In this document: one piece after another, positions 1 through 64,000 of the stretch | Numbering within the stretch: position 1 is the stretch's first letter | Layout of the letters: the number at the start of each line of letters is the position of its first letter | Virus record (IMG/VR): IMGVR_UViG_3300045999_008996 | Coordinates: 1-64,000 of that record | DNA: 64,000 nucleotides | Strand: one strand, 5' to 3' | Notes under the pieces: model-generated | Databases searched by the model: none | Seen by the model: the letters and a program-made list of their open reading frames with translations, nothing else | Told to the model about the DNA's origin: nothing | Position numbers and translations under genes: made by a program

Positions 1-1023
1 CATGGTTAGAGCGGAAGCAACGTCTGCAGAGCAGAGGATGATGTTGCCCTTTCCACGACGAGTTCTCTGAGCGATTGCGTTAGCATCACGCTCAATCTGG
101 AACAGAAGACCCTTGAACTTCTCAACTGACCAACGACCGTTGGAGTCAACATCAAGGTCGAATACACCAGCGGTAGCAACGTTCTGAGAAGCACCCTTCT
201 CAGCGGTCATGTAGATTGTACGGATAACTTCACGGTTGATTTCAGCAAGAATCTCAGTTGACAGAATGTTTGCCAACTCAGCTTCTGCATTCAGACCGTG
301 AATTGCCTTGAGGTCCTGAGCAAGCTCAAGTGAGTACTCAGCCTTCAGAGCGCGTGACTTTGCAGTAACGGTGACTTTCTCGATTGAGAATGCCATCTGG
401 TTGAAATCATGACCAGATGTACCGAGGTTCTCTGAGTCTCCAGTAAGCATACCCTGACCAACGTTGTAGTCGGTAGGAGCAACTGAAGCAGCATTCAGAA
501 CTGCAGGGTTAGAACCTTGCTGAGTTGTTGTACCAATACCAGCAGCGGTGCTACCAAATCCAGCAAGAGCGAAGGATGAATCCTGACCCGAGAATGCCGA
601 ATCAACTTCGTTGAAGAAGGTCTCGTTGCCGCTCTGGCTATTGTAGCGTGAACGCATTGCGAAGATGAGTCCAGTAGGACCACTCATTGGTTGAACGCCT
701 GCAACGTCATAGGCGATCAGATTAGGCATCGAACGACGGATCAGCGAGATCAGTACGGGATCGAAACCTGCGGTAGGACCAGCAGCAGCTGCGCTACCAC
801 TGAAACCACCTGAACCACCAACAGCATTGCCGCTGTTAGTTGGCGACTCCATGAGCATACCCATGGAACCGTTATCGAAAGCAGATTGCTCACGAAGGAA
901 TTTTTCTTGGTTTTCGAGCAGGACAGCGGTTACAGCTCTACGATGAGAATCTTTGATCGAATCTAGACCTTGATAGTCCAGTAGAGGTGCCCACTTTTCC
1001 TGCAGATGCTCGGAATGGAACAT
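1..1023 (-). CDS. g23: Major capsid protein gp23 (5' part, runs off window start)
   Basis: Hand translation from ATG at 1023: MFHSEHLQEKWAPLLDYQGLDSIKDSHRRAVTAVLLENQE...GFDPVLISLIRRSMPNLIAYDVAGVQPMSGPTGLIFAMRSRY; follows g22. Confidence 0.97.
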   Translation of the reverse strand, partial: MFHSEHLQEKWAPLLDYQGLDSIKDSHRRAVTAVLLENQEKFLREQSAFDNGSMGMLMESPTNSGNAVGGSGGFSGSAAAAGPTAGFDPVLISLIRRSMPNLIAYDVAGVQPMSGPTGLIFAMRSRYNSQSGNETFFNEVDSAFSGQDSSFALAGFGSTAAGIGTTTQQGSNPAVLNAASVAPTDYNVGQGMLTGDSENLGTSGHDFNQMAFSIEKVTVTAKSRALKAEYSLELAQDLKAIHGLNAEAELANILSTEILAEINREVIRTIYMTAEKGASQNVATAGVFDLDVDSNGRWSVEKFKGLLFQIERDANAIAQRTRRGKGNIILCSADVASALTM

Positions 1024-1079
1024 TTGCTTTTACCTTTTACTAAGTGTTTGTTTTTGGGTTTGAATTATATTAAATTCAA

Positions 1080-2237
1080 TTATTTACTAAATGCTGAGAG
1101 GCTCTTCAGATAAGCAGCCATTGCTGGTGAGTGTGACTCGTGAGCAACACTTACGCCCTCAGAGAGAGTATCAGATTTAGTCGATGGAGAAACTCCTCTT
1201 GATGGGAAATATGATTCCCTCAATGTCTCCAATTTTTCACGATATTCTTCTTCACTTTCAAACTCAACACTTTCGGCAAGTGAAGCGAGCTTGTCTTTCT
1301 GAGTGTCTGCAAGACCATCAGAGACTTGTTCAAAGATTCCATCAGCAACCGACTCTGCGAGACGCTTGTTAAGGGAAACATTTCTCTCAATTTGCTCGTT
1401 GAGTTTTGTCTCCATTTCATCAAGTTTTTCTACCATGCTCTCTAGCACATCATATTTATCTTCAGGGATTGATACATAATGTTCTTCAAAAAGACCTCTC
1501 ATTCCTTGGAGGAATGATTCGGTCATTTCAGTCTTAAGACCGTGCTCGATAACGAGTGCATTTTCTTCCATCCACTCGCTAGCAACATACTCAAGGTATG
1601 CATCGAGACGCTCTGAAAGTTCTGACTTAATTTCTTCTACTTCTTCTGCAAGAGCAACAGTGTATTGCTCCTCAAGTGCTTCCTTAATATCAGAAACCTT
1701 GGAACGAAGAGCAGCTTCGAAAATGGTTCTTGCCTTTTCTTGAAACTCTTCGGAGAGATCTTCGCCGGCAAGCAGAGCATTAACATCTTCTTCGATGCTA
1801 AACTCTTCTTCCATTTCCTCTTCGTCGTCTTCCTCTTCCTCTTCGTCTTCGTCTTTACCCTTTTTCTTTTCGCCTTCTTCCTCTTCGTGCTTAGCTTCTG
1901 CTACTTCTTCGGTATCTTCTAGGAGTTCTTCGTCTTCGTCATACTCAAACTCTTCATCTTCCTTAACACCCTTCATACTCTCAGCAGCTGCAGCACCCTT
2001 GTTGACAACATCCTTAACTTGCTTAAGTGATCCACCAGGTGTCTTTAGTTTTGCTGAATCGTCAGTTGAACGATAATTGGAAGGATCAGGACCTCCGAGA
2101 TCTTCCCAACCCGCAGTTTGTCCTGGTGTTGCTCCAGATAGACTTGGCATTGAATCCCCTGCCTTAGCACTAGCATTGACAGCGGTTCTGGATTGCTTAG
2201 TGCCTACTTCCATTTCTTGTAAATCTCCACGAGACAT
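1080..2237 (-). CDS. g22: Prohead core scaffold protein gp22
   Basis: Acidic coiled-coil, LSEEFQEKARTIFEAA and YLEYVASEWMEEN motifs; between g21 and g23. Confidence 0.93.
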   Translation of the reverse strand: MSRGDLQEMEVGTKQSRTAVNASAKAGDSMPSLSGATPGQTAGWEDLGGPDPSNYRSTDDSAKLKTPGGSLKQVKDVVNKGAAAAESMKGVKEDEEFEYDEDEELLEDTEEVAEAKHEEEEGEKKKGKDEDEEEEEDDEEEMEEEFSIEEDVNALLAGEDLSEEFQEKARTIFEAALRSKVSDIKEALEEQYTVALAEEVEEIKSELSERLDAYLEYVASEWMEENALVIEHGLKTEMTESFLQGMRGLFEEHYVSIPEDKYDVLESMVEKLDEMETKLNEQIERNVSLNKRLAESVADGIFEQVSDGLADTQKDKLASLAESVEFESEEEYREKLETLRESYFPSRGVSPSTKSDTLSEGVSVAHESHSPAMAAYLKSLSAFSK

Positions 2238-2275
2238 TTGAACTCTCCGTTTAACCTTTAGTTATAAACTATATT

Positions 2276-2283
2276 TATTTATA
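2276..2283 (-). promoter_or_regulatory. T4-type late promoter TATAAATA (g22/g23)
   Basis: Exact TATAAATA on minus strand upstream of g22. Confidence 0.8.
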
Positions 2284-2293
2284 ATTAAATAAA

Positions 2294-2944
2294 TTACAAT
2301 GAGTTTAAAAACTCATTAAATAAACTCAACTTATACTCTTCAAGAAGTTTTTCATCTACAAGAGTATTAATTCTTCTTTGAGTTTGTTCTGCCATTTTTT
2401 CGCGAAGCATTCCGCCATCCCAAATCCACTCTTTTCCTTCCATAATTCCCTGAACAAAAGCATCGGGTGCAGAAGGATCAGCAACAATATCAGCAGCAGT
2501 TGCAAGCATGAAGTCTTCACCAACTTCAGTGTAACCTTCGTTGTTTGGTTTTACCGAACCAATACCGCGAGAAGAAACGCCGAGAGTTACTCCCTCTTTA
2601 AGAAGTGACTCTGCAATTTTACCCATTGGAGTAGATAGAATCTGTGCCTTACCAATAAAATTATTTCCTTCGCGTTGAAGTGAAACAATCTTGTGAGAAA
2701 CACGGTCAAGATTTACAGTTGGACCATCGGGGTGCCCAAGTTCTCCAAGAGCACGACCTTTATCAACATACTGTTCAGTATAACGCTTTACCTCTCTTTC
2801 CATAACAGGCAAACGATACATTCTACCGTTTCTGTTTACAACTTCAGTTTGTAAGAAAGGTCCTTGAATATAAAGAGTCTTCTTACCGTTGACCGTTTCG
2901 GTAAGGACTTCTACTGATTCGATTTCTTCGGTAATGAGTTTCAT
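2294..2944 (-). CDS. g21: Prohead protease gp21
   Basis: NRNGRMY, ALGELGHP, GVSSRGIGS, DIVADPSAPDA motifs. Confidence 0.96.
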   Translation of the reverse strand: MKLITEEIESVEVLTETVNGKKTLYIQGPFLQTEVVNRNGRMYRLPVMEREVKRYTEQYVDKGRALGELGHPDGPTVNLDRVSHKIVSLQREGNNFIGKAQILSTPMGKIAESLLKEGVTLGVSSRGIGSVKPNNEGYTEVGEDFMLATAADIVADPSAPDAFVQGIMEGKEWIWDGGMLREKMAEQTQRRINTLVDEKLLEEYKLSLFNEFLNSL

Positions 2945-3495
2945 TATGCTTGACCTGTGATTTGTACTTGTTGGAAATAAAGTGTTCCTGAACTGACACC
3001 GTATGCGGAAATCTTATTAGAAACAACTACTGATGCATCTGCTGCAGAGAATGCCGTTACAATTCCGCTTGAATTGTAATCAACAGTCATTCTTGTTGAA
3101 AAATAACCATCAACACCAGCAGAAGTATCAATTGATACAACTCTTTGGTGAGTAAAATTATAATAAGATTGACCAGTTGCAGTTAAAGTTACATAATCAC
3201 CAACTGCGAATGGAACTTGAGTTCCTTCCGGAACAGTAACAATTGTTGTTGTTCCGGTAGTTACCCCAACAACTCTGTTTGATGCTTTAGTTAAACCTAA
3301 AGTTACAGCATCACCTGCAGGAACATAATAATCGGCACTAGTTGCTGCGGGAGTAACTCCAATCGCAACATGAGCGGCACCACCAACTGCAACCACTCTC
3401 AAAACACTAGATTGAACAGTAAAAGCAGATGATGTTGTTGCAGCACCTGCAGTAAATGTAAATGAGGAACCCACCCCAACTGGTCTATGAGCCAT
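2944..3495 (-). CDS. Hypothetical virion-associated protein (beta-rich)
   Basis: 183 aa Thr/Val/Gly-rich ORF with late promoter TATAAATA at 3519-3526. Confidence 0.7.
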   Translation of the reverse strand: MAHRPVGVGSSFTFTAGAATTSSAFTVQSSVLRVVAVGGAAHVAIGVTPAATSADYYVPAGDAVTLGLTKASNRVVGVTTGTTTIVTVPEGTQVPFAVGDYVTLTATGQSYYNFTHQRVVSIDTSAGVDGYFSTRMTVDYNSSGIVTAFSAADASVVVSNKISAYGVSSGTLYFQQVQITGQA

Positions 3496-3535
3496 TATTT
3501 TTATAGTACACTTTTAGTTATTTATAAATTTACGA

Positions 3536-4810
3536 TTACCTCTGTTCAATCCAGTTAAGAACCGCAAGTGCTGATTTATTTGTATTAGGACTTGCACAAG
3601 CAAGTGTATAAGTATCACTGATTGTTCCTATTCCACTTCTTCCCAGTTGAAGTGCTGCTCTATCATCAACCTCGATTAATTGTGATCCACCACCAACAAC
3701 AAATCCATTTAACAAGTTAGTTCCGCCACTTAATGCGGTAGCGGTAATGTTATATTGCATAAAAGAATTTGGGTCTGGATGATTAACCCAAGTTCCACCA
3801 GTAATTGTTGCATTTTCAATCAATCTCCAATAAACATTGGTATTATCATTTGTTGCTGTTTGTAACGATCTCAATAACATTACAGCAGTTAAATTATTTG
3901 GTTTTAAACGAAGACTTATAATTGGATAAAATGTATCTGCCGCCGTCATAGTTGTCCCAGTGATGGGATTTGAAATACTCAAAAGAGTTCCAAGTTTTTC
4001 TGGTTCTCCTTCTTGGATGAGAGAATTTGACCCCTGATAAAGATAATGAGTTCCTGCAACACCAGTTATATTTTCTATCTCACAACGAATTGGTAAGAAT
4101 GGTGTTCCGCACCAAACTGTATTTGCAGTATTTGCATTATCAAATGTATGACTATGAATGGTTTCATTTTTCATTAACCAATTAAACTGAACGATACCTG
4201 CACCATACCACTCATAATTGATTGAAATCATTTGCTGTTTTGTTGGATCTGCAGTTACTCCAGTCCATCCGTTCCCATCAAACTTTTCTCCATTCCAGTT
4301 TTCTCTGGTTACTCTGGTTTCTGTGGTAATTCCAGTCGTAGTACTGCGAATTACATAAGAATATGTTCCACCGTCATCCTCAAAAAATGTTCCATTATAT
4401 TCGTCAAACAATCCAAATCTTCTGCGTATTCCTACTTTTGGTTCTTCAAGACGAATAGCAAATGCCAAAGTTGCACTCCTACCCGGAATGTATCTCATCA
4501 CCTGTTTGGTTTGGCGAATAACTTTACTTCCTGCAGTAGAACCTACCTGCAATATGACGTTGCTAGCATTCACATTATGAGTTGCAGTTCCAACTCCAAC
4601 TATGCTCTCATCCCATACATCAGTTTCTTTTCCATACTGGAAAGTGTTGAAGAAAACTGTTTGATATGGAGCAACTTTGAGTCTATTGCTATTAGAAAAT
4701 TGAGGACGCCAATCAGTTTGATTTCCCCAGTGGTCTGCAATATTGAAAACTTCAAATAAAGTTCTTTCTTGATTTAAGAAATCTTGAGTATTCTTATTCC
4801 ACTGAGCCAT
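3536..4810 (-). CDS. Hypothetical, probable virion structural protein
   Basis: 424 aa ORF inside head gene cluster. Confidence 0.7.
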   Translation of the reverse strand: MAQWNKNTQDFLNQERTLFEVFNIADHWGNQTDWRPQFSNSNRLKVAPYQTVFFNTFQYGKETDVWDESIVGVGTATHNVNASNVILQVGSTAGSKVIRQTKQVMRYIPGRSATLAFAIRLEEPKVGIRRRFGLFDEYNGTFFEDDGGTYSYVIRSTTTGITTETRVTRENWNGEKFDGNGWTGVTADPTKQQMISINYEWYGAGIVQFNWLMKNETIHSHTFDNANTANTVWCGTPFLPIRCEIENITGVAGTHYLYQGSNSLIQEGEPEKLGTLLSISNPITGTTMTAADTFYPIISLRLKPNNLTAVMLLRSLQTATNDNTNVYWRLIENATITGGTWVNHPDPNSFMQYNITATALSGGTNLLNGFVVGGGSQLIEVDDRAALQLGRSGIGTISDTYTLACASPNTNKSALAVLNWIEQR

Positions 4811-4813
4811 TTA

Positions 4814-5134
4814 TCAATCAATCCATTCTAATTTTGATGGGTGGTATCTGCTTGCTTTTTTAATATTGCAGTTCTTTTCTGCAATTGGATAAATCTGGTG
4901 AACAATTGCACCTGGATACTCTGCTTGCAATTCTTCACCTAAAGACTGTTTGGATGGAATACCATTTTGACTGGTTAATTCCATCCGATAAAGACTTCCG
5001 TTCCACAGTACATCTGCGACATATTCTTCACCGACCGATTGTGGTTCTGGTTGAGAAGAATTGATGTAAAGATTTCCGTTAAAATCTCCAGAAATATTTA
5101 CAGATTCTGAGATGAACTGTTTAAAGGATTTCAT
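4814..5134 (-). CDS. Putative internal head protein
   Basis: N-terminus MKSFKQFISE resembles T4 capsid targeting sequence MKTYQEFIAE. Confidence 0.6.
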   Translation of the reverse strand: MKSFKQFISESVNISGDFNGNLYINSSQPEPQSVGEEYVADVLWNGSLYRMELTSQNGIPSKQSLGEELQAEYPGAIVHQIYPIAEKNCNIKKASRYHPSKLEWID

Positions 5135-5292
5135 TCTTCCTCTTCTGTTTCGCTATTGAACATTGCGTTTGCTACTGCAGGACGAAAATCATCAACTTTT
5201 TCTGCTGCTTTTGCAAATAAAAGGTCTTTGATTTTGTCACTAATCTGAGAAGGTGATTCGTCAGCAGCAATCATATCCAGTAAATCATCCAT
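5131..5292 (-). CDS. Small acidic prohead core-like protein (gp67 position), 53 aa
   Basis: Hand translation MDDLLDMIAADESPSQISDKIKDLLFAKAAEKVDDFRPAVANAMFNSETEEEE; right after g20; late promoter 5321-5328. Confidence 0.7.
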   Translation of the reverse strand: MDDLLDMIAADESPSQISDKIKDLLFAKAAEKVDDFRPAVANAMFNSETEEEE

Positions 5293-5323
5293 TGTTTAAA
5301 TTCCAATTAATAATCGTTTTTAT

Positions 5324-7012
5324 TTATATCTCACCACCCTTGGGCATTTCTGCTGCCTTAGCATTAACTTCTGTTGCTTTTTCTTGAGTTCTTAAATCTG
5401 GTTCCATTACTGGTTGCCCAAGATCCATTTGTGAAGTCTGATCGAGTGGAAGACCTGTTTGTGGATCAACTGGTTGATTTGGATCTGGAATTATGCCTTC
5501 TTCAATTTCTTTTTTAATGAGAGCGTCTTGCTCAAGAATTTCAATATCAGTTTGACGAAGAACCTTCCTTCTTACATAATCTTGTGAGAAATATCTACCA
5601 ACATATGGTTCCGCAACTTGGACCATATTCAATCTTTCATTGAGTAACTCCGCATCCTTCAGTTCTGCAAAGTGATTATCATATAGGAAGTCATACTGAA
5701 TGTGCTCATCCATCTTATTCCAGTCTTCTGGAGTAATGATATTTTTAAGAATCAGTTGAGTTCTTAGCATATCACTGAACATATATGAGAATCTCTTTCT
5801 CAAACGAGCAACAAACTTACTAAACTTAACTTCATCTCTCAGAATTTCTGATGAACGACCGAGATTAAAACCACCTTCTCCATCCATTCTTGATGGTGGA
5901 ACATTCAGAGAACGATAAAGTTTCTTTTTGAAATATTCAATATCTGTAATTTCTCCAAGATTTTGTCCACCAGGAAGTGTAGAGATTTCAGTTCCTCTAC
6001 CACCTTCCCTTCTAGGAAGCCAGAAGTCCTCAAGCATCGCCATGAATTTCTTGTCATCGCGAATTTCTCCAGTACTTGCATCATAAACTTGCTTATTACG
6101 ATATCTCATCATCACATCTCTGAGATATTGCTCCGCTTTCACCTTAGGAAGATTACCCACATCAATGTAGAAAATTCTTCTTTCAGGAGCACGAGAAAGG
6201 CGATAGATAACCAAAGAGTCCTCAATCATACGAAGTTGATTGAGTGATTTAATTGCTTTGTGAAGATATGAAAGAGTCGATCCCTTATTTCTATCTACAA
6301 GACCGGAAGTGCAATAAGTAATCGAATCCTTTGTCATTCTAACTCCAGAATTTGATCCACCCAATGTTCCAGGAGCTGGAGTTCCTGTTGGATAGGTCAT
6401 TTTTGGTTCATAGATAAAATATTCATCAATCTGCGGAAAATCGTAGTCCATTGGATTATCGATATTCCTATTTGAAACTCTATATTTGTTATCTTCTTTT
6501 TTAATTGCCTGGCGAACATAACGCATTTTCATTGCGTCAATATATCTCAACTCTTGTATTCCTGCCTCAGGATTCTTTAGATCTACGACTTTATGATAAT
6601 ACAGTCTTCCATCAATATACCAGTTTCTATAAATTTCATGTGATTTTTTATCAAAATCTAAAAGTTCAAGAATATATTTAAATTCCTGTCTAATTTTCTT
6701 TTTAATACCGTCACTTGCATTTAGATTATCTAAATCAATCTGAACAGGACTATCATTGGTATCTGATACAATTGCTTCATTTACAATATCTTCAATGGCA
6801 CTATCACACTCTGGGTGTAGTGCCATTTCACGATATCTTTTGATAAGATCAAATTCTGTTCTATATACACCCTCAATATCTACATACGAACCAAAAAAAC
6901 CACTACTCAGGTAATGGTCAACCCCGTCCTCCTTATTTGGGGGAACGGGGGAAACAACACCGGGAGATAATGGTTCATTATCTTCAATCGAAAAACCAAA
7001 AAGTTTCGCCAT
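5324..7012 (-). CDS. g20: Portal vertex protein gp20
   Basis: YRLSRAPERRIFYIDVGNLP, EDFWLPRREGGRGTEI motifs. Confidence 0.98.
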   Translation of the reverse strand: MAKLFGFSIEDNEPLSPGVVSPVPPNKEDGVDHYLSSGFFGSYVDIEGVYRTEFDLIKRYREMALHPECDSAIEDIVNEAIVSDTNDSPVQIDLDNLNASDGIKKKIRQEFKYILELLDFDKKSHEIYRNWYIDGRLYYHKVVDLKNPEAGIQELRYIDAMKMRYVRQAIKKEDNKYRVSNRNIDNPMDYDFPQIDEYFIYEPKMTYPTGTPAPGTLGGSNSGVRMTKDSITYCTSGLVDRNKGSTLSYLHKAIKSLNQLRMIEDSLVIYRLSRAPERRIFYIDVGNLPKVKAEQYLRDVMMRYRNKQVYDASTGEIRDDKKFMAMLEDFWLPRREGGRGTEISTLPGGQNLGEITDIEYFKKKLYRSLNVPPSRMDGEGGFNLGRSSEILRDEVKFSKFVARLRKRFSYMFSDMLRTQLILKNIITPEDWNKMDEHIQYDFLYDNHFAELKDAELLNERLNMVQVAEPYVGRYFSQDYVRRKVLRQTDIEILEQDALIKKEIEEGIIPDPNQPVDPQTGLPLDQTSQMDLGQPVMEPDLRTQEKATEVNAKAAEMPKGGEI

Positions 7013-7047
7013 AATTTATTTTTTAACTTCGTTCTTTTGTCTATTTA

Positions 7048-7614
7048 TTATGCTTCTTCAGTTGAAGGTGTCCAGTATTGAACTTGGAATTCAACAGTGA
7101 ACTCTTCAATAGTATCTGAACTATCATAAGATAGATCAATTGCGGCAATATTGGTTGGAAAAATATCATAGAACTTATAAGTTGCTGCAACTTCAAGTCC
7201 TGATCCAGTAGGAGTATTCTTCCCTACACTACTCTTTCCTCTCTTAAATTGCTTTACGAAAGCATTGCACATGTAATCCGATGGATTGGTAAAACCACTT
7301 CCATCAGCATATTGACCAATAGACTGCATCCAAGCTTCCATTGCATCTCTAATAAGGAAGTCTTGGTCGTTGATAATTGTAACGGTCCAAGTATCAAAGG
7401 TTCTGTCTCCAGCAACCTTAAAGATTCTTCCTCTAAAAGGAACATCGATTGATGCGATGTTTGATGCAGGCAATGCAGCTGCTTTACATAGAATTGGAAA
7501 ATTCTCAGTAAGATTTACCGCATTTGGTGGTGATGGAATTGTTACCTCAAATAGATTGGGGCGGGCACCGCCCCCAATGAGTGCTGATTTGAAGTCCTGA
7601 ATTGAGTGTGCCAT
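7048..7614 (-). CDS. g19: Tail tube protein gp19
   Basis: GGARPNLFEV, GDRTFDTWTVT, IEEFTVEF motifs. Confidence 0.96.
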   Translation of the reverse strand: MAHSIQDFKSALIGGGARPNLFEVTIPSPPNAVNLTENFPILCKAAALPASNIASIDVPFRGRIFKVAGDRTFDTWTVTIINDQDFLIRDAMEAWMQSIGQYADGSGFTNPSDYMCNAFVKQFKRGKSSVGKNTPTGSGLEVAATYKFYDIFPTNIAAIDLSYDSSDTIEEFTVEFQVQYWTPSTEEA

Positions 7615-7648
7615 TTTTTAGTTCCTCCTTTGATGGTGTTATTTAAAA

Positions 7649-9853
7649 TCAAACAGTACCAGCAACTTCTTCAAAACTTACTCCCGTTCTGGTAGCAACA
7701 AAAGTAAGAGTTACATAGTTAATGGACTTGGCAGGCTTCAGGTAGATGTCTGCTCTAAATTCATTGTTATCAATAACATCTGGAGTGTTATTTGAAGCAT
7801 CACAGACTACCAAGAATCCATAAAGACCACGCTTTGCCTGAACATCGCGGAGGTATGGTTCAACAATATTTCTAAAGTTTGCTCTTGTAATTTCATCGTT
7901 CAGTTCAAAGAGTTGTGCCTGAGCAGATCTTTGAAGTGCTTGCTCAACCGTGAGGAAGAGACGACGAACGTTAATTCTGTCGAATGCCGAAGCATATCCA
8001 AGAGCAGTTTTATCGCCAAAGAGAAGAATACCAACTCCGGGTTGATTTACAATGGAGTTAATTCTCAATGGATATAGTTGATCTCTTTGTGCCTTATTTG
8101 GATTATATGCAAGCTTGATTGCATTATTTAAAATACCTCTTTGTTGACCAGCAGGAGAGAACCAAGGATATGCAACAATACTTGTTCTAACCATCAATCC
8201 AGCAACGTCTGCGTTACAAGGAATGTAACGGAACTTATTGTTGAATCTATCATAAGTGTACTTATAACCAGAATCAAATACTGCATAAGATGAAGAAGAA
8301 AGTGGTGAGAAGAACTCAACAACATTATCAGTTTGAGTATCTGTATTTGTTATATCAACAACATCGGCTCTATGCGGAGAAATCACAGCAATACAGTCTT
8401 TTCTTCCGTTTGCAATAGAAATTAGGTGATTTGCTTTTGCTTGCGATTCGGACTTGTTACTTAGACCGGGACCCATAATTAAATAATCTACTTCAATCTC
8501 ATCTTTGTTGGAGAAAAGATTATATGCGGCAAATAGGTCACCAAGAGTTGCTGACATTCCACCATTGTTGGAATAGTCTTTACCTCCACTTAAAGTATAA
8601 GTTACATTCCCAAGAGCACTGTAGGTTTTATCTTGTACGTCTTGGTTCCAAAGACCTTGTGATGTAGTAAAACTAACAAAAGAGGTAGAGAATCCAGTTG
8701 CATATACTGGTTCATTAACATTAGCAGAGTCTGATGGATTATCTCCAACATAAACATAGTTTGAGTAAACTGCCAGATAATTTTTCCACCAGATTTTTTG
8801 TGGAGAATTGATTGCAGAAACTGCATCAGTTGCTTTAGAAAGTCCAAGATGCTTTTCAAGAAGATTTCCTTGAATTCCAGTAACTGCTCCAGTATCGTCT
8901 ACAACTACTACATGAATTTCATCATTCTTTCCATTTCTATTTACTGCATACTGGGAAGTTCCTGGCTTTGGTGCAATTGAACTCCAATAAATTGCAGTGT
9001 TAGTTAACTGTAGTGTTTGTTGGTCATACCAGTCACGTATTGGATTAGTGCCTGTATTGATTGTTGAAACTCCAGCAGTTACCGCAACTCCAGAACTGTT
9101 AATTAGATTAACAACTAAGTTTCCGCCACCAGTTGCTGCCCTGAATGATTGTAACTGTGATTTTGGAGCATAATTAACTGGGGTTTCTACTCCCCCTGTA
9201 GAAACTACAGAAGTAACTTTTACATCAACAGTGCTAGCACCAATACCAGTAATGATTCCCTTTAGATATCCGTTGAATATTGAAGTTGTTCCAACACCTG
9301 CAGATGGAACATTGGTTAGAGTAGTTGTAATACCCATACCAACAGTTGCTGCTGAAGTAAATCCAGATCCAACTGTTAAAATCTGGTCCGCTTTATCATC
9401 AATTACACAGACTTTAAGATTATTTGCCCAAGAACCTGGATTTTTTGCAGCAAAAATATAATTTGCAATATCATCTGCATAATTTGCCTCATAATCATCA
9501 AAGTTTTTAATTTTAAGTGAAGGTTCTCCTGCAGTCGAAACTCCAGAGGCATTTCTGATTGCGTTAGCATTTACAAGGTTTGTTCCATCAACTCTAGCAA
9601 CTTTAAGAACACCACCATATGATAAGTATGAGGATGCACTCATCCAGTATTCATACTGTGCATCTGTAGAAATTGGTTTTCCAAAAACGTTGATTAGTTC
9701 GTTTTCTGTGGTGATATCAATCGCTTCATTAACTGGACCAATTGCAAAGGGACCCGCAATTGCTCCAATGTTATCTAAAACATTATCAGCTCTCCCTACA
9801 GTTAAATCAACTTCTCTGACGAGTACGCCTGGAGATAATTGAGGAGTCGCCAT
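7649..9853 (-). CDS. g18: Tail sheath protein gp18
   Basis: LSPGVLVREVD N-terminus; PWFSPAG, FDRINVRRLF motifs. Confidence 0.97.
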   Translation of the reverse strand: MATPQLSPGVLVREVDLTVGRADNVLDNIGAIAGPFAIGPVNEAIDITTENELINVFGKPISTDAQYEYWMSASSYLSYGGVLKVARVDGTNLVNANAIRNASGVSTAGEPSLKIKNFDDYEANYADDIANYIFAAKNPGSWANNLKVCVIDDKADQILTVGSGFTSAATVGMGITTTLTNVPSAGVGTTSIFNGYLKGIITGIGASTVDVKVTSVVSTGGVETPVNYAPKSQLQSFRAATGGGNLVVNLINSSGVAVTAGVSTINTGTNPIRDWYDQQTLQLTNTAIYWSSIAPKPGTSQYAVNRNGKNDEIHVVVVDDTGAVTGIQGNLLEKHLGLSKATDAVSAINSPQKIWWKNYLAVYSNYVYVGDNPSDSANVNEPVYATGFSTSFVSFTTSQGLWNQDVQDKTYSALGNVTYTLSGGKDYSNNGGMSATLGDLFAAYNLFSNKDEIEVDYLIMGPGLSNKSESQAKANHLISIANGRKDCIAVISPHRADVVDITNTDTQTDNVVEFFSPLSSSSYAVFDSGYKYTYDRFNNKFRYIPCNADVAGLMVRTSIVAYPWFSPAGQQRGILNNAIKLAYNPNKAQRDQLYPLRINSIVNQPGVGILLFGDKTALGYASAFDRINVRRLFLTVEQALQRSAQAQLFELNDEITRANFRNIVEPYLRDVQAKRGLYGFLVVCDASNNTPDVIDNNEFRADIYLKPAKSINYVTLTFVATRTGVSFEEVAGTV

Positions 9854-9934
9854 GTTTTTCTCCGTAAATCTCAGTTAACTAAAAATTATTTATTAAAAAG
9901 TTACTTTACGTGGAAGGAAACATGACGTGAATAT

Positions 9935-10183
9935 CTACCAATCAGGATATTCTGTATCCATAACGCGAGGATTCATTTTTCTTGTTCCAACTACTCTTTT
10001 TATAGTACACTCTTTACACTCATAGGAATATGAGGATGCTACTGGACCTCTATCTTTACGTGTTCTATAAAATTCCCCAATTAAATTCTTCATTTCTCCA
10101 CAAGTTCTACACTGCCTATCAGTTAATAATAAATGTCCTAGTCTTATTTGTTTGTCGATATCCATTATGATAGATATTCCCAC
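9935..10183 (-). CDS. Small Zn-binding hypothetical protein
   Basis: CRTC...CKEC; real start may be Met7. Confidence 0.65.
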   Translation of the reverse strand: MGISIIMDIDKQIRLGHLLLTDRQCRTCGEMKNLIGEFYRTRKDRGPVASSYSYECKECTIKRVVGTRKMNPRVMDTEYPDW

Positions 10184-11814
10184 ATGTATGCACGATCTCC
10201 ATATTCATCAGTAAACCACCTATCCCCATCATTATCTACAAAACTAGTATCGTCTAGACCATCCGCAACAAATCCAAAAGGTGCCATATCTTGTTCAATT
10301 TGATTTTTTTGCTCTTCATATAAACGTTTTCTAACGTCTTGATCGGTGAGTTCTTTGAAGTAGTCTTGAGCAACTAACCAAGCATAAATCACAAGACACA
10401 TTGCCAAGTCATCATTACAACCTTCTTCTGCCTCAAAGGAGTTGTGTTTTTGAATAAAAGTTGTAAGTTCGCTCATTATTTCATAATCTTTAAAGAGAAG
10501 TTTACTCTCTTCAATCATGGTTTTCAAATTAAGACATCCTACTTTTTTAACAGTTTTGGACATCTTCACCCCTAGTTGCGTTTTCTTTCCGGAAAATCCT
10601 TGCCCTACAATTTGACCAGCTCTTCCTCTCATTGAGCACATGAGAAGATTATTGTACTCTAGATCATAGTGAATAATTGATGCTACTTGATCTCCAACAT
10701 CGTTCACTTCACATAAGATATATGCATTATTATAACTTTTTGCTACGTCTACAACAATGCTTGGAAAAAGCATCGGTTTGATTTCATTGTTTCTATACTT
10801 TGCGACTACTTGGTGCGGAAATGTTGTAATATCAATTACAGTGAATGCCGAGTAATCGTTTCCTACGCCTCTAGCAACGTCTACAGTCATCAAGTAATCG
10901 TGATTATCTATAGAATCCTCATGAACGTCTAAACCGCCGCTGCTGGTCTTAGGGTGGTCATATACGAGACTTCTTAATTTTGATGGTGCAATAAGAGTAT
11001 CAACTGATCCAAGGAATTCGCATTCAAACTCAACTTTGAATTGCTGTTCACTTGTGTTTGCAATAGTTTGTGATTTCCATGCTTCATCTCTTCCGGGAAC
11101 TTCACTCCAATGAACATCGGTAAAGACATATTCATTTTTACCTTTCTCTGCATCGTGCCACATTCGGTAGAAATGATTCATACCATGAGGCGTAGATACA
11201 ATAATCACCTTAGTTTGTTTACCTGAAGTGATTGTGGGATATACTGATGCAAAGAATGAATCTGCAATATGATTTGGAACAAATGCAAATTCATCTAAGA
11301 ATAGAATGTTGAATGACATTCCTCGAACAGCAGATGCGGAGGTTGATGCTGCTAAAATCTTAGATCCGTTTTCAAGTTCTAAAGAACCTTTGTTCCAAGA
11401 TATGATACCTTGTTGCATCCACTTAGGAAGATTTTCATAAGCGGTTTGCAATCTGTCTAAGAGTTCTCTTGCCGTTGCTGCTTTGTTTGCAAGAATACCG
11501 ATGTTTACATTGTCGTTAAAAACTGCGTAATGTAGCAGAAAAGAAACCACAGTGGTAGACTTACCAGTCTGTCTCGGCATCTTACAGATATTGAATCTAT
11601 GATTATGAAAGTTATTAATTAACTTCTCTTGAAAGTGATATGGTTTAAAAGTTTGTAGACCATGATCAAGAGTAACAATCTTTACATAATTATTTGCAAA
11701 ATAAACTGGATCATCTTTACACTTAACAAACTCTAAGATTTGTTCTTGTGTAAATTCAATTGGAGTATTTGCTTTTTTTAAAAGCGGATTACCAAGATAA
11801 ACATCATTTGACAT
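10165..11814 (-). CDS. g17: Terminase large subunit gp17
   Basis: YLGNPLLK, PRQTGKS Walker A, LFLDEFAF Walker B, DVARG nuclease motif. Confidence 0.98.
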   Translation of the reverse strand: MSNDVYLGNPLLKKANTPIEFTQEQILEFVKCKDDPVYFANNYVKIVTLDHGLQTFKPYHFQEKLINNFHNHRFNICKMPRQTGKSTTVVSFLLHYAVFNDNVNIGILANKAATARELLDRLQTAYENLPKWMQQGIISWNKGSLELENGSKILAASTSASAVRGMSFNILFLDEFAFVPNHIADSFFASVYPTITSGKQTKVIIVSTPHGMNHFYRMWHDAEKGKNEYVFTDVHWSEVPGRDEAWKSQTIANTSEQQFKVEFECEFLGSVDTLIAPSKLRSLVYDHPKTSSGGLDVHEDSIDNHDYLMTVDVARGVGNDYSAFTVIDITTFPHQVVAKYRNNEIKPMLFPSIVVDVAKSYNNAYILCEVNDVGDQVASIIHYDLEYNNLLMCSMRGRAGQIVGQGFSGKKTQLGVKMSKTVKKVGCLNLKTMIEESKLLFKDYEIMSELTTFIQKHNSFEAEEGCNDDLAMCLVIYAWLVAQDYFKELTDQDVRKRLYEEQKNQIEQDMAPFGFVADGLDDTSFVDNDGDRWFTDEYGDRAYMWEYLS

Positions 11815-11832
11815 AATAAAAACCTCTTTATA

Positions 11833-13557
11833 TTAACAATTCCAAGCTCTGAGAGACTTGTTAATCCTAGAATTTGGATCGTTTGCTGTTTTTGCTGATG
11901 TTAGTTTCTTTTTCATTCCGGACATACGGGCACAAAAACTTTTTCTACGAGGGTTTCCAACCTCTTTTGAAGGTGGTTTGAGGTCAGATCCAGGATTTAC
12001 CCTTTCATAAGATTTGCGTCCTTTTTCATTAAGTCCACCTTTTGGGTTCTTACCCTCTTTGTTTTGCCATGCTTCGCCTTCTCCCAACTCAACTTGCTCA
12101 CCGTATGGTTTTACGTATGCTCTACTAGGACCTGGTTTTGCAGAACTTCCGCCTTGAGGACCACATGCTTGGATAATTGGTTCACCTGAAGTGAATTCTG
12201 ATACTGAATGATAAACTACCTTTGAACCCGGATAAACTTTTTGAAGTTCGTCATTAATTTCTTGACGAGAAGGTGTTTTAATTTGTGGGAAGAACATTCT
12301 TAATGAATAATATTTTCCCCTCCACATTAAAGTAACTGCAATTACATTACCAGTCTGTGCCTGAAGTCTTGTTGCTTCATCTACTTGAGACTTGAACCCT
12401 TTGATTGGATCTGGTGTAATTAAATCAACTACTTCAGCAAAAGTATTTCCGTCAGCGTCCTCAATAGTTACATTTTCTGCTTTTACACAACGATTATATT
12501 TTTTACCAAAAAGTTTTTGTGTCCCTTTCTTTTTATATCCAGGCCAACACTTCATTTCATCCATAATTTTATCAACAAGTTTCTGTTCTTCCATCTCGCC
12601 ACTATTAACATAATCCGCCGCAGTATCAATGTAATCCGCTGCTTTGGTGATCTTAGACTGTACCCATGCCTCTAAGTCTCCTTCACCTTTTCCAACTTTC
12701 GCTTGGAGTCTTTTTACTGCACCAACAATTGTTTTTAATTCAGATCTTGCCATTGAATATTCTTCGTCTTTCACAGAAACTTTGTCCCAGGCTTTTTCTC
12801 CATAAGAACATTCTGATCTTGTCTCTCTTTTGTCACATAAAGGGCAATATCTTTGCTCTTCAACTTCCTCTGATTTAGTTCCCCAGTTTGCAGCACCAAC
12901 CCTACGACACTTAACAAGTGCTCCAGATGCATACGCACTTGGCCAAACATCATAGCGAGACTTTACTTTGTGATAACAAGCGTCTTTTTTGCCACTACCT
13001 TTACCTGGTTTGTCTTTTGCTTCTTGTACATCCATTTCTTCTTTCATTTTCTTTTTAGGTAAATCGGTAGAAACATATGTTGGTTCTGCAGCACCTGTTT
13101 TTTCTTGTTGTCCAGGATCTGCTGCTTTTTTTCTTCTTGCTGCTGAACGTCTTTCTGCAGCAGTCATGCTTTTTCTTTTTTCAGACGAAACACATTTTGG
13201 AACTCCTTCTCCAGGTTCATCACTTGCACAAGTTCCTCCAGTTAATACATTAACCCAACCAGGTTTTTTATCTTTTGATTTAGATTTGCCAAACCAATCA
13301 CGAAGACCCTCTTCAGTAACATCTTTGAATTTTTTATGATGCTTTTTAGCATCTGCCTCCATTTTTTTCAGACGAGTATAATAATCTGGAATTTCGTCAA
13401 GGTGTTGAAGAGCAATGTCTCTTGCTAAATCATGATTCTGAGTATGTTCGTGCTCAATAGGTTCCCCCATATCAAGTTGCTTTTGTATGAAAGAAACATC
13501 CATCCAATGCTTCTTTGCAATTTGCTCAACTGTTTTATGTGACTTGATCTTGGACAT
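11833..13557 (-). CDS. Modular basic protein, putative protease-processed internal head protein
   Basis: 574 aa chain of short Cys/Trp/Lys-rich modules separated by Glu-ending linkers. Confidence 0.6.
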   Translation of the reverse strand: MSKIKSHKTVEQIAKKHWMDVSFIQKQLDMGEPIEHEHTQNHDLARDIALQHLDEIPDYYTRLKKMEADAKKHHKKFKDVTEEGLRDWFGKSKSKDKKPGWVNVLTGGTCASDEPGEGVPKCVSSEKRKSMTAAERRSAARRKKAADPGQQEKTGAAEPTYVSTDLPKKKMKEEMDVQEAKDKPGKGSGKKDACYHKVKSRYDVWPSAYASGALVKCRRVGAANWGTKSEEVEEQRYCPLCDKRETRSECSYGEKAWDKVSVKDEEYSMARSELKTIVGAVKRLQAKVGKGEGDLEAWVQSKITKAADYIDTAADYVNSGEMEEQKLVDKIMDEMKCWPGYKKKGTQKLFGKKYNRCVKAENVTIEDADGNTFAEVVDLITPDPIKGFKSQVDEATRLQAQTGNVIAVTLMWRGKYYSLRMFFPQIKTPSRQEINDELQKVYPGSKVVYHSVSEFTSGEPIIQACGPQGGSSAKPGPSRAYVKPYGEQVELGEGEAWQNKEGKNPKGGLNEKGRKSYERVNPGSDLKPPSKEVGNPRRKSFCARMSGMKKKLTSAKTANDPNSRINKSLRAWNC

Positions 13558-13712
13558 TACTCAACTGGTTTCGATTTAGTCTTCTCACCTTTTGCTCTCT
13601 TTTTTCTCGCCGCGCAGTGAGCACGTTGAGAAAATCCTTTTGGATTTGAGCAATCAATACTCTTTTTATATTTATTACTCCAGTCTTCTTGAAATTGCTT
13701 AAACGTTTTCAT
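13557..13712 (-). CDS. Small basic putative internal head protein, 51 aa
   Basis: Hand translation MKTFKQFQEDWSNKYKKSIDCSNPKGFSQRAHCAARKKRAKGEKTKSKPVE; stop overlaps next ATG. Confidence 0.7.
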   Translation of the reverse strand: MKTFKQFQEDWSNKYKKSIDCSNPKGFSQRAHCAARKKRAKGEKTKSKPVE

Positions 13713-14133
13713 TTTCCGTTTGTTGCTTTAGAAGTTTTGCCAATTCTGCAGTAGATCCAACAAAAAGAGCGTTATTGACTGTTGTGGGCCCTTTGCTCAC
13801 CTTTTCTTCTTCAATATCTTTCAGTTTTTTCTGAAGATCCATCAACTTATCAGTTGCATCCGCTACGTTCTTGATTAATTGTCCAGCAACTTCATAAGCA
13901 CGAGGCATCTCACTTTCCTGAGCAAGTTCAAGAATACCGTTAATTGCTTCTTGACCCTTTTCTATGAGTGAATATAAATTACCTCTAGTGTAATCATAAT
14001 CTTTTTTAATATCATCAACAGTTGTTGATATTTTTTCTATTTTCTCAATAACAGTTTCTGTTTCAACAGGAATTATCTCCCCATCAATATTAAAGGTTTC
14101 ATTGAGTTTATCAAATTTTTTTGTCATTTTCAT
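13699..14133 (-). CDS. g16: Terminase small subunit gp16
   Basis: PRAYEVAGQLIK, NNALFVGSTAEL motifs; upstream of g17. Confidence 0.92.
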   Translation of the reverse strand: MKMTKKFDKLNETFNIDGEIIPVETETVIEKIEKISTTVDDIKKDYDYTRGNLYSLIEKGQEAINGILELAQESEMPRAYEVAGQLIKNVADATDKLMDLQKKLKDIEEEKVSKGPTTVNNALFVGSTAELAKLLKQQTENENV

Positions 14134-14139
14134 AACTTA

Positions 14140-15141
14140 TCAAAAAACACTTCCACTAAATCCAAAGTCATCACCCTCTTCAATTAATAAATTGTCTGCT
14201 GCTGTTATTGATTTGACTTGAGAACCTGCCAAATGTGGTGTAATCGTTGTATTGTCCCTACCACGATCTACTGTAAGGACATTTCCAGACTTAGCAGTAA
14301 CGTAAACTTCTTCTCCCTCCAAATCAAGATAAGTATTAACTGAAATTGCACTAGCATCATTTACAGTGATTAACTTATCATCAGTTGTAATATCTTTAGA
14401 TAAGTTGGTAATGACTGTGCCCGTATAGTTTTGAATTGCTCTCGGTTCTGCGGAATATACGATTTCTCTTGTTGGAGAAGATGTAAGGTCTCCGGCAATA
14501 TATCCAATAGTTGCTTTTTTGATAATATCTTTGCTTGCAGAAGAAACGGGTCCAAATATATAAGTTTTTGCAGTAAATCTCAATGTATAAATCAATACTC
14601 TTCTTGTAGTAAAATCACCCTCATAATCATCTTGCATTGTAATATTTTCAAGAATTATAGGAATATCCCTTTTTTCATTAATTGTATCAACTAAATCAAC
14701 AGTCATTGTATATGCAGGTTGAAAGTATGGTAGAATTTGCTCTACAATTTGAAGAGCATCATCATTTAATTTGCACATGATGCTCAATTCAAACTGCATA
14801 TTGTATGGAACTGGAAGATATGCCTTTTTTGTTTCCGTTCCGTCTTCTACAGATTTTGTAGTAAAATATTGTGTTGTTGTCGATTTTCTCGATGCATCAT
14901 AAGTCAATCCAGTAAACTCAAACGACATCCTTGGCAATGTCACTTGAACTGGTTTATTCAAATTTGGAGATTGATTCAATCTTGCAAGAAACTTTTGGGT
15001 TGGTCCATATGCAAGAGGAACTTTAATGACACTAACAACATCGTTAGAATTATTTTTATGTTTGATACTAATCTCATTAAATAAAGAACCAAAAGCAATT
15101 ACAGTTCTTCTTAGAATTTCGTGATAAAAATACTCAAACAT
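14140..15141 (-). CDS. g15: Tail sheath stabilizer/terminator gp15
   Basis: YFYHEILRRTVIAFG, VPLAYGP, LPRMSFE, QIVEQILPYFQP motifs. Confidence 0.95.
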   Translation of the reverse strand: MFEYFYHEILRRTVIAFGSLFNEISIKHKNNSNDVVSVIKVPLAYGPTQKFLARLNQSPNLNKPVQVTLPRMSFEFTGLTYDASRKSTTTQYFTTKSVEDGTETKKAYLPVPYNMQFELSIMCKLNDDALQIVEQILPYFQPAYTMTVDLVDTINEKRDIPIILENITMQDDYEGDFTTRRVLIYTLRFTAKTYIFGPVSSASKDIIKKATIGYIAGDLTSSPTREIVYSAEPRAIQNYTGTVITNLSKDITTDDKLITVNDASAISVNTYLDLEGEEVYVTAKSGNVLTVDRGRDNTTITPHLAGSQVKSITAADNLLIEEGDDFGFSGSVF

Positions 15142-15197
15142 ACTTCTAACTTATTGTACTACTATTTAATCAAATTAATAACTAATATTTATATAAT

Positions 15198-16616
15198 CTA
15201 AGGCATTCCAAATGGATTTGTTTCATTAAAGTCAATTATGTCGTTTGCTTCTCCCTCAATTTCATCATTTGCAGCATAACCATCATCGGATTTTGCTACT
15301 AATATATTAACTGAACGTAGATAATGTGATGCGCTTGAGGCAGAACCTACGATGTTTTCTCCAATTTTAAATTCTCCATTAAGATTTGAAACTTGAAGAA
15401 TTTTAGTAGTAGAGTTCCAAGATTTAACTCTTGCAGTAACTCCACTTTGAGATCCTGTTACAATTTCATTAAATACAAAATTTCCAGAAGAATTAAGTGC
15501 AGGATTTCCGATTACAATTGTTGGAGGAACTGTATATCCAAGACCAGCATTCGTAATTCTAATTGATGTTATTGTTCCCGCAGCAGAAACAACTGCTGTT
15601 GCAGCTGCAGATACTGTAGATATACCCGTAAATGTAATGGATGGTGGATTTGCATACCCAGACCCTGCATTTGTAACGGTAATAATACCAACAACACCAT
15701 CTCCTATTGATGCAATTCCCGATGCACCTTTCCCCCCACCACCAATAAATCTCACTTGAGGGGCAACAGTATAACCATAACCAGAATTAGTAATTAGTAC
15801 TTCTTGAACTGATTGTGATTTTGGATTTATATTTGTATTGCAAGCAACTATACCACTAATCATCTTAGCTATTGCAGTTGCTGTTTTTCCTCCAGAAGGA
15901 GCAGAAGAAATTCCAACAGTTGGAATACTTGTATATCCACCACCACGATTCGTGATTGTTATGTATCTTATTCCACCATTAACTATTGAAGCGGTCGCAG
16001 TTGCAGTAACTCCCACTCCAGACATGGTGAGATTTACAATATTTCCAATAGAAATTTTATCTGGATCTGTCGAATCATCACCACTAATAATTTCGTCTAT
16101 TTCACCAATACTCGTATCTATAAGTTCATCTTCATACCTAAAGAGTTCACATCTTAATTGATATGTGTACAATCCCTGAAGTTGGTAAAATGGTTTTTCA
16201 TGTTCCACATACTTAACTTCAAATAATCTTTTTCCTAAAGGAAAATAAATTAAATCTCCTTCTTTAGGTCTTGATGATACTTTTATATTTGGTTGATTTT
16301 GAATTAGTGGTGAAATATAACTTTTAAATCTTTCTCTTGAGATAGTTAAAGTTATTTCATTTAGTGCTTGAATTCCAAACTTTGATAGAATGGTTGGATT
16401 ATCACTATATCCTTCATAAGTATCAACATATGCTTCAATGGGGTATGCGCTGTTGAATTCTGATTCTATGACTTCTCTGATGACTGTTTTTTCCGTAATG
16501 AACTGTCTTGGAAGATAATGAACCTCAACGCCATACATCCTCAACTGTTCATTAATAAGATCTTGAATTAATCCCTGTTCTGTTTTAGAACCTTGAAGAA
16601 AGAATGGATTGAGCAT
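15198..16616 (-). CDS. g14: Neck protein gp14 with inserted GxGY beta-repeat domain
   Basis: EQLRMYGVEVHYLPR, RPKEGDLIYFP, PFYQL, C-terminal ETNPFG. Confidence 0.93.
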   Translation of the reverse strand: MLNPFFLQGSKTEQGLIQDLINEQLRMYGVEVHYLPRQFITEKTVIREVIESEFNSAYPIEAYVDTYEGYSDNPTILSKFGIQALNEITLTISRERFKSYISPLIQNQPNIKVSSRPKEGDLIYFPLGKRLFEVKYVEHEKPFYQLQGLYTYQLRCELFRYEDELIDTSIGEIDEIISGDDSTDPDKISIGNIVNLTMSGVGVTATATASIVNGGIRYITITNRGGGYTSIPTVGISSAPSGGKTATAIAKMISGIVACNTNINPKSQSVQEVLITNSGYGYTVAPQVRFIGGGGKGASGIASIGDGVVGIITVTNAGSGYANPPSITFTGISTVSAAATAVVSAAGTITSIRITNAGLGYTVPPTIVIGNPALNSSGNFVFNEIVTGSQSGVTARVKSWNSTTKILQVSNLNGEFKIGENIVGSASSASHYLRSVNILVAKSDDGYAANDEIEGEANDIIDFNETNPFGMP

Positions 16617-16620
16617 ATGA

Positions 16621-17475
16621 TTAACCTATCATATCCAGAGGTGGAAGTTCATAAGTACTAGACATTTTTTCCATCAAAATATCTATCTCTCTTTGTGCGT
16701 CATCATACATTTGTCTCCCATTGAGTTCGACACCACCTGGAAGTTTAACGCCTGTAAATTTCATCATATTTTGTCCCCATTGTTTTTTAATCAACGAAGT
16801 CAAATATGGTTTTAGGAAGGAATCATTCCAAACCCTTGAATAATCATTTGGATCAAGGGTTGAGTAACAATCAATGATAAAAAATTGATCTGCTCTCACA
16901 GAACTCCAATCAATATCTAAATATAATCTATCTTGCCTTTTATTGAATCTTATTTGTTTCTGTGTATTCAAGAGAAAGTCTAGATCTTCTAAGTATGTCT
17001 TAACCATAGCATAACTTAAAAGTTCCGTTGTACCCCAATAATAAATGTCATTGAGGAACAATTGATATTTCACACTAAACATATTATGTGTGATTGTGTT
17101 TGCCCCATCAAAAATAAAAATTTTATTTACTCCAATAATGTTTGGAGGCATTTGCAAATAATTACTATTTTCATAATAGTTGAATGTAGTGGCAGTTCCG
17201 ACTATGTTTGCAGTTGCTGAAGTGCTTGCAATACCTACAGAACTAACTGCATTACTTGCAGTGCTTGCTCTTCCCCTATCAATGTCTGCCTGAGTTACTT
17301 TATACTTGTAAAAAGTTGGATATACACCATCAAAGTGCCTCTCTTGAAAAAACTGAACAGCATCATCTACTAGATCCTCAATTTGCTCATCTGCAACATT
17401 AATTTCTAAAACCGGAGCACCTAGTTTCCTCTTACAGTAATCAATAAGTTCTTGCCTAGTAGATGGTTGTGCCAT
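16621..17475 (-). CDS. g13: Neck protein gp13
   Basis: LGAPVLEINV, QWGQNMMKFTGVKLPGGVELNG motifs. Confidence 0.95.
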   Translation of the reverse strand: MAQPSTRQELIDYCKRKLGAPVLEINVADEQIEDLVDDAVQFFQERHFDGVYPTFYKYKVTQADIDRGRASTASNAVSSVGIASTSATANIVGTATTFNYYENSNYLQMPPNIIGVNKIFIFDGANTITHNMFSVKYQLFLNDIYYWGTTELLSYAMVKTYLEDLDFLLNTQKQIRFNKRQDRLYLDIDWSSVRADQFFIIDCYSTLDPNDYSRVWNDSFLKPYLTSLIKKQWGQNMMKFTGVKLPGGVELNGRQMYDDAQREIDILMEKMSSTYELPPLDMIG

Positions 17476-17645
17476 TAGATTTTAAAACCTGCAACTACTT
17501 CTTGTTGTTTAAAATATAGTTTGATATAAGATTTTGCTAAATTTTTTAAAGTTTCAATATCTTCTATACTATCTATATCTCTTGAAAGTTTTTCATATTC
17601 AAATAATTTACTCATGTTTTCTAAAGATATTTTATCAGGATCCAT
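17475..17645 (-). CDS. Small helical hypothetical protein, 56 aa
   Basis: Hand translation MDPDKISLENMSKLFEYEKLSRDIDSIEDIETLKNLAKSYIKLYFKQQEVVAGFKI; TAATG coupling to g13. Confidence 0.7.
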   Translation of the reverse strand: MDPDKISLENMSKLFEYEKLSRDIDSIEDIETLKNLAKSYIKLYFKQQEVVAGFKI

Positions 17646-17859
17646 TTGCTAAATTCCTCAATAAATTTTTAATTTCGTTCAAATCATTTTTTATTTCACT
17701 TACGTTATCTTCAAGATTCTGAATTCTATCAGATTCATTTTTTTTTATTTGTCTTGTTTTTATATAATTTTCATAGTCATTTGAATTTGTATTCAAAATA
17801 GCTTTAGTTTTTTCATCTCTTATTAAATTGGGGTGACCTTCGACCTTTGAATGTTTCAT
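17635..17859 (-). CDS. Small coiled-coil hypothetical protein
   Basis: 74 aa, KVEGHPNLIRD N-terminus, C-terminal heptads. Confidence 0.75.
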   Translation of the reverse strand: MKHSKVEGHPNLIRDEKTKAILNTNSNDYENYIKTRQIKKNESDRIQNLEDNVSEIKNDLNEIKNLLRNLANGS

Positions 17860-17860
17860 A

Positions 17861-20368
17861 TTATGCTAAAGCAATAACTCTAAAATCAGAGAATCTTGGG
17901 GGGAAAGCCTGATTGGTTCCCGATCCAATCATTTTAATACTAAAATATCTAAATGAAGGTAAATTTGAAACAGTAAATTCATAATCTTTATATGTTAAAT
18001 CGGAGGGTTTATATCCAACGTTACTAGTTTTAATCATTTTTTTATCAGAGGTTCCGTCATTTAATGATTCGGAAATAATTCTACTACCGTCCGTTGTGAC
18101 ATTCGAATACCCGGGGAACAAATAATAGATATCCTTTTCATTTGGTTCATTTTTTATAGAATAAAGCATTCTAACATCACTAAAAGTATTCACATAAGCG
18201 GAAACAATTACCTTTAGTGCAGATGCAGGAAGTTCAAGTTCAACGTTATTCGTTGCATATACAAATGAAGAAGGATCATCTTGTAAATTATTAACTCTAT
18301 TATCTGTAATATAATTTTGAATAGGACTATTTATTCTGTTGGTTGTAAACACGACAGAACTTCTATCAAGATCTATGATTGGTGAAATATAAGAATTGCT
18401 GGTTTGTAAGCGTAAATTTAGTGTTAGTGATTTATTTCCAGGAAGTGTAGATAATCTCTCATCTTCATTTACTTTTGAACAAATTAATCTAGGTGAATTG
18501 AAATAATTGTCCTTATTGAGATCTATATCAACAAATCCCTTATCTTCAAATGAAATTTCTGTTCCATCTACACTAGTTCCAGAGACAGTTCTCATAGATG
18601 CATTAATATCAGTACCGTTCAGTATTACGGTTTGTATATTTGGTTTTGCAATTTCATATTGGATGTTTTGAGTAGCCTTAACAAAATTTCCACCGGTTGA
18701 TTTTGTTTCATTGCAATATAACTTTGGAAAGTCTATTCCTAGAGTTCTGTCCACTTGTCCATGAGGGAGAGTACCTGTTTTCCCATCAGAAGATGTATCA
18801 ATTTTAATATTATAATAGTCAAAATCTATAGGATCAAATACGTTTGAATCCTGAAGAGTGTGAGTAGTATTGATTCTTCTTAAAGAAATTCCATTTAACT
18901 CATATTTATAAATTGGAGTTCCTGGCGTATAAGAAAATCCTAAAGTTTGATCAATTTCTCTTGTTATTCCAGTTAATGAAGTAGCAGTGACTCCTTCATA
19001 AGAAATAATTTCATTGCCAATTAGAATATATCCTGGATTTGTACTACTAATGCCTACATTTTCAAATGTGGAAAAATTGGTAGTTGAATCAACTAAGATA
19101 TTTGCGGTTGAATTTTTATCATAATTTTCAGTCAATTTAATAGGTTTTACATCAGTTAAAACATCAGATAATCTTACAATGTTCTCTCCCGCGTGCATTC
19201 CATGATTTAAGTGATTTACTTTAATATTCAATCCATCATTCTCTATTTGAATTCCATCGGCAGGAACTAAAACTCCACCACCAACTGAAGCATTTAAATC
19301 GCTTGAAATACCAAGACTATTGAAATAACTGATAGTGCTTCCAGTTCCTGTTATGAAGTCTCCTTGTACATTATCAAGAATTAATTGATTTACTCCTGAT
19401 AAATTTGAAACTGAAAGTCTTAAATTTCTACCAAGAGTTTGTGATCCTATTTGCGACACTGAAAGTACATCTCCTATAGTGTATCCAGTCCCACCATTGG
19501 ATATGGTTGCTGCAACAGCAACTCCATTGGAAATAGTGATATTTGCTGTTGCATTTTTACCACTACTAGTAATATTTGTTAATGCAATGTTAGAGTAAGT
19601 TAAAGATCCTATAGATGGTGTGTATCCGATGCCTGAATTTATAATTGTTAAACTTTGAGTTGCAATTCCTGCTGCTGCAACATAATTTCCAGTTGCGTTA
19701 CTCCCTTTTTGGTATACCGTATTTCCAAATACTATGTTATTATCAACAACTGTTGTTCCTAAACCGACTCTTATTCTTCTTGATGAAAATTCAAGTGGAT
19801 TTTGTTGTAAATTTGCAACTTGCTTATTACCAACACTTAATTCCGGACTATAGAAATTAAAATTACCATCAGTTGATGTAAAATCTGCTCTATATAATGT
19901 AAACTTCAAGTCTTCAAATGGACTTTCATTCCAGGTAAAACCATTTTGCGATTTAAAAAGTCCACCAGAAACAGGTTGTTTTGTAACAATTACTTGGTTC
20001 GATTCTGCCCCATTAAGTGTGGTAATATCAACCTCTCCAAGTCTCGCAACCCAAACACTATAATTTTGTGAATTTGATAATATTGTGAGCGCATGAAATT
20101 TTTTGCCTGTCAAATAAACAGGTGAAGGAAATCTTATTCTAGTTGGTATTGCCGAATTGTTAAAAGCGTTAATATCTTTTGGATCTACTACAACTTCACC
20201 AAATGGATATACCTTTTTTGTCGGAATTCCGAGTTCCATTGGCCTCAATTGGACAGTCACCGGTAAAATCGGATCTTTAGATATAAAATATAAATCAATA
20301 GAAGTTACAAAAATTCCTTTACTACTCTCAACATAAAATGATTGTGCTAATGGATCTACAACTTTCAT
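17861..20368 (-). CDS. Virion structural protein (C-terminal part of DUF4815/VrlC-type protein)
   Basis: Begins MKVVDPLAQSF; LFKSQNG, ends FRVIALA; late promoter-like AATAAATA at 20391-20398. Confidence 0.8.
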   Translation of the reverse strand: MKVVDPLAQSFYVESSKGIFVTSIDLYFISKDPILPVTVQLRPMELGIPTKKVYPFGEVVVDPKDINAFNNSAIPTRIRFPSPVYLTGKKFHALTILSNSQNYSVWVARLGEVDITTLNGAESNQVIVTKQPVSGGLFKSQNGFTWNESPFEDLKFTLYRADFTSTDGNFNFYSPELSVGNKQVANLQQNPLEFSSRRIRVGLGTTVVDNNIVFGNTVYQKGSNATGNYVAAAGIATQSLTIINSGIGYTPSIGSLTYSNIALTNITSSGKNATANITISNGVAVAATISNGGTGYTIGDVLSVSQIGSQTLGRNLRLSVSNLSGVNQLILDNVQGDFITGTGSTISYFNSLGISSDLNASVGGGVLVPADGIQIENDGLNIKVNHLNHGMHAGENIVRLSDVLTDVKPIKLTENYDKNSTANILVDSTTNFSTFENVGISSTNPGYILIGNEIISYEGVTATSLTGITREIDQTLGFSYTPGTPIYKYELNGISLRRINTTHTLQDSNVFDPIDFDYYNIKIDTSSDGKTGTLPHGQVDRTLGIDFPKLYCNETKSTGGNFVKATQNIQYEIAKPNIQTVILNGTDINASMRTVSGTSVDGTEISFEDKGFVDIDLNKDNYFNSPRLICSKVNEDERLSTLPGNKSLTLNLRLQTSNSYISPIIDLDRSSVVFTTNRINSPIQNYITDNRVNNLQDDPSSFVYATNNVELELPASALKVIVSAYVNTFSDVRMLYSIKNEPNEKDIYYLFPGYSNVTTDGSRIISESLNDGTSDKKMIKTSNVGYKPSDLTYKDYEFTVSNLPSFRYFSIKMIGSGTNQAFPPRFSDFRVIALA

Positions 20369-20524
20369 TTTCTTACTTTTATTATCTTTCTATTTATTCT
20401 ACATTAAATGTGAGAGCATTTTCTTCATCATAATCTAAAGACAGTTTCTCATCTGCATTATTACTCAAACTTTTTGAAATGTAAAATCTAAGCATTTCCG
20501 ATAATTTCTGCTAACATTTTGGCA

Positions 20525-23500
20525 TTACTTCTTCTTACTGCTACTATTTTTATTGCCTTTATCATCATTTTTATTTTTGTTACCATCACCACTATTTTTA
20601 TAACTGCCATCACTATACCCCCAAATGCTAGTGCTGCTGCTAGAATTTGCGGGTTTTGGTTGTGATTTTGCTGCTGATGCTGGTGCGGGAGAAAATATAC
20701 CCGTTGATGGTGAACTACTCTTGGACGTAGATGATGGTTCTTGCTTAGAAGATGAATTATTATTCGAATTAGTACCGGAAATTCCTGGACCTGTTTTTGA
20801 TGTTTGCCCTTGAACACCAATCGGAACCCCAACAGATGGAATATCAACTCTATCCGATTTTTTAATATTAGAAGTTTGAACTTTAATATTAGTGGCATCT
20901 GCGTAAGAGGAATTGTTAATAGCGTTAACAATCTTTTTCTCTTGTTTTGCAGTCATATCAGTAGAAATTAGGTTTCTTAGGTCTTTTGGAATATCAGCAG
21001 CTTTTGCAAGTTCCTTTAATCTCTTTTCTCCATTTTCAGCCAATCTAGGAGTTCCAAAGTTATAATAAATTTTAGTTGGATTTGATACTTGAGAAGGAGA
21101 AGTAGGTTCTTGAGGAGTGGGAAGTTGTTGAGTGGATGTTGTAGTTGTGGGTTGAGCACCTCCACTAGATGAGACTCCTCCACCACCAGATGGAACTCCA
21201 CCCCTTGATGGTGGAATTGGATTTTCTCTCGGTGGTTCTACAGGTGGAGTTCCGGGTCCAGGTACAATAAACTCTCCCTCCGATGTCTCTATTCTTATTG
21301 GTCTTGAGACAAGAACATTTTCTTGAACCGTATTAATTTTTCCTTCAGAAAAATATTTTTCTTCGGCACTAGTCGAATATGTACCATAAATTAAAGAGTT
21401 AGTGGAACTACTAGTCAATCTAAAACTTTTACTGCCACATTCAAATTTTGGATTTACATCCAAATTTGGATTTGGAATAAAGAATGAACCAATAACTACT
21501 CCGGTTTCATCTGTTAATAGTCTAATATTGGTAATTGTAGCCTCTGCTTTACTTGTTTGCCCTCTCAATACTAGTCCTGTCACAATATATCCACTAAAAT
21601 TACCTTGTGGTTGATTTGATAGACTAAAGGTATCGACATTTAAAATTGTTGATGTTGATGAATATAACGCAGGAATAACATTTGAGGGGTTGTATGGATT
21701 CGATAGATAAATATCCGAAGGTGTTCGATAATCACCGTACTTATGATTTTGTGCAGCAACTCTAAATTTTATTATTGGCGAAGGAGAAATTCCGGAAGAT
21801 AATACAAATCCCTCTACAGTTTCTCCAACTTCAAAAACCCCACTAAGCATTTGTATTTCAAGTAGTTTTGGAATAATATATCTACTGATATCGATACCAC
21901 CAAAGAAAGAATATACTCTGGTAAGTGGTTTCATTCTCTTAGATATAAATTCTAAATTTCTAGATCTCATATAAGGTATTACCTTTGTATCTAATATCTT
22001 ATCACCTAGCGATGATCTCTTTTCAGGTATAATCCAATATTTTTCTACCGAATTCCATGTAGCACCGGCAAATCCTTTTTGTTGGTCATACTTCAATAAT
22101 TGTGCAAGTTCAGTTTCTTCTCTCTCGATAAAAATATTATTTGCAGTGTTTCTAACTGGATCGACCCACACATCAGAAGATGGGAACAGTGCGATAGTTC
22201 CACTGTAAAAATCTTCTGCATAAGGATTTACATTTACAGATCTGGAAGAGTATGGTTGTATAATATATGGAACCTCTGTATAGTTTAAAGTAACTAATTG
22301 TCCAGTTCTTGTGACACCAATACCAATAAGGTTATCATCAGTTCTTGCATCTGCAAGAGGATTTGCAGATGCTCCTAAACCCACTAAAGAATTAGTTCCC
22401 AGTAACAAATCGACTGATGTTGAAAAATGCGAAGGTCTTATTTCTCTATTGTCTATGTCGATGGAGTTTTTGTTGGATATTTGACTATTTTGCGTAGTTT
22501 TTGAGGTAAAATTATCAACAAAAAATCCAGATTTAAATCTATTGATCCCGTTCTCATCAGTCACTTGGAAATTAGAGGCATTAACTTCAAGTAAAGAAAG
22601 TGAAGTATAATATTCTAAATTTTCTATTCTATTTTCAAGTAAAGTAATATCAGACATTCTATATCTTTTATGCTCTTTTAGATTGATATCAATGTCATTA
22701 ATATCCTCAAGATAAGCTGGAAGATATGCCGTAGCAATTTCTAAAGCATCTTCCCCAATAATTGGTGGTTGGGGTTCTTCAGAAGGAACTCCGGATTTTA
22801 ATTGGAAAACGCCAGATCTATCTACAGTAATTTTATCAATTCTTGGTAGATAAAAAGAGTACGTTAATGTAATTGATTCATCAGATGCTAGAATATTAGA
22901 TGAAGAATTCCCCGATTGTGTAAAATTTCTTGACAGAAATTCAAATGGAGAATATTTGGAATTGTTCAAAGAACTGATAGAAGTATTAGAAACTCTAGGT
23001 CTAATGTCTAGAATGTCGGAATTTTTTACTGCGTAATCATAAGTATATCCAATGTCAAGATAATCAAACTGCCCATAGGAATTTACTGTAGTTAAATCTC
23101 CGGTATCTGACGTAGAAAAACTTGCAGATCCGAAAACAATTTTTAATTTTTTTGTTGGTTCTTTTGTATTTGGAAGTCTATTTAGTTTAGAGTAATCATA
23201 TATTGTTTCTTTCTGGTTTCTGTCAAGATTAAAAGAAGATGCAATATTTTTATCGCCTACATCTAAAGTTGAAATAAAAGCAGTAATTTTAGAATTACTA
23301 AAAGTTATTTTTTCTCCTTCAATAAAATTATTAGAATTTAAGTATACAAATCCAATTTTTGAATCATTAATTTTTTCGGAATAAATTCCAATAGATTTGC
23401 TTTTTTCTCCAATAAATTCTTCACCAAGTAAAAGATCTGAAGTTTTATTTGTTGGTCCATTTAAAGAAGATAGGACAACAGATGGAAGATCTGGATTATT

Positions 23501-26041
23501 CAAATCATTTGATTCGAATATACCATAAACATTAGTAACATCCGGTTCAAATAAGCAAATTTCTTCATCCTGAACTCTGGTTCCATATGGATATTTACCA
23601 AATTCAAGTCCATCATTTAAAGTAGTTGATCCTATTCCAGATGCAGAATATTTAGATTTATCAATAATTAATGTTTTTACACTGTTGTTGTTTTTAATTT
23701 TTGCCTTTACGTCTGTTTTTCTAAGGGTTGCGATTAATTTTGCATCCCCATCATTTGAAAGACCATTTATTGTTAGTGAACTAGATCCATTTGTAAATAA
23801 AAACTTATCAGAACTCAGTAATTCTGTTGCACCATTTTTTCCAATTAAAACATATCTTTCTTCATCGTATGGTAGAAAAACTTCACCACCACCAGCATTT
23901 ATAACTCCGGTAGAATTCGAAGAGATAGTTACATCAAATTGCTTTCTTATGATTAAATTTGATTTTGATAAATCTACATTTGATATGTATGATTTTGGTA
24001 AAATGGTGTATAAAGAATTATCTTCTGATCTCTGTAATTTTGTTGTTAAGATTGTAAAATTAGATGGATTTATTATTGTGCTCGGCAACGCTCCATCACA
24101 AATTCCCGATACTGTTGTAATTCCGCTAATTGTTAATGATTTTTCGGATACTGATTCAATTTTGGCAAAAGTGTCTACAGAAAGACCTGGATTGGAAAAA
24201 GCAACCAAATTTCCAACAGTTGCAATTCCGGCAAAAAATTTATCAGATGATATAACAGTGCTAATTCCAGATGAATTTGCAGTTATTGTTACCTGCCCAA
24301 AGTTTAATCCTACACTTTGGACCGTATCTCCAGTAAAGGTATATGCAGTTCCAACAATACCATATATAGATTTTATATCACTAGTTCCATAGGATCTAAT
24401 TTGTTTCGTAACTCTATTATTTTCTATACCATCAAAAATAAGTTTTTCCCCCAAAGAGAATTTTCCTTGAGAATTATAAACTGTAATTGCTACTCCTGCT
24501 GAGACATCATATCTAAGAAAACCAACAGCTCCACTTTCCTTTCCTTTAACATGAACTGGTGTTGATAATGTTATTGGTTCGTTTAGAGTTAATGTAGTAT
24601 ATGTTTGTATATCATATAAAGAAATATCCCATTGATTTTCATTTGGATTTGATGCACTGTATGACCCAGATTCTAAAGCAAAATCATAAACTCTAGCAAG
24701 ACCAATTTCTTGACCTGGTGCAGTTGTTGAAGATATTCCTACGCGAGAATCTCTAAGACTTACGTAATAAGTAGTAGCAATACTAACTATTGGAGACCCA
24801 TAAACTCTGTTGAGAGTAAAAGTTGGACCCGTAAAATAATTTATACTTTGATTTTCTAGTGTTTTTGTTTCTCTTGGTTTTGGAAAATCCAAAAATGTTG
24901 GAGATATTGTTTCAATCTCATATCCTCTAATATACGCTTTAAAGGGTGATATATTGTATGCTCCCAACCCTTCGGATGAAGGATTGTTATTATATGTCAA
25001 TTGACCTTCGTTGAAAATGCCATTATTTCCTTTAAAATTGTTTAAAGTTTCTTGTGCTTTAATAATAGGAGCATCAACATAATAATCTCCAGACTCATCG
25101 AAAGTTCTTCTAGCAAACTCTTGAGAAAGAATATTATACTGTGACGTGTTTGAAATATTAATTAAGTTACCTTGATTAATCTCCAACAATTGAATAAAAT
25201 TATTTGTATCAGTTGAGTCTAGTGGTATTTTTTCTAGTTTTGTAAAAATACTAAATCTATCTGCACCTGGAGCAGCATAATTGGAAAACCCTTGTGCGTT
25301 ATCATATAAATCTTCATTATCAAACGCTGTTCTAATTTCTTCAAATATTCTTAGTCCAACTTTAGCACTTGGAATATTAGAATATGGATCTAGATATAAA
25401 ACACATGTAGGAACATCTACAAAATAACCCCTAATGTAATAAACACCCTCTTCCAGATAAACTGCAGATGCTTTGTAAGTACTATTTTGAGAAACTGTCG
25501 CAGCAAATCCTTGTCCACTTTGAAGTAAAATTTCAGCAATATCTTCATTTTCTAAGGTAGTTCTATCAATTACTGTTACATCCTCATCGACTAATAATAT
25601 TTCACCATCAATAAAAGATTTACTGGAATTAGTTTGTGAGTCTGAAGATAAGTACTTTACAATTAATGTAATTCTTTTTATATCCCCAGATATGTCCAAA
25701 TAGTCTTGAATTTCTGCAGTAATCCCACTTTTACTTCCTCTTATTTTTGTTCCAATTAAACTATCAAGATATAAATTAGTCGGAAGTCCTTGATAAGTGT
25801 CTTCTAAAATTACGCTATTTAAATCATTTTTATAAATTATATTGCCAGGAATAACAACAGATCCCTCTTTAAAAACGTGATTTCCAAACTTTTCAATTTG
25901 ACCTTGCAGAATAGACTGTAAGGTAGTTAATTCTCTTGCCTGAACAGGATATCCTGGTTTAAAAAGTACTTTATAATATTCATTTCTTGGATCAAAATCA
26001 TCAAAATATGGAGAGACGTTGAGATTAGTTTCCTGTGGCAT
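20525..26041 (-). CDS. Large virion structural protein (DUF4815/VrlC-type, N-terminal part)
   Basis: MPQETNLNVSPYFDDF, QARELTTLQSILQ, APGADR, FARRTFDESGDY, RFKSGFFVDNF motifs. Confidence 0.88.
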   Translation of the reverse strand: MPQETNLNVSPYFDDFDPRNEYYKVLFKPGYPVQARELTTLQSILQGQIEKFGNHVFKEGSVVIPGNIIYKNDLNSVILEDTYQGLPTNLYLDSLIGTKIRGSKSGITAEIQDYLDISGDIKRITLIVKYLSSDSQTNSSKSFIDGEILLVDEDVTVIDRTTLENEDIAEILLQSGQGFAATVSQNSTYKASAVYLEEGVYYIRGYFVDVPTCVLYLDPYSNIPSAKVGLRIFEEIRTAFDNEDLYDNAQGFSNYAAPGADRFSIFTKLEKIPLDSTDTNNFIQLLEINQGNLINISNTSQYNILSQEFARRTFDESGDYYVDAPIIKAQETLNNFKGNNGIFNEGQLTYNNNPSSEGLGAYNISPFKAYIRGYEIETISPTFLDFPKPRETKTLENQSINYFTGPTFTLNRVYGSPIVSIATTYYVSLRDSRVGISSTTAPGQEIGLARVYDFALESGSYSASNPNENQWDISLYDIQTYTTLTLNEPITLSTPVHVKGKESGAVGFLRYDVSAGVAITVYNSQGKFSLGEKLIFDGIENNRVTKQIRSYGTSDIKSIYGIVGTAYTFTGDTVQSVGLNFGQVTITANSSGISTVISSDKFFAGIATVGNLVAFSNPGLSVDTFAKIESVSEKSLTISGITTVSGICDGALPSTIINPSNFTILTTKLQRSEDNSLYTILPKSYISNVDLSKSNLIIRKQFDVTISSNSTGVINAGGGEVFLPYDEERYVLIGKNGATELLSSDKFLFTNGSSSLTINGLSNDGDAKLIATLRKTDVKAKIKNNNSVKTLIIDKSKYSASGIGSTTLNDGLEFGKYPYGTRVQDEEICLFEPDVTNVYGIFESNDLNNPDLPSVVLSSLNGPTNKTSDLLLGEEFIGEKSKSIGIYSEKINDSKIGFVYLNSNNFIEGEKITFSNSKITAFISTLDVGDKNIASSFNLDRNQKETIYDYSKLNRLPNTKEPTKKLKIVFGSASFSTSDTGDLTTVNSYGQFDYLDIGYTYDYAVKNSDILDIRPRVSNTSISSLNNSKYSPFEFLSRNFTQSGNSSSNILASDESITLTYSFYLPRIDKITVDRSGVFQLKSGVPSEEPQPPIIGEDALEIATAYLPAYLEDINDIDINLKEHKRYRMSDITLLENRIENLEYYTSLSLLEVNASNFQVTDENGINRFKSGFFVDNFTSKTTQNSQISNKNSIDIDNREIRPSHFSTSVDLLLGTNSLVGLGASANPLADARTDDNLIGIGVTRTGQLVTLNYTEVPYIIQPYSSRSVNVNPYAEDFYSGTIALFPSSDVWVDPVRNTANNIFIEREETELAQLLKYDQQKGFAGATWNSVEKYWIIPEKRSSLGDKILDTKVIPYMRSRNLEFISKRMKPLTRVYSFFGGIDISRYIIPKLLEIQMLSGVFEVGETVEGFVLSSGISPSPIIKFRVAAQNHKYGDYRTPSDIYLSNPYNPSNVIPALYSSTSTILNVDTFSLSNQPQGNFSGYIVTGLVLRGQTSKAEATITNIRLLTDETGVVIGSFFIPNPNLDVNPKFECGSKSFRLTSSSTNSLIYGTYSTSAEEKYFSEGKINTVQENVLVSRPIRIETSEGEFIVPGPGTPPVEPPRENPIPPSRGGVPSGGGGVSSSGGAQPTTTTSTQQLPTPQEPTSPSQVSNPTKIYYNFGTPRLAENGEKRLKELAKAADIPKDLRNLISTDMTAKQEKKIVNAINNSSYADATNIKVQTSNIKKSDRVDIPSVGVPIGVQGQTSKTGPGISGTNSNNNSSSKQEPSSTSKSSSPSTGIFSPAPASAAKSQPKPANSSSSTSIWGYSDGSYKNSGDGNKNKNDDKGNKNSSSKKK

Positions 26042-26047
26042 AATTCT

Positions 26048-27598
26048 TTAGAATTGCAAAATGACTTTAATATCTTCTTTTTGGTTTTGTGATCTAGTAA
26101 TTGATGGTCTATTATCGACGTAAATAATATTTCCTGAGTATTTTTTAACCTCCGGATTTGATATTCCACCAATAAAAGACTGACCAAGATTATATGTTCT
26201 ATTATTTATCGAGGTAGAGACGCCCGTAAAGGTACTGTCAATATAAAGATTAGTTCCGGTTATAAATGTAGTCCCCCCCGTACCTACGGAACTTGTAAAT
26301 CGATTTAAATTAATTCCATAAGTTGGGGAAGCATTTTGAGATCCATCTGTATTAAACCCAACAAGACTTTTATCCTGCCAGTATTTCAAAACGCCCGTGT
26401 TTTGATCATAAGAAATTACTCTACCAACTGCTGTTGTACCGGTGCTTATGGTTTGGGTAAATCTTGAATTTGCACTAAAACTTGCAGTGTCATATCCTGT
26501 TCCGGCAAGTTTTAGTGCATAAACTGCGCTTGCTTTGTCTATACCTAATAATGTAGATGAATTATACGATTGGGGATTTTCCACAATTCCAACTCTAGCA
26601 ATCTTATTTCCCGTTATAAAATCTGGGTTTTCTAAATCGTTTTCTATTCTAGAGTAAATGAGAACATTATGTGCGCCAAGTTCTCTATAAATATCATGTC
26701 CATGTCCACCTTTTGGTGGAATAATAACATCAAAAGTTGGGGTTGTTGTTCCTGTCGGGACGTTTCCGCCGACTAAATCAACAGTTCCGTAAGTATATCC
26801 ATCTCCACCAGAGGAAACAGTAATTGATTCTACTTTAGAGTCGGAATTGATTACGATGGTTGCTTTGCCTCCAGTTCCATCTCCTTTAATTGGAACGTTT
26901 GTATATACCCTATCTGCTGTACCTAGTCCTACGCCACGATTTGTAATTGTAACTATTTTAAGTTGATTATTAGTAGCAGATGCATTTGCTCTTATTGCAG
27001 AATTATCGGAATTAGTTTCCCAATTTTTGGGAACCGATACAAAATTAATTGTATCAAATTTTACAAATTCGCTTGGTTTAATAGTGTAAAGATACTTCCA
27101 AATATATCCATCGTTACTATCACCTGCTGGTTTTGGTTCTAAATCTATGAAAGTCGGTTCATCGAGAGATGGTCTTCCCTCTGGATTTTCCGGATCTGTT
27201 CCATTTTGTAGGCAAATATAAACCCTATAATCACTATTAATTACGTAATAATTTGCGGAATATAAACTTGTTGCTCCGGATGGTTTTGAAGTCCTGGTTC
27301 TACTGATATCATGACGGTACATATCATAAGTAGTTCCAGAAGACCATGTTATTTTTCTAACAACTTGGTTTACATCAGTTGCTTTAATTTTTTTTAAAGC
27401 AACCATAGTATCCCAGTAATCATTTTCTTGCTCAAAACTATCTTTTGGTGACGGTGGATTACTTTCCCATCCAGAAGAATAATCAGTTGCATTAGTTAAA
27501 CCAACAAAAGCATAATAAGAATTTGACGAAGAAGTTGCTGCAGAAACAAAATTCTTCGCATTCAAAATTCTTAATTGGTCAGTTATAATTGCAGACAT
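26048..27598 (-). CDS. g8: Baseplate wedge protein gp8
   Basis: DGYIWKYLYTI, YSGNIIYVDNR...QKEDIKVILQF. Confidence 0.92.
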   Translation of the reverse strand: MSAIITDQLRILNAKNFVSAATSSSNSYYAFVGLTNATDYSSGWESNPPSPKDSFEQENDYWDTMVALKKIKATDVNQVVRKITWSSGTTYDMYRHDISRTRTSKPSGATSLYSANYYVINSDYRVYICLQNGTDPENPEGRPSLDEPTFIDLEPKPAGDSNDGYIWKYLYTIKPSEFVKFDTINFVSVPKNWETNSDNSAIRANASATNNQLKIVTITNRGVGLGTADRVYTNVPIKGDGTGGKATIVINSDSKVESITVSSGGDGYTYGTVDLVGGNVPTGTTTPTFDVIIPPKGGHGHDIYRELGAHNVLIYSRIENDLENPDFITGNKIARVGIVENPQSYNSSTLLGIDKASAVYALKLAGTGYDTASFSANSRFTQTISTGTTAVGRVISYDQNTGVLKYWQDKSLVGFNTDGSQNASPTYGINLNRFTSSVGTGGTTFITGTNLYIDSTFTGVSTSINNRTYNLGQSFIGGISNPEVKKYSGNIIYVDNRPSITRSQNQKEDIKVILQF

Positions 27599-27617
27599 TT
27601 TACGGTTTTTTATCTAT

Positions 27618-30600
27618 TTATGAGGTTGAATAACCAACATACTTTAATTTATTATATCTTTGGACTATGGGCGAAGTTGAAATACCTCCAACATTTGCAT
27701 AAGTAATAAATTCTTCTGGATTTTTTCGAATTGGCGTTAAGATTCTTCCCCAACTATATTCTCCATAAAAACTACTAAACCCAAGACCACTTAATCCATT
27801 ATAATCCGATACACTCACTGTAACTTTAGCAACATTAGTAATACCAACTCCGGGCACTGCAGTCTGTGCGATAGAAACTGCAGCAACTTGATAGATATTA
27901 TCTATAAATGTTGTTCCTACGCCCACAATATTGCCAGATGAATTGAGTGAAGTTAATCCTTTACCAACATTTGACGTGGATACTACAAAGTAATAACCAG
28001 TTTGAATACCACTGATTCCTGTTGTTGCAATGCCAACCTTGACGGTTTTGCCGTCTCTTAAAATGGAATTACTTGGAATAAAGAAATCAAATACTATTCC
28101 GGTTGACGCAACACCCACGGAAGTGGTTTTAATACCAGTAATCACTCCAAAGTCTCCTTCATAAGAAACTTTATCAATAATTTCATATTTGAAGGATGGG
28201 GGATCAATTAAAACAGCAGGTGGTTCTGTGATAGAGTATCCAAGTCCAGCAACAGTTATTGCAATCCCTGTTACAACTCCTCCCGATATAGTTGCAAGTG
28301 CTCTTGCAGTATTTTGAGATGTAGTTGTTCCAAATCCAATTGGACCCGCAATTGTTACTAATGGTGCAGAGGAGTATCCCACACCACCATTAGTAATTGC
28401 AATAGAAGAAATAGTACCAGAAGTTGAAACTATTGCAGTAGATATTGCAGAAGTTATAGTATCTTGAGATACAATGAGTATTTTATTTTGTGGTTTTTCG
28501 TTAGTTCCGTCATGAACATATTCTTTTTCACTGTCAAAAAATGCTTTGACACTTTCAACAAAAATTGCGGTAGATGCAATACCAATATTTTGAATTATGT
28601 TTGTAGTGGGTTGAATATAGGGTTCATAGATAGATCTATCTTTCCCAACATAAAAACCATTTACAGTGCGATCTTCAGTTTGTCGGCACCAAGTCAACGG
28701 TCTAATTAAGTTTTCATTTGACGAAACTCCAGGTCCTGAATATAAATTAGTATTAATTATATCAGAAGAAACAATATCAGTTACTACCCTATCTTCTTGA
28801 GTAAGATTGATGCTATCATCTGTCAGTAAAACATCATCTCCAATCTTGATTGTTTCTAAAATATCAACATCTTGGGTGTCCAAATCACCAGTCCCTCTAT
28901 AGAACAATATTCTTGAAGTGTCACCTTCCTTTGGAGCTTCTGTAAACCTTATAATACTCCCTCCATTAAAGGTGTATCCCTTTCCTGGAACTTGAAGAAC
29001 ATCATTAATAAAGACTAGTAAAGTTGCTTGAACTTCTTCTTTTGTTAATTTTTTGGACCTAATTGTTGTCTGATTGCCATTGATAAGGATTGGGAATGAT
29101 TTTCTATTTCCGTCAAATAAAGTATCTAAAGGATCAATTACTTGAAGTCTACCGACTGACCAAGAAGCAAACTTATCAGACTGAACTTTATCTACTGTAA
29201 TTTCAAACTTAGAAAAACTTAATGAAGTATCTGTTGGGATACCTGCAGTTCCTCCAATGGAAACCGTTAAAATATCATTTGGTTTATATCCATAACCTAA
29301 GTTTTTCAACTCAAATGAAATTACACTAGATCCCTGCCCAACAACAACATCCACAAAAGCACCGGTTCCGACACCAGATGGTGATTGAGAACTATAAATC
29401 AAAGGAATATTTGAATATGATAGTGGAGAATCAAAAATAACAATTGGTGGATTTGATGAAGTATATCCGATACCTGGATTGGTAATAGAAACACCAACTA
29501 TACGACCATTACTTACTGACGCAGTTCCAATGAATTCTATATTTGGAATTCCTGTGCTTTCTGTTTTAACACCAACATTTACAACAGTTTGAACTCCCAC
29601 TCTATAACCGGATCCACTATTTCCAATGCTAATAGATTGAATTGTTCCTGCAACTGATACTATCGCAGTTCCGCCTGCTGCTACAAGTGGTTGATATCCA
29701 AATCCTTCAGTAGACCCTACTGACAAAATAATTCCACCCCTGGGAATATTTGCAGTATTTACATCATATATTGTTGATGCAGAAGTTCCAACAAAAGTAA
29801 TAGTCGTAATTCCTGCACTTTCTGTTAAATCATAACTATCAACTATGTTTATAGTGCTTGGACCTTGGAATATATCATTAATCAAAACGATCGCATTATC
29901 CGTTGATATTCCAGTAACATTAGATCCTTCAGACTTTAAAGTAAAGGTTTTGCCTATACCATTAAAGTTACTTGAAATATCATCAAAAATATAATTTTTA
30001 TTATACGGTTCAATAGAAGTGTCTTGTTCTCCAGATCTCAAAAATATTCTTCCACTAAATGTTGATCCTGTCACAATTCCAGTATAATCAATCTCATCTG
30101 CTCTATTTGTAGAATTTAAAATAGGGACTTTTCCATAAGGAGCTTCATCAAAATAAATTGTGTTATCGACAATATTGTAGTTTCCTAAAACTTTTTTAAC
30201 AAGAGAAGATGATGAGTGTGTTGACAATCCAGTTCCTAACCATGGTCTTATAACTGAAACTGAATTTGTGCTTCCAACACCAACAGAGGCGACCCTCATA
30301 ATTTCATTGTCAATTTTAAGTAAATCTCCTCCAGATATTGAGTTAATTCCTGAAATAGATATTTCAGAATCAAAGAAACCTACATTTTTTGATAAAGTGG
30401 TTGTAACTGCAGTTGATGTAATTGGAGACTGAATTATATTATCAATACTGATGAGTGATTTTTTATTTTGATTTTTTGAAGTAAATATATGAGAACTTCC
30501 AATTCCAACTGCGGATATATTTAAAATAGTTGGAATAGACTTTAGTGCATTAGAAGCAGTATCCGCCAGTTGTATATTTAAATTATCAACTTTAACTGCA

Positions 30601-33600
30601 TATAAAGTAGATGGTAGTTTATCAGTTGTTCCTATTCCCGTTATAGTTGTTTCTGCTATTCCTATTGGACCAGACCCTGCGCCCGAATATGAATAATTTA
30701 TTTCTTCACCCGTAACAAAATTATGATATGGAATTTGAATAGTATTTTTTGTAATATTTACTATAGAAGAATTGCTTCCATCAAAATATCTTTGGAAAAT
30801 TGGTATATTTTGATATTTTAAATCAAAACTTTTTTTGATATCATTGTCTGTGCCAATGTAAGTCTCATAATCATAACTTAAACTTCCATTATTTAAAGAT
30901 AGTTGAATTGATTCATCTATTAAGTATAATTGCGTTTGGAAAACCTTTACATCAACATCAATATTTGCAATAGGTGTAAAATATGTATTTGTGATAGATC
31001 CAGAAATTCCAGCAGTTATTATTCCTAGGGACGATGAAGTGTTTAAATTTCCAAATTCTACAATATAACACTGATTATTGAATGTATCCGTAATTGTTAA
31101 AAATTCAGACACTTGATATTGTGAATTAGTTTCATCCTCAATACTAATAATTGAGTATGAACAGTTATTCTTTACATTCGAATAACTTGCGATTGTGTTT
31201 GCAGTCGGTGAAGGACTAGATGAAATTGATACTGAAGAAGAATCTAAAGTAGCACCACCGATGATTTGTGTTCCTACGCCACTCAAACTTGTATTAGCAA
31301 GTGAAACATTGAATGTATTAACAACATAATCAACAGATGTCGTATCATATGGTATTAAATCAATTACCACATTATTTCCTGAAATGTAGGCATCATATGT
31401 TCCTATACCTGATGTAGATCTTTGTACAAAAGTATCAGTTGTTATTTGCCCATAATCAAGTAATAAAACCTCAGAATCATTATGGATGTATGTTAGTTCA
31501 TCATACTCATAATAAGATGAGTTTGTTGCCCCAATTTGAACCAAAACTTTAGAAGATCTATATGTGGATGCGATACTGGCGATTGTTTCTCTATTAGATC
31601 CTGTTGATATTGTTGTTGTGTCTGTATTGACACGGACTGATGTTCCTAAATTAGTTGTTCCTACGCCACTAACTACATCATTAAGTGAAAAAGATAAGTT
31701 TGATATGTAATAATCATTAAATCTAAATTTAATTGGATAAAATAAAAGATTCCCTTTATTTCCTGTGATATTAAAATCAAAAAATCCCAAATCATTTAAA
31801 GAGTTCATTCCATATTGATTTAAAAATCCATTAGTGTCATTATGAATCAATGACACTAAAGAAACTTGGACTTCACTTGATGATCTTCTATCTTTTACTA
31901 AAGTAATGTACTTTTTAGATCTAACATCATCAAGAGTAAAGGAATCTACTATACCAAAGTTTGTTGCTCTGGGATTGCTATTAAATTGTCCAGAAATATC
32001 ATCGATCATTAAAACTTTATTGCCAATAGATTCAATGTAGTCTTGAATAATCCTAGAATTGAATAATATTTCATTTGATTTAATATTACCATCGATTAGA
32101 AGATTATTTTCCGAGGCAAGGTCAAAATCATAAACGCAATTTAAATCAATGACTCTGGATAAATCTGCAATACCAATAAAATCACCTTGATTTTGATTTG
32201 TAGAAATTCCTACATTTTCTTGCAATGAATCTATAATTAAACTACCAAATTTTTTAAATCCTGCAGTATGATTTAAAGCACTTACAGGATTGTCCCATGT
32301 ACTTAAATCTTTTTTTGATCTAAGTGCATATGAAAAATATTGATAATAATCACTATCGTGTATTCTTTGAAGGTCATTATTCAAAAATCCAGTTTCTGTA
32401 TGCCATCCTTTCTTAACTAAAGAAGTTGCATCAACTTTGTAGTCAGTTTCAAATGACAATATTTCTTTAATAATACCAACTGAATTTGTTGTTTCTCCTA
32501 ATATGGACTCTCCTACAGCAAAATCATCAATTGTGGAAACTTTGAGGTATTGGTTAGTTTCATCCCAAGATTCTACTTTTCCGGTTGATGTAGGTGAATA
32601 AACAGTTTCTCCTTTATAAAAATTATTCTTTTTAAGAACAGGGTCAAAAATTGGAAAATGAGATTCTGGAATTATTTTTCCTGCGGAATATATGCTACTA
32701 AATGTACCAGGAACTTCGCCATCTTTTAGATATGAGGATAAATTGTAAGTGACTGTTCCAATAGTTCCTCCAATATTTGGGTCTACTGCAGTGAGAGTGA
32801 AAAGAGCATAATCATAATTTGAAGAATTGTATCCCTTTCCAGTAGTAGCAATTCCTACACTTGTATTTTCAATTAAAACTTTACTTCCAACTGCAAAGGG
32901 GTAATCTTCGGGGTCACTAAAACTTGCACCTAAAGTTACTATTACGTCTTTTGATGTACTATTAAATACAATATTTTTTATTTTGACGCCATTAGAATTA
33001 TTTGTTGGTATTATTTTTGGTTTTGGATTGCTACTGATTGTCTTATTGTTTCTTTTTATGGTTACAGTAGAGTCTCCCAATTTGTAAAATAAATCAATAT
33101 CATTAATAACTCTATTAGTTAACCCATCAATAACTACAAGTGAGGGTGCAGTATTATAATTTCTTCCATTGGAAGAAATTCCAATGTAATCAAATGAAGA
33201 TAGTGGTTCTAATACTAGAAAACTTGGGAATTTTGCTATTGGTCTAACACTGTAATCTGAAGAGTATTCAAATCCAATATCTTCAATTTCAACTTCTTTT
33301 ACTTTTCCAATGGAAGTAGAACTAGGATCTAATACTCCACCAGATCCTTCATCCGATAAAATTGAAATAATATTTGGGAGTGATTTATACTCACCACTTT
33401 TTAAAACTAAGGTTTCTTGGATAGGACCTTTTGCACTTAAAGAATTTGTATAATATTCTACATCGTTTGAATATGATGTAGATTCTGGAATTGATAATAC
33501 ATTATAACTGAAAGTGTTTGAAGAAATAGCGACAATGGAATAATTTCCATCATACCCACTTTGACTTAGAGTTATTTTATTTGAACCAATTACTTCATCA

Positions 33601-36600
33601 TCTTGTATAATATCTTTTTTAATTTGAGAATTTAAATTTAAATCAATAGGAATCAGAGTATAATAAAATTCTGTTGGTACATAATCCTTTAAATTTAATG
33701 CAATTTTTGCTTCGGAGTCAATTCCAACTTTTCCAGATTCTGTTACTTGAAAAATACTTATATCAAATTCTTCATTAAACTTTTTATCTTTATAAAATTT
33801 AAGATCAAATGCAGGATAAGAGATTGAATTATTTTTATAAGACAATGAAGAATCTGATAAGTCAAAAACTACTGTTTGATTTTTTGTTAAATTTAAAGGT
33901 GGGTTGATTGGTAAAATGGACCCCGAAGATGAAGAATTTATATCAATAACTTCTGGATTTGATTTTGTGGCTTGATAAAAACTATTTGCTAGTTTAATTC
34001 TATTTGAATCTATGACAACGACATAATAAATTTCTTGGTCAGTTAAACCAGTTGCTGGGGAAGGTGAGGTGTATATTACTTTTTGCCCATCATAAAAACC
34101 ATGATTATTAATTGTAATAATATTATTATCAGTGTCTATTGAGGCAAAAGTTTTTGGATTTAATACTAATCTTCTATTGTAATCATTATACCTTACAGTA
34201 ACCGTTGTTGATATTCCGGATTTTACATTAATTGTTACATTATCAAATAGGGATAATCCATGAGTCTCTGCAGTAGAAACTGTTACAACATTTTTACTAA
34301 CTTTTCCTATTAAAGTATTGGAATAATTTGTTTTAAAACTATGTGTATTACCAGTTCCAACCGAGGTAAAATACAAAATACTGTTTTGTAATGTGGAAGA
34401 TCCAATAGCAACAAAAGTACCTGTTGATCCCAATCCAACTTGAACTGTAGAAATTCCAATTAAGTCATTCGTAATTTTTGCTGCATAAACCACTGAATTA
34501 TTTGTTAATTGGAATGTCGAAACACCATCAGTGGAGACAGAAATTTGATTTCCGCCATTTGAAGAATAAATTAACAAATCTCCAGTTTTTATGTTGTGAT
34601 TTTTAATATAAACTGATTGTGTTGGAATTGTTAACTGAGTAACTCCAGCACCTGGATTTGAAAAATAAATTGTACTAACAATTCCTACACCAGAAGTTGT
34701 TCCAATACCAATGGATTCTGTGGGATCGAAGTAAAATTCACGATCGATGGCAAAATTATATGTTGTTGAAATGCCAAAATTTAATCCAAATTTCTTTGAT
34801 TTTTCGGAGACAGGAGTTCCAATTTTATATGATGTTATTCCAGTAGTTGCATTTTGATTACGAATAACTCTAACCCTAGATGATTCTTCATCTACGTTTA
34901 AAATTTTAATTTGTTCATCATTAATTTGGTAAATATCATTTTCTTTGATATTAGGATACTGCAAATTGCCAGTAACGTTAAAATAAGTAACTAGTCCAGT
35001 ATGTTGAACAGATCCAATACCAGATGATAAAATGAGATTATTTTCCCTGACATTTATATTAGTAAATTTTTTATAATCATTTTTACCGGTGAAGACAACT
35101 AAGTCATTATTTAAATAATTATGAGGTACTGTAGTAAAACCTATAAATTGTTGTCTATCTGGATAAAGTTGAACATTTTCAAAAGATGAAGTTGCAACAC
35201 TAATTTGATTCACCAATTTTCCCTTGATCGAGGAAACTTTTGCTCTAGATTCTTGAAACTTATATAATAATTCATTATTTAAAGTTATTTGATCACCTAC
35301 TTTATAATTTTGTCCACCTGATACATTAGTTAATGATTTTAGATAACCTTTAGAAATATTTTTAATTACAGAATTTTGATTTTTAATTTTATTTGGATTG
35401 AAGAGATAATCATAAAGTGGTGGATTATAAGGACCAATGTTTCTTTTCCAGTTTGTTTGATTTATATCAATGTTGTCTTGGTTTGATAGACTTTCAAAGT
35501 TGAAATTAATTGGTTTAGATTTATAAGTAGGTCCAATTGCATAAGGAAACGTTGGTTTTTTATAATTGGCAAATACTCCAGATTCTTCTACTTCCCCACT
35601 ACCAATTGTCGTAAAATATGCATAAACTCCATTTGGATATTCTGGAGTAATTCCAAATCTTCCATTATGCTCATCCAAATCTCCGTTGGCATTGTACGAA
35701 TAATCTTCGACAAAAAATCCTTGAGGATAAATGGAAGTGCTAGGTCTATTTTCTTTTAATTGTAATTCATAACTTGAAGTCAGTAATTTAGCAGATCCTC
35801 CTTTTTCTGAAGCAAATCCATAAGGACCATAAATTGGATTTCCATCATAAGCCCAACCAATAATGGGAGAGTGAGATTCTGATGTTAATTCTTTATTACT
35901 GAAAATCTGCAAATCTGGAACAAAGATTTTTTTACCATCTTTGAAAGTAATTGATTGAACAGATCTTCTTAGGTTTCTTGGGGCATATGCATGAGCGTAT
36001 TGAAGTCCATAATTACTATTTAATCCCTCGACTAATATTCCATCATCATCATTTACTTTAGAATCCAATATTAATCTTTCAACTAAATTAACCTTCCAAG
36101 ACTTAATCTGTGCTTCAAATTTTGCTCCAGTCCCAGATGAATTTACTGTTATAAATGTATTTTCTTTTTTATATCCAATTCCCCCATTAATTACTTTGAC
36201 TTCAATCAAATGTCCATTAGATATAATTGGAGTTAGTAAAGCACCTATTCCTACCCCATCAATTTGAAGATCAGGTGGGGAATTGTATCCACTTCCGGAA
36301 TTTTTTACTAATACTTTGGCAATTCTTCCATTTGAAATGATTGGAGTAAGTTCTGCTCCAGACCCAGAATTTAATTCAAATAAAGGTTGTCTATTGTGAT
36401 TAATAATCTCTTCCGATCCATACTTTGTTCCTTTAGAAGAAACAAACACAGACTGCACTTCTCCTCTAAAAATTGGTTGAATAATTGCATTAAAATCTTG
36501 GACAGAAAAAGTTGAAACTCCTATTCGCCCTTTAACAGAAACTTTAATTTCTGGATAATTAAACCTATGGTTACCACTACCAGTTGACGTTAAATTGACA

Positions 36601-39600
36601 TATTGATTTGTGCTAAAATATAAAGAAACACTATTTCCTATACCGATTTTGGATAATTTAAACTCATCTTCATTAATTTTAGTCACATAATAAGATGTTG
36701 ATGAAGTTAATCCCCCAATAGGAGTTTCTGTTGGATCATATACAATTATTTCTCCACTTTCATATCCATGATTTGGAATCAAAATGCTATTTGATGCCGT
36801 GCTAATACCACTAGTGTCAGTAATAGTTAATTTATTTTGATAGTTTGACCCTGAATTTACAACAGTAATTGATCCTATTTTTCTTTTTAAATTTTTTGAC
36901 TTAATAAAATGATTTCCTGTTCCATAGGAGGTCAATTGTATGGTATTAATACCGACAACTGCATCCAAATAAGATTTGTGTAGTTTTATATTATGCAGAT
37001 CTTGTGTTGATACAAAATAAGTTGAATTTGTTGATAGTCCCCCGACAGAGTTTTGTCCATCTGTTACATATATTACTTCTTCAGCATTCCTAAATTTGTG
37101 ATAACTGGAAAATCCTACTTTATTGGTTGGACTTAATTGAACTAAATTCGCACTAGATTGTGAATTAAATTCAACACTATGCTCTAAAGTTACTAAATTT
37201 GCTTTTGCAATTGCACCAGAACCGTTACCTCCCGTAATTTCAATTACAGGTTCATCAATGTAATCAAATCCAGAATCTATAACGTTAATTTTTTCTAGTT
37301 TGCCAATTACGGAACAATGACCACTAGCTCCAGATCCAACAGGATCAGTAATAGATAAAATTGGAGGATTTATAATGTCATATCCAGACCCAGGTGCAGA
37401 TGGGACTATACTTTGAATTGGTCCATAGTAAACATTATCTTTTGTTTTATAATTTAAAAGTTCAACACCATTGATAAAAATACCTGTTAATCCTGGATTA
37501 GTTTCATATACAGTCTCGCCAATTTCTGGATTGGAAATTTTTCTAATTAGTTTTTGTGATTCAAGTAATTGAGTGCTCAAATCGGCATATGTAAAATCAG
37601 TAAGTTCAAACTTTGCATCTGTAACAGAACCATTTACGGATACAAAATTTTCCGTAAAAATATTATTTCTGCTTCTTGCTAGTTTTACTTCGGTTCCACT
37701 TACCTTTTTAATAAAATAAATTCCACCAGAAATTCCTAAAGTATTGTCTATAGTTGGTTTATATACAATTGAGTCTCCTGTATAAAAACCATGATCACCA
37801 ATATTAAGAGTTGTTCCTGAAAAAGATCCACTAAAAACTACCGATCGATCATTTATTAGTAAAGTTTGATCTAAATACGTTGGAAGTGACGGTGATGATA
37901 CGTACAAAGATCCACTATCGTCCGAATAAACATTTTGTACATTGGAAGTATAATTATTAACAGATGGATAACTTTCCTTTCTAAGTTTTGTAATTACTCT
38001 TTCCGCAGATACTTTCGATACGTTTCTTTTTACTGTATAAGTTAAATCTGAGTTTAATTCACTTTGGTTTGATCCAAATTGGACAGTAAAAGATTTTTCG
38101 TTATTAAAAGAAATTACATTAGCAGTTTGCTCATCTCCCGAAGATGATACAAAAGTTACCAAATCTCCAACTCTAAAAGAATGATCATCTGACAATGTGA
38201 TATTATACAGTTTGCCTTTTGAAGGTTCATCTGATTTATCTACAATTGATATTTCAGAAACCTCATATTTTACTGGAACATTAAAGAACCAATTATTAAA
38301 CTTAGAATCTTTTGTGTTTAAACCTAAAGACTTTATTCTAATGGTATCTCCCTCAGAATAAAAAGCACTGTTATCTGGGAGATTTAATTCGGATAAAACA
38401 CCAGTGATTCTAACTTTTACTATACTTGTGTTTCCAGAATCAGCGTATCCATATGCAAATTCGTTTGTTTTTATCTCAGTGGATTCCGGTATATCTTGAG
38501 ATATACCTTGACAATCTAAAAACTGATTTAATGTTTTTGATCCATATGTAATATTCAATGAAGTTCCATTTTCAAGATCGACAACAAGAGTTCCATTTGA
38601 AGTTGGAAATGATACCGTAGAATCTACTTCTAAAGTCGTTGATTCTGAAGGTATTCTAGATACAACTCTCGTTTTTGGGTGGATTTTAAATTTTCCATAA
38701 ATTGATCCAATAGATAGAATATCTCTATCATATCCAGAATCTAAACTTATAATATAATAATCTTTAGATCCTCTTCTAATTTTTTCTACCTGCGTAATAG
38801 TCCCTTGTGAAGTTACATTTCCCTCAGAATCTTCTTGATAAAGAGTATTATTTACGAGAGATTCTGGATTTCCTTCAATTTTTTCTGCAACTAAATCGGA
38901 AGTAATACGATATTGAGCGTCTGATGGTTTAATTAAATAGTCTCTTGGTCTTATAACTTCAACATTCTCCCCATATAGGGCACCAAAAAGAATTTTAAAA
39001 GAATTATCTGTTCCTTTTGAAGAATAAAAATCTATAGATTGCTTTACAAAAAGTCTTTCATTTAAATTAGAATATAACTCCCTATCTTCAAATCCAGGCG
39101 TAATTTGTTTTTTAACTTTTTTAAAAAATTCTTTAAGAAAAAGAATACTTAAGTTGGTTACAGTAGTTAAATTTCCACCAACTTCAATGAAATGTTCCTC
39201 TGCTTGAGATTCTGAAAAAGTTAATTCATCTTTCACTGCATAAGAAGTGACACCACTAAATCCCCGAATACATCCATCAAAAGTAGTGGAAGTTTTTGAA
39301 GTATATGTAATAATTTCAGAATCGATCAATAAAAGACCATAAGAATCGGGAAATCCTGCAGTGGAAGTTACATTAATTGTGGAATCAAAAAAAGTTACAT
39401 CTGAAGTTAAAGTTGTTGAATCTATTAAATTTGTTAATTGATCAACTTTAATGTATTGATCAATATTCTGAAGTATATCGCTTACATTTCCTTGACTTTC
39501 CAATGAAATGTAATATTGTGATAAGAATTCCGAAACAAGAGGAAACTCTTCCGAAACAAATTGTGGTAGTTGATTTTCAACAATGGAACTGATTTTGATT

Positions 39601-39614
39601 CTGGTTTCTTTCAT
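27618..39614 (-). CDS. g7: Giant baseplate wedge initiator, gp7-like (3998 aa)
   Basis: Between g6 and g8; FYSSKGT, HSPIIGWAYDGNPIYGPYG, DSDYYQYFSY, HTAGFK motifs. Confidence 0.8.
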   Translation of the reverse strand: MKETRIKISSIVENQLPQFVSEEFPLVSEFLSQYYISLESQGNVSDILQNIDQYIKVDQLTNLIDSTTLTSDVTFFDSTINVTSTAGFPDSYGLLLIDSEIITYTSKTSTTFDGCIRGFSGVTSYAVKDELTFSESQAEEHFIEVGGNLTTVTNLSILFLKEFFKKVKKQITPGFEDRELYSNLNERLFVKQSIDFYSSKGTDNSFKILFGALYGENVEVIRPRDYLIKPSDAQYRITSDLVAEKIEGNPESLVNNTLYQEDSEGNVTSQGTITQVEKIRRGSKDYYIISLDSGYDRDILSIGSIYGKFKIHPKTRVVSRIPSESTTLEVDSTVSFPTSNGTLVVDLENGTSLNITYGSKTLNQFLDCQGISQDIPESTEIKTNEFAYGYADSGNTSIVKVRITGVLSELNLPDNSAFYSEGDTIRIKSLGLNTKDSKFNNWFFNVPVKYEVSEISIVDKSDEPSKGKLYNITLSDDHSFRVGDLVTFVSSSGDEQTANVISFNNEKSFTVQFGSNQSELNSDLTYTVKRNVSKVSAERVITKLRKESYPSVNNYTSNVQNVYSDDSGSLYVSSPSLPTYLDQTLLINDRSVVFSGSFSGTTLNIGDHGFYTGDSIVYKPTIDNTLGISGGIYFIKKVSGTEVKLARSRNNIFTENFVSVNGSVTDAKFELTDFTYADLSTQLLESQKLIRKISNPEIGETVYETNPGLTGIFINGVELLNYKTKDNVYYGPIQSIVPSAPGSGYDIINPPILSITDPVGSGASGHCSVIGKLEKINVIDSGFDYIDEPVIEITGGNGSGAIAKANLVTLEHSVEFNSQSSANLVQLSPTNKVGFSSYHKFRNAEEVIYVTDGQNSVGGLSTNSTYFVSTQDLHNIKLHKSYLDAVVGINTIQLTSYGTGNHFIKSKNLKRKIGSITVVNSGSNYQNKLTITDTSGISTASNSILIPNHGYESGEIIVYDPTETPIGGLTSSTSYYVTKINEDEFKLSKIGIGNSVSLYFSTNQYVNLTSTGSGNHRFNYPEIKVSVKGRIGVSTFSVQDFNAIIQPIFRGEVQSVFVSSKGTKYGSEEIINHNRQPLFELNSGSGAELTPIISNGRIAKVLVKNSGSGYNSPPDLQIDGVGIGALLTPIISNGHLIEVKVINGGIGYKKENTFITVNSSGTGAKFEAQIKSWKVNLVERLILDSKVNDDDGILVEGLNSNYGLQYAHAYAPRNLRRSVQSITFKDGKKIFVPDLQIFSNKELTSESHSPIIGWAYDGNPIYGPYGFASEKGGSAKLLTSSYELQLKENRPSTSIYPQGFFVEDYSYNANGDLDEHNGRFGITPEYPNGVYAYFTTIGSGEVEESGVFANYKKPTFPYAIGPTYKSKPINFNFESLSNQDNIDINQTNWKRNIGPYNPPLYDYLFNPNKIKNQNSVIKNISKGYLKSLTNVSGGQNYKVGDQITLNNELLYKFQESRAKVSSIKGKLVNQISVATSSFENVQLYPDRQQFIGFTTVPHNYLNNDLVVFTGKNDYKKFTNINVRENNLILSSGIGSVQHTGLVTYFNVTGNLQYPNIKENDIYQINDEQIKILNVDEESSRVRVIRNQNATTGITSYKIGTPVSEKSKKFGLNFGISTTYNFAIDREFYFDPTESIGIGTTSGVGIVSTIYFSNPGAGVTQLTIPTQSVYIKNHNIKTGDLLIYSSNGGNQISVSTDGVSTFQLTNNSVVYAAKITNDLIGISTVQVGLGSTGTFVAIGSSTLQNSILYFTSVGTGNTHSFKTNYSNTLIGKVSKNVVTVSTAETHGLSLFDNVTINVKSGISTTVTVRYNDYNRRLVLNPKTFASIDTDNNIITINNHGFYDGQKVIYTSPSPATGLTDQEIYYVVVIDSNRIKLANSFYQATKSNPEVIDINSSSSGSILPINPPLNLTKNQTVVFDLSDSSLSYKNNSISYPAFDLKFYKDKKFNEEFDISIFQVTESGKVGIDSEAKIALNLKDYVPTEFYYTLIPIDLNLNSQIKKDIIQDDEVIGSNKITLSQSGYDGNYSIVAISSNTFSYNVLSIPESTSYSNDVEYYTNSLSAKGPIQETLVLKSGEYKSLPNIISILSDEGSGGVLDPSSTSIGKVKEVEIEDIGFEYSSDYSVRPIAKFPSFLVLEPLSSFDYIGISSNGRNYNTAPSLVVIDGLTNRVINDIDLFYKLGDSTVTIKRNNKTISSNPKPKIIPTNNSNGVKIKNIVFNSTSKDVIVTLGASFSDPEDYPFAVGSKVLIENTSVGIATTGKGYNSSNYDYALFTLTAVDPNIGGTIGTVTYNLSSYLKDGEVPGTFSSIYSAGKIIPESHFPIFDPVLKKNNFYKGETVYSPTSTGKVESWDETNQYLKVSTIDDFAVGESILGETTNSVGIIKEILSFETDYKVDATSLVKKGWHTETGFLNNDLQRIHDSDYYQYFSYALRSKKDLSTWDNPVSALNHTAGFKKFGSLIIDSLQENVGISTNQNQGDFIGIADLSRVIDLNCVYDFDLASENNLLIDGNIKSNEILFNSRIIQDYIESIGNKVLMIDDISGQFNSNPRATNFGIVDSFTLDDVRSKKYITLVKDRRSSSEVQVSLVSLIHNDTNGFLNQYGMNSLNDLGFFDFNITGNKGNLLFYPIKFRFNDYYISNLSFSLNDVVSGVGTTNLGTSVRVNTDTTTISTGSNRETIASIASTYRSSKVLVQIGATNSSYYEYDELTYIHNDSEVLLLDYGQITTDTFVQRSTSGIGTYDAYISGNNVVIDLIPYDTTSVDYVVNTFNVSLANTSLSGVGTQIIGGATLDSSSVSISSSPSPTANTIASYSNVKNNCSYSIISIEDETNSQYQVSEFLTITDTFNNQCYIVEFGNLNTSSSLGIITAGISGSITNTYFTPIANIDVDVKVFQTQLYLIDESIQLSLNNGSLSYDYETYIGTDNDIKKSFDLKYQNIPIFQRYFDGSNSSIVNITKNTIQIPYHNFVTGEEINYSYSGAGSGPIGIAETTITGIGTTDKLPSTLYAVKVDNLNIQLADTASNALKSIPTILNISAVGIGSSHIFTSKNQNKKSLISIDNIIQSPITSTAVTTTLSKNVGFFDSEISISGINSISGGDLLKIDNEIMRVASVGVGSTNSVSVIRPWLGTGLSTHSSSSLVKKVLGNYNIVDNTIYFDEAPYGKVPILNSTNRADEIDYTGIVTGSTFSGRIFLRSGEQDTSIEPYNKNYIFDDISSNFNGIGKTFTLKSEGSNVTGISTDNAIVLINDIFQGPSTINIVDSYDLTESAGITTITFVGTSASTIYDVNTANIPRGGIILSVGSTEGFGYQPLVAAGGTAIVSVAGTIQSISIGNSGSGYRVGVQTVVNVGVKTESTGIPNIEFIGTASVSNGRIVGVSITNPGIGYTSSNPPIVIFDSPLSYSNIPLIYSSQSPSGVGTGAFVDVVVGQGSSVISFELKNLGYGYKPNDILTVSIGGTAGIPTDTSLSFSKFEITVDKVQSDKFASWSVGRLQVIDPLDTLFDGNRKSFPILINGNQTTIRSKKLTKEEVQATLLVFINDVLQVPGKGYTFNGGSIIRFTEAPKEGDTSRILFYRGTGDLDTQDVDILETIKIGDDVLLTDDSINLTQEDRVVTDIVSSDIINTNLYSGPGVSSNENLIRPLTWCRQTEDRTVNGFYVGKDRSIYEPYIQPTTNIIQNIGIASTAIFVESVKAFFDSEKEYVHDGTNEKPQNKILIVSQDTITSAISTAIVSTSGTISSIAITNGGVGYSSAPLVTIAGPIGFGTTTSQNTARALATISGGVVTGIAITVAGLGYSITEPPAVLIDPPSFKYEIIDKVSYEGDFGVITGIKTTSVGVASTGIVFDFFIPSNSILRDGKTVKVGIATTGISGIQTGYYFVVSTSNVGKGLTSLNSSGNIVGVGTTFIDNIYQVAAVSIAQTAVPGVGITNVAKVTVSVSDYNGLSGLGFSSFYGEYSWGRILTPIRKNPEEFITYANVGGISTSPIVQRYNKLKYVGYSTS

Positions 39615-39618
39615 TTTA

Positions 39619-41529
39619 TTATATTCTTACGAGGTCTCCGTTAGTGTAACTTGATGTAACCTTATATGTTGATCCAGATATATCTGAACCAGAAGAAATA
39701 TCATCAGATAGCATATTTAATACACTGTTATTAATATCTAGTTGCAAATATAAATCCTGCAATCCAATCACATCATTGGATTTTGGAACCACTGAAATTT
39801 GAATAACAGGTTGTAAAAATGAGGTTTTTGAAGTCGCTACAATTTTAACTGGATTTAATTTTATTTCTCCTTTTACATAATCAATTTTACCAACATTAGA
39901 TTTTACAATGATTGGTTCATTTTCTGATTGTAGTCTGAAGAAAAATATACTTCCAGTTGATCCATTAGTATTAGGAGAATCCCCCATATACAAAGTATCA
40001 TTTATTCCTGCAATTTTGAATCCAGAAGATTTAATATTATATCCATTCATACTTTTAATATGAAACTGATTCCCATAACAAATTTCATAATCAGCAAATA
40101 CGTTAAGTTCTGCTCTTAAATCACGTCTCATTATAATTTTAGTGATATTAGATGTGATAGCACTATTTGAATCATCAATAATCTTTAAATATTTACTATA
40201 CTTAAATCTTGCTCCATACTTATTAAGTTCTTTTGAATTTGCATAATTTTTAATGTTATCAAAAATAATATCTCTCAAATAATTTGAATCATTAGTTGCA
40301 TTTGAATTATAATATGCAGTAGTGTCTGTTTCTAGATACAAATATTTGAGGTCAATAATTTCTGGCACAATACCAGCAACTGAGTATCTCCTTAGATCTC
40401 GTTCGATATTGTCCTTAACTTGAGATGAAACAAATGGTCCATTGATTGGTTTGATACTGATAAAAACTTTTCCGTACTGTGGAGGTGTTAAATCCTCTCC
40501 GCCAAAAACAGAAATTGATTCTGCTTCTGAATATATCGTAGGAATGATTGTCTCATAATCGGATGCAGTTACTGCACGATTTTGTGTAGAATATTTTCTT
40601 GGTGCGTACTTTTTAATCGATTCAACGGATTCAATTTCTCTTCCACTTTGAGATGGAGAATTTGTTGTAATTAAAGAAATCCCTGATGCAACAACTCTAT
40701 TGTTATTATCTACAATACGTCCATTAAAATTAAATGAGGAAACTCCATTTCCACTTTCCCCATTAGTAATATTATAAGAAACTTCGATATAATTTAAGTT
40801 TGAAAGTTTTTTTCCGAATATACCATCACCAAAAATTAACTCATATCTTTGATCTTCTATTTCTTGTATGAAGAAAACTCTTGATTCTGAGTTAATATTA
40901 AAAAGATTTTTTGATAATTTATAAGCACTTTTAACTGTACTTAACTGTGTCTCTCTAACAAAAACACTGATTGAATCTATATCAATATTTGCATTATCCA
41001 AAATAAATTTTTGACTTTGATTATTAGCATCAACTTCAAAACTATTGATGATATATGTTCCCTCATAAATGTCAATGTTTTCAAATAAAGCAATTCCATT
41101 GACTACTGGAACAGTGATGTCTTGTGGAATAATAAAAGAAAAACTCTGATTTCCAAAAGCAGTATTTGATGTACATACAATTCCATTCTTTAAAGTTAAT
41201 GTAATTGGATTTGTTGTGAATCCTGTTGTATCGACAAAAAATGAAACGTTTGCTTTTGATGCTGAACGAGAATGTGGAACATATCCAATATTTCTTGCTA
41301 GAGAAACTACATTTTCTCTAAGTGTTGCGCTATCAATAAAAACCTCATTGCTAATCATATTAGCGTTATATGAGGAAATGTAAGTATTATATGCTAAAAC
41401 ATCGATCAAAGATGAGATATTTGATCCTTCAAAATCGTAGTCAGTAAAATTTGAATTCGCTCTTAGATACTCACGAATTGAAACTTTTATTTGATCGAAG
41501 TCTAGGTTAGTAAAATTAACTAATGCCAT
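39619..41529 (-). CDS. g6: Baseplate wedge protein gp6
   Basis: LDFDQIK, FTDYDFEGS, QNRAVTASDY motifs. Confidence 0.95.
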   Translation of the reverse strand: MALVNFTNLDFDQIKVSIREYLRANSNFTDYDFEGSNISSLIDVLAYNTYISSYNANMISNEVFIDSATLRENVVSLARNIGYVPHSRSASKANVSFFVDTTGFTTNPITLTLKNGIVCTSNTAFGNQSFSFIIPQDITVPVVNGIALFENIDIYEGTYIINSFEVDANNQSQKFILDNANIDIDSISVFVRETQLSTVKSAYKLSKNLFNINSESRVFFIQEIEDQRYELIFGDGIFGKKLSNLNYIEVSYNITNGESGNGVSSFNFNGRIVDNNNRVVASGISLITTNSPSQSGREIESVESIKKYAPRKYSTQNRAVTASDYETIIPTIYSEAESISVFGGEDLTPPQYGKVFISIKPINGPFVSSQVKDNIERDLRRYSVAGIVPEIIDLKYLYLETDTTAYYNSNATNDSNYLRDIIFDNIKNYANSKELNKYGARFKYSKYLKIIDDSNSAITSNITKIIMRRDLRAELNVFADYEICYGNQFHIKSMNGYNIKSSGFKIAGINDTLYMGDSPNTNGSTGSIFFFRLQSENEPIIVKSNVGKIDYVKGEIKLNPVKIVATSKTSFLQPVIQISVVPKSNDVIGLQDLYLQLDINNSVLNMLSDDISSGSDISGSTYKVTSSYTNGDLVRI

Positions 41530-41931
41530 TTATCTTGTTGGCTGAAGTGCAAATGATAATTGTTGAGGTAATACGTCAATACCTACAATTCTATAGTTTA
41601 TTGTAACGTCAAATTCATTATTATCATAATTTGGAGTTACACTTACTGAAATTAAATTCACTCTTGGTTCGTAATTTTGAATAGTATTTTCAATTTCATC
41701 CTTAATTACTGATGCCGAGATATCATCAATATTTTCAAAAAGAGAACGACTTACTTTTGACCCCAAATTTTCATTAAAAAAGCGTTCTCCTGGATATGTT
41801 AATACTAAATTTCTAACAGAGCGAGCAATAGCAGTCTCATTTTTCAGAGGAATTAAGTCATAATTAAGTGGGTTGACCTGAAAGGTCATGCTCAGGTCTT
41901 TAAATCCTTTACTGACCCGCTCTAATGGCAT
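41530..41931 (-). CDS. g25: Baseplate wedge protein gp25
   Basis: SVRNLVLTYPGERFF, IQNYEPRV motifs. Confidence 0.94.
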   Translation of the reverse strand: MPLERVSKGFKDLSMTFQVNPLNYDLIPLKNETAIARSVRNLVLTYPGERFFNENLGSKVSRSLFENIDDISASVIKDEIENTIQNYEPRVNLISVSVTPNYDNNEFDVTINYRIVGIDVLPQQLSFALQPTR

Positions 41932-41954
41932 AAAAAGTACAAAATCTGTATTAT

Positions 41955-42212
41955 TTATTCGGGTTTTTTAAATTCATAGAGAGGTTCTGTTCCATAGTTC
42001 CAGTCATCATAGTCCTCATCATTGCGAATTTTCTCATGAATTTCATTTTGGTGGTAAAAATCGTGTTTTTTGGGAGTTAGATCATCATTTGCAATCTCAC
42101 GAAGCATTTTTTGCTTCTCAATTTTATTTTCCCAACCATATTCACTACTCAAATACTGAGTTCCCCACTCATTTTTCATGAAATTTTGGTCTTTATCGAC
42201 TTTTTTGGTCAT
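41955..42212 (-). CDS. Hypothetical protein
   Basis: 85 aa ORF in co-directional run. Confidence 0.7.
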   Translation of the reverse strand: MTKKVDKDQNFMKNEWGTQYLSSEYGWENKIEKQKMLREIANDDLTPKKHDFYHQNEIHEKIRNDEDYDDWNYGTEPLYEFKKPE

Positions 42213-42888
42213 TGTGTGCTCCTGATTCGTTAAAATCAGAACTTTTTACGGGGTTGCTATCCCGAATTTTTGTAATTTCATACATGAAATCGTCAGATGT
42301 TTCAATTTTGCGACGATTTTCGACTGAATATTCGGTTAAGTCAATCTCATATCCTGGATTTTTGGTAATTCTATTCTTAGTCCATGCATCATCATACCAC
42401 AATATTTTATTATTGGGGTATGCATAAAAATTTCCGTTATCCATTTTGAAAAAATGAGCGCATTTATGCTCAGGTGTCTCACTAAAATTAGTATTCAGGG
42501 TAGATTTCGACTCCCATGACCAATCAAGAGTGAATAAGTAGGTCCCTTCATTCTTTTCTCCCCGATAATTGATTAATTCAGCACGTAAGTTAGCAAGTCT
42601 TGAACGAACTTGAACATCAATATAAGGAGAAAAACAATCCCACCACATACACTCTTCTAGTTCAGGCGTTGGTGCATCGGGTTTCCAACAAAATGCATGA
42701 ATTGGTCTACGAGTCCAGTTAACACCATTCTCAAGAAATGCCTCAAAGAGCGGTACGTGCTTCTCTAAGGACGCTACGGAGTGTACATCGCATAAAGTTA
42801 CCTCACCATGACCTTTTTTATGATTATAAAGGAATTCATTGCGAATATAACAAGTAATTGTTGGAAGATTATGATTTAAGTATGCCAT
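42193..42888 (-). CDS. Hypothetical phage protein
   Basis: 231 aa; WWDCFS, YLFTLDW, EHKCAH, GNFYAYPNN. Confidence 0.8.
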   Translation of the reverse strand: MAYLNHNLPTITCYIRNEFLYNHKKGHGEVTLCDVHSVASLEKHVPLFEAFLENGVNWTRRPIHAFCWKPDAPTPELEECMWWDCFSPYIDVQVRSRLANLRAELINYRGEKNEGTYLFTLDWSWESKSTLNTNFSETPEHKCAHFFKMDNGNFYAYPNNKILWYDDAWTKNRITKNPGYEIDLTEYSVENRRKIETSDDFMYEITKIRDSNPVKSSDFNESGAHNDQKSR

Positions 42889-42898
42889 AAGTTGATAA

Positions 42899-42925
42899 TA
42901 AAAAAGCAGGAATTTCTTCCTGCTC
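42899..42925 (-). terminator. Rho-independent terminator
   Basis: AGCAGGAA/TTCCTGCT stem followed by U-tract on minus strand. Confidence 0.75.
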
Positions 42926-42933
42926 TATCTATA

Positions 42934-43074
42934 TTATTTTCCTTGACCGCGATACTTTTTCTTACGTCCATTGCGAGAGGTTGCACTCAATAGTGTTCGA
43001 GGAGAACGTCCCTGACGTGTCTTTTTGGGTGCTCCGGGTTCAAAAATAGTCTTATTCGATCCACCTTTAGCCAT
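42934..43074 (-). CDS. Small basic protein, 46 aa
   Basis: Hand translation MAKGGSNKTIFEPGAPKKTRQG...RKKKYRGQGK. Confidence 0.7.
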   Translation of the reverse strand: MAKGGSNKTIFEPGAPKKTRQGRSPRTLLSATSRNGRKKKYRGQGK

Positions 43075-43228
43075 TTGTAATTTCCTCCATTTCTAATTCA
43101 TTAGGATCAATATCTTCTCCCGAGTAAAAACGCTCTGAGAAGTCTTGTATGATCTCACTACAGTCTTCTATAGTGAGATCTGTATAAATTTTACGCCCTT
43201 TGTATAAAAGATTGTAAAGTGTACTCAT
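43067..43228 (-). CDS. Small acidic protein, 53 aa
   Basis: Hand translation MSTLYNLLYKGRKIYTDL...; overlaps neighbours at both ends. Confidence 0.65.
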   Translation of the reverse strand: MSTLYNLLYKGRKIYTDLTIEDCSEIIQDFSERFYSGEDIDPNELEMEEITNG

Positions 43229-43995
43229 TAGATTACGCGAGTTTTTTCATGTCCAACTCTAATGCGAGGATCGCACCAGATTTCAAATCCTGCCTCTTTT
43301 GCATCAAGACAGAATGAAACGTCTTCGCCACACATATCTTGAACTGCACCAGATTCAAAGACTTGCATCTTAGGAGCAAACCAAGGATATTCGAGATTCT
43401 CAAAAACACCCTTCTTAATCAGAACCCAACCAAAACCAGTGTAATCAACAGTAAATGGTTTACGACGCTTTGAGATAGACTCAACGGTTTCATGATTCAT
43501 GACTCCACCATTTTTGCGGAAATCATCCTCTTCCAACCAGTGTGCTACTGAGGTTGTGTGACCATCTTCTGTGGCATACCAACCAGCAACGACTTCTTTC
43601 TCTTCACCTTCTTCATTCAGTGCAACATCACAGAGTTGCCAGAATTTTTCTGTGTTGAAGACAATATCCGAGTCAATCCAAAGTTGATAATCATATTCTA
43701 GTTTACCATCCCAAGGAATTTGCTTCGGACCACGAAGTACATTTGCTCCAAGAACCTTACAACGTGCAAAGTTCACCATTGATGAGTAGTCTTGAGAAAT
43801 TTGAATACTCATTCCATTCTGTACAAGATCAAAACAAAGTTGTACAAATGCTTTTAGAAAGATAAAAGAACATCCTCTGCCAGGAAGACAGAAGACAATC
43901 GATTTACCTTTCATTCGTTCTTTAATTGCATCATAATCCCATTCTTGTTCTTTGGGTTTAGGTGCGGTTGCTTTTACTGTAAATCCTTTTGCCAT
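43228..43995 (-). CDS. GT-A fold glycosyltransferase-like protein
   Basis: WIDSDIVF (DxD), TGFGWVLIK, GEDVSFC, RVGHEK motifs. Confidence 0.7.
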   Translation of the reverse strand: MAKGFTVKATAPKPKEQEWDYDAIKERMKGKSIVFCLPGRGCSFIFLKAFVQLCFDLVQNGMSIQISQDYSSMVNFARCKVLGANVLRGPKQIPWDGKLEYDYQLWIDSDIVFNTEKFWQLCDVALNEEGEEKEVVAGWYATEDGHTTSVAHWLEEDDFRKNGGVMNHETVESISKRRKPFTVDYTGFGWVLIKKGVFENLEYPWFAPKMQVFESGAVQDMCGEDVSFCLDAKEAGFEIWCDPRIRVGHEKTRVI

Positions 43996-44018
43996 AAGTT
44001 AAATTAACCTTCAGATCA

Positions 44019-44047
44019 ATTTTATCGTCCTATTTAGTATTTGTCAA
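44019..44047 (-). promoter_or_regulatory. Sigma70 promoter with nested late-like CTAAATA
   Basis: TTGACA-N17-TAAAAT. Confidence 0.7.
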
Positions 44048-44053
44048 ATTGCC

Positions 44054-44248
44054 TCAATGAGAAGAATTCAACAGCACTTCCTTACTAACATAAAGTTCTT
44101 CATAACTTAAATCTTCTTTTGAAAGGTCCAAATCAAGAAGATCAATCATTCTGTGCATCATCTCCCAGGTCTCAGAAAATTTACTCTCTGATAAACTGTG
44201 ATATATGCACCGATCCTTTGCGTAAATGTGATAAACTTTTTCAGTCAT
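44054..44248 (-). CDS. Hypothetical protein
   Basis: 64 aa ORF. Confidence 0.7.
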   Translation of the reverse strand: MTEKVYHIYAKDRCIYHSLSESKFSETWEMMHRMIDLLDLDLSKEDLSYEELYVSKEVLLNSSH

Positions 44249-44280
44249 AAAAATATTTTCCGGAATTTTTTCAGTGCTTT

Positions 44281-44439
44281 TTATTTTGTAACCGCATTAT
44301 ATATCAGAACTAATAAAAAACCAACAGTGCCTCCGAATATCGTAAAGCACTGTCGTGGATATCGTATTAACCATCCCGCAAAGACAACCTTCCAGAAATT
44401 CCAATAAGGTCTACTTCTTTTTCCTCTTACGCGCACCAT
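44281..44439 (-). CDS. Small membrane protein, 52 aa
   Basis: Hand translation ...PYWNFWKVVFAGWLIRYPRQCFTIFGGTVGFLLVLIYNAVTK. Confidence 0.55.
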   Translation of the reverse strand: MVRVRGKRSRPYWNFWKVVFAGWLIRYPRQCFTIFGGTVGFLLVLIYNAVTK

Positions 44440-44521
44440 TTGCTTTTGCTTGACTCTTGCAACTCTTACAACGTTTATCAGGACGGGACTTACCGTTCTT
44501 GTGAATCCAACGTGTAAACAT
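44411..44521 (-). CDS. Small basic protein, 36 aa
   Basis: MFTRWIHKNGKSRPDKRCKSCKSQAKANGARKRKKK; GGAG upstream. Confidence 0.5.
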   Translation of the reverse strand: MFTRWIHKNGKSRPDKRCKSCKSQAKANGARKRKKK

Positions 44522-44672
44522 TTTTATCTCCGGAAAATTTTTATGAGTTTAATATTTAGAGGTCGAATTGTCACCTCTGTAGGTTAGGGACTTATCGATT
44601 TTTATAACCGCAACGCCGCGCGGCGCTTATAAGAATCGGCGGCAAAACACTGCCGAATCACTATCATCACCA

Positions 44673-44701
44673 AGCATAACATAAAGCGGCACCAGCGTCA
44701 A
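44673..44701 (-). promoter_or_regulatory. Sigma70 promoter with -35 inside a GC hairpin
   Basis: TTGACG-N17-TATGCT; GCGGCAC/GTGCCGC arms flank the -35. Confidence 0.65.
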
Positions 44702-44720
44702 CCAGTGCCGCACCACGTTA

Positions 44721-44861
44721 TCAGAAATCAATCACATTCAGAGTCCCCATAGTATCACCTTCCTCTGCAACATTATCACTGACGATTGCATCCAGAATCG
44801 AAAGAATCTCATCACCAGTGTTACCTTGTGCCAGCATCGAAAGCATCACGGTCTTGGACAT
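44721..44861 (-). CDS. Microprotein paralog A, 46 aa
   Basis: MSKTVMLSMLAQGNTGDEILSILDAIVSDNVAEEGDTMGTLNVIDF. Confidence 0.75.
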   Translation of the reverse strand: MSKTVMLSMLAQGNTGDEILSILDAIVSDNVAEEGDTMGTLNVIDF

Positions 44862-44955
44862 AATAACGAAGAAAAGTGTTAGTTAGTGTGTGGTGAGTTG
44901 GGTATATTTTATGACCCCCCAATTCGTAGGGTCACTGATACTAACCGTGGTGTGG

Positions 44956-45093
44956 TCAGTTAGTTGCAAAGACCTCAGCGCAACTATCAATACCCTCCTG
45001 CTCAATGTCGGAGACGATAACATCGAGGATGGACAGAATCTCATCACCAGTGTTACCTTGTGCCAGCATGGAGAGGATAACGGTCTTGGACAT
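44956..45093 (-). CDS. Microprotein paralog B, 45 aa
   Basis: MSKTVILSMLAQGNTGDEILSILDVIVSDIEQEGIDSCAEVFATN. Confidence 0.75.
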   Translation of the reverse strand: MSKTVILSMLAQGNTGDEILSILDVIVSDIEQEGIDSCAEVFATN

Positions 45094-45162
45094 AATGAAG
45101 AAGAAAAGTGTTGTGAACTGTGAGTGCCTAGTTTATACTCATTCGACAGGAGTTGGTGTTAC

Positions 45163-45462
45163 TTAGAAGTCGAACACATTGATGTTGATTTCCTGGATAT
45201 TGACCATGGGGTCAGCATACTTAACACCATCAGGAGTTGCCACAATACCCTCATCATTCAGTGCGTCGATAGTGTCAACATAGTTGCCCATATCGCGGCA
45301 GAGGTAATAGAGATTGACGTCATTCTGCAACCACAGTGCAACATTCCAGGTCTCATAATTTGCCCAACCGTTATAGGTGGTGTCGGTCAGATTTGCTTGA
45401 AAAGTAGCAGTCATTGGTAAGTCTTGAGTGTTAGCGGGGCGGTGAACTTGTGTGCCCCTCAT
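45163..45462 (-). CDS. Hypothetical protein (YNGWANYETWNVALW family)
   Basis: Starts at the ATG of repeat copy 1; second Met at residue 17. Confidence 0.75.
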   Translation of the reverse strand: MRGTQVHRPANTQDLPMTATFQANLTDTTYNGWANYETWNVALWLQNDVNLYYLCRDMGNYVDTIDALNDEGIVATPDGVKYADPMVNIQEININVFDF

Positions 45463-45492
45463 ACTACTAAGACACTTTCAAGGTGAGTAACT

Positions 45493-45915
45493 TTAATGGA
45501 TGCGGTCCTGAATATCATTGAGGACCGTAGATAAGACTTCCACACTATCCTCACCGTTCTCTTCTAACTGTTGCATAACGTCTTGCAGTTGGGGTAGAAT
45601 AGCAGTGGTAATCTGTGGCACTCTGATAATACTCATTTCGCCCAGATGCTTATACTTTAGAGGTCTTCCTCCAGCAATAGTTTTGGGACGAAACTTACTG
45701 TCTTTTTTAGACTTTTCAATGTGGCATTTGTTACATAAAAGTTGGCACTTTGATAACTCTTCTAACAGAACTTCCTTAGGTTTACTATAACCTGCAGCAA
45801 TATTGAATGACTTTGTAGAAGGGTCAATATGGTCAAACTCTAATGCTTCTGTGCAACCACATTCTACACACTTTCCACCCAACTTTTCAATTAGAATTTC
45901 CCTTAATAAGTTCAT
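45493..45915 (-). CDS. HNH endonuclease with C-terminal extension
   Basis: CVECG...FDHIDP...CQLLCNKCH; late promoter TATAAATA 45943-45950. Confidence 0.85.
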   Translation of the reverse strand: MNLLREILIEKLGGKCVECGCTEALEFDHIDPSTKSFNIAAGYSKPKEVLLEELSKCQLLCNKCHIEKSKKDSKFRPKTIAGGRPLKYKHLGEMSIIRVPQITTAILPQLQDVMQQLEENGEDSVEVLSTVLNDIQDRIH

Positions 45916-46013
45916 AGGTATTTTGATAACTTAATACGTCGTTATTTATAGGTTTTTTGAGGTATTACGTTATCAAAACTTAAACGCCTTATTTGGTATA
46001 AATTGCTACCAAA

Positions 46014-46187
46014 TTACCATCTATCGGGTGTACTTAGGTCTTCTACGTAAGCATCACACTTCTCTGCAGGTTCCAACTTGAAGAGTTTCTCCCAGTCAAT
46101 TTGATGTGGGTCGAAGTCAGGAAACGCAGAGATATCTAGAGTGATGCGATAACGAACCTTCTGTGCCTGAGTGTATGCTACTGACAT
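46014..46187 (-). CDS. Hypothetical protein, 57 aa
   Basis: MSVAYTQAQKVRYRITLDISAFPDFDPHQIDWEKLFKLEPAEKCDAYVEDLSTPDRW; GGAG and promoter upstream. Confidence 0.7.
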   Translation of the reverse strand: MSVAYTQAQKVRYRITLDISAFPDFDPHQIDWEKLFKLEPAEKCDAYVEDLSTPDRW

Positions 46188-46214
46188 AAGTGCGCTCCTG
46201 TGTGTTATGAAGGT

Positions 46215-46243
46215 ACTATAAGATGCCTGGGCGAAAATGTCAA
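46215..46243 (-). promoter_or_regulatory. Sigma70 promoter
   Basis: TTGACA-N17-TATAGT. Confidence 0.8.
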
Positions 46244-46314
46244 TGGTCTGGGGGTATTTAGGCGGTCCTGGTGGATTTAAGCAGGGGAATTGTGAGGATT
46301 TTGTGACCCTGTGG

Positions 46315-46344
46315 TTGACAAAAGTGCTGTTCTTATGTTATGCT
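46315..46344 (+). promoter_or_regulatory. Plus-strand sigma70 promoter facing non-coding AT-rich DNA
   Basis: TTGACA-N18-TATGCT with extended -10 TG. Confidence 0.6.
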
Positions 46345-46570
46345 CGGTAAGAAGACAAGACCTCGACACGTTTATAATGTATCAGCACACATTCTCTGGC
46401 ACATTATAAGATAATAGAGACGATTAAAGGCACTTAATTGATACGAATTCATATCATTATCACACATTAATAACAATAATTATCAGGCATTTAATTCGAA
46501 CGTTTATATTTAAATTGATATTTTTAATTGATTTTATTGTTTTTTTAACGTTATTTTGGCATAAAAGCAT

Positions 46571-46597
46571 AAAAAAAGAGGGTAGAAGTACCCTCTC
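46571..46597 (-). terminator. Rho-independent terminator
   Basis: AGAGGGTA/TACCCTCT stem with U-tract on minus strand. Confidence 0.8.
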
Positions 46598-46606
46598 TAT
46601 CTTATA

Positions 46607-46843
46607 TCAATCAATCGCTAATCTGTACCTTGCATAATCCTCTGCATCAGATCTTTTACGGAATCGTGCTTCTTCTCCTTCAAATCTAAGAGGCAAATAC
46701 CTATACTTCTTGCCTTCCTTAGTCATTACAATTCGGGAGAATAGATGCAGTGAGTAACTACCATCCTCCGTTCTTTGTGCTTCTTTCTTTACAATGAAAG
46801 GCAGAACTTGTTGGTCGTTGAATGAGGACTTAGAGAGTAACAT
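46607..46843 (-). CDS. Hypothetical protein
   Basis: 78 aa ORF. Confidence 0.65.
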   Translation of the reverse strand: MLLSKSSFNDQQVLPFIVKKEAQRTEDGSYSLHLFSRIVMTKEGKKYRYLPLRFEGEEARFRKRSDAEDYARYRLAID

Positions 46844-46866
46844 TTCGATTTAAGAGTGTAGGATTA

Positions 46867-47058
46867 TCAGGAGAATCGTGATGCAAACTTAAGTGCATCT
46901 TTTTCTTTTGTATAAGTCTTGAACTCTTTAGTCACCCAGTAAGCATCACCTCGCAGAGTGTTTTCTTTGAACACATCAACCTGAACTGAGAACTTGTTAT
47001 TATACTCTCTGATGTAAACTCTGGTATCACCAATCTTTGGACGTTCCATGGTTTGCAT
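46867..47058 (-). CDS. Hypothetical protein
   Basis: 63 aa ORF. Confidence 0.6.
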   Translation of the reverse strand: MQTMERPKIGDTRVYIREYNNKFSVQVDVFKENTLRGDAYWVTKEFKTYTKEKDALKFASRFS

Positions 47059-47074
47059 ATTCTTTTGCTTGGTT

Positions 47075-47263
47075 TTAATTGGTGATCAATTCAGCAGGAC
47101 TACCACACGATTTGTAGAACTCAATCATACGATTTGCTTCCTCTAGTGTAGAGAACGTTTGCGTCCTCCATTGTTGTTGATAAGGTGTAAAGTAACGGAT
47201 TTTGAACATTTTGTTTGATTCAGTTAGAGTGAAGAATGGTGAGCATCTTCTGGTAATACTCAT
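47075..47263 (-). CDS. Hypothetical protein (real start probably MFKIRYF)
   Basis: WRTQTFSTLEEANRMIEFYKSCGSPA. Confidence 0.6.
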   Translation of the reverse strand: MSITRRCSPFFTLTESNKMFKIRYFTPYQQQWRTQTFSTLEEANRMIEFYKSCGSPAELITN

Positions 47264-47387
47264 CTGCTTCTACTTCACATTGATGAGACTGTGTTGCATC
47301 TTCAATCTCGTATTGTTTCATACTCAGAGAGTGAATTACGCTGTCTAGAAGATTAGTCAGTGCTTCAATCTTTTGTTCGTTAGTCAT
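47220..47387 (-). CDS. Hypothetical protein, 55 aa
   Basis: MTNEQKIEALTNLLDSVIHSL...; TGATG coupling. Confidence 0.6.
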   Translation of the reverse strand: MTNEQKIEALTNLLDSVIHSLSMKQYEIEDATQSHQCEVEADEYYQKMLTILHSN

Positions 47388-47725
47388 CAGTTAAGCACCA
47401 TACCTTCAGTGAAAGGAATTGTGTTACCGTTATCAATCACAAACCATTCAAAATCACGTTGAAAGATACGGGCATCATTTCCGTGCTCTTTCAGAATAGC
47501 ATTGAGACGTGATTTGGTTGTTGGAGTTTTATACCCACAGGTGTAAAGTTCAAGGAAGGTATCACCAATCGTTGCGATATGATTGCCATGCAGATAAACA
47601 TATGAAGCATCACGTTCGGGCGAATAGAGAACTTCAGTGTTGTCAGACTTCCAGTCTTTGCAGTTGGTAATAGCATTGTTCATTTTGGATTCAATAACTC
47701 GCATGGTTGGAGATTCAGTGGTCAT
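47387..47725 (-). CDS. Hypothetical phage protein
   Basis: VYLHGNHIA, TPTTKSRLNAIL; starts at repeat ATG. Confidence 0.8.
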   Translation of the reverse strand: MTTESPTMRVIESKMNNAITNCKDWKSDNTEVLYSPERDASYVYLHGNHIATIGDTFLELYTCGYKTPTTKSRLNAILKEHGNDARIFQRDFEWFVIDNGNTIPFTEGMVLN

Positions 47726-47766
47726 ACTACTAGGACACTTTCAAGGTGAGTAACTTTAATTGCGAC

Positions 47767-47973
47767 TTACAGAGAAAATACTTTAGATGTCACAAGTTGG
47801 GAATCTTGATCATACTTTTCATAAGACCAAGTACCTTCGGTTTGTTCAACATAAGAGTGAACATTGTCGTTACAATCTTCCTTCCAAAAGGCACCAGTTT
47901 CGGGTTGGAAGAAATAACCAGATGCGATAAGTGCGTCAGTGAATGTCATTGTGATTTCAGCGTTAAGTAACAA
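47767..47973 (-). CDS. Hypothetical protein
   Basis: 68 aa ORF. Confidence 0.55.
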   Translation of the reverse strand: MLLNAEITMTFTDALIASGYFFQPETGAFWKEDCNDNVHSYVEQTEGTWSYEKYDQDSQLVTSKVFSL

Positions 47974-47976
47974 TAA

Positions 47977-48186
47977 TCAGGCAGCGATTGCAGACTCTAG
48001 ACATACCTCACGGGTTTCGAGTAGAACATAATCACACTCAGATTCCAGTTCCTTCAGGTAGGCATTGGCAGCAGAGAAACAATCAAACAAGCGGAGAGAT
48101 CTGAAGTTCTCACCTTCATAATCAAATCCACCGATAACAGCGTAGACAGACATTTTGGACATTTGAGACATTTGGGAAGTGGTCAT
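47977..48186 (-). CDS. Hypothetical protein
   Basis: VYAVIGGFDYEGE; starts at repeat ATG. Confidence 0.7.
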   Translation of the reverse strand: MTTSQMSQMSKMSVYAVIGGFDYEGENFRSLRLFDCFSAANAYLKELESECDYVLLETREVCLESAIAA

Positions 48187-48216
48187 ACTACTAGGACACT
48201 TTCAAGGTGAGTAACT

Positions 48217-48357
48217 TTAATTGGTCGTCACATATGGTCCTTGAACATCACAAAACTCTAGAAGAAAGTAATCAATAGTGACGCCAAGTTCATTTGCAAA
48301 CTGTAGATTTTCTTGATATTGTTCCTGAGAAAGAATGTAGAAATCAGTCTCAATCAT
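48217..48357 (-). CDS. Hypothetical protein, 46 aa
   Basis: MIETDFYILSQEQYQENLQFANELGVTIDYFLLEFCDVQGPYVTTN; TAA lies in repeat copy 3. Confidence 0.6.
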   Translation of the reverse strand: MIETDFYILSQEQYQENLQFANELGVTIDYFLLEFCDVQGPYVTTN

Positions 48358-48644
48358 GGTCGATTTGTCCTCCTTGAAGTTCAACATTGTCTAGTACAGT
48401 AACAATCTGCTGGTTTGGAGTAAGGTAGTCGATTTGCAGAACATTCGGCGCGATTTCAGTTGCTCCGATAATCGTAGATGCTAACAGGATTTCAATCATT
48501 GTTGCGGTGAGATAATGTCTGCTACAGTGTGCAATGTATTGGAAGTGATGTTGCGAACTCCAGGTGAGAGTATCATCGCAACAATGAAGATTAGTGTAAA
48601 TGTCTTCACTTTACAAGGAGACTTAAATGTAAGACTTTTTGCCA

Positions 48645-48878
48645 TCAGTTAATGACATCATACTTCAGGGATTTGACACACCAACCCGTGTTGTCAGAGA
48701 TACAATCGACAAGATCTTCCTCACTCGGAGGTGCCCAAAGGCAAGATTTTGCATCATCTACGATCTCTTTCTTCTCATACTCAGTGAGATCTTCATAGTC
48801 GAAATCGAACTCAATTTCAGTGATTTTGTAGTAGTTCATACTTTTAGTGTTAGTCAGGGTTTCAGTGGAAGTGGTCAT
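48645..48878 (-). CDS. Hypothetical protein
   Basis: ITEIEFDF...ISDNTGWCVKSL; starts at repeat ATG. Confidence 0.7.
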   Translation of the reverse strand: MTTSTETLTNTKSMNYYKITEIEFDFDYEDLTEYEKKEIVDDAKSCLWAPPSEEDLVDCISDNTGWCVKSLKYDVIN

Positions 48879-48908
48879 ACTACTAGGACACTTTGGAGGT
48901 GAGTAACT

Positions 48909-49118
48909 TTAATTGAACTCGATGTTCCAGTCAACATCTGCAGTAAGATTGACCCAAAAGTGATTCTTACCGTTTGCAGAGGTTAGAAACACTTTGTTTC
49001 CGTGATGTTGCTCCACAATACATTCATTATTGCGGTTCATTAAGTTACAGAAACGATTCTGTGCTTTCTTACTCTTGGGTGTCACAAATGCAGTCATCAT
49101 ATTCAGGTTGTTGTCCAT
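48909..49118 (-). CDS. Hypothetical protein
   Basis: Start codon and stop codon both supplied by flanking repeats. Confidence 0.75.
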   Translation of the reverse strand: MDNNLNMMTAFVTPKSKKAQNRFCNLMNRNNECIVEQHHGNKVFLTSANGKNHFWVNLTADVDWNIEFN

Positions 49119-49165
49119 ACTACTAGGACACTTTAGAGGTGAGTAACTTTAATTGACGTAGAGTT

Positions 49166-49522
49166 TCAGTTACGCATCAGGGCAAGTGCATCATTCTCAC
49201 TGATGCTATCCTCAGGCAGTTGGATATTGCGAGCACAGGCAACTGCATCAGCAAAATTATCAAAAGTGCCAAAGGATTTCTGATTACCACACCAGCAACC
49301 TTTGTACTCATAAAACATTGCTTCGACTGAGAATACATCACCTTTTGTTTTAGAATCTACACTGTGCTTGATGTACACTTTACCGTCATATCGGGTGTAC
49401 TTATCAAACATATTGCTCTTGAAAGTACGAATGAAATCAGCGATAGACTCAGCAGTCAGATTGATATTCTGAGAGAACAGATTTGCGTAATGAACTGTCA
49501 TTTTAGTGGTTTCAGTGGTCAT
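49166..49522 (-). CDS. Hypothetical protein
   Basis: 118 aa; starts at repeat ATG. Confidence 0.7.
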   Translation of the reverse strand: MTTETTKMTVHYANLFSQNINLTAESIADFIRTFKSNMFDKYTRYDGKVYIKHSVDSKTKGDVFSVEAMFYEYKGCWCGNQKSFGTFDNFADAVACARNIQLPEDSISENDALALMRN

Positions 49523-49557
49523 ACTACTAGGACACTTTGGAGGTGAGTAACTTTAAT

Positions 49558-50175
49558 TCAGAACAGATTGCGACCGAATTGACCACACAAATAGAATGCC
49601 ATTCCTTTATCCTTAAGGGTCACATCTGCAAAGGTCAGAGGTACATAGCGACCGTTGGTTTTAGATGCTTTGGTGCGAATCTGCAGAAGTCCGTTAGGAC
49701 CAGTGATGGTAGAAAGTTCTTTGCCTGCATCGAAAAGTGTGCGGATGCTGTTACAAATGAACTCATAATCCTCACGCAATTCTTGATAGTGTGCAGCATG
49801 AGTTTCTTCATTCAGAATAACACTGCCCACATAATCGTTGTTGCGAGTGAATCCAACATATACAGTTTGCTTCAGTTTCTGTCCAACCTTGCTATCATCA
49901 AATGACACTGCATCTTCGATGATTTCAGATAGACAATGCTTCAACTGTGTGGCAGCAATAGATTCACCAACTGTAAAAGTCTTAATTTCTCCATCCTCCA
50001 AATCTTTCAGGTCGGAGGAGTTAGGAACTCCGAGGGCAGTTTCTAACAGTTGCCCGCGAGCACCTTTGTTCTTGCCAGGTTTCTCAAATGCACTGAAGTC
50101 AGTTACATTCAGTTTGGCAAATACTTCAAGGGTGGTTAGTTTAGTCATGGTAAAATTAGGAAGTGAAATCACCAA
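49558..50175 (-). CDS. MutH/Sau3AI-family PD-(D/E)xK endonuclease
   Basis: NKGARGQLLETALG...D...EIKT, LQIRTKA, AFYL resemble MutH motifs; true start probably MTKLTT. Confidence 0.75.
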   Translation of the reverse strand: MVISLPNFTMTKLTTLEVFAKLNVTDFSAFEKPGKNKGARGQLLETALGVPNSSDLKDLEDGEIKTFTVGESIAATQLKHCLSEIIEDAVSFDDSKVGQKLKQTVYVGFTRNNDYVGSVILNEETHAAHYQELREDYEFICNSIRTLFDAGKELSTITGPNGLLQIRTKASKTNGRYVPLTFADVTLKDKGMAFYLCGQFGRNLF

Positions 50176-50346
50176 TCAGTCAACAACAGAGTAACAAGCA
50201 ACCCAGGAAGGAATCCCAGAGAGTGATAACGAACCATTGCGAGCATCGCAATAGTCTTCTGCCTCTTTTTCAGAGTAGAAAGGTCCAATGTACTCTGGAG
50301 AATCGAGTGCTTCAGACCAAAATCGAACGGTAAAAGTGTTTCTCAT
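50176..50346 (-). CDS. Hypothetical protein, 56 aa
   Basis: MRNTFTVRFWSEALDSPEYIGPFYSEKEAEDYC...; its only Met is the repeat ATG. Confidence 0.7.
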   Translation of the reverse strand: MRNTFTVRFWSEALDSPEYIGPFYSEKEAEDYCDARNGSLSLSGIPSWVACYSVVD

Positions 50347-50380
50347 ACTACTAGGACACTTTAGAGGTGAGTAACTTTAA

Positions 50381-50524
50381 TTACTTGAAAGTTCCATTGA
50401 CACCAACAACCTTTGCAGTAGGATTGCGTGCTTGTGCAGTTTCGCGGGCATCTTTTGGAGAGTTAGCATACACTTCCTCCTTGAAGACTTTACCGCCAAC
50501 GTATAACTCAACAATGTACTTCAT
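50381..50524 (-). CDS. Hypothetical protein, 47 aa
   Basis: MKYIVELYVGGKVFKEEVYANSPKDARETAQARNPTAKVVGVNGTFK. Confidence 0.7.
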   Translation of the reverse strand: MKYIVELYVGGKVFKEEVYANSPKDARETAQARNPTAKVVGVNGTFK

Positions 50525-50721
50525 AGTGTTTGAAACTCCTGTGCTTCTTTGATGTTAGAATTGTAGTATTTGGTGATTAGATCATTACACAATGGTTTCC
50601 ATTCTTCATCAATACCAGAGTGCTCACAATCTCGTGCTTGATATAACAAACGCAGTATGCAAGTTTCCTCATCTTTTGTGAACTTAACGCGATTGAAAGT
50701 GTAACCGTCAGTCATAATCAA
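50521..50721 (-). CDS. Hypothetical protein
   Basis: 66 aa ORF. Confidence 0.6.
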   Translation of the reverse strand: MIMTDGYTFNRVKFTKDEETCILRLLYQARDCEHSGIDEEWKPLCNDLITKYYNSNIKEAQEFQTL

Positions 50722-50885
50722 ACAGGGGTAACTTCAACGGAACGGATAAGATTTGTGCGGTCTTGTGCTAGGTAATCATCAGCGATTTTACCACAAGATG
50801 AACGCGATTGAATGAACTTTTCTTCGTATAGGTTCTCATCTTCATCAGGAACCCAATACTCAATCAGCATACGATAAGTGTTCAT
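50718..50885 (-). CDS. Hypothetical protein, 55 aa
   Basis: MNTYRMLIEYWVPDEDENLYEEKF...; TGATG coupling. Confidence 0.6.
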   Translation of the reverse strand: MNTYRMLIEYWVPDEDENLYEEKFIQSRSSCGKIADDYLAQDRTNLIRSVEVTPV

Positions 50886-51133
50886 CAATAGTGTGCTTCA
50901 GAAGTGTCAAGAACTTCGCTGTACTTAGCGATACCATCATAGCAACGCTTTGCCATTTCAGAATCACCCTCAGCGACATAACCTTTCAGAAACTCGAAGC
51001 AGTATTTGATACGCAGTTCGGGTGCAACTGCAGCGAGTTGTTGTTGACGACGCTCGTAAGCGGCGTTGTATGCAAACATTTCACGATCTTCGAGAGAGAT
51101 GTTGTGAAACTTGCGGTCGGTAGTGTTGTTCAT
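50885..51133 (-). CDS. Hypothetical protein
   Basis: 82 aa; starts at repeat ATG. Confidence 0.7.
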   Translation of the reverse strand: MNNTTDRKFHNISLEDREMFAYNAAYERRQQQLAAVAPELRIKYCFEFLKGYVAEGDSEMAKRCYDGIAKYSEVLDTSEAHY

Positions 51134-51174
51134 ACTACTAGGACACTTTGGAGGTGAGTAACTTTAATTACCCG

Positions 51175-51429
51175 TTACCACGTTCCTCTTTGGACGTGGA
51201 TTTTGCGAATCTCCTGATAAATGAACTGACGAAGTTTAGGTTCGGTAGTGTTATCAAAAGCATAATAAAGACGATTTAGATACTCATTCTGTGTGGCACC
51301 TATGTTACCATTACCACCGATGTCATTGAGTGATGAACCTGCCTTCACCTTTGAAACACCGAAATTGCCAGTGATGTTACCTTTGGTGCGAAACTGTGGT
51401 TTAATCTTTGAGAGATTAGAGTAAGTCAT
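51175..51429 (-). CDS. Hypothetical protein
   Basis: 84 aa ORF. Confidence 0.7.
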   Translation of the reverse strand: MTYSNLSKIKPQFRTKGNITGNFGVSKVKAGSSLNDIGGNGNIGATQNEYLNRLYYAFDNTTEPKLRQFIYQEIRKIHVQRGTW

Positions 51430-51599
51430 TCATCCTCTTCATAAGGGAACATTTCGTCATACTCTTCGTCAGTTAGAGTAAGATACTGAACATTAGCGTT
51501 CTTGTGCTCTTCAGTATACATTAACTGATAGTGTGCGAAAGAAGATGAGTCGCTGCTAGCATACTCCAGCAGACCATCAACGAAACAAAGGTAGTTCAT
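51426..51599 (-). CDS. Hypothetical protein, 57 aa
   Basis: MNYLCFVDGLLEYASS...; ATGA overlaps on both sides. Confidence 0.6.
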   Translation of the reverse strand: MNYLCFVDGLLEYASSDSSSFAHYQLMYTEEHKNANVQYLTLTDEEYDEMFPYEEDE

Positions 51600-52027
51600 T
51601 TTGCGTACAGATAACCACCCGACCAGTCTGCATTTTCCAGCAGATATTCACGATCTTTGATCAATCGAAGGTCATAACGAACACCTTTCGCAGGAGATTT
51701 CCAAGTGGCAGACTTATACACTTCACCAGTGTTCTTGTCAATGAAGCAATGAACACTGCGCGAACCACCACCATTCACCAGAATGACTTTGTGATACTTT
51801 TTACCAGTCTCAATGGTATAGTCAATATCACACTTGCCAGACTTGAGTTCATCAACCTTGCGAAGGTGATACTCTACACCTTCACCACGTTCTGCGGAAC
51901 GCTGATGACCACGAATAGAATACTGACGATAGTTGTCTTTCAGTGCTTCAATCAGCAGCAGAGTGTTCTTATACACATTCTCTGCGATGGTTTGTTGTGC
52001 TTGTGCTTGCATTGTAGGAGTGCTCAT
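51596..52027 (-). CDS. Hypothetical phage protein
   Basis: GKKYHKV...SVHCFIDKNTGEVYKSATWKSPAKGVRY. Confidence 0.8.
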   Translation of the reverse strand: MSTPTMQAQAQQTIAENVYKNTLLLIEALKDNYRQYSIRGHQRSAERGEGVEYHLRKVDELKSGKCDIDYTIETGKKYHKVILVNGGGSRSVHCFIDKNTGEVYKSATWKSPAKGVRYDLRLIKDREYLLENADWSGGYLYAK

Positions 52028-52062
52028 ACTACTAGGACACTTTGGGGGTGAGTAACTTTAAT

Positions 52063-52980
52063 TCAACCCCAATTCTTCACCATTGTAAAGTTGGCATGAG
52101 AGAATGTTTCGCGGTCCACTACTTTGTAAGATCCAAACTTGTTATGAATGACATAACCTTCGTGGAAACTTGACACTCCCCAGAGATAACATTCAATCTC
52201 ATCTTCTTCATGAATGAACAGGAACAAATCGTCTTTGATAGACTTCACCAGTTTCCACAATCTGATGAGGTTCTTGTCACAATCACATTTTTCTGCAATT
52301 TCATCTTCATCCACGTCTCTTTCCTCACGGATGCAGGCATTGATCTCTTTTTTGATTTGTGATGCTTTACGGTCGCTCACAAACTCACATAGAGTGCTCA
52401 TTTGTTTAGCAAACTTACACACATCCTCCAAATCTTCACGATAAGGATTCAGGGACACCGCAGGTTGCACAAACAAGCATTGTTTGGTGCTTGCAAACTT
52501 GCTGGTGATAGGGTGTGCTACCATCTCAGGCAGTCGGTCCCCAGTGTAGTAAGTGTGAGGACAAATAACAATCTCCTGACGCACAATCTCAGGGAACTTA
52601 TAGGTAATAGTATTGGGTTTGAAAGTATCCAACCCACTACCAAAACCAATAAAATCACCCTGATACACTTTCTTAGTGCGAGGCAGGAAATCCAGACAGA
52701 AGATGAGGATTTGTGTTACGTTTGGTTGATGCCCAAAGTGCAGAAAGATGTCATCTTCGGTGTAACACAGGCGAATCTTTTGCTTGTTAAATGCTGCTTT
52801 GGTGCAGACAAAAAACTTACCATTCTCAGGATTAGTGCCCCACACAATAGCAGGAGCACCATCCATCTTTACGCTGATAGTAGAATCAGCGGAGAACCAA
52901 TCAAGAACCGAAAGATCACCATTAAGGATGCTATCTTCGGGGTGTTCAATGTGTTTGTTCTGCATTGGTTGCTTGCTCAT
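52063..52980 (-). CDS. DUF6267-like protein with ligase/nucleotidyltransferase KxDG motif
   Basis: NKHIEHPED, SVKMDGAPAIVWG, YQGD, HEGYV, KVVDRETFS. Confidence 0.7.
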   Translation of the reverse strand: MSKQPMQNKHIEHPEDSILNGDLSVLDWFSADSTISVKMDGAPAIVWGTNPENGKFFVCTKAAFNKQKIRLCYTEDDIFLHFGHQPNVTQILIFCLDFLPRTKKVYQGDFIGFGSGLDTFKPNTITYKFPEIVRQEIVICPHTYYTGDRLPEMVAHPITSKFASTKQCLFVQPAVSLNPYREDLEDVCKFAKQMSTLCEFVSDRKASQIKKEINACIREERDVDEDEIAEKCDCDKNLIRLWKLVKSIKDDLFLFIHEEDEIECYLWGVSSFHEGYVIHNKFGSYKVVDRETFSHANFTMVKNWG

Positions 52981-53019
52981 ACTACTGGGACACTTTGGAG
53001 GTGAGTAACTTTAATTAAG

Positions 53020-53241
53020 TCAAACTTGAACCAGTTTTTGTAGGCGATTGCGAATGTCAAAGATCTCCATATCATCCATATCTACAGAGTCAAGATCTAC
53101 AGGAGCAAACTCCTCAAGATTTACACTTCCATCGGCATAGATAGGTGCATAATACAACTCATCGCCATCTTCTTGCGAGAGAGTGTAAACGCAACCGTGA
53201 CCAGGAACAGTGAGAAAAATCATTGGAGTTTTTAAGAACAA
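53020..53241 (-). CDS. Hypothetical protein
   Basis: 73 aa ORF. Confidence 0.6.
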   Translation of the reverse strand: MFLKTPMIFLTVPGHGCVYTLSQEDGDELYYAPIYADGSVNLEEFAPVDLDSVDMDDMEIFDIRNRLQKLVQV

Positions 53242-53291
53242 AGGTACAATGAGGGAGCACTCATAGAAAGTAGTGCTCCTGTGCCAATTTA

Positions 53292-53549
53292 TCAGGCAGT
53301 GACTCGCTTACGAGTTTTAGTAACAGCAGCAGGTTGCTCCACTACATCAACAGGAGAAAGTTGTGCTTTACCAAACTCAATCAGCGTATCAACAAATTTC
53401 AGAAACTGAAGAGTTGCAACACGAACTTTCTCACGCCCATCATTCTCATTGAATGAACGAATGAAGAACTGAACCACACCAACAACAATGGCAGCGATGG
53501 TAGCGATGTTCTTCACGAGGGTGTCAACAAACGTCCAGTAAAAAGTCAT
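53292..53549 (-). CDS. Putative membrane protein
   Basis: N-terminal hydrophobic helix IATIAAIVVGVVQFFI. Confidence 0.65.
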   Translation of the reverse strand: MTFYWTFVDTLVKNIATIAAIVVGVVQFFIRSFNENDGREKVRVATLQFLKFVDTLIEFGKAQLSPVDVVEQPAAVTKTRKRVTA

Positions 53550-53617
53550 AATTTGGGTTAGAAACTTCAGTGAGGAACGACCCTCACACTACTAGGACAC
53601 TTTAGAGGTGAGTAACT

Positions 53618-53797
53618 TTAATTCACGGGAAGTTTTGCCATTGACACACCTTTTTTATGGTCAGTGATATACTTTCTGGCAGAACTTTCAGTCCTACAAA
53701 GTTTCTCAAGTTGCTGACCATTGTGAATGATAAGATACTGGTTGCCGTAGGGAATGGCAGCGTATTCATCACGAAACATTGTAAATCCTTCTTTCAT
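53618..53797 (-). CDS. Hypothetical protein, 59 aa
   Basis: MKEGFTMFRDEYAAIPYGNQYLIIHNGQQL...; TAA lies in repeat copy 11. Confidence 0.65.
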   Translation of the reverse strand: MKEGFTMFRDEYAAIPYGNQYLIIHNGQQLEKLCRTESSARKYITDHKKGVSMAKLPVN

Positions 53798-54324
53798 ACT
53801 AGAAACCTCTTCTCATATTCCAACAAATCTGATGGTGCAGGAATAATGTTGTCATCGTATTCTACAGCATCATTCCACCTTGCACCATTCTTCTGATACA
53901 ATTTGATGCCAAGATGCTTGTATTTGAGATTAGTTGGCACATGAACTTTGTAGTCGATACCATTATTTTCTGTGAGCATACTCAGATTCTTGTTCTCATC
54001 CTTTGTGACTGTAATTGTAGAGCAAGATAACCAAAACAGGTTCTCAAATACATCATAATCTTCCAGGTATTTGTCTGGATTGTCCATAATCATTCGACCG
54101 ATGAATTGTGGCGACAAACAGTGATCGTATGTTCGTTCTTTTGGATTATCTTTTGCTGCTTCACTTATCAGACCAAGATGATTGACCTGAGCACAATCAA
54201 ACACACCAATATAGTACAATCGTGTGATGGGTCGGAAGAAATCAGGGTCGCCCCAGTTTTCTACATTTGCCCGTAGCGAGTTGAATGTAGTTTGACAATA
54301 GGATTTCCAGTTCTTCAAGTTCAT
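53794..54324 (-). CDS. Hypothetical protein, possible HNH-like nuclease
   Basis: TYDHCLSPQ...TVTKDEN; weak motif only. Confidence 0.55.
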   Translation of the reverse strand: MNLKNWKSYCQTTFNSLRANVENWGDPDFFRPITRLYYIGVFDCAQVNHLGLISEAAKDNPKERTYDHCLSPQFIGRMIMDNPDKYLEDYDVFENLFWLSCSTITVTKDENKNLSMLTENNGIDYKVHVPTNLKYKHLGIKLYQKNGARWNDAVEYDDNIIPAPSDLLEYEKRFLV

Positions 54325-54437
54325 TTTGAAAAAAATCGGTGATTTAGTTGCAGTGGATGGGTTCTAGGTCGTTTGCAGTAAAATTGCAGAAAAATCAGGG
54401 TTTTGACCCTGATGAATACATGAGTCTAGAGTGAGAC

Positions 54438-55682
54438 TCACCGCCGCACCACACTGATAGCAGGTTCTCCCTTCTGGAAGATAGTATCAACAACCGACTG
54501 CACAGCGCGAGCGGTGCTGATACCAACCTTGCTGTAGACAGGAATGCAAACAAGACCGAACGATTTGCTATATTGTGCCAGGTTGCCAGGTTCGATACGT
54601 CCATCACGCAAACCTTTGGCATCATCGTGATGCAAACGGATGCAACGTCCGATGGTCTGACTGATACCAATGAAGTCCATATTACGCAGGAACAACACTG
54701 CTTCCAAACCACTCACATTGATACCCTCAGCGAGGATGCTGTGGTGTAGAACAACGAACTTCTTATCGTTATCCTTACCCCAGGCAGATAGGGTATCAAA
54801 GAATACCTCGCGGTTGACCTTGCGTCCATCAATAACTGCACCAGTCTTAGCAGTAATATACATCCAAGAGAAACCACGTTCCTCTAGTTCAGCACAGAAA
54901 TCAGTTTCCGACACCAGCGAAACGATTTGCTTGGTTGCCTTAGAACAAATTAGAATCTTACCGACTTTGTTCTCATCAATCGTTTCCAGCAGATTCTCTG
55001 CATCTCGGTCAAAGTTAGTCTGCTTGCCAGTTACCATAGGGAGTTGCTTGACGATAACTTTAGGAGGCACAATATAACCACCCTCAACCAACTCAGGAGC
55101 AGGAACTTTGCAGATTACCTGACCATAAACAGCAGCATCATTCATCCCAGGTTTGCCAGTGGCAAGGGAATGTTTAGGAGTTGCAGTAAAGAAGTAGCAG
55201 CGACGTGCGTTAGCAGCAAAGTGCTCAGTTGCAGGGAAAAAGTGACGCTGAACACTGTTATGTGCTTCATCAAAGTAAATTGTATCCACATCAACTTCTG
55301 CCACTTGAAGACGCGACAGAGAGTTGTAGGTGGTTACAATCAGGCGATGATTGTCAGCATTTGCATTAACCCAGTTGCGAATCTCACGCGGGCGAGTAGA
55401 AGATTCGTGATGAGTTTCACCACTGTGAATATGAAAAACTTTTGCGTTGGTGATAAACTCCATAAACTCAGCGGAGAGTTGCTCTGCCAGGAGAATACGA
55501 GGGGCAACAACAACAATCGTCTGTGGAGTTTCAGACTGCAACTCACGCAGACAATCATAGATCATCTTGAGAGTCTTACCACCACCAGTAGGAACAATAA
55601 TTTGACCCTTATTATGCTTCGCCATAGCAGCAACACCACGTTCTTGGTGCGGACGGAGTTGGATTTGCATTGGTATCATCAT
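54438..55682 (-). CDS. SF2 DEAH helicase (restriction-subunit-like)
   Basis: LRPHQ, PTGGGKT, YFDEAH, FTATP, LAEGINV, QTIGRCIR motifs. Confidence 0.9.
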   Translation of the reverse strand: MMIPMQIQLRPHQERGVAAMAKHNKGQIIVPTGGGKTLKMIYDCLRELQSETPQTIVVVAPRILLAEQLSAEFMEFITNAKVFHIHSGETHHESSTRPREIRNWVNANADNHRLIVTTYNSLSRLQVAEVDVDTIYFDEAHNSVQRHFFPATEHFAANARRCYFFTATPKHSLATGKPGMNDAAVYGQVICKVPAPELVEGGYIVPPKVIVKQLPMVTGKQTNFDRDAENLLETIDENKVGKILICSKATKQIVSLVSETDFCAELEERGFSWMYITAKTGAVIDGRKVNREVFFDTLSAWGKDNDKKFVVLHHSILAEGINVSGLEAVLFLRNMDFIGISQTIGRCIRLHHDDAKGLRDGRIEPGNLAQYSKSFGLVCIPVYSKVGISTARAVQSVVDTIFQKGEPAISVVRR

Positions 55683-55714
55683 CTAGTATTAGAGCACTTT
55701 GGAGGTGAGTAACT

Positions 55715-55954
55715 TTAATTCGCGGTCTGTTTATATACCTTCAGTTTATCAATCACACCTTGCATTGTAGCACGATTGTATCCATTCGCAAAGGATGGAC
55801 TTCTCTCAGTTTCGGGATTAGAACTGAAATCAACATTCTTAGCGACATTAACACCCTCTTGAAGAAGGCGAATGACATCATCAAAGACAAAATCAGGGAT
55901 TTGGATGTAATTCATTGTTCTCAGTGGTTTGATAAGTAAAGACAAAAATAGCAC
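55715..55954 (-). CDS. Hypothetical protein (start probably MNYIQ)
   Basis: TAA lies in repeat copy 12. Confidence 0.6.
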   Translation of the reverse strand: MLFLSLLIKPLRTMNYIQIPDFVFDDVIRLLQEGVNVAKNVDFSSNPETERSPSFANGYNRATMQGVIDKLKVYKQTAN

Positions 55955-55991
55955 GCTTAGAGGTCAATCTGAGCGTGCTGGTAGGGTTTAA

Positions 55992-56147
55992 TCAACCACC
56001 AAACATTTCATCAAACAACCAATCACCAGAACGCTCTTTTTCTTCCCAGACTTTGTTAGCGTTCTCAGCAATTATTGCTTGCTCAATCTTCATATCAAGG
56101 GCAGATTTGGTCATGAACCAGTTACCGTTGCGGTCTTGCCAGAGCAT
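55992..56147 (-). CDS. Hypothetical protein, 51 aa
   Basis: MLWQDRNGNWFMTKSALDMKIEQAII...; directly after repeat copy 13 leader. Confidence 0.6.
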   Translation of the reverse strand: MLWQDRNGNWFMTKSALDMKIEQAIIAENANKVWEEKERSGDWLFDEMFGG

Positions 56148-56207
56148 TGCGTGAGTGTTGTGCTTACACTACTAGGACACTTTGGAGGTGAGTAACTTTA
56201 ATTGGAG

Positions 56208-56885
56208 TCAACTTCCAGATGCTTGTGCTGCTGCTTTTGCTTTTGCTCTCATTTGAACGGCAACTTTACTGTTCCACTTTCCACCTTTTTCTTCGTATTC
56301 TCTACGCATTTGTGCAAGAATCTCAGTAGCAGACTTCTTAGTCTTTTGTGCTGCTGCTGTTTTCTCTCTGTTTCTTGCAGCATCTCTCTCCTGGCGTGTC
56401 ATAGGAGCACCACTATCAGTTCTCCATTGTCTGCGTGGTGCTGCTGGTTTCTTCTCTTGCTGTGGTTTTGCTTGAGCGATTGCTTGTGATGCAGTCTTTG
56501 GTTGCTCTTTACCACTTTCTTTTGCTTTACGCTCAAGATATGCTTTACGCTGTCTTTCTTTAGCAGTCATTGCAGCACTTCCTTGAGTTCCTGCAGTTCC
56601 TGGTTTCAGTTCTGTTGCACCTTGACCTCTTCCAGGTGCAGGTGCAGAAGAACCTCTTTGCTGACCAACATCTTTGCGTGTTTTGTATGGTCCAACAGGT
56701 TCGGTTCTTCCACCACCAACTGCTCTTACTCTGCGAATTTCAACAGGAGACTTTTTGCGCTCTTTACCTATTCTACCACCAGCACCAGTTTTGATGATGG
56801 AAGCACCACCACCCCAACCAAGTTGACTAGCAGCATCGGCATCAGATGCTTCACAAAGAGACATAAACTGTTGAAATGTACGCAT
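56208..56885 (-). CDS. Basic putative internal head protein
   Basis: MRTFQQFMSLCE N-terminus; late-like CTAAATA 56912-56918; Lys/Arg/Ala-rich. Confidence 0.65.
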   Translation of the reverse strand: MRTFQQFMSLCEASDADAASQLGWGGGASIIKTGAGGRIGKERKKSPVEIRRVRAVGGGRTEPVGPYKTRKDVGQQRGSSAPAPGRGQGATELKPGTAGTQGSAAMTAKERQRKAYLERKAKESGKEQPKTASQAIAQAKPQQEKKPAAPRRQWRTDSGAPMTRQERDAARNREKTAAAQKTKKSATEILAQMRREYEEKGGKWNSKVAVQMRAKAKAAAQASGS

Positions 56886-56914
56886 TGGTCTATCTAAACA
56901 CTACTTTTTAGTAT

Positions 56915-57604
56915 TTAGATGTCATCATTGTTCAATTCTTCTACCAATATAATATCTTTATGTTTTTTTCTTTTACCTTTTGCAACCTGATAGATTAGTG
57001 AATCATTATAATTATTTTGTTTACACCAATTATGTAAACCAGTCATCTCTAGTGTTCTACCATCTTCAAATGTAATGATCCAGGTTTTCCATAATCTATT
57101 TGTTTTATGCGTTTCTGTTGGTTTTCTTTGTTTTAATCTGTGTTTTTTCATTTCCTCTGGATTATCCTTTAGTTTTTTCCATCTTTCCGCGTAATATTTT
57201 GAAATCCTTTCTTTGTTTTTTTTGTAGTAATCAGATGCTTTCTTTTTCAATTCATCTTCACTATATTTTTTCGTCACTTTAGATAAATGTCTCTTCTGCT
57301 CTTCAGTCATAACTCTACCTGAAGATCCATCACCACCATCAGTTTTATTATGGAGAATACCAGTTCCTAAATCTTTTCTTCCAAAGACAGCAATCATATA
57401 GATTTCGTGCTTAAATGCTTCTTCTTCAGTAAGATTTTGCTTAAGAAATATTATTTTAGATTTATCTTTAGGAGATTTGGTGTCATTTTTTCTCCTTCTA
57501 TATGCTCGGTTTCCTTTACCTTTACCAATGTAGTAAGGAGTTCTATCCTCACGCAGATAAGCGTAGGTATAATAGTTATTCATTCTTGTCTTAAAGAGTC
57601 GCAT
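56915..57604 (-). CDS. GIY-YIG-like putative homing endonuclease (likely start MNNYY at 57583)
   Basis: YTYAYLREDRTPYYIGKG, AFKHEIYMI, LHNKTDGGDG; late promoter 57608-57615. Confidence 0.75.
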   Translation of the reverse strand: MRLFKTRMNNYYTYAYLREDRTPYYIGKGKGNRAYRRRKNDTKSPKDKSKIIFLKQNLTEEEAFKHEIYMIAVFGRKDLGTGILHNKTDGGDGSSGRVMTEEQKRHLSKVTKKYSEDELKKKASDYYKKNKERISKYYAERWKKLKDNPEEMKKHRLKQRKPTETHKTNRLWKTWIITFEDGRTLEMTGLHNWCKQNNYNDSLIYQVAKGKRKKHKDIILVEELNNDDI

Positions 57605-57679
57605 TTATATTTATATAATAAGAGGGACATTTCTGCCCCTTTTCATTTGCTTTTAGATGCGACTCTTAAGCACTAATAT

Positions 57680-57889
57680 TTAGTCTTCATCTTTAAGTTT
57701 ATCTTGGGCGGATTTGCTTACTTTACAAACTCTGTCGGTTGCATAAAATTGTTTCACACGTTCGCGACGAGTAGCAAGAAGCAAATCATACTCTTCTTGC
57801 TGTTGCTTACTAAAAGTGAAATCCTGTCGCCTCCAAGTCTCTTTCAGTTCTTTGATGTAAGGAAGCACGTTAGGGATGTGTTCAGTCAT
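57680..57889 (-). CDS. Hypothetical protein
   Basis: 69 aa; GACAGTTT/AAACTGTC palindrome upstream (57933-57950). Confidence 0.7.
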   Translation of the reverse strand: MTEHIPNVLPYIKELKETWRRQDFTFSKQQQEEYDLLLATRRERVKQFYATDRVCKVSKSAQDKLKDED

Positions 57890-57948
57890 TGAGTATATTA
57901 AAGGATGAGGGGTCAGTGTGGAGAGTTTAGTGGACAGTTTAGAAACTG

Positions 57949-58083
57949 TCAGTAGTCAATGTTAGACTTAAGATATTCATTCATATTAAAATCATCTTGT
58001 TCTTCAATCAATTCAACAAGATCTTTTTCATTAAAGTCAAATCCAGCGATTTCTTCAATTTGAATGTCGTCGAAGCAGTCCAT
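57949..58083 (-). CDS. Small acidic protein, 44 aa
   Basis: MDCFDDIQIEEIAGFDFNEKDLVELIEEQDDFNMNEYLKSNIDY; after repeat copy 14. Confidence 0.6.
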   Translation of the reverse strand: MDCFDDIQIEEIAGFDFNEKDLVELIEEQDDFNMNEYLKSNIDY

Positions 58084-58131
58084 AACTTGTTTGTTGCTTA
58101 CATTACTAGGACACTTTAGAGGTGAGTAACT

Positions 58132-58713
58132 TTAATTGCGACTCATAATTGCTCTCATTTCTCTTCTTTTTTGTGCCTGCTGAGCACTTGCTTCGTGCTC
58201 CATTTCTCTCTGAGCATGTGCTTCTCTTGCTCTTTTTCTTGATAACTGACTTTTTGCAATCAATTTATTATAATAATTGGGTTCCATTGTAGGAGTTTGC
58301 TCAGTCTGCAATTCTCTCTTAATTTCCGATTTTAATGCTTCTCTTTCTCTTTGTGCAGATAATCTTTCTTTCTGTCTTGATTGATAATCGGAAACCTTTT
58401 GTTTTTGTGCTACCATTTGTTTCTTTTGTCTCTGACGAAGTTCTTGTCTTCGCTGTTGCAAATCTTCTGTGATTTTATTAACTGATTTTGCTAACTTTTT
58501 CAATCTCTTTGTTACTGCTTTTCCACCACTACGCTTTACAACTAACTTATCAATTTCTTTCTTTTTTGGTTTACCCAGTGGACCATCATAACTCTGGAGA
58601 GTATAAGAAATATTACCTTCACTATCTTTCTTATAAGTTCCAGGAACTGCATGTGGGGGAGTATCAGGTTTCTTACCTTCGCAGATTTGATAGAACTCTC
58701 TAAATGTCAGCAT
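58132..58713 (-). CDS. Basic putative internal head protein
   Basis: MLTFREFYQICE N-terminus; AATAAATA 58733-58740; TAA in repeat copy 14. Confidence 0.65.
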   Translation of the reverse strand: MLTFREFYQICEGKKPDTPPHAVPGTYKKDSEGNISYTLQSYDGPLGKPKKKEIDKLVVKRSGGKAVTKRLKKLAKSVNKITEDLQQRRQELRQRQKKQMVAQKQKVSDYQSRQKERLSAQREREALKSEIKRELQTEQTPTMEPNYYNKLIAKSQLSRKRAREAHAQREMEHEASAQQAQKRREMRAIMSRN

Positions 58714-58741
58714 TTTAATTATACTTTTTGATTATTTATTT

Positions 58742-59032
58742 CTACTCAAATTCAAGTGCTCTATTTGATACTTTCATAGGTGGAGTTTGATATTCAGGAA
58801 GTGTAGAAGTTTCAACATATACTTCAATCTTAGTCTCTTTGTCCCAATGCCGAATTGCATTGGCGATGATGAAACAGTTAGTAATAAAAATACTCAAAAA
58901 CATCAAAAGGCGGATAAGTGCTACCTTATCCGCTTCTTTATCACATTTACTTGCTTTTTCTCCAAGTGCCTTAGCAAGCAACCGCCAGACAGTTTTGTTC
59001 TTCCTCATAGATTGATTCTCTTGATTTAACAT
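58742..59032 (-). CDS. Putative membrane protein
   Basis: WRLLAKALGEKA...ADKVALIR + hydrophobic helix + IANAIRHW. Confidence 0.65.
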   Translation of the reverse strand: MLNQENQSMRKNKTVWRLLAKALGEKASKCDKEADKVALIRLLMFLSIFITNCFIIANAIRHWDKETKIEVYVETSTLPEYQTPPMKVSNRALEFE

Positions 59033-59234
59033 ACTTTAAGTGTTTCCAATCTTCTTTGTAACAAACTACAAGCAATCTTTCATTCTTATGAATAGGACAA
59101 CATTCATAGTTTTCTTCATCTTTAGGGCGGACAATGTACTCAATGGTTATGTACTCATCTCCCTTAAAATAAACCCAACCTTCAACACCTTTTGTCCATT
59201 CAACATAATCATTGACTTGTGGTTTGTATGTCAT
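58971..59234 (-). CDS. Hypothetical protein
   Basis: YKPQVNDYVEW...EGWVYF...YITIE. Confidence 0.7.
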   Translation of the reverse strand: MTYKPQVNDYVEWTKGVEGWVYFKGDEYITIEYIVRPKDEENYECCPIHKNERLLVVCYKEDWKHLKYVKSRESIYEEEQNCLAVAC

Positions 59235-59611
59235 ACAAAGAACGCATCTAATGGAGACTGCTTGATAGGCATTGTAGTATAGTTTCGCGTGTCGTTGATA
59301 TTTACACGAGCACCGATGGACTTACTATTGATGGGGAAGAAATACTCTCTGGTTTTGGTATTGTAGAAGGAGTGTATAGTTCTGGTCGGAGCACCATTAT
59401 TATAGACAAACTTGCGAGTGTTGCATAACCAAATACTGACAACATTTCGCTTGAACTCTTCACACTCATAATAGTATCCTTCGGGAGCAGAATAAGGAAG
59501 TGGGGGAACTTCAACAGTCATAGAATTTGTCACGCGACATATACTCAATTTGCTTCTGCAGTTGTGAGATTTCGTGTTCTTGTTCTGCAATTTTACTTTG
59601 CAGTTGTTCAA
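59231..59611 (-). CDS. Hypothetical protein (start probably MTVEV)
   Basis: APEGYYYE...FKRNVVSIWL...TRNYTTM. Confidence 0.65.
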   Translation of the reverse strand: MNNCKVKLQNKNTKSHNCRSKLSICRVTNSMTVEVPPLPYSAPEGYYYECEEFKRNVVSIWLCNTRKFVYNNGAPTRTIHSFYNTKTREYFFPINSKSIGARVNINDTRNYTTMPIKQSPLDAFFV

Positions 59612-59680
59612 TACGTTCTTGATACTGTGTCTTCAAATCAAAAACCATTTTATTGGTGTGAGCAACGTGGTGAGTCATAA

Positions 59681-59923
59681 TCAGGTTGTAAAAGATTCAA
59701 CTACTGCAGATTCTACATCCTCAGCAAGAGCATAAGTCCTTGCGCTTAACACATTTTCACGAAGAGTGGTGTAATACTGTTCATAGAAGTTGTCATCATC
59801 TTCTGCAGCAATCAAATCAAAACATTCATTGTCGTTTTCCGCAATCACATTCCAAAGTCCACCATATTCACTGGAAGGAAAAGGAATGTAGTGGTCAACC
59901 AGATAAAGAAACTTTTGTGCCAT
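59681..59923 (-). CDS. Hypothetical protein
   Basis: VDHYIPFPSSEYGGLWNVIA. Confidence 0.75.
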   Translation of the reverse strand: MAQKFLYLVDHYIPFPSSEYGGLWNVIAENDNECFDLIAAEDDDNFYEQYYTTLRENVLSARTYALAEDVESAVVESFTT

Positions 59924-59946
59924 TTGTGTTTGAAAATTACTCCTTT

Positions 59947-59975
59947 AGTATAGGTTTAAGATTGCAGTTTGTCAA
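59947..59975 (-). promoter_or_regulatory. Sigma70 promoter
   Basis: TTGACA-N17-TATACT followed by AAGGAG. Confidence 0.8.
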
Positions 59976-60236
59976 TAAAACTCTGCAAGATAATAGTCTA
60001 CAGTAACCTCCATTTTTGCCGCTTCGCGTTCAACTTCTTTCCAGAACTCTTCTGCTACTTTGTCCATTTCTGCTTGTTTGATAAGGTCGCGGAGTCGTTT
60101 CGGAATCATTTTAGTTGTTGAGTTGCTTGTTGACGATAGTATGATTTATAAAGAGCATCATCACGCTGGATTAGAAAGACATTCCAACCAAGAATGACTG
60201 CAAGACTAATCAATCCAGCGACAATGTGCTTTTTGT

Positions 60237-60428
60237 TCATTTAGAAGAAACTCCTGTGGGTTTGAAGATAAGATTAGCAAGAGCAATGATGGCAAAGTTC
60301 TGCCAGAAGGTCAAAGATACATTGAACCAAGACAGAATAAGTCCAAGCAACCACGCCTCAAAGAATAGACTTGCTGTTACAAGAACAACAGCAATAAAAA
60401 GAACGCCAAAAGCGGTAGTAGTTTTCAT
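60237..60428 (-). CDS. Small membrane protein
   Basis: Almost entirely hydrophobic 63 aa. Confidence 0.65.
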   Translation of the reverse strand: MKTTTAFGVLFIAVVLVTASLFFEAWLLGLILSWFNVSLTFWQNFAIIALANLIFKPTGVSSK

Positions 60429-60431
60429 AGG

Positions 60432-60872
60432 TCAAACAGCAAGGGCAGCAGAGGGGATTTCAACGATTTCGGGAAGTTTGTTATCATCAAACTGGTGCAT
60501 ATTATAGCACACCCATTCACCATTGCGGAAGACATAGTGGAACTCTTCTGCTCCATCAGGCAGCAGATACTCACATAGTTCAGCATCAAGACGAGGAGGG
60601 CAATCTTCACCGCGCTGAGAGTAGTATTGAGGACCGTATTTTTGAGGTCCAACTCCTTTCACGCCAGGAATAATTTCTTCATTAGTCCAACATTCTTCGG
60701 ACCAGCAGGAACTCATATCTCCACCATCAATCAGTTCAGAAACTTTCTCTTTGGTATTGTAGTGCGTTTTCAGAATACGACCCAACCATTCAGGATAACC
60801 ATCCCAGTGGTGATAGGCAGAGAGAACAGAACCGTCAGAGAGTTCAATACCGATGCGAGAGCGGGTTGACAT
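60432..60872 (-). CDS. Hypothetical phage protein
   Basis: MSTRSRIGI...YHHWDGYPEWLG...LIDGGDMS. Confidence 0.8.
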   Translation of the reverse strand: MSTRSRIGIELSDGSVLSAYHHWDGYPEWLGRILKTHYNTKEKVSELIDGGDMSSCWSEECWTNEEIIPGVKGVGPQKYGPQYYSQRGEDCPPRLDAELCEYLLPDGAEEFHYVFRNGEWVCYNMHQFDDNKLPEIVEIPSAALAV

Positions 60873-60919
60873 TTGAGTGTTGTGCTTACATTACTAGGAC
60901 ACTTTGGAGGTGAGTAACT

Positions 60920-61738
60920 TTAATAGACTGCAATCAGTTCACTTGCTTTCTTCCTACTGCCACCTTTTGCAGCAATCGTTCTTGTTACTTGAATCGGATA
61001 GATTGTAGCATTTTTATAGAGTTCTCTTGTGATAGGAACATCATGATTTGATACAATCACTTTAATATCTTTTGCAGCAAGAGATTCTGCAAGTTGTGCT
61101 AATTGTTCTTGTTGAACATCAGTGAATCCATCGGTTGCATAATTTGTGAAGTTTGCAGTATCTGATGCAGGAACATACGGTGGGTCAAAGTAGACAACAT
61201 CACCTGCTTCCAAATCTTCATAAAGAGATAAATCTTCAAAAGAAAGTGATGTGAACCTCACCAGTTGTTTGGATAGGAAATACATCCTGAAGTTCATCAT
61301 CTCTTCGGAAGGGCAAGATGGTTTGTCATACTTACCAAAGGGAACATTAAATCCACCTTTGCTATTATATCGCGACAAACCATTGAAACAATGACGATTC
61401 AAGTAAATGAACAGTCGTGCCCTCTCTGTAGTGTCTATTGCTTGATTAAAGTGCTCTCGCAACTCTAAATATGCTTCTTTGGTATTATTCTCTGGAGTGA
61501 ATAGTTCTTCGCAATATTGAATGAAACTATCATCATTTGGATTTACCAAATTCTGATAGATTGATACCAAATCTTTATTCACATCATTGAGAATATATTG
61601 CTGTGCTGGTGTATTCAATGCAACAGCAAGACTACCACCAAAGGGTTCACAATAACGCTTTGGATAACCAATATGGGGAATAAGATGGGGCAGGACCCGA
61701 TATTTGTTTCCCGCCCACTTTAACGGTGGTTTGTTCAT
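60920..61738 (-). CDS. dam: DNA adenine methyltransferase (D12/Dam family)
   Basis: LKWAGNK, EPFGGS, RYNSKGGFNVPFG, YFDPPY motifs. Confidence 0.93.
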   Translation of the reverse strand: MNKPPLKWAGNKYRVLPHLIPHIGYPKRYCEPFGGSLAVALNTPAQQYILNDVNKDLVSIYQNLVNPNDDSFIQYCEELFTPENNTKEAYLELREHFNQAIDTTERARLFIYLNRHCFNGLSRYNSKGGFNVPFGKYDKPSCPSEEMMNFRMYFLSKQLVRFTSLSFEDLSLYEDLEAGDVVYFDPPYVPASDTANFTNYATDGFTDVQQEQLAQLAESLAAKDIKVIVSNHDVPITRELYKNATIYPIQVTRTIAAKGGSRKKASELIAVY

Positions 61739-61741
61739 TTA

Positions 61742-62686
61742 TTATGAAACTTCGTCTAATTTACCAAGTTTGTTGTTGGATAGCATATCTTCACCAATTA
61801 CGGCACCTTCAATAAGGTTCTGCTCAACAAGATCATTATACTTCTTGACAATCTTTCTAGCAATCAGAACATCTGAGTTTCCTCTGGTATTTTCTGTCCA
61901 TTTTGCCTTTGATACATTAGCAAAGTTGTTCTTCAAATAGAACTGAAGTCCATCTGCTTTTTTACCATTACCAAGTGCATCAATCAAGTTAAAGACTGCA
62001 GCAAGACCGCCAATCATACTACCATCAATATAATCGCACCCCCATTGATTGTTGTAAATTGGATAAAGAAAGTCTACTGCTTGTTTTGAGTTACTAATCT
62101 TCCATTTGTTGATAGACTCAACTGCTTTGGCAAATCCATTTATCTCAGGACCATTCTTGTACCCAATACCTTCTGCTTTGACACCGATAGCGATGAAGTT
62201 GTTTTCAAACTGAACAGAATCTTCATCCCCGTAAGACAGTCCAGCGCGAACTTTATCAAGTGTGCTTGTGTTTTTACGGGTAGTGTTTAGGTCTTCAAAG
62301 AGTTTTGCTTCCTTTGCAATACAATCAGACAGACTTGCATCTTCATCGTGAATATAAACGAAACAAGGAATTTCAAAGTCTTCAGGCAGTTCTGCCAGAT
62401 GTGCCATAATTGCTTTGTGTTGCCCGTCCACGATTACATAAATCCCATCTGGACGCAGAGCAACAAACAAAGGTTGACATAGTTCGTTATTAAACTGCTT
62501 TGCTTTCTTCAGAGTAGCAGTTTGAATAAATCTTTGGTAATCTGAACTAACACAGAGTTGGGAAACTTTCAGATAAACCAGTTTTAATTGTTTTCCTATT
62601 GCACCTTTAGCAAATTTAATTTTACCTAAAGTTGCAGCGATTTCTCCCAAAGTTTTTAACTTTGGATCTTGAATATATGATGTCAT
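61742..62686 (-). CDS. ParB/Srx-like N-terminal domain protein
   Basis: DYQR...VIVDGQHK...EAKLFEDLN. Confidence 0.65.
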   Translation of the reverse strand: MTSYIQDPKLKTLGEIAATLGKIKFAKGAIGKQLKLVYLKVSQLCVSSDYQRFIQTATLKKAKQFNNELCQPLFVALRPDGIYVIVDGQHKAIMAHLAELPEDFEIPCFVYIHDEDASLSDCIAKEAKLFEDLNTTRKNTSTLDKVRAGLSYGDEDSVQFENNFIAIGVKAEGIGYKNGPEINGFAKAVESINKWKISNSKQAVDFLYPIYNNQWGCDYIDGSMIGGLAAVFNLIDALGNGKKADGLQFYLKNNFANVSKAKWTENTRGNSDVLIARKIVKKYNDLVEQNLIEGAVIGEDMLSNNKLGKLDEVS

Positions 62687-62754
62687 TTTGTCTCCTCTGG
62701 AGTTTAGAAAATAGGACTTGAGTTTATAGTCATCGTCTGATTTGGACTATAATA

Positions 62755-62788
62755 ATTATAGCATAAAAAAGAGGGTTGTCAACCCTCC
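62755..62788 (-). promoter_or_regulatory. Terminator hairpin overlapping a sigma70 promoter
   Basis: GAGGGTTG/CAACCCTC stem plus U-tract; TTGACA-N16-TATAAT. Confidence 0.7.
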
Positions 62789-63048
62789 AGAAACTTAACC
62801 ACCTTTTTCTCGCAAACTTCGCACAAGATACTCAGTAAACTCTTCCATTTTTTCAGGAATGACAGCAGCAGGTCTTTCATTGATAGCATTTTTAAGTGCT
62901 GTCATTTCTTTCCACTCATCATCTGTAAGTTTTTGATGTTTGCCTGACGAAAGAGTCATAATTTTGCTCCCGAATACTATGATATGTTAGCATATCCATA
63001 TAAATTATCTAGACACTTAACAATCTCTTCGGGATTGCTTTACATATG

Positions 63049-63276
63049 TTAATCTTCATCATTAAAGAATGAACTAAAAGAACCTCTACTTCCTGGATTG
63101 CGAGTGTCCAGCATATCCATCAGTTCTTCAAACTTTTTGCATTGTTCAATACTCAATAGAATCTTAGAGAGTTGTTGAACTACTGTTGCCTTCTCATTGA
63201 TTGCTGCAGATTTAATTGCGGCACGAAGATGTGATTCTGCCTCCAAAAGATGATCAAGAGTTTGTTTACTCAGCAT
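63049..63276 (-). CDS. Hypothetical protein
   Basis: 75 aa; LLEAESHLRAA. Confidence 0.7.
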   Translation of the reverse strand: MLSKQTLDHLLEAESHLRAAIKSAAINEKATVVQQLSKILLSIEQCKKFEELMDMLDTRNPGSRGSFSSFFNDED

Positions 63277-63823
63277 TTACTTTCCTCATTTCAAAACTAC
63301 CATCATTGCGATCAATCCATTCTACAACATCACCTTCTTTAAGTCCAGCAACCTCAAGCAAATCATCAGGAAACTGAACATAACATTCGCCAGTCAGTCC
63401 ATCCATTTCAACAGGAAGTTGCCACTTTACAATTTTATCTTTCACTGGATATATGTCTCCGTCTTCACTTACAAATACCTCTTTATTATAATACTCTGCC
63501 TCTCTCAATTCATATTCAGTATCACTACCACTTTTCCAAAAATCATTCCAGGCACCTTTACATTCTGGTGAAGAATCATCTTTATCACAACTCAAGATTT
63601 CATTTAGATAATCTTGATATTTGTTATTATCAACGCCACTATGCAACAGTCCAAGAAGTTCATATGCTTCAGATGTTTTCTGTTTATATGTGTAGTAGTT
63701 TTCTTTTACCACACCCAAAATAGTGTCATAAATCTCCTTGGGTGTTGCTTCACCTGCAGACATCGCATCGTGAATCCAATTCTCAAGATTCTCAAGAGAA
63801 TACTTTTTATAATCCATAATCAA
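63266..63823 (-). CDS. Protein with C-terminal AbrB/MazE-like domain
   Basis: YVQFPDDLLEVAGLKEGDVVEWIDRNDGSFEMRK. Confidence 0.65.
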   Translation of the reverse strand: MIMDYKKYSLENLENWIHDAMSAGEATPKEIYDTILGVVKENYYTYKQKTSEAYELLGLLHSGVDNNKYQDYLNEILSCDKDDSSPECKGAWNDFWKSGSDTEYELREAEYYNKEVFVSEDGDIYPVKDKIVKWQLPVEMDGLTGECYVQFPDDLLEVAGLKEGDVVEWIDRNDGSFEMRKVNAE

Positions 63824-64000
63824 TCTTTAGGTTTGGGTTTAGAGCAGTCGTGGCAGTAATAAGAAAAACCATCACGAAAATACTTTACCACCTGATAGTG
63901 GTCTTTGTCAAGTGGTTTTTCGACTCCACATTTATCACAAATCCTTGTCTTTCTTGATGGATTTTCGGATTCGTTTGAGTTCCTTGAGTTCCATTTTAAT
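63820..64000 (-). CDS. Partial Zn-binding hypothetical protein (start outside window)
   Basis: Open frame ...RICDKCGVEKPL...FSYYCHDCSKPKPKD*. Confidence 0.5.
   Translation of the reverse strand, partial: LKWNSRNSNESENPSRKTRICDKCGVEKPLDKDHYQVVKYFRDGFSYYCHDCSKPKPKD

What the first reader, a model, noticed from the sequence alone, without database searches (positions are those of the whole stretch)
45460..60924. Cassette-like array of early genes delimited by 15 copies of a 39-bp direct repeat
Seen: 15 same-orientation copies of minus-strand AATTAAAGTTACTCACC-nnn-AAAGTG(TCCTAGTAGTATG), 240-2788 bp apart, each at a gene junction, and none noticed in 1-45 kb. The 16-mer GGTGAGTAACTTTAAT (plus) and CACTTT are invariant, and the unit contains AAAGT twice, 16 nt apart. 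The upstream gene's stop is the repeat's own TAA in 7 copies (1,3,4,11,12,14,15), overlaps its edge in 3 (6,7,9), and lies within about 12 nt in the other 5. There is no TTGACA, although ordinary sigma70 and late promoters occur nearby. Established analogue: repeated early promoter stem-loop (PeSL) cassettes that shuffle modules in T4-type phages; this motif lacks a strong stem-loop. Inference: a dedicated early promoter class that also serves as a recombination joint for gaining, losing or reordering small host-takeover genes.
Basis: partly seen in the sequence, partly recalled or inferred. Interest (0 to 1): 0.88.

Follow-up and report, generated by a model that had tools for sequence, protein, structure and literature searches.

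The report
Repeated promoter-like element heading cyanophage gene cassettes
A 43-base element repeated 15 times in a marine cyanophage most likely acts as the promoter and short leader of each small pre-late gene unit, and it also marks where such units have been swapped between related phages; it is a new sequence type of a kind of element already known in T4-like phages.

Summary
There are 15 exact, same-strand copies of the 16-mer (0.04 expected), only between 45.5 and 60.9 kb, each at a gene junction on the minus strand. The window comes from a T4-like cyanomyovirus, and the array lies in its small-ORF region upstream of the baseplate genes.

The unit is about 43 nt: ATTAAAGTTACTCACC-TCn-AAAGTGTCC-TAG-TAGTRT-RAsCA. 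A G-poor, Shine-Dalgarno-less leader follows, with a start codon at a fixed distance. It forms no RNA structure, matches no Rfam family and has no sigma-70 -35 box. It is absent from host genomes.

The same 16-mer occurs in at least 120 uncultured viral contigs. Variant forms occur in the isolates P-TIM68 and SynMITS9220M01. Syn9, P-TIM40, S-PM2 and others carry a different repeated element in the same region.

The element stays with its downstream gene (95% of junctions) and its upstream gene (85%), while the partner across it changes. One 607-bp cassette indel has its crossover inside the element. Gene turnover is almost as frequent at junctions that lack the element.

Verdict: a lineage-specific pre-late promoter/leader element that also serves as a substrate for homologous recombination. 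Its function resembles PeSL cassettes, but it is not a member of that family. The transcription start and the "early" timing remain untested.

The parts
45456..45497 (-). Element copy 1; heads ORF 45163-45462. The upstream ORF 45493-45915 stops in the element's TAA.
   Evidence: 55.5 bits
47719..47760 (-). Element copy 2; heads ORF 47387-47725 (Kyano_Gp96 family; the family N-terminus aligns to the second in-frame ATG).
48180..48221 (-). Element copy 3; heads ORF 47977-48186. The upstream ORF stops in the element's TAA.
48872..48913 (-). Element copy 4; heads ORF 48645-48878. The upstream ORF stops in the element's TAA.
49112..49153 (-). Element copy 5; heads ORF 48909-49118.
49516..49557 (-). 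Element copy 6; heads ORF 49166-49522. The upstream stop codon (TGA) abuts the element.
50340..50381 (-). Element copy 7; heads ORF 50176-50346. The upstream stop codon overlaps the element's first base.
51127..51168 (-). Element copy 8; heads ORF 50885-51133.
52021..52062 (-). Element copy 9; heads ORF 51596-52027 (DUF7717). The upstream stop codon abuts the element.
52974..53015 (-). Element copy 10; heads ORF 52063-52980 (DUF6267). The ATG at element positions 36-38 is kept in most relatives.
53581..53622 (-). Element copy 11; heads ORF 53292-53549, whose start lies 58 nt after the core, with a small hairpin in between. The upstream ORF stops in the element's TAA.
55678..55719 (-). Element copy 12, the most divergent 3' half; heads the helicase ORF 54438-55682.
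   Evidence: 47.3 bits
56161..56202 (-). Element copy 13 (GTA at positions 36-38); leader GTAAGCACAACACTCA, then ORF 55992-56147.
58095..58136 (-). Element copy 14; the ATG-TAA at positions 36-41 is not a gene start. Heads ORF 57949-58083.
60883..60924 (-). Element copy 15; heads ORF 60432-60872. The Dam-type methyltransferase ORF 60920-61738 stops in the element's TAA.
53016..53622 (-). Example cassette: copy 11 plus ORFs 53292-53549 and 53020-53241, 607 bp. It is absent from contigs such as L061, where a single hybrid element joins the flanking genes.
45456..60924 (-). The whole array: 15 elements heading 15 units of 1-10 small ORFs, about 47 ORFs in all, mostly of unknown function.

Best explanation
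Each repeat is a roughly 43-bp cis-regulatory element. It sits at the head of a small transcription unit in the pre-late, hyperplastic small-ORF region of a T4-like cyanomyovirus. Most likely it is a phage-specific promoter with a built-in short leader. It provides a -10-like box, TAGTRT, at element positions 32-37, and two invariant upstream blocks where a -35 box would be: GTTAsTyACC and AAAkTG. It places the start codon either inside the element (ATG at position 36) or 15-23 nt further on, behind a G-poor, CA-rich leader without a Shine-Dalgarno sequence. Transcription would start either at the purine at position 36, which gives leaderless mRNA when 36-38 is ATG, or at about positions 42-45. 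The sequence alone cannot decide between these. The polymerase would be the host enzyme. The non-sigma-70 upstream half, and the fact that all copies in one genome share the same variant of the central part, suggest an extra specificity factor (inference). The copies are 40-45 bp of near-identical DNA in direct orientation between genes. They are therefore also substrates for ordinary homologous recombination, which has added, removed, replaced and moved the units they bound. That role is a consequence of the repeats, not a dedicated recombination system.
For: Shown: 15 exact copies on one strand, all at gene heads, confined to 45.5-60.9 kb. In 304 unique instances from at least 120 viral contigs, conservation spans positions 0-42 and then stops. 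T32, A33 and T37 are 92%, 89% and 95% conserved, T35 is 97%, and position 36 is a purine in 99%. TAnnnT at 32-37 is the only such hexamer shared by the three lineages that carry the family: this window, SynMITS9220M01 and P-TIM68. When positions 36-38 are not ATG, the real start lies at positions 50-59 in 69% of cases; the leader is 72% A+C and 10% G, and an SD-like 4-mer occurs in 2 of 156. When they are ATG, that ATG is in the coding frame in 90-94% of cases. There is no RNA structure, no Rfam match and no sigma-70 call at any copy. The late motif NATAAATA is concentrated before structural genes (15 of its 18 minus-strand copies lie in 1-45 kb) and never lies in the repeats. Homologues of genes headed by the element carry it in 73% of other contigs, against 2% for other genes (p = 2e-9). 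In 230 of 243 junctions elsewhere (95%), the downstream gene is one that is also element-headed here. The pattern is essentially absent from 185,579 bacterial and archaeal species genomes: one hit, about 4 expected by chance. Recombination: both flanks keep the element while the partner across it changes. Alternative cassettes occupy the same slot, and units are translocated. In L061 a hybrid element has the 5' variable sites of copy 11 and the 3' site of copy 10. Copies within a genome are more alike at positions 17-42 than copies between genomes (0.83 versus 0.68), with no such effect in the flanks.
Against: No transcription start or timing data exist for this phage, so both the promoter function and the "early" label are inferences. 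The -35 region matches TTGACA at only 2-3 of 6 positions. If TAGTRT is the -10 box, the frequently used ATG at position 36 would lie upstream of the start site and could be translated only from read-through transcripts. If the start is at position 36, there is no recognisable -10 box at the usual distance. The fixed distance to the start codon, the in-frame ATG and the upstream stop codon inside the element would also suit an RNA-level translation or processing signal. Gene adjacency is broken almost as often where no element is present, so the element is not needed for gene turnover. The only published early element for T4-like cyanophages (Doron et al. 2016) could not be read here. The genomes it studied carry a different repeated sequence in the syntenic region.
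Confidence: 0.6

Rival explanations
1. RNA-level signal. The element is transcribed within long polycistronic early mRNAs. There it acts as a translation-initiation or reinitiation region, as an operator for a translational repressor of the RegA type, or as an endonuclease processing site that frees each downstream cistron.
For: The start codon lies at a fixed distance (positions 36 or 50-59). ATG36 is in frame in 90-94% of cases. The upstream gene's stop lies in or next to the element in 183 of 287 instances. There are no terminators between units and no sigma-70 -35 box. GTG at position 36 is rare (6 instances) while ATG is common (136).
Against: There is no conserved RNA fold and no SD or anti-SD logic: the triplet after CACC varies and SD-like 4-mers are absent. 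The strongest conservation lies 20-35 nt upstream of any start codon. In some copies the start codon is 58-115 nt away, which an initiation-region operator would not tolerate. The TAnnnT box and Y35-R36 are features of promoters.
Confidence: 0.2
2. Promoter for a non-host or heavily re-specified polymerase, in the style of T7-like single-subunit enzymes or a virion-delivered specificity factor. This would explain the long invariant block and a start at position 36 or about position 20.
For: A 16-nt block is identical in every copy collected, although the search itself required it; the conserved span is 43 nt and lacks sigma-70 boxes. The central part of the element is genome-specific across all copies, as expected if a phage-encoded factor reads it. 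The pattern is essentially absent from host genomes.
Against: T4-like cyanophages are not known to encode their own RNA polymerase (my own knowledge), and none was seen among the window ORFs examined. Only 64 kb of about 222 kb could be read. Genome-specific variants can also arise by gene conversion between copies.
Confidence: 0.1
3. Dedicated site-specific recombination site, comparable to integron attC sites, used by a specific recombinase to capture and excise gene cassettes.
For: The array looks like cassettes. Alternative cassettes occupy one slot, and junctions fall inside the element.
Against: There is no inverted-repeat or hairpin architecture. No integrase or recombinase was found among the ORFs of the array that were scanned. 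Turnover is nearly as frequent at junctions without the element. The element stays attached to particular downstream genes like a promoter. All copies point the same way as the genes.
Confidence: 0.04
4. Operator for a repressor that shuts off this gene class, or another DNA-binding protein site, without promoter activity of its own.
For: Long invariant blocks and genome-specific variants.
Against: There is no room for a separate promoter. The upstream gene ends in or next to the element in 64% of instances, and the flank upstream is not conserved apart from a weak AAnTT. The element has no dyad symmetry.
Confidence: 0.06

Closest known systems
PeSL (promoter-early stem-loop) mobile regulatory cassettes of T4-type phages (Arbiol et al. 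2010, PMC2839356; Comeau et al. 2014, PMC4122927)
   Same: Many near-identical copies in one orientation lie between small genes of hyperplastic regions. They sit at the borders of insertions, deletions and replacements between related phages. They combine a regulatory role with a role as recombination substrate.
   Different: PeSLs are defined by sigma-70-type boxes (TTGACA or TTTACW, N17, TATAAT-like) plus a stem-loop. This element has neither. The PeSL papers do not treat cyanophages. True PeSL-like hairpin-plus-TTGACA elements do exist elsewhere in this window (62788-62755 and 44711-44673).
The "novel regulatory element" of early genes in T4-like cyanophages Syn9 and P-TIM40 (Doron et al. 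2016, ISME J 10:1437; recalled from its abstract, paper not held)
   Same: Same virus group and same syntenic small-ORF region containing the helicase and methyltransferase. Both are long, conserved, non-sigma-70 elements in front of many small genes, followed by a short CA-rich or AAGG leader.
   Different: The weight matrix of this element finds nothing in 100 kb of Syn9 or 32 kb of P-TIM40. Those genomes, and ACG-2014f, S-SKS1 and S-PM2, repeat a different sequence: a palindrome TGTGACA...TGTCACA or GTGCCAC...GTGGCAC, then CACTACCG, then a TATAAT-like box. I could not confirm that this is the published motif.
T4 early promoters
   Same: A class of phage promoters conserved well beyond the two hexamers. 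They drive small host-takeover genes immediately after infection.
   Different: T4 early promoters keep clear sigma-70 -35 and -10 boxes (my own knowledge). Here only a TAnnnT box is recognisable.
Promoters of T7-like single-subunit RNA polymerases
   Same: About 20 bp of near-invariant sequence repeated in front of genes, with an AT-rich 5' part (compare the T3 promoter AATTAACCCTCACTAAAG, from my own knowledge).
   Different: No such polymerase is known in this virus group and none was seen in the window. The resemblance to the T3 promoter is partial and out of register.
Integron attC sites
   Same: Repeats that bound single-gene or few-gene cassettes in an array.
   Different: attC sites are imperfect palindromes that fold and are cut by an integrase. 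This element has no symmetry, no fold and no nearby integrase, and it points with the genes like a promoter.

Membership tests
PeSL cassettes (T4-type phages) | Sigma-70-type early promoter boxes (-35 TTGACA-like, 17-nt spacer, -10 TATAAT-like) | tested here: not met
   None of the 15 copies is among the 59 sigma-70-like sites. The best -35 candidates, TTACTC and TACTCA, match 2-3 of 6 positions. Only TAGTAT fits a -10 box.
PeSL cassettes (T4-type phages) | Stem-loop (terminator-like) joined to the promoter | tested here: not met
   Folds of 8 copies with flanks give z-scores of -0.31 to +1.38 and no shared helix. No terminator-like site overlaps a copy.
PeSL cassettes (T4-type phages) | Many conserved copies, one orientation, intergenic, in a hyperplastic region | tested here: met
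   15 copies on the minus strand at gene junctions. Gene adjacency in this region is conserved in only 19-29% of comparisons.
PeSL cassettes (T4-type phages) | Borders of indels or replacements between relatives fall at the repeats | tested here: met
   Slot variants and translocations. A hybrid element at a 607-bp indel. 26 of 43 novel gene pairs join two element-adjacent genes. Borders are not exclusive to the repeats: adjacency is broken at 79-81% of element junctions against 71-73% of junctions without it.
PeSL cassettes (T4-type phages) | Excised circles or recombinant junctions detectable by PCR | not testable with these tools
   Needs phage DNA or reads.
Early regulatory element of T4-like cyanophages (Doron et al. 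2016) | Lies directly upstream of mapped start sites of early-class transcripts | not testable with these tools
   No transcript data. The paper is not held.
Early regulatory element of T4-like cyanophages (Doron et al. 2016) | Sequence shared with the element of Syn9 and P-TIM40 | tested here: not met
   The weight matrix gives 0 hits in Syn9 (100 kb) and P-TIM40 (32 kb). Those genomes repeat another sequence. The published logo itself was not seen.
Early regulatory element of T4-like cyanophages (Doron et al. 2016) | Position in the small-ORF cluster with helicase and methyltransferase, next to the baseplate genes | tested here: met
Host primary-sigma (sigma-70 family) promoter | -10 box TAnnnT about 7 nt upstream of a purine start | tested here: inconclusive
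   TAGTRT at 32-37 is conserved (92%, 89% and 95% at the key positions) and is followed by CA at 41-42. However, the ATG at position 36 inside the box is used as a start codon in about half of the instances.
T4-type late promoter | TATAAATA or NATAAATA at -10 | tested here: not met
   None of the 18 minus-strand NATAAATA sites lies in a repeat.
T7-like single-subunit polymerase promoter | A cognate phage RNA polymerase gene | tested here: inconclusive
   None among the ORFs scanned, but only 64 of about 222 kb is available.
Integron attC | Imperfect inverted repeats that fold, with an integrase next to the array | tested here: not met
   No fold. No integrase hit among the array ORFs scanned.

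The most novel reading that the evidence does not exclude
The element defines a second, undescribed transcription-initiation signal of marine T4-like cyanophages, read by host polymerase only together with a phage-supplied (possibly virion-delivered) specificity factor. Transcription would start at position 36, so that half of the units are expressed as leaderless mRNAs. All copies in a genome would co-evolve with that factor.
Probability: 0.2. Interest if true: 0.75.

Novelty: new variant of a known kind. Interest (0 to 1): 0.5.

Why it matters
T4-like cyanophages are among the most abundant viruses of the ocean's main primary producers, yet how they launch their first genes without the T4 middle-mode machinery is poorly understood. 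This element gives a precise, searchable tag for one class of their pre-late transcription units. It is found in hundreds of uncultured contigs and in two cultured phages, so the question can be tested in the laboratory. It shows that different cyanophage lineages use different long, non-sigma-70 elements in the same genome region. It also extends to cyanophages the idea that repeated regulatory elements double as joints for swapping small accessory genes. In practice, the element marks the true heads of units and corrects start-codon calls for many tiny ORFs.

Tried and rejected
1. Full-text searches for parts of the sequence returned only unrelated hits, such as 16S primers.
2. Doron et al. 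2016 could not be opened by DOI or PMC id. Citing papers and reviews do not give the motif, and no supplement was held.
3. Sullivan et al. 2010 searched only for known promoter types.
4. BLAST of the 38-mer against phage isolates is too insensitive; it found only SynMITS9220M01 and S-B05. Fetching syntenic regions and scanning them with a weight matrix worked instead.
5. I considered that the CACCTCC stretch mimics the 16S rRNA 3' end. I rejected this because the triplet after CACC varies (TCC, TCT, TTG, CCC).
6. I considered NtcA, CRP, Pho-box, sigma-28, sigma-54 and ECF-type consensus sequences (from memory). None fits in register.
7. I considered that AAGTGTCC, also present upstream of two Syn9 genes, links the two element types. 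The spacing to the -10-like box differs by about 25-30 nt, so I left this open and did not use it.
8. The single bacterial-genome hit, in a Flavobacteriales MAG, has no phage homologues and no -10 part, so I treated it as chance.
9. Rfam gave only one sub-threshold, unrelated hit.
10. I could not decide between the two start-site models from sequence alone.

Full report
**1. The observation**

The plus-strand 16-mer GGTGAGTAACTTTAAT occurs 15 times without mismatch between 45482 and 60924. No further site appears when up to two mismatches are allowed, and 0.04 matches are expected by chance. The repeat finder recovers the same 15 sites with 25-66 nt of similarity and spacings of 240-2788 bp. 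A 42-nt weight matrix built from other contigs scores these 15 sites at 47-64 bits and finds nothing else above 18 bits in the 64 kb. All genes of the window run on the minus strand, so I describe the element on that strand. Position 1 is the A of ATTAAAGTTACTCACC.

**2. The genome**

- Positions 1-42 kb encode the T4-type head, neck, tail and baseplate genes: scaffold, portal, sheath, large terminase, gp13/14/15-like and wedge proteins.
- The nearest isolates are Synechococcus myoviruses at only about 76% nucleotide identity (S-SCSM1, Bellamy, S-SM2, SynMITS9220M01).
- Locus L018 matches window 53684-64000 at 100%, so the window comes from the 222,563-bp contig IMGVR_UViG_3300045999_008996.
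- The array lies in the small-ORF region that contains a DEAD-type helicase, DUF6267 and a Dam-type methyltransferase. This region is syntenic with Syn9 gp55-gp93.
- Most of the roughly 47 ORFs in the array have no known function.

**3. Anatomy from many genomes**

These give 304 unique instances.

- Conservation runs from position 0 to position 42: a-ATTAAAGTTACTCACC-T(c/t)n-AAAGTG-nCC-(TAG or CTA)-TAGT(A/G)T-(A/G)A(G/C)CA.
- A stretch of about 35 nt follows that is poor in G and rich in A and C.
- Upstream of the element there is only a weak AAnTT at -11 to -7.
- T32, A33 and T37 (a TAnnnT pattern) are 92%, 89% and 95% conserved. T35 is 97% conserved, and position 36 is a purine in 99%.
- The "ATG" at positions 36-38 is not a fixed part. 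The triplet is ATG in 47%, GTA in 30% and ATA in 12% of instances.

**4. Relation to the coding sequence**

- When positions 36-38 are ATG, that triplet is in the coding frame in 122-128 of 136 instances. When they are GTA or ATA, the frames are scattered.
- When they are not ATG, the first start codon opening a long ORF lies at positions 50-59 in 108 of 156 instances. The leader is 37% A, 35% C and 10% G. SD-like 4-mers occur in 2 of 156.
- Among instances with ATG at 36, 59% have a second in-frame ATG at codons 5-10, with a peak at codon 6. Control windows further into the gene show 15% and 4%.
- The Pfam family Kyano_Gp96 and several PHROG profiles begin at that second ATG.
- The upstream gene ends in the element's TAA in 103 of 287 instances and within two bases of its edge in 80 more.

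The canonical layout is therefore: element, short SD-less leader, start codon at about +15 to +23 from position 36. An optional in-frame ATG lies inside the element and is conserved for some genes (DUF6267) but not others (Kyano_Gp96).

**5. What it is not**

- No copy is called as a sigma-70 promoter.
- No copy contains the T4-type late motif. NATAAATA occurs 18 times on the minus strand: 15 in 1-45 kb, several of them directly upstream of structural ORFs, and 3 in the array region before other genes.
- RNA folds of eight copies with flanks are no more stable than shuffles (z from -0.31 to +1.38) and share no helix.
- Rfam gives nothing.
- A 19-base version of the pattern occurs once in 185,579 bacterial and archaeal species genomes, in a Flavobacteriales MAG, without the 3' half of the element and without phage genes. 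About four chance hits were expected. The element is therefore phage-specific and does not copy a repeated host sequence.

**6. Relatives among cultured phages**

- SynMITS9220M01 has 12 copies of a variant, nnTAAT(G/A)TTACTCACC-TCT-AAAGTGTyC-CTA-TAGTRT, in its small-ORF region.
- Prochlorococcus phage P-TIM68 has at least 8 copies of CTAAATGTTAGTTACC-TCT-AAATTGA-nTTAT-TAATGT-AATCAAGGAAT, aligned in register with this element.
- The family consensus is nTnAAnGTTAsTyACC-yCy-AAAkTG-N6-TAnTRT-RA. The only TAnnnT hexamer common to all three lineages is at positions 32-37.
- Syn9, P-TIM40, ACG-2014f, S-SKS1 and S-PM2 have no match. In the same region they repeat another element: a palindrome (TGTGACA...TGTCACA or GTGCCAC...GTGGCAC), then CACTACCG, then a TATAAT-like box and a short leader.
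- From memory of its abstract, Doron et al. (2016) reported a novel regulatory element for the early genes of Syn9 and P-TIM40. I could not read the paper, so equating that element with the palindrome-type repeat is my inference.
- Sullivan et al. (2010) searched cyanomyovirus genomes only for known promoter types. The PeSL papers do not treat cyanophages.

**7. Test of the cassette idea**

I compared 58 window ORFs with 118 other loci by tblastn.

- Gene adjacency is poorly conserved everywhere in this region: 19-21% at the 15 junctions with the element and 27-29% at the 42 junctions without it. The element is therefore not required for gene turnover.
- The element is tied to particular genes. 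Homologues of genes headed by it carry it upstream in 73% of cases, against 2% for other genes (p = 2e-9). Homologues of genes followed by it keep it downstream in 69% of cases, against 6% (p = 9e-9).
- Of 476 unique element junctions in other contigs, the downstream gene is element-headed in the window in 230 of 243 recognisable cases (95%). The upstream gene is element-followed in 183 of 216 (85%).
- 43 junctions join a gene pair that is not adjacent in the window. In 26 of these, both partners are element-adjacent in the window; g23-M-g26 alone occurs 9 times.
- Gene-order strings show a collinear backbone. Alternative units bounded by the element occupy the same slot: between g23 and g26 there is nothing, or g24-g25, or an unrelated unit of about 300, 355, 1057 or 1437 bp, or a unit carrying the methyltransferase.
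- Units are also translocated. The helicase unit lies after the DUF6267 unit in L032, L039 and L114.
- In L061 the single element between g23 and g26 carries the 5' variable sites of window copy 11 and the 3' site of copy 10. This places the crossover of this 607-bp indel inside the element.

**8. Concerted variation**

At positions 17-42, copies within one contig are 83% identical against 68% between contigs. The leader and the upstream flank show no such difference. Positions 26-31 are the same in all copies of a genome, whatever the flanking genes. Positions 36-42 follow the downstream gene. Two explanations fit: gene conversion among copies, or co-evolution with a genome-specific reader. 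I cannot separate them.

**9. Mechanism**

The best reading is a promoter with a built-in leader for pre-late transcription units. Its repeats are also used, as a side effect, by homologous recombination. Two start-site models remain.

- Model A: TAGTRT is the -10 box and transcription starts at about positions 42-45, near the conserved CA at 41-42. This fits a host primary-sigma enzyme and mirrors the box-to-ATG spacing in Syn9 (17 nt). In this model the ATG at position 36 can be translated only from read-through transcripts.
- Model B: transcription starts at the purine at position 36, after the 97% conserved T35. This gives leaderless mRNAs when 36-38 is ATG. It explains the in-frame rule and the near-absence of GTG at position 36, and the conserved span then runs from -35 to +7. 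It leaves no recognisable -10 box and implies unusual recognition.

I rate the two models about equal.

The label "early" is inferred from synteny, from the small unknown ORFs and from the absence of late motifs. It is not shown.

**10. Verdict**

The element works like a PeSL cassette border but fails the two sequence features that define PeSLs. It also differs in sequence from the repeated element of Syn9 and P-TIM40. I class it as a new variant of a known kind. It is widespread in uncultured cyanomyoviruses and can be tested in two cultured phages.

Noticed in passing
window 62788-62755 (-) and 44711-44673 (-); also 46598-46575 (-): These are true PeSL-like composite elements. A GC-rich hairpin carries TTGACA or TTGACG in its loop, followed by a T-run and TATGCT(ATAAT). 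The site at 62782-62755 is a perfect TTGACA-16-TATAAT with TG. This phage therefore has hairpin-plus-sigma-70 promoters as a separate class from the 43-mer.
   Followed up: partly
window 56915-57604 (-): This 229-aa ORF matches a gene of phage S-SRM01 annotated "nuclease associated modular domain 3 protein" at 81% nucleotide identity. It is missing between its neighbours in almost all relatives (adjacency 0/46 and 1/45). A late-type TATAAATA lies at 57615. It looks like a free-standing homing-endonuclease-type insertion. A second tblastn match to this ORF lies beyond the window end in L018.
   Followed up: partly
window 45493-45915 (-): This 140-aa ORF has a weak HNH endonuclease match (E = 7e-4, below the Pfam cut-off). 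It is preceded by TATAAATA at 45950 rather than by the 43-mer.
   Followed up: no
window 44781-44880 and 45013-45112: A 100-nt direct repeat at 88% identity covers two adjacent 45-46-aa ORFs, a tandem duplication of a tiny gene just downstream of the array. Pfam gives no hit.
   Followed up: partly
window 14000-42000 versus 42000-62000: G+C steps from about 29-35% in the fibre and baseplate genes to 38-44% in the small-ORF array.
   Followed up: no
window 27618-39614 (-) and 20525-26041 (-): Two giant ORFs of 3998 aa and 1838 aa lie in the baseplate/fibre module.
   Followed up: no
L128 (P-TIM40) 19700-25500; L125 (ACG-2014f) 1000-6800; L121/L122 (Syn9) 46300-51300: These cyanomyoviruses repeat a different element in the syntenic region: a palindrome TGTGACA..TGTCACA or GTGCCAC..GTGGCAC, then CACTACCG, a TATAAT-like box and a short CA/AAGG leader. 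Early-region elements come in at least two sequence types that follow phage lineage.
   Followed up: partly
window 53587-53570 (-): Directly after copy 11 the sequence GTGAGGGTCGTTCCTCAC can form a 6-bp hairpin. This is the only copy in the window whose start codon lies far (58 nt) from the element.
   Followed up: no
window 56152-56202 and 60874-60924: Copies 13 and 15 share the leader as well (51 nt at 98%: ...TAGTRRTGTAAGCACAACACTCA). For a subfamily, the repeated unit therefore extends about 15 nt beyond the core element.
   Followed up: partly

What the first reader, a model, noticed from the sequence alone, without database searches (positions are those of the whole stretch)
45460..53016. 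The repeat supplies the in-frame start codon, suggesting leaderless translation
Seen: all 10 copies ending in ATG (copies 1-10) are in frame with the downstream ORF, and copy 12 has an in-frame ATG 2 nt further on. ORF 50176-50346 has no other Met, and ORF 48909-49118 takes both its start and stop from repeats. No SD precedes these ATGs. Copies 11, 13, 14 and 15 end in GTG/GTA and are followed by short leaders. Inference: +1 is the purine after TAGTAGT, giving leaderless mRNAs from a non-canonical promoter (-12..-7 would be TGTCCT). Alternative: TAGTAT is a sigma70 -10 and the ATG is used only on read-through RNA.
Basis: partly seen in the sequence, partly recalled or inferred. Interest (0 to 1): 0.65.

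Follow-up and report, generated by a model that had tools for sequence, protein, structure and literature searches.

The report
Promoter repeat fused to start codons
A 36-base repeat that fills the gaps between small genes of a T4-like cyanophage ends exactly where many of those genes begin; comparison with relatives shows that its final ATG is a real start codon, most likely on messenger RNAs with no leader. It is a compact variant of known phage promoter cassettes and still lacks RNA proof.

Summary
Fifteen co-oriented copies of a 36-nt element lie between small minus-strand genes at 45.4-60.9 kb, and nowhere else in this complete 222.6-kb T4-like cyanophage (psbA and psbD present, no phage RNA polymerase). 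Ten copies are followed directly by an in-frame ATG. About 300 further copies were found in IMG/VR contigs and in the isolate SynMITS9220M01. ATG at this position is common when it is in frame (76%), rare when it is out of frame (21%), and near-universal when no other start exists (34/37). A diverged sub-family shows the same pattern. In several gene families the codons just after this ATG evolve as coding sequence with no other start available. The repeat therefore does supply the start codon, though this is obligatory for only 2 of the 10 window genes. For about 6 of them a conserved downstream ATG is the main start. That transcription starts at this A (leaderless mRNA) is the best-supported reading, at about 0.55, but it is unproven. 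The support is an invariant purine, 5' hairpins that begin there, leader lengths of 0 or at least 15 nt, and the geometry of canonical promoters in relatives. No RNA data could be obtained. The element is not sigma70-like. It behaves as a terminator-less, SD-less variant of PeSL-type promoter cassettes.

The parts
60890..60925 (-). element copy 15 (most upstream); GTA at +1, 17-nt leader
   Evidence: its TAA ends the Dam methyltransferase ORF 60920-61738
58102..58137 (-). element copy 14; GTA, 18-nt leader to ORF 57949-58083
   Evidence: family F5 is GTA in 12 of 12 relatives
56168..56203 (-). element copy 13; GTA, 20-nt leader
   Evidence: family F13 relatives carry ATA with leaders of 21-26 nt
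55685..55720 (-). element copy 12, most diverged; AG then ATGATG; heads the helicase gene 54438-55682
   Evidence: the conserved start is probably the ATG at +15, matching the Syn9 orthologue MQLR
53588..53623 (-). element copy 11; GTG, 38-nt leader with a hairpin that starts at +1
52981..53016 (-). element copy 10; ATG at +1 opens ORF 52063-52980 (DUF6267)
   Evidence: family F0 has ATG in 20 of 20 and its second ATG is not conserved
52028..52063 (-). element copy 9; ATG opens ORF 51596-52027 (DUF7717)
   Evidence: second ATG at codon 6 in 11 of 13 relatives
51134..51169 (-). element copy 8; ATG is the only usable start of ORF 50885-51133
   Evidence: next Met is at codon 19 and codons 7-18 vary only synonymously
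50347..50382 (-). element copy 7; ATG is the only Met of ORF 50176-50346
49523..49558 (-). element copy 6; in-frame ATG, with the conserved start at codon 8 of ORF 49166-49522
   Evidence: family F9: relatives with leaders of 25-27 nt carry ATA
49119..49154 (-). element copy 5; ATG opens ORF 48909-49118, further Met at codons 7 and 8
48879..48914 (-). element copy 4; supplies the stop of ORF 48909-49118 and an in-frame ATG for ORF 48645-48878
   Evidence: the profile start fits Met14
48187..48222 (-). element copy 3; in-frame ATG for ORF 47977-48186, with Met also at codons 6, 9 and 12
47726..47761 (-). element copy 2; in-frame ATG, but ORF 47387-47725 (Kyano_Gp96) conserves its start at codon 8
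   Evidence: 13 of 15 relatives have ATA or ATC here
45463..45498 (-). element copy 1 (last); ATG followed by a GC hairpin; conserved start of ORF 45163-45462 at codon 17
   Evidence: the upstream ATG is out of frame in relatives
46575..46598 (-). intrinsic terminator that closes the unit started at copy 2
   Evidence: 10-bp stem followed by a T run

Best explanation
The repeat is a lineage-specific promoter cassette of a T4-like cyanophage (Kyanoviridae). It is read by the host's multisubunit RNA polymerase, probably with help from an unidentified specificity factor, because it does not look like a sigma70 site. The conserved block spans about -36 to +7. Its 5' end often holds the stop codon of the upstream gene, and transcription most likely begins at the invariant purine just after TAGTAGT. 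Where that purine is the A of ATG, the mRNA is leaderless and the ATG is the start codon. This is obligatory for some genes and gives an optional in-frame N-terminal extension for others. Where the triplet is GTA, ATA, ATC or GTG, the mRNA carries a 15-27-nt G-poor leader without a Shine-Dalgarno motif, or a longer leader that opens with a 5' hairpin. The cassettes also mark the junctions at which small genes are shuffled between related phages. Shown: the anatomy, the conservation, the use of the ATG in translation, and the absence of a phage RNAP. Inferred: promoter function, the exact +1, the early timing, and the helper factor.
For: The element is strand-specific, confined to intergenic gaps in a 15-kb block, and absent from the rest of the genome. 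About 250 copies occur in IMG/VR contigs and 10 in SynMITS9220M01, in the syntenic block upstream of gp6/gp7. Position +1 is A in 84% and G in 16% of copies and is never a pyrimidine; +2 is T in 97%. A[G/C]CA at +4..+7 is shared by coding and non-coding copies. ATG at +1 occurs in 109/144 in-frame contexts, 13/63 out-of-frame contexts, and 34/37 copies with no other ATG nearby. The family-level odds ratio is 4.75, p 0.003, and the pattern is replicated in the TATAGT sub-family. In the families that depend on this ATG, third-codon-position changes dominate right after it (375 against 154 and 143). The start at +1 is always ATG, never GTG or TTG. Leader lengths are 0 or at least 15 nt, matching the 14-27 nt leaders and the A/T at +1/+2 of this genome's own TGnTATAAT promoters. 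In 14 of 15 distinct strong leader hairpins the helix begins between -1 and +5. The P-SSM2 orthologue of the DUF6267 gene starts with the same codons, with its A as the 7th base after a perfect TATAAT; the S-RIM8 and ACG-2014f orthologues have ATA at that position plus 15-16-nt leaders. Leaders are G-poor (10% against 20.5%), and SD-like motifs occur in 2/82. No T7-type RNAP is encoded, with a valid positive control, and the only sigma-like gene is gp55-like. Cassette order is shuffled between contigs.
Against: With +1 at the purine, the -10 region would read TGTCCT with an invariant G at -11, which ordinary sigma70 holoenzyme should not melt, and no helper factor was identified. TAGTAT (-4..+2) fits the minimal TAnnnT, and TATAGT in the sister sub-family with the conserved A at +7 fits a canonical sigma70 geometry that would place the TSS downstream of the ATG. 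With no terminators between cassettes, read-through RNA must exist and could by itself explain why the ATG is translated. MAFFT places a 3-nt gap when aligning the element to canonical relatives, so homology does not fix the register. TATAAT-N6-ATG is not enriched genome-wide in P-SSM2. Copies are phylogenetically non-independent.
Confidence: 0.55

Rival explanations
1. The element is a weak or atypical sigma70-type promoter whose -10 is TAGTAT (TAnnnT, -4..+2), or TAGTAG/TATAGT one register upstream. Transcription starts about +4 to +9, for example at the conserved A at +7. The repeat's ATG is then absent from the primary transcript and is translated only on read-through RNA from upstream cassettes.
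For: T(-4), A(-3) and T(+2) are 97-99% conserved, and A at +4 and +7 is 82-97% conserved. SynMITS9220M01 reads GTTACT-17 nt-TATAGT-6 nt-A. There are no terminators between cassettes, so read-through is certain. MAFFT aligns the relatives' TATAAT partly over CCTAGT.
Against: Genes that depend on the +1 ATG would not be expressed from the promoter directly in front of them. The 5' arms of the leader hairpins (+1..+7) would be missing from the RNA. Leaders would be only about 7-19 nt, shorter than at this genome's canonical promoters. GTTACT is replaced by ATAGCT in one clade. The spacer and upstream half are almost invariant, which sigma70 contacts do not require. The consensus scan calls none of the copies.
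Confidence: 0.22
2. The element is not a promoter. It is an RNA-level intercistronic signal on long early transcripts: either a processing site that creates 5' ends at or near the ATG, or an SD-independent internal initiation or re-initiation site.
For: The stop of the upstream gene lies 30-40 nt before the ATG in most copies. The ATG is clearly translated. The sequence is unlike sigma70 promoters.
Against: The element has no stable RNA fold (-1.5 kcal/mol, z 0.15) and no Rfam match. Orthologous genes in P-SSM2, S-RIM8, ACG-2014f and Syn9 carry recognisable promoters at the same place. The first copy of the array would need another promoter, and none is evident directly upstream. The conserved span, strand bias and purine at +1 are typical of promoters.
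Confidence: 0.12
3. The repeat is mainly a recombination junction or selfish repeat that spreads gene cassettes, with no role of its own in expression.
For: Cassette order differs between related contigs, with the element at every junction. This resembles what is proposed for PeSLs (PMC4122927, PMC2839356).
Against: Recombination alone does not explain the strict orientation, the purine at +1, the frame-dependent presence of ATG, the G-poor leaders, or conservation across sub-families that differ at defined positions.
Confidence: 0.05

Closest known systems
PeSLs (promoter-early stem-loops) of T4-like phages (Arbiol 2010, PMC2839356; Comeau 2014, PMC4122927)
   Same: Both are conserved intergenic cassettes in the hyperplastic small-ORF regions of T4-like myoviruses. 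[quoted passage not shown]
   Different: PeSLs have a terminator stem-loop, near-consensus sigma70 -35 and -10 boxes, a leader and a Shine-Dalgarno motif. This element has none of these and is only 36 nt long, so the ATG abuts the promoter. The same genome does hold PeSL-like units of hairpin plus TGnTATAAT elsewhere.
Early-gene regulatory element of cyanophage Syn9 (Doron et al. 2016, ISME J 10:1437; recalled from the abstract, paper not held here)
   Same: It is a non-T4-paradigm element reported to control early genes of T4-like cyanophages and said to be conserved among them. In Syn9, orthologues of two element-headed genes (MRKIE/Gp96-like and the helicase) lie in the syntenic block, the former behind a repeated Syn9 element.
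   Different: There is no sequence match: a weight-matrix scan of Syn9 stays within shuffled scores and a pattern search finds 0 hits. The Syn9 repeat I found has about 5 copies, includes a TAnnnT box, and is always followed by a leader of at least 9 nt; it never abuts an ATG. Whether it is Doron's element, and where its TSS lies, could not be checked.
Leaderless mRNAs of phages and bacteria (e.g. lambda cI from PRM; Brock et al. 2008, cited in PMC5312081)
   Same: Shared features are a 5'-terminal AUG as the sole initiation signal, a strict need for AUG rather than GUG or UUG, no SD, and an A/C-rich region downstream.
   Different: Here the arrangement would be systematic: dozens of genes per genome share one promoter. 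It is also mixed with leadered transcripts from the same promoter. The 5' end has not been mapped.
Intergenic repeats of halovirus HF2 that carry promoters (PMC8707807)
   Same: These are short repeats (29 and 58 bp) between genes of a virus that were shown to be promoters.
   Different: That system uses archaeal transcription machinery and unrelated sequence. No fusion to start codons was retrieved from that paper.
T7-class single-subunit RNAP promoters
   Same: They are long, almost invariant promoters of 20 nt or more that run into the first transcribed bases. There is a faint likeness in CTCAC...CTATAG.
   Different: No single-subunit RNAP gene is present in this genome or in SynMITS9220M01, while the positive control P-SSP7 was detected.

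Membership tests
PeSL | Conserved intergenic cassette in a hyperplastic region of a T4-like phage, co-oriented with the genes | tested here: met
PeSL | Sigma70-like -35 and -10 hexamers about 17 nt apart | tested here: not met
   The consensus scan calls none of the 15 copies, and every register lacks a key base.
PeSL | Stem-loop (terminator) just upstream of the promoter | tested here: not met
   The upstream stop codon lies within or a few nt before the element, and the element has no stable fold.
PeSL | Shine-Dalgarno motif and start codon at the 3' end | tested here: not met
   The start codon is present, but there is no SD and no leader in 10 of 15 copies. SD-like motifs occur in 2 of 82 leaders.
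PeSL | Association with insertion, deletion and exchange of gene cassettes | tested here: met
   The order of element-headed families differs between 19 contigs.
Leaderless mRNA | Transcript 5' end at, or within a few nt of, the A of the AUG | not testable with these tools
There are only indirect pointers.
Leaderless mRNA | The 5'-terminal codon is AUG and it is translated | tested here: met
   It is always ATG, never GTG or TTG, in the families that depend on it. Coding-type variation follows it and there is frame-dependent selection.
Leaderless mRNA | No Shine-Dalgarno motif upstream | tested here: met
   The fixed upstream sequence has no GGAG-type motif.
Sigma70 (group 1 sigma) promoter | -10 TAnnnT placed 6-8 nt upstream of a purine TSS | tested here: inconclusive
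   TAGTAT at -4..+2 fits the hexamer but would place the TSS inside the gene. With the TSS at +1 the hexamer is TGTCCT.
Syn9-type early element | Sequence similarity to the Syn9 element | tested here: not met
Syn9-type early element | Drives the earliest temporal class | not testable with these tools
   There are no expression data. The inference rests only on gene content (small ORFs, helicase) and on the existence of separate host-like and late classes.
T7-class promoter | Cognate single-subunit RNAP encoded by the phage | tested here: not met
   with a positive control

The most novel reading that the evidence does not exclude
A sub-lineage of T4-like cyanophages has replaced the host-type -10 box with a different, almost invariant recognition sequence (CTCACC-N3-AAAGTGTCC...). 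Host RNA polymerase would read it only with a phage-supplied, possibly virion-delivered, specificity factor, and it would start transcription exactly on the A of ATG. Dozens of early genes per genome would then be expressed as leaderless mRNAs from one 36-nt cassette that also carries the stop codon of the preceding gene and acts as the junction for cassette exchange.
Probability: 0.3. Interest if true: 0.7.

Novelty: new variant of a known kind. Interest (0 to 1): 0.5.

Why it matters
How T4-like cyanophages start their infection programme is poorly understood. They lack the T4 factors AsiA and MotA, and their early control element is reported to be unlike host promoters. This element is a sharply defined, very abundant candidate early promoter, and a cultured phage-host pair (SynMITS9220M01 on Synechococcus MIT S9220) carries it, so the question can be tested directly. 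If the leaderless reading holds, it would be a case of mass use of leaderless translation by a phage of marine picocyanobacteria. That could help early genes work across hosts whatever their SD usage. It also bears on annotation: gene callers choose inconsistently between the repeat's ATG and the next one. Finally, a nucleic-acid constraint reaching to about +12 gives unrelated proteins the same first residues, M-S/T-N/T-T.

Tried and rejected
2. Contigs holding the 305-aa protein came only from the source metagenome, so they gave no transcript ends.
3. Doron et al. 2016 (Syn9 TSS map) is not held, by DOI or by PMC id. Papers that cite it give no motif or TSS detail.
4. No held paper links cyanophages with leaderless mRNA or with the core sequence.
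5. Megablast of the region against phage isolates found nothing. The 39-mer found only SynMITS9220M01.
6. Structured-RNA reading: rejected.
7. T7-like promoter reading: rejected.
8. An extra sigma factor: only the gp55 type was found.
9. CACCTCC inside the element equals the anti-SD core of 16S rRNA. However, positions -18/-17 vary (CC, CT, TG, TC), so I regard the match as chance.
10. A -35 box at GTTACT: weakened by the ATAGCT clade.
11. Fixing the register by alignment to canonical promoters of orthologues: ambiguous, because MAFFT inserts a 3-nt gap.
12. TATAAT-N6-ATG enrichment in P-SSM2, ACG-2014f and S-RIM8: absent.
13. The number of leaders with MFE of -6 kcal/mol or lower is no higher than in shuffles (23 against 21). 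Only the position of the strong hairpins is informative.

Full report
WHAT THE WINDOW IS. The window is the first 64 kb of a complete 222,563-bp virus record with terminal repeats. Pfam and PHROG hits mark it as a T4-like myovirus: T4-type gp6, gp8, gp15, tail sheath, large terminase, and a 3,998-aa gp7-like baseplate wedge protein. The terminase is 86% identical to those of Synechococcus and Prochlorococcus myoviruses of the Kyanoviridae, and the genome carries psbA and psbD, so it is a cyanophage. Almost all genes lie on the minus strand. A block of about 100 small ORFs (median about 75 aa) spans 40-80 kb.

THE OBSERVATION. Read in the sense of the genes, the repeat is a 36-nt element that ends in TAGTAGT. 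There are 15 copies, all on the minus strand, between 45,463 and 60,925. Shuffles give none, and the rest of the 222-kb genome holds none. Ten copies are followed at once by ATG, and each of these opens an ORF. The other five carry GTA (three copies), GTG, or AG followed by ATGATG, and have leaders of 17-38 nt or 2 nt. ORF 50176-50346 has a single Met. ORF 48909-49118 takes its start from one copy and its stop from the TAA inside the next. The element is essentially the entire intergenic region: among 244 copies from this and related phages, the stop codon of the upstream gene is the element's own TAA in 90, and it overlaps or abuts the element's 5' end in a further 71 or so.

RELATIVES. The exact 26-nt core occurs in 46 IMG/VR stretches, which gave about 250 non-redundant copies. 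The cultured Synechococcus phage SynMITS9220M01 has 10-11 copies of a sister version ending in CCCTATAGT. They lie in the syntenic block upstream of gp6/gp7, and GenBank starts four CDSs (059, 060, 063, 071) at the terminal ATG. A further 16 IMG/VR stretches carry that version. Conservation runs from -36 to +2, counting the first base after TAGTAGT as +1. Position +1 is always a purine (A 84%, G 16%) and +2 is T in 97%. A at +4 and +7 is conserved in coding and non-coding copies alike. As a side effect, unrelated proteins begin with MSTT, MSNT or MTNT.

IS THE ATG A START CODON? Three lines of sequence evidence say yes.
- Frame. Of 153 ATG-type copies, 135 are in frame with, and open into, the longest downstream ORF. 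Among non-ATG copies the three frames are used 38:13:36.
- Conditional presence. Where a downstream ATG exists and the +1 triplet would be in frame and open, ATG is present in 109 of 144 copies. Where it would be out of frame or blocked, it is present in 13 of 63 (odds ratio 12). Where no other ATG lies within 60 nt, it is present in 34 of 37. Counted by gene family the odds ratio is 4.75, p = 0.003. The separate TATAGT sub-family replicates this: 17/27, 2/11 and 15/18.
- Coding signature. In families whose members never have another start nearby, the residues from about codon 4 onward are kept through synonymous changes, and differences fall mainly on third positions (375 against 154 and 143). 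Translation must therefore begin at the repeat's ATG.

The picture is mixed, however. Orthologues of ORF 47387-47725 (Kyano_Gp96) carry ATA or ATC in 13 of 15 phages and conserve the ATG at codon 8, which is also where the Pfam profile begins. ORFs 49166-49522, 48645-48878, 47977-48186 and 45163-45462 likewise have conserved downstream starts. Within the window the repeat's ATG is indispensable for two genes (50176-50346 and 50885-51133), likely used for two or three more (52063-52980, 51596-52027, 48909-49118), and an optional in-frame extension for the rest. One gene family occurs in both forms: the same ORF start either abuts the element or lies 17 nt downstream of an ATC-type copy.

IS IT A PROMOTER, AND WHERE IS +1? 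No RNA data could be obtained. Indirect evidence favours a promoter with +1 at the purine:
- The element is strictly co-oriented with the genes, and its conserved span resembles an RNAP footprint.
- It has no RNA structure and no Rfam match.
- Orthologues of the same genes in other cyanomyoviruses sit behind recognisable promoters at the same place. In P-SSM2 the DUF6267 orthologue begins with the same codons as in SynMITS9220M01, and its A is the seventh base after a perfect TATAAT. In S-RIM8 and ACG-2014f an extended -10 is followed, after six bases, by ATA and a 15-16-nt leader.
- This genome's own TGnTATAAT promoters have a purine at the canonical +1 in 21 of 26 cases, most often AT, and leaders of 14-27 nt. 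That matches the element's leadered class (15-27 nt) only if its +1 is the purine.
- Leader lengths are 0 or at least 15 nt, with almost nothing between.
- In 14 of 15 distinct strong leader hairpins the helix begins between -1 and +5, as expected for 5'-terminal stabilising hairpins.
- Leaders are G-poor (10% against 20.5%) and lack SD motifs (2 of 82).

Several points count against certainty. With this +1 the -10 region reads TGTCCT with an invariant G at -11. TAGTAT at -4..+2 fits TAnnnT, and the sister version has TATAGT with a conserved A seven bases on. MAFFT prefers a 3-nt gap when aligning to canonical relatives. Because no terminators separate the cassettes, read-through RNA could account for translation of the ATG. 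I therefore put the leaderless model at about 0.55 and a downstream TSS at about 0.22.

WHICH POLYMERASE? Neither this genome nor SynMITS9220M01 encodes a T7-type RNAP, while the positive control P-SSP7 was detected. The only sigma-like gene is a gp55-type late sigma. The sigma70 consensus scan calls none of the 15 copies, and the -35-like GTTACT is replaced by ATAGCT in one clade. The invariants are CTCACC, AAAGTGT and TA.AGT followed by RT. The host polymerase must be the enzyme. A helper factor is inferred, not found.

PLACE IN THE PROGRAMME. The genome has three promoter-like classes: this element (45-61 kb); hairpin plus extended -10 units of PeSL type (61-80 kb and elsewhere); and T4-late TATAAATA sites before structural genes. 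As I recall it, the abstract of Doron et al. 2016 states that in Syn9 a novel element drives early genes and host-like promoters drive middle genes. By analogy this element would be the early class, but Syn9 holds no detectable copy of it, and the paper could not be read.

COMPARISON AND NOVELTY. The closest known kind is the PeSL: it has the same genomic niche, the same end at the start codon, and the same link with cassette shuffling. The stem-loop, the sigma70 boxes, the leader and the SD are all missing, so I do not file the element as a PeSL. I rate it a new variant of a known kind. No held paper mentions the sequence or leaderless mRNAs in cyanophages. Interest is moderate: the anatomy and the selection signal are clean and a cultured system exists, but the central mechanistic claim still awaits a 5'-end map.

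Noticed in passing
G000 61-80 kb (mostly beyond the window), e.g. upstream of genes ending at G000 67236, 70006, 73266, 77321: These are PeSL-like units: a GC-rich hairpin with a T run, then an extended -10 (TGGTATAAT, TGGTATGAT and similar), and a 16-20-nt leader. This host-like promoter class is separate from the 36-nt element.
   Followed up: partly
window 57605-57650 and 45916-45960: T4-late-type TATAAATA boxes lie inside the element-bearing block. One follows a hairpin (57623-57640) ahead of ORF 56915-57604. The other precedes the weakly HNH-like ORF 45493-45915 (HNH hit at E 7e-4, below Pfam's cut-off).
   Followed up: partly
window 46200-46600: An AT-rich non-coding gap holds divergent near-consensus sigma70 promoters (minus strand 46243-46215, plus strand 46315-46344 with TG) and a two-way terminator at 46575-46598. 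It may encode a plus-strand non-coding RNA of about 250 nt. Rfam has no match.
   Followed up: no
window 59975-59947, minus strand: A near-perfect sigma70 promoter (TTGACA, 17 nt, TATACT) sits before ORF ending at 59923, inside the array of elements.
   Followed up: no
window 44781-44880 and 45013-45112: A tandem duplication with 88% identity over 100 nt and 232-nt spacing covers two paralogous ORFs of about 45 aa.
   Followed up: no
window +4 to +12 of each ATG-type copy: Unrelated small proteins share the first residues M-S/T-N/T-T, because the nucleotide-level conservation of the element runs into the coding region.
   Followed up: yes
L059-L060 (Syn9 NC_008296, 46.3-53.1 kb): Syn9 has about 5 copies of its own 22-nt element containing TATTCT and TATAAG, each preceded about 30-38 nt upstream by an AAGTGTCC-like box that resembles part of our element. 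It is always followed by a leader.
   Followed up: partly
L068 (ACG-2014f NC_026927, 40.5-51.4 kb): More than 12 copies of a roughly 50-nt cassette (C-rich box, TGCTATACT, then a fixed leader with AAGG) lie before small ORFs. This is a leadered, SD-bearing counterpart of our element.
   Followed up: no
window 60920-61738: A Dam-type N6-adenine methyltransferase lies directly upstream of the first element, and its stop codon is the element's TAA.
   Followed up: partly
window 27618-39614 and 20525-26041: Giant structural genes: a 3,998-aa gp7-like baseplate wedge protein and a 1,838-aa DUF4815 protein. Beyond the window, collagen-like GXY coding repeats lie at G000 96-100 and 116-118 kb, and repeats of about 150 nt at 102.8-108.3 kb.
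   Followed up: no
element positions -23 to -17: CACCTCC equals the anti-Shine-Dalgarno core of 16S rRNA. The last two positions vary between copies, so I take it as chance.
   Followed up: yes
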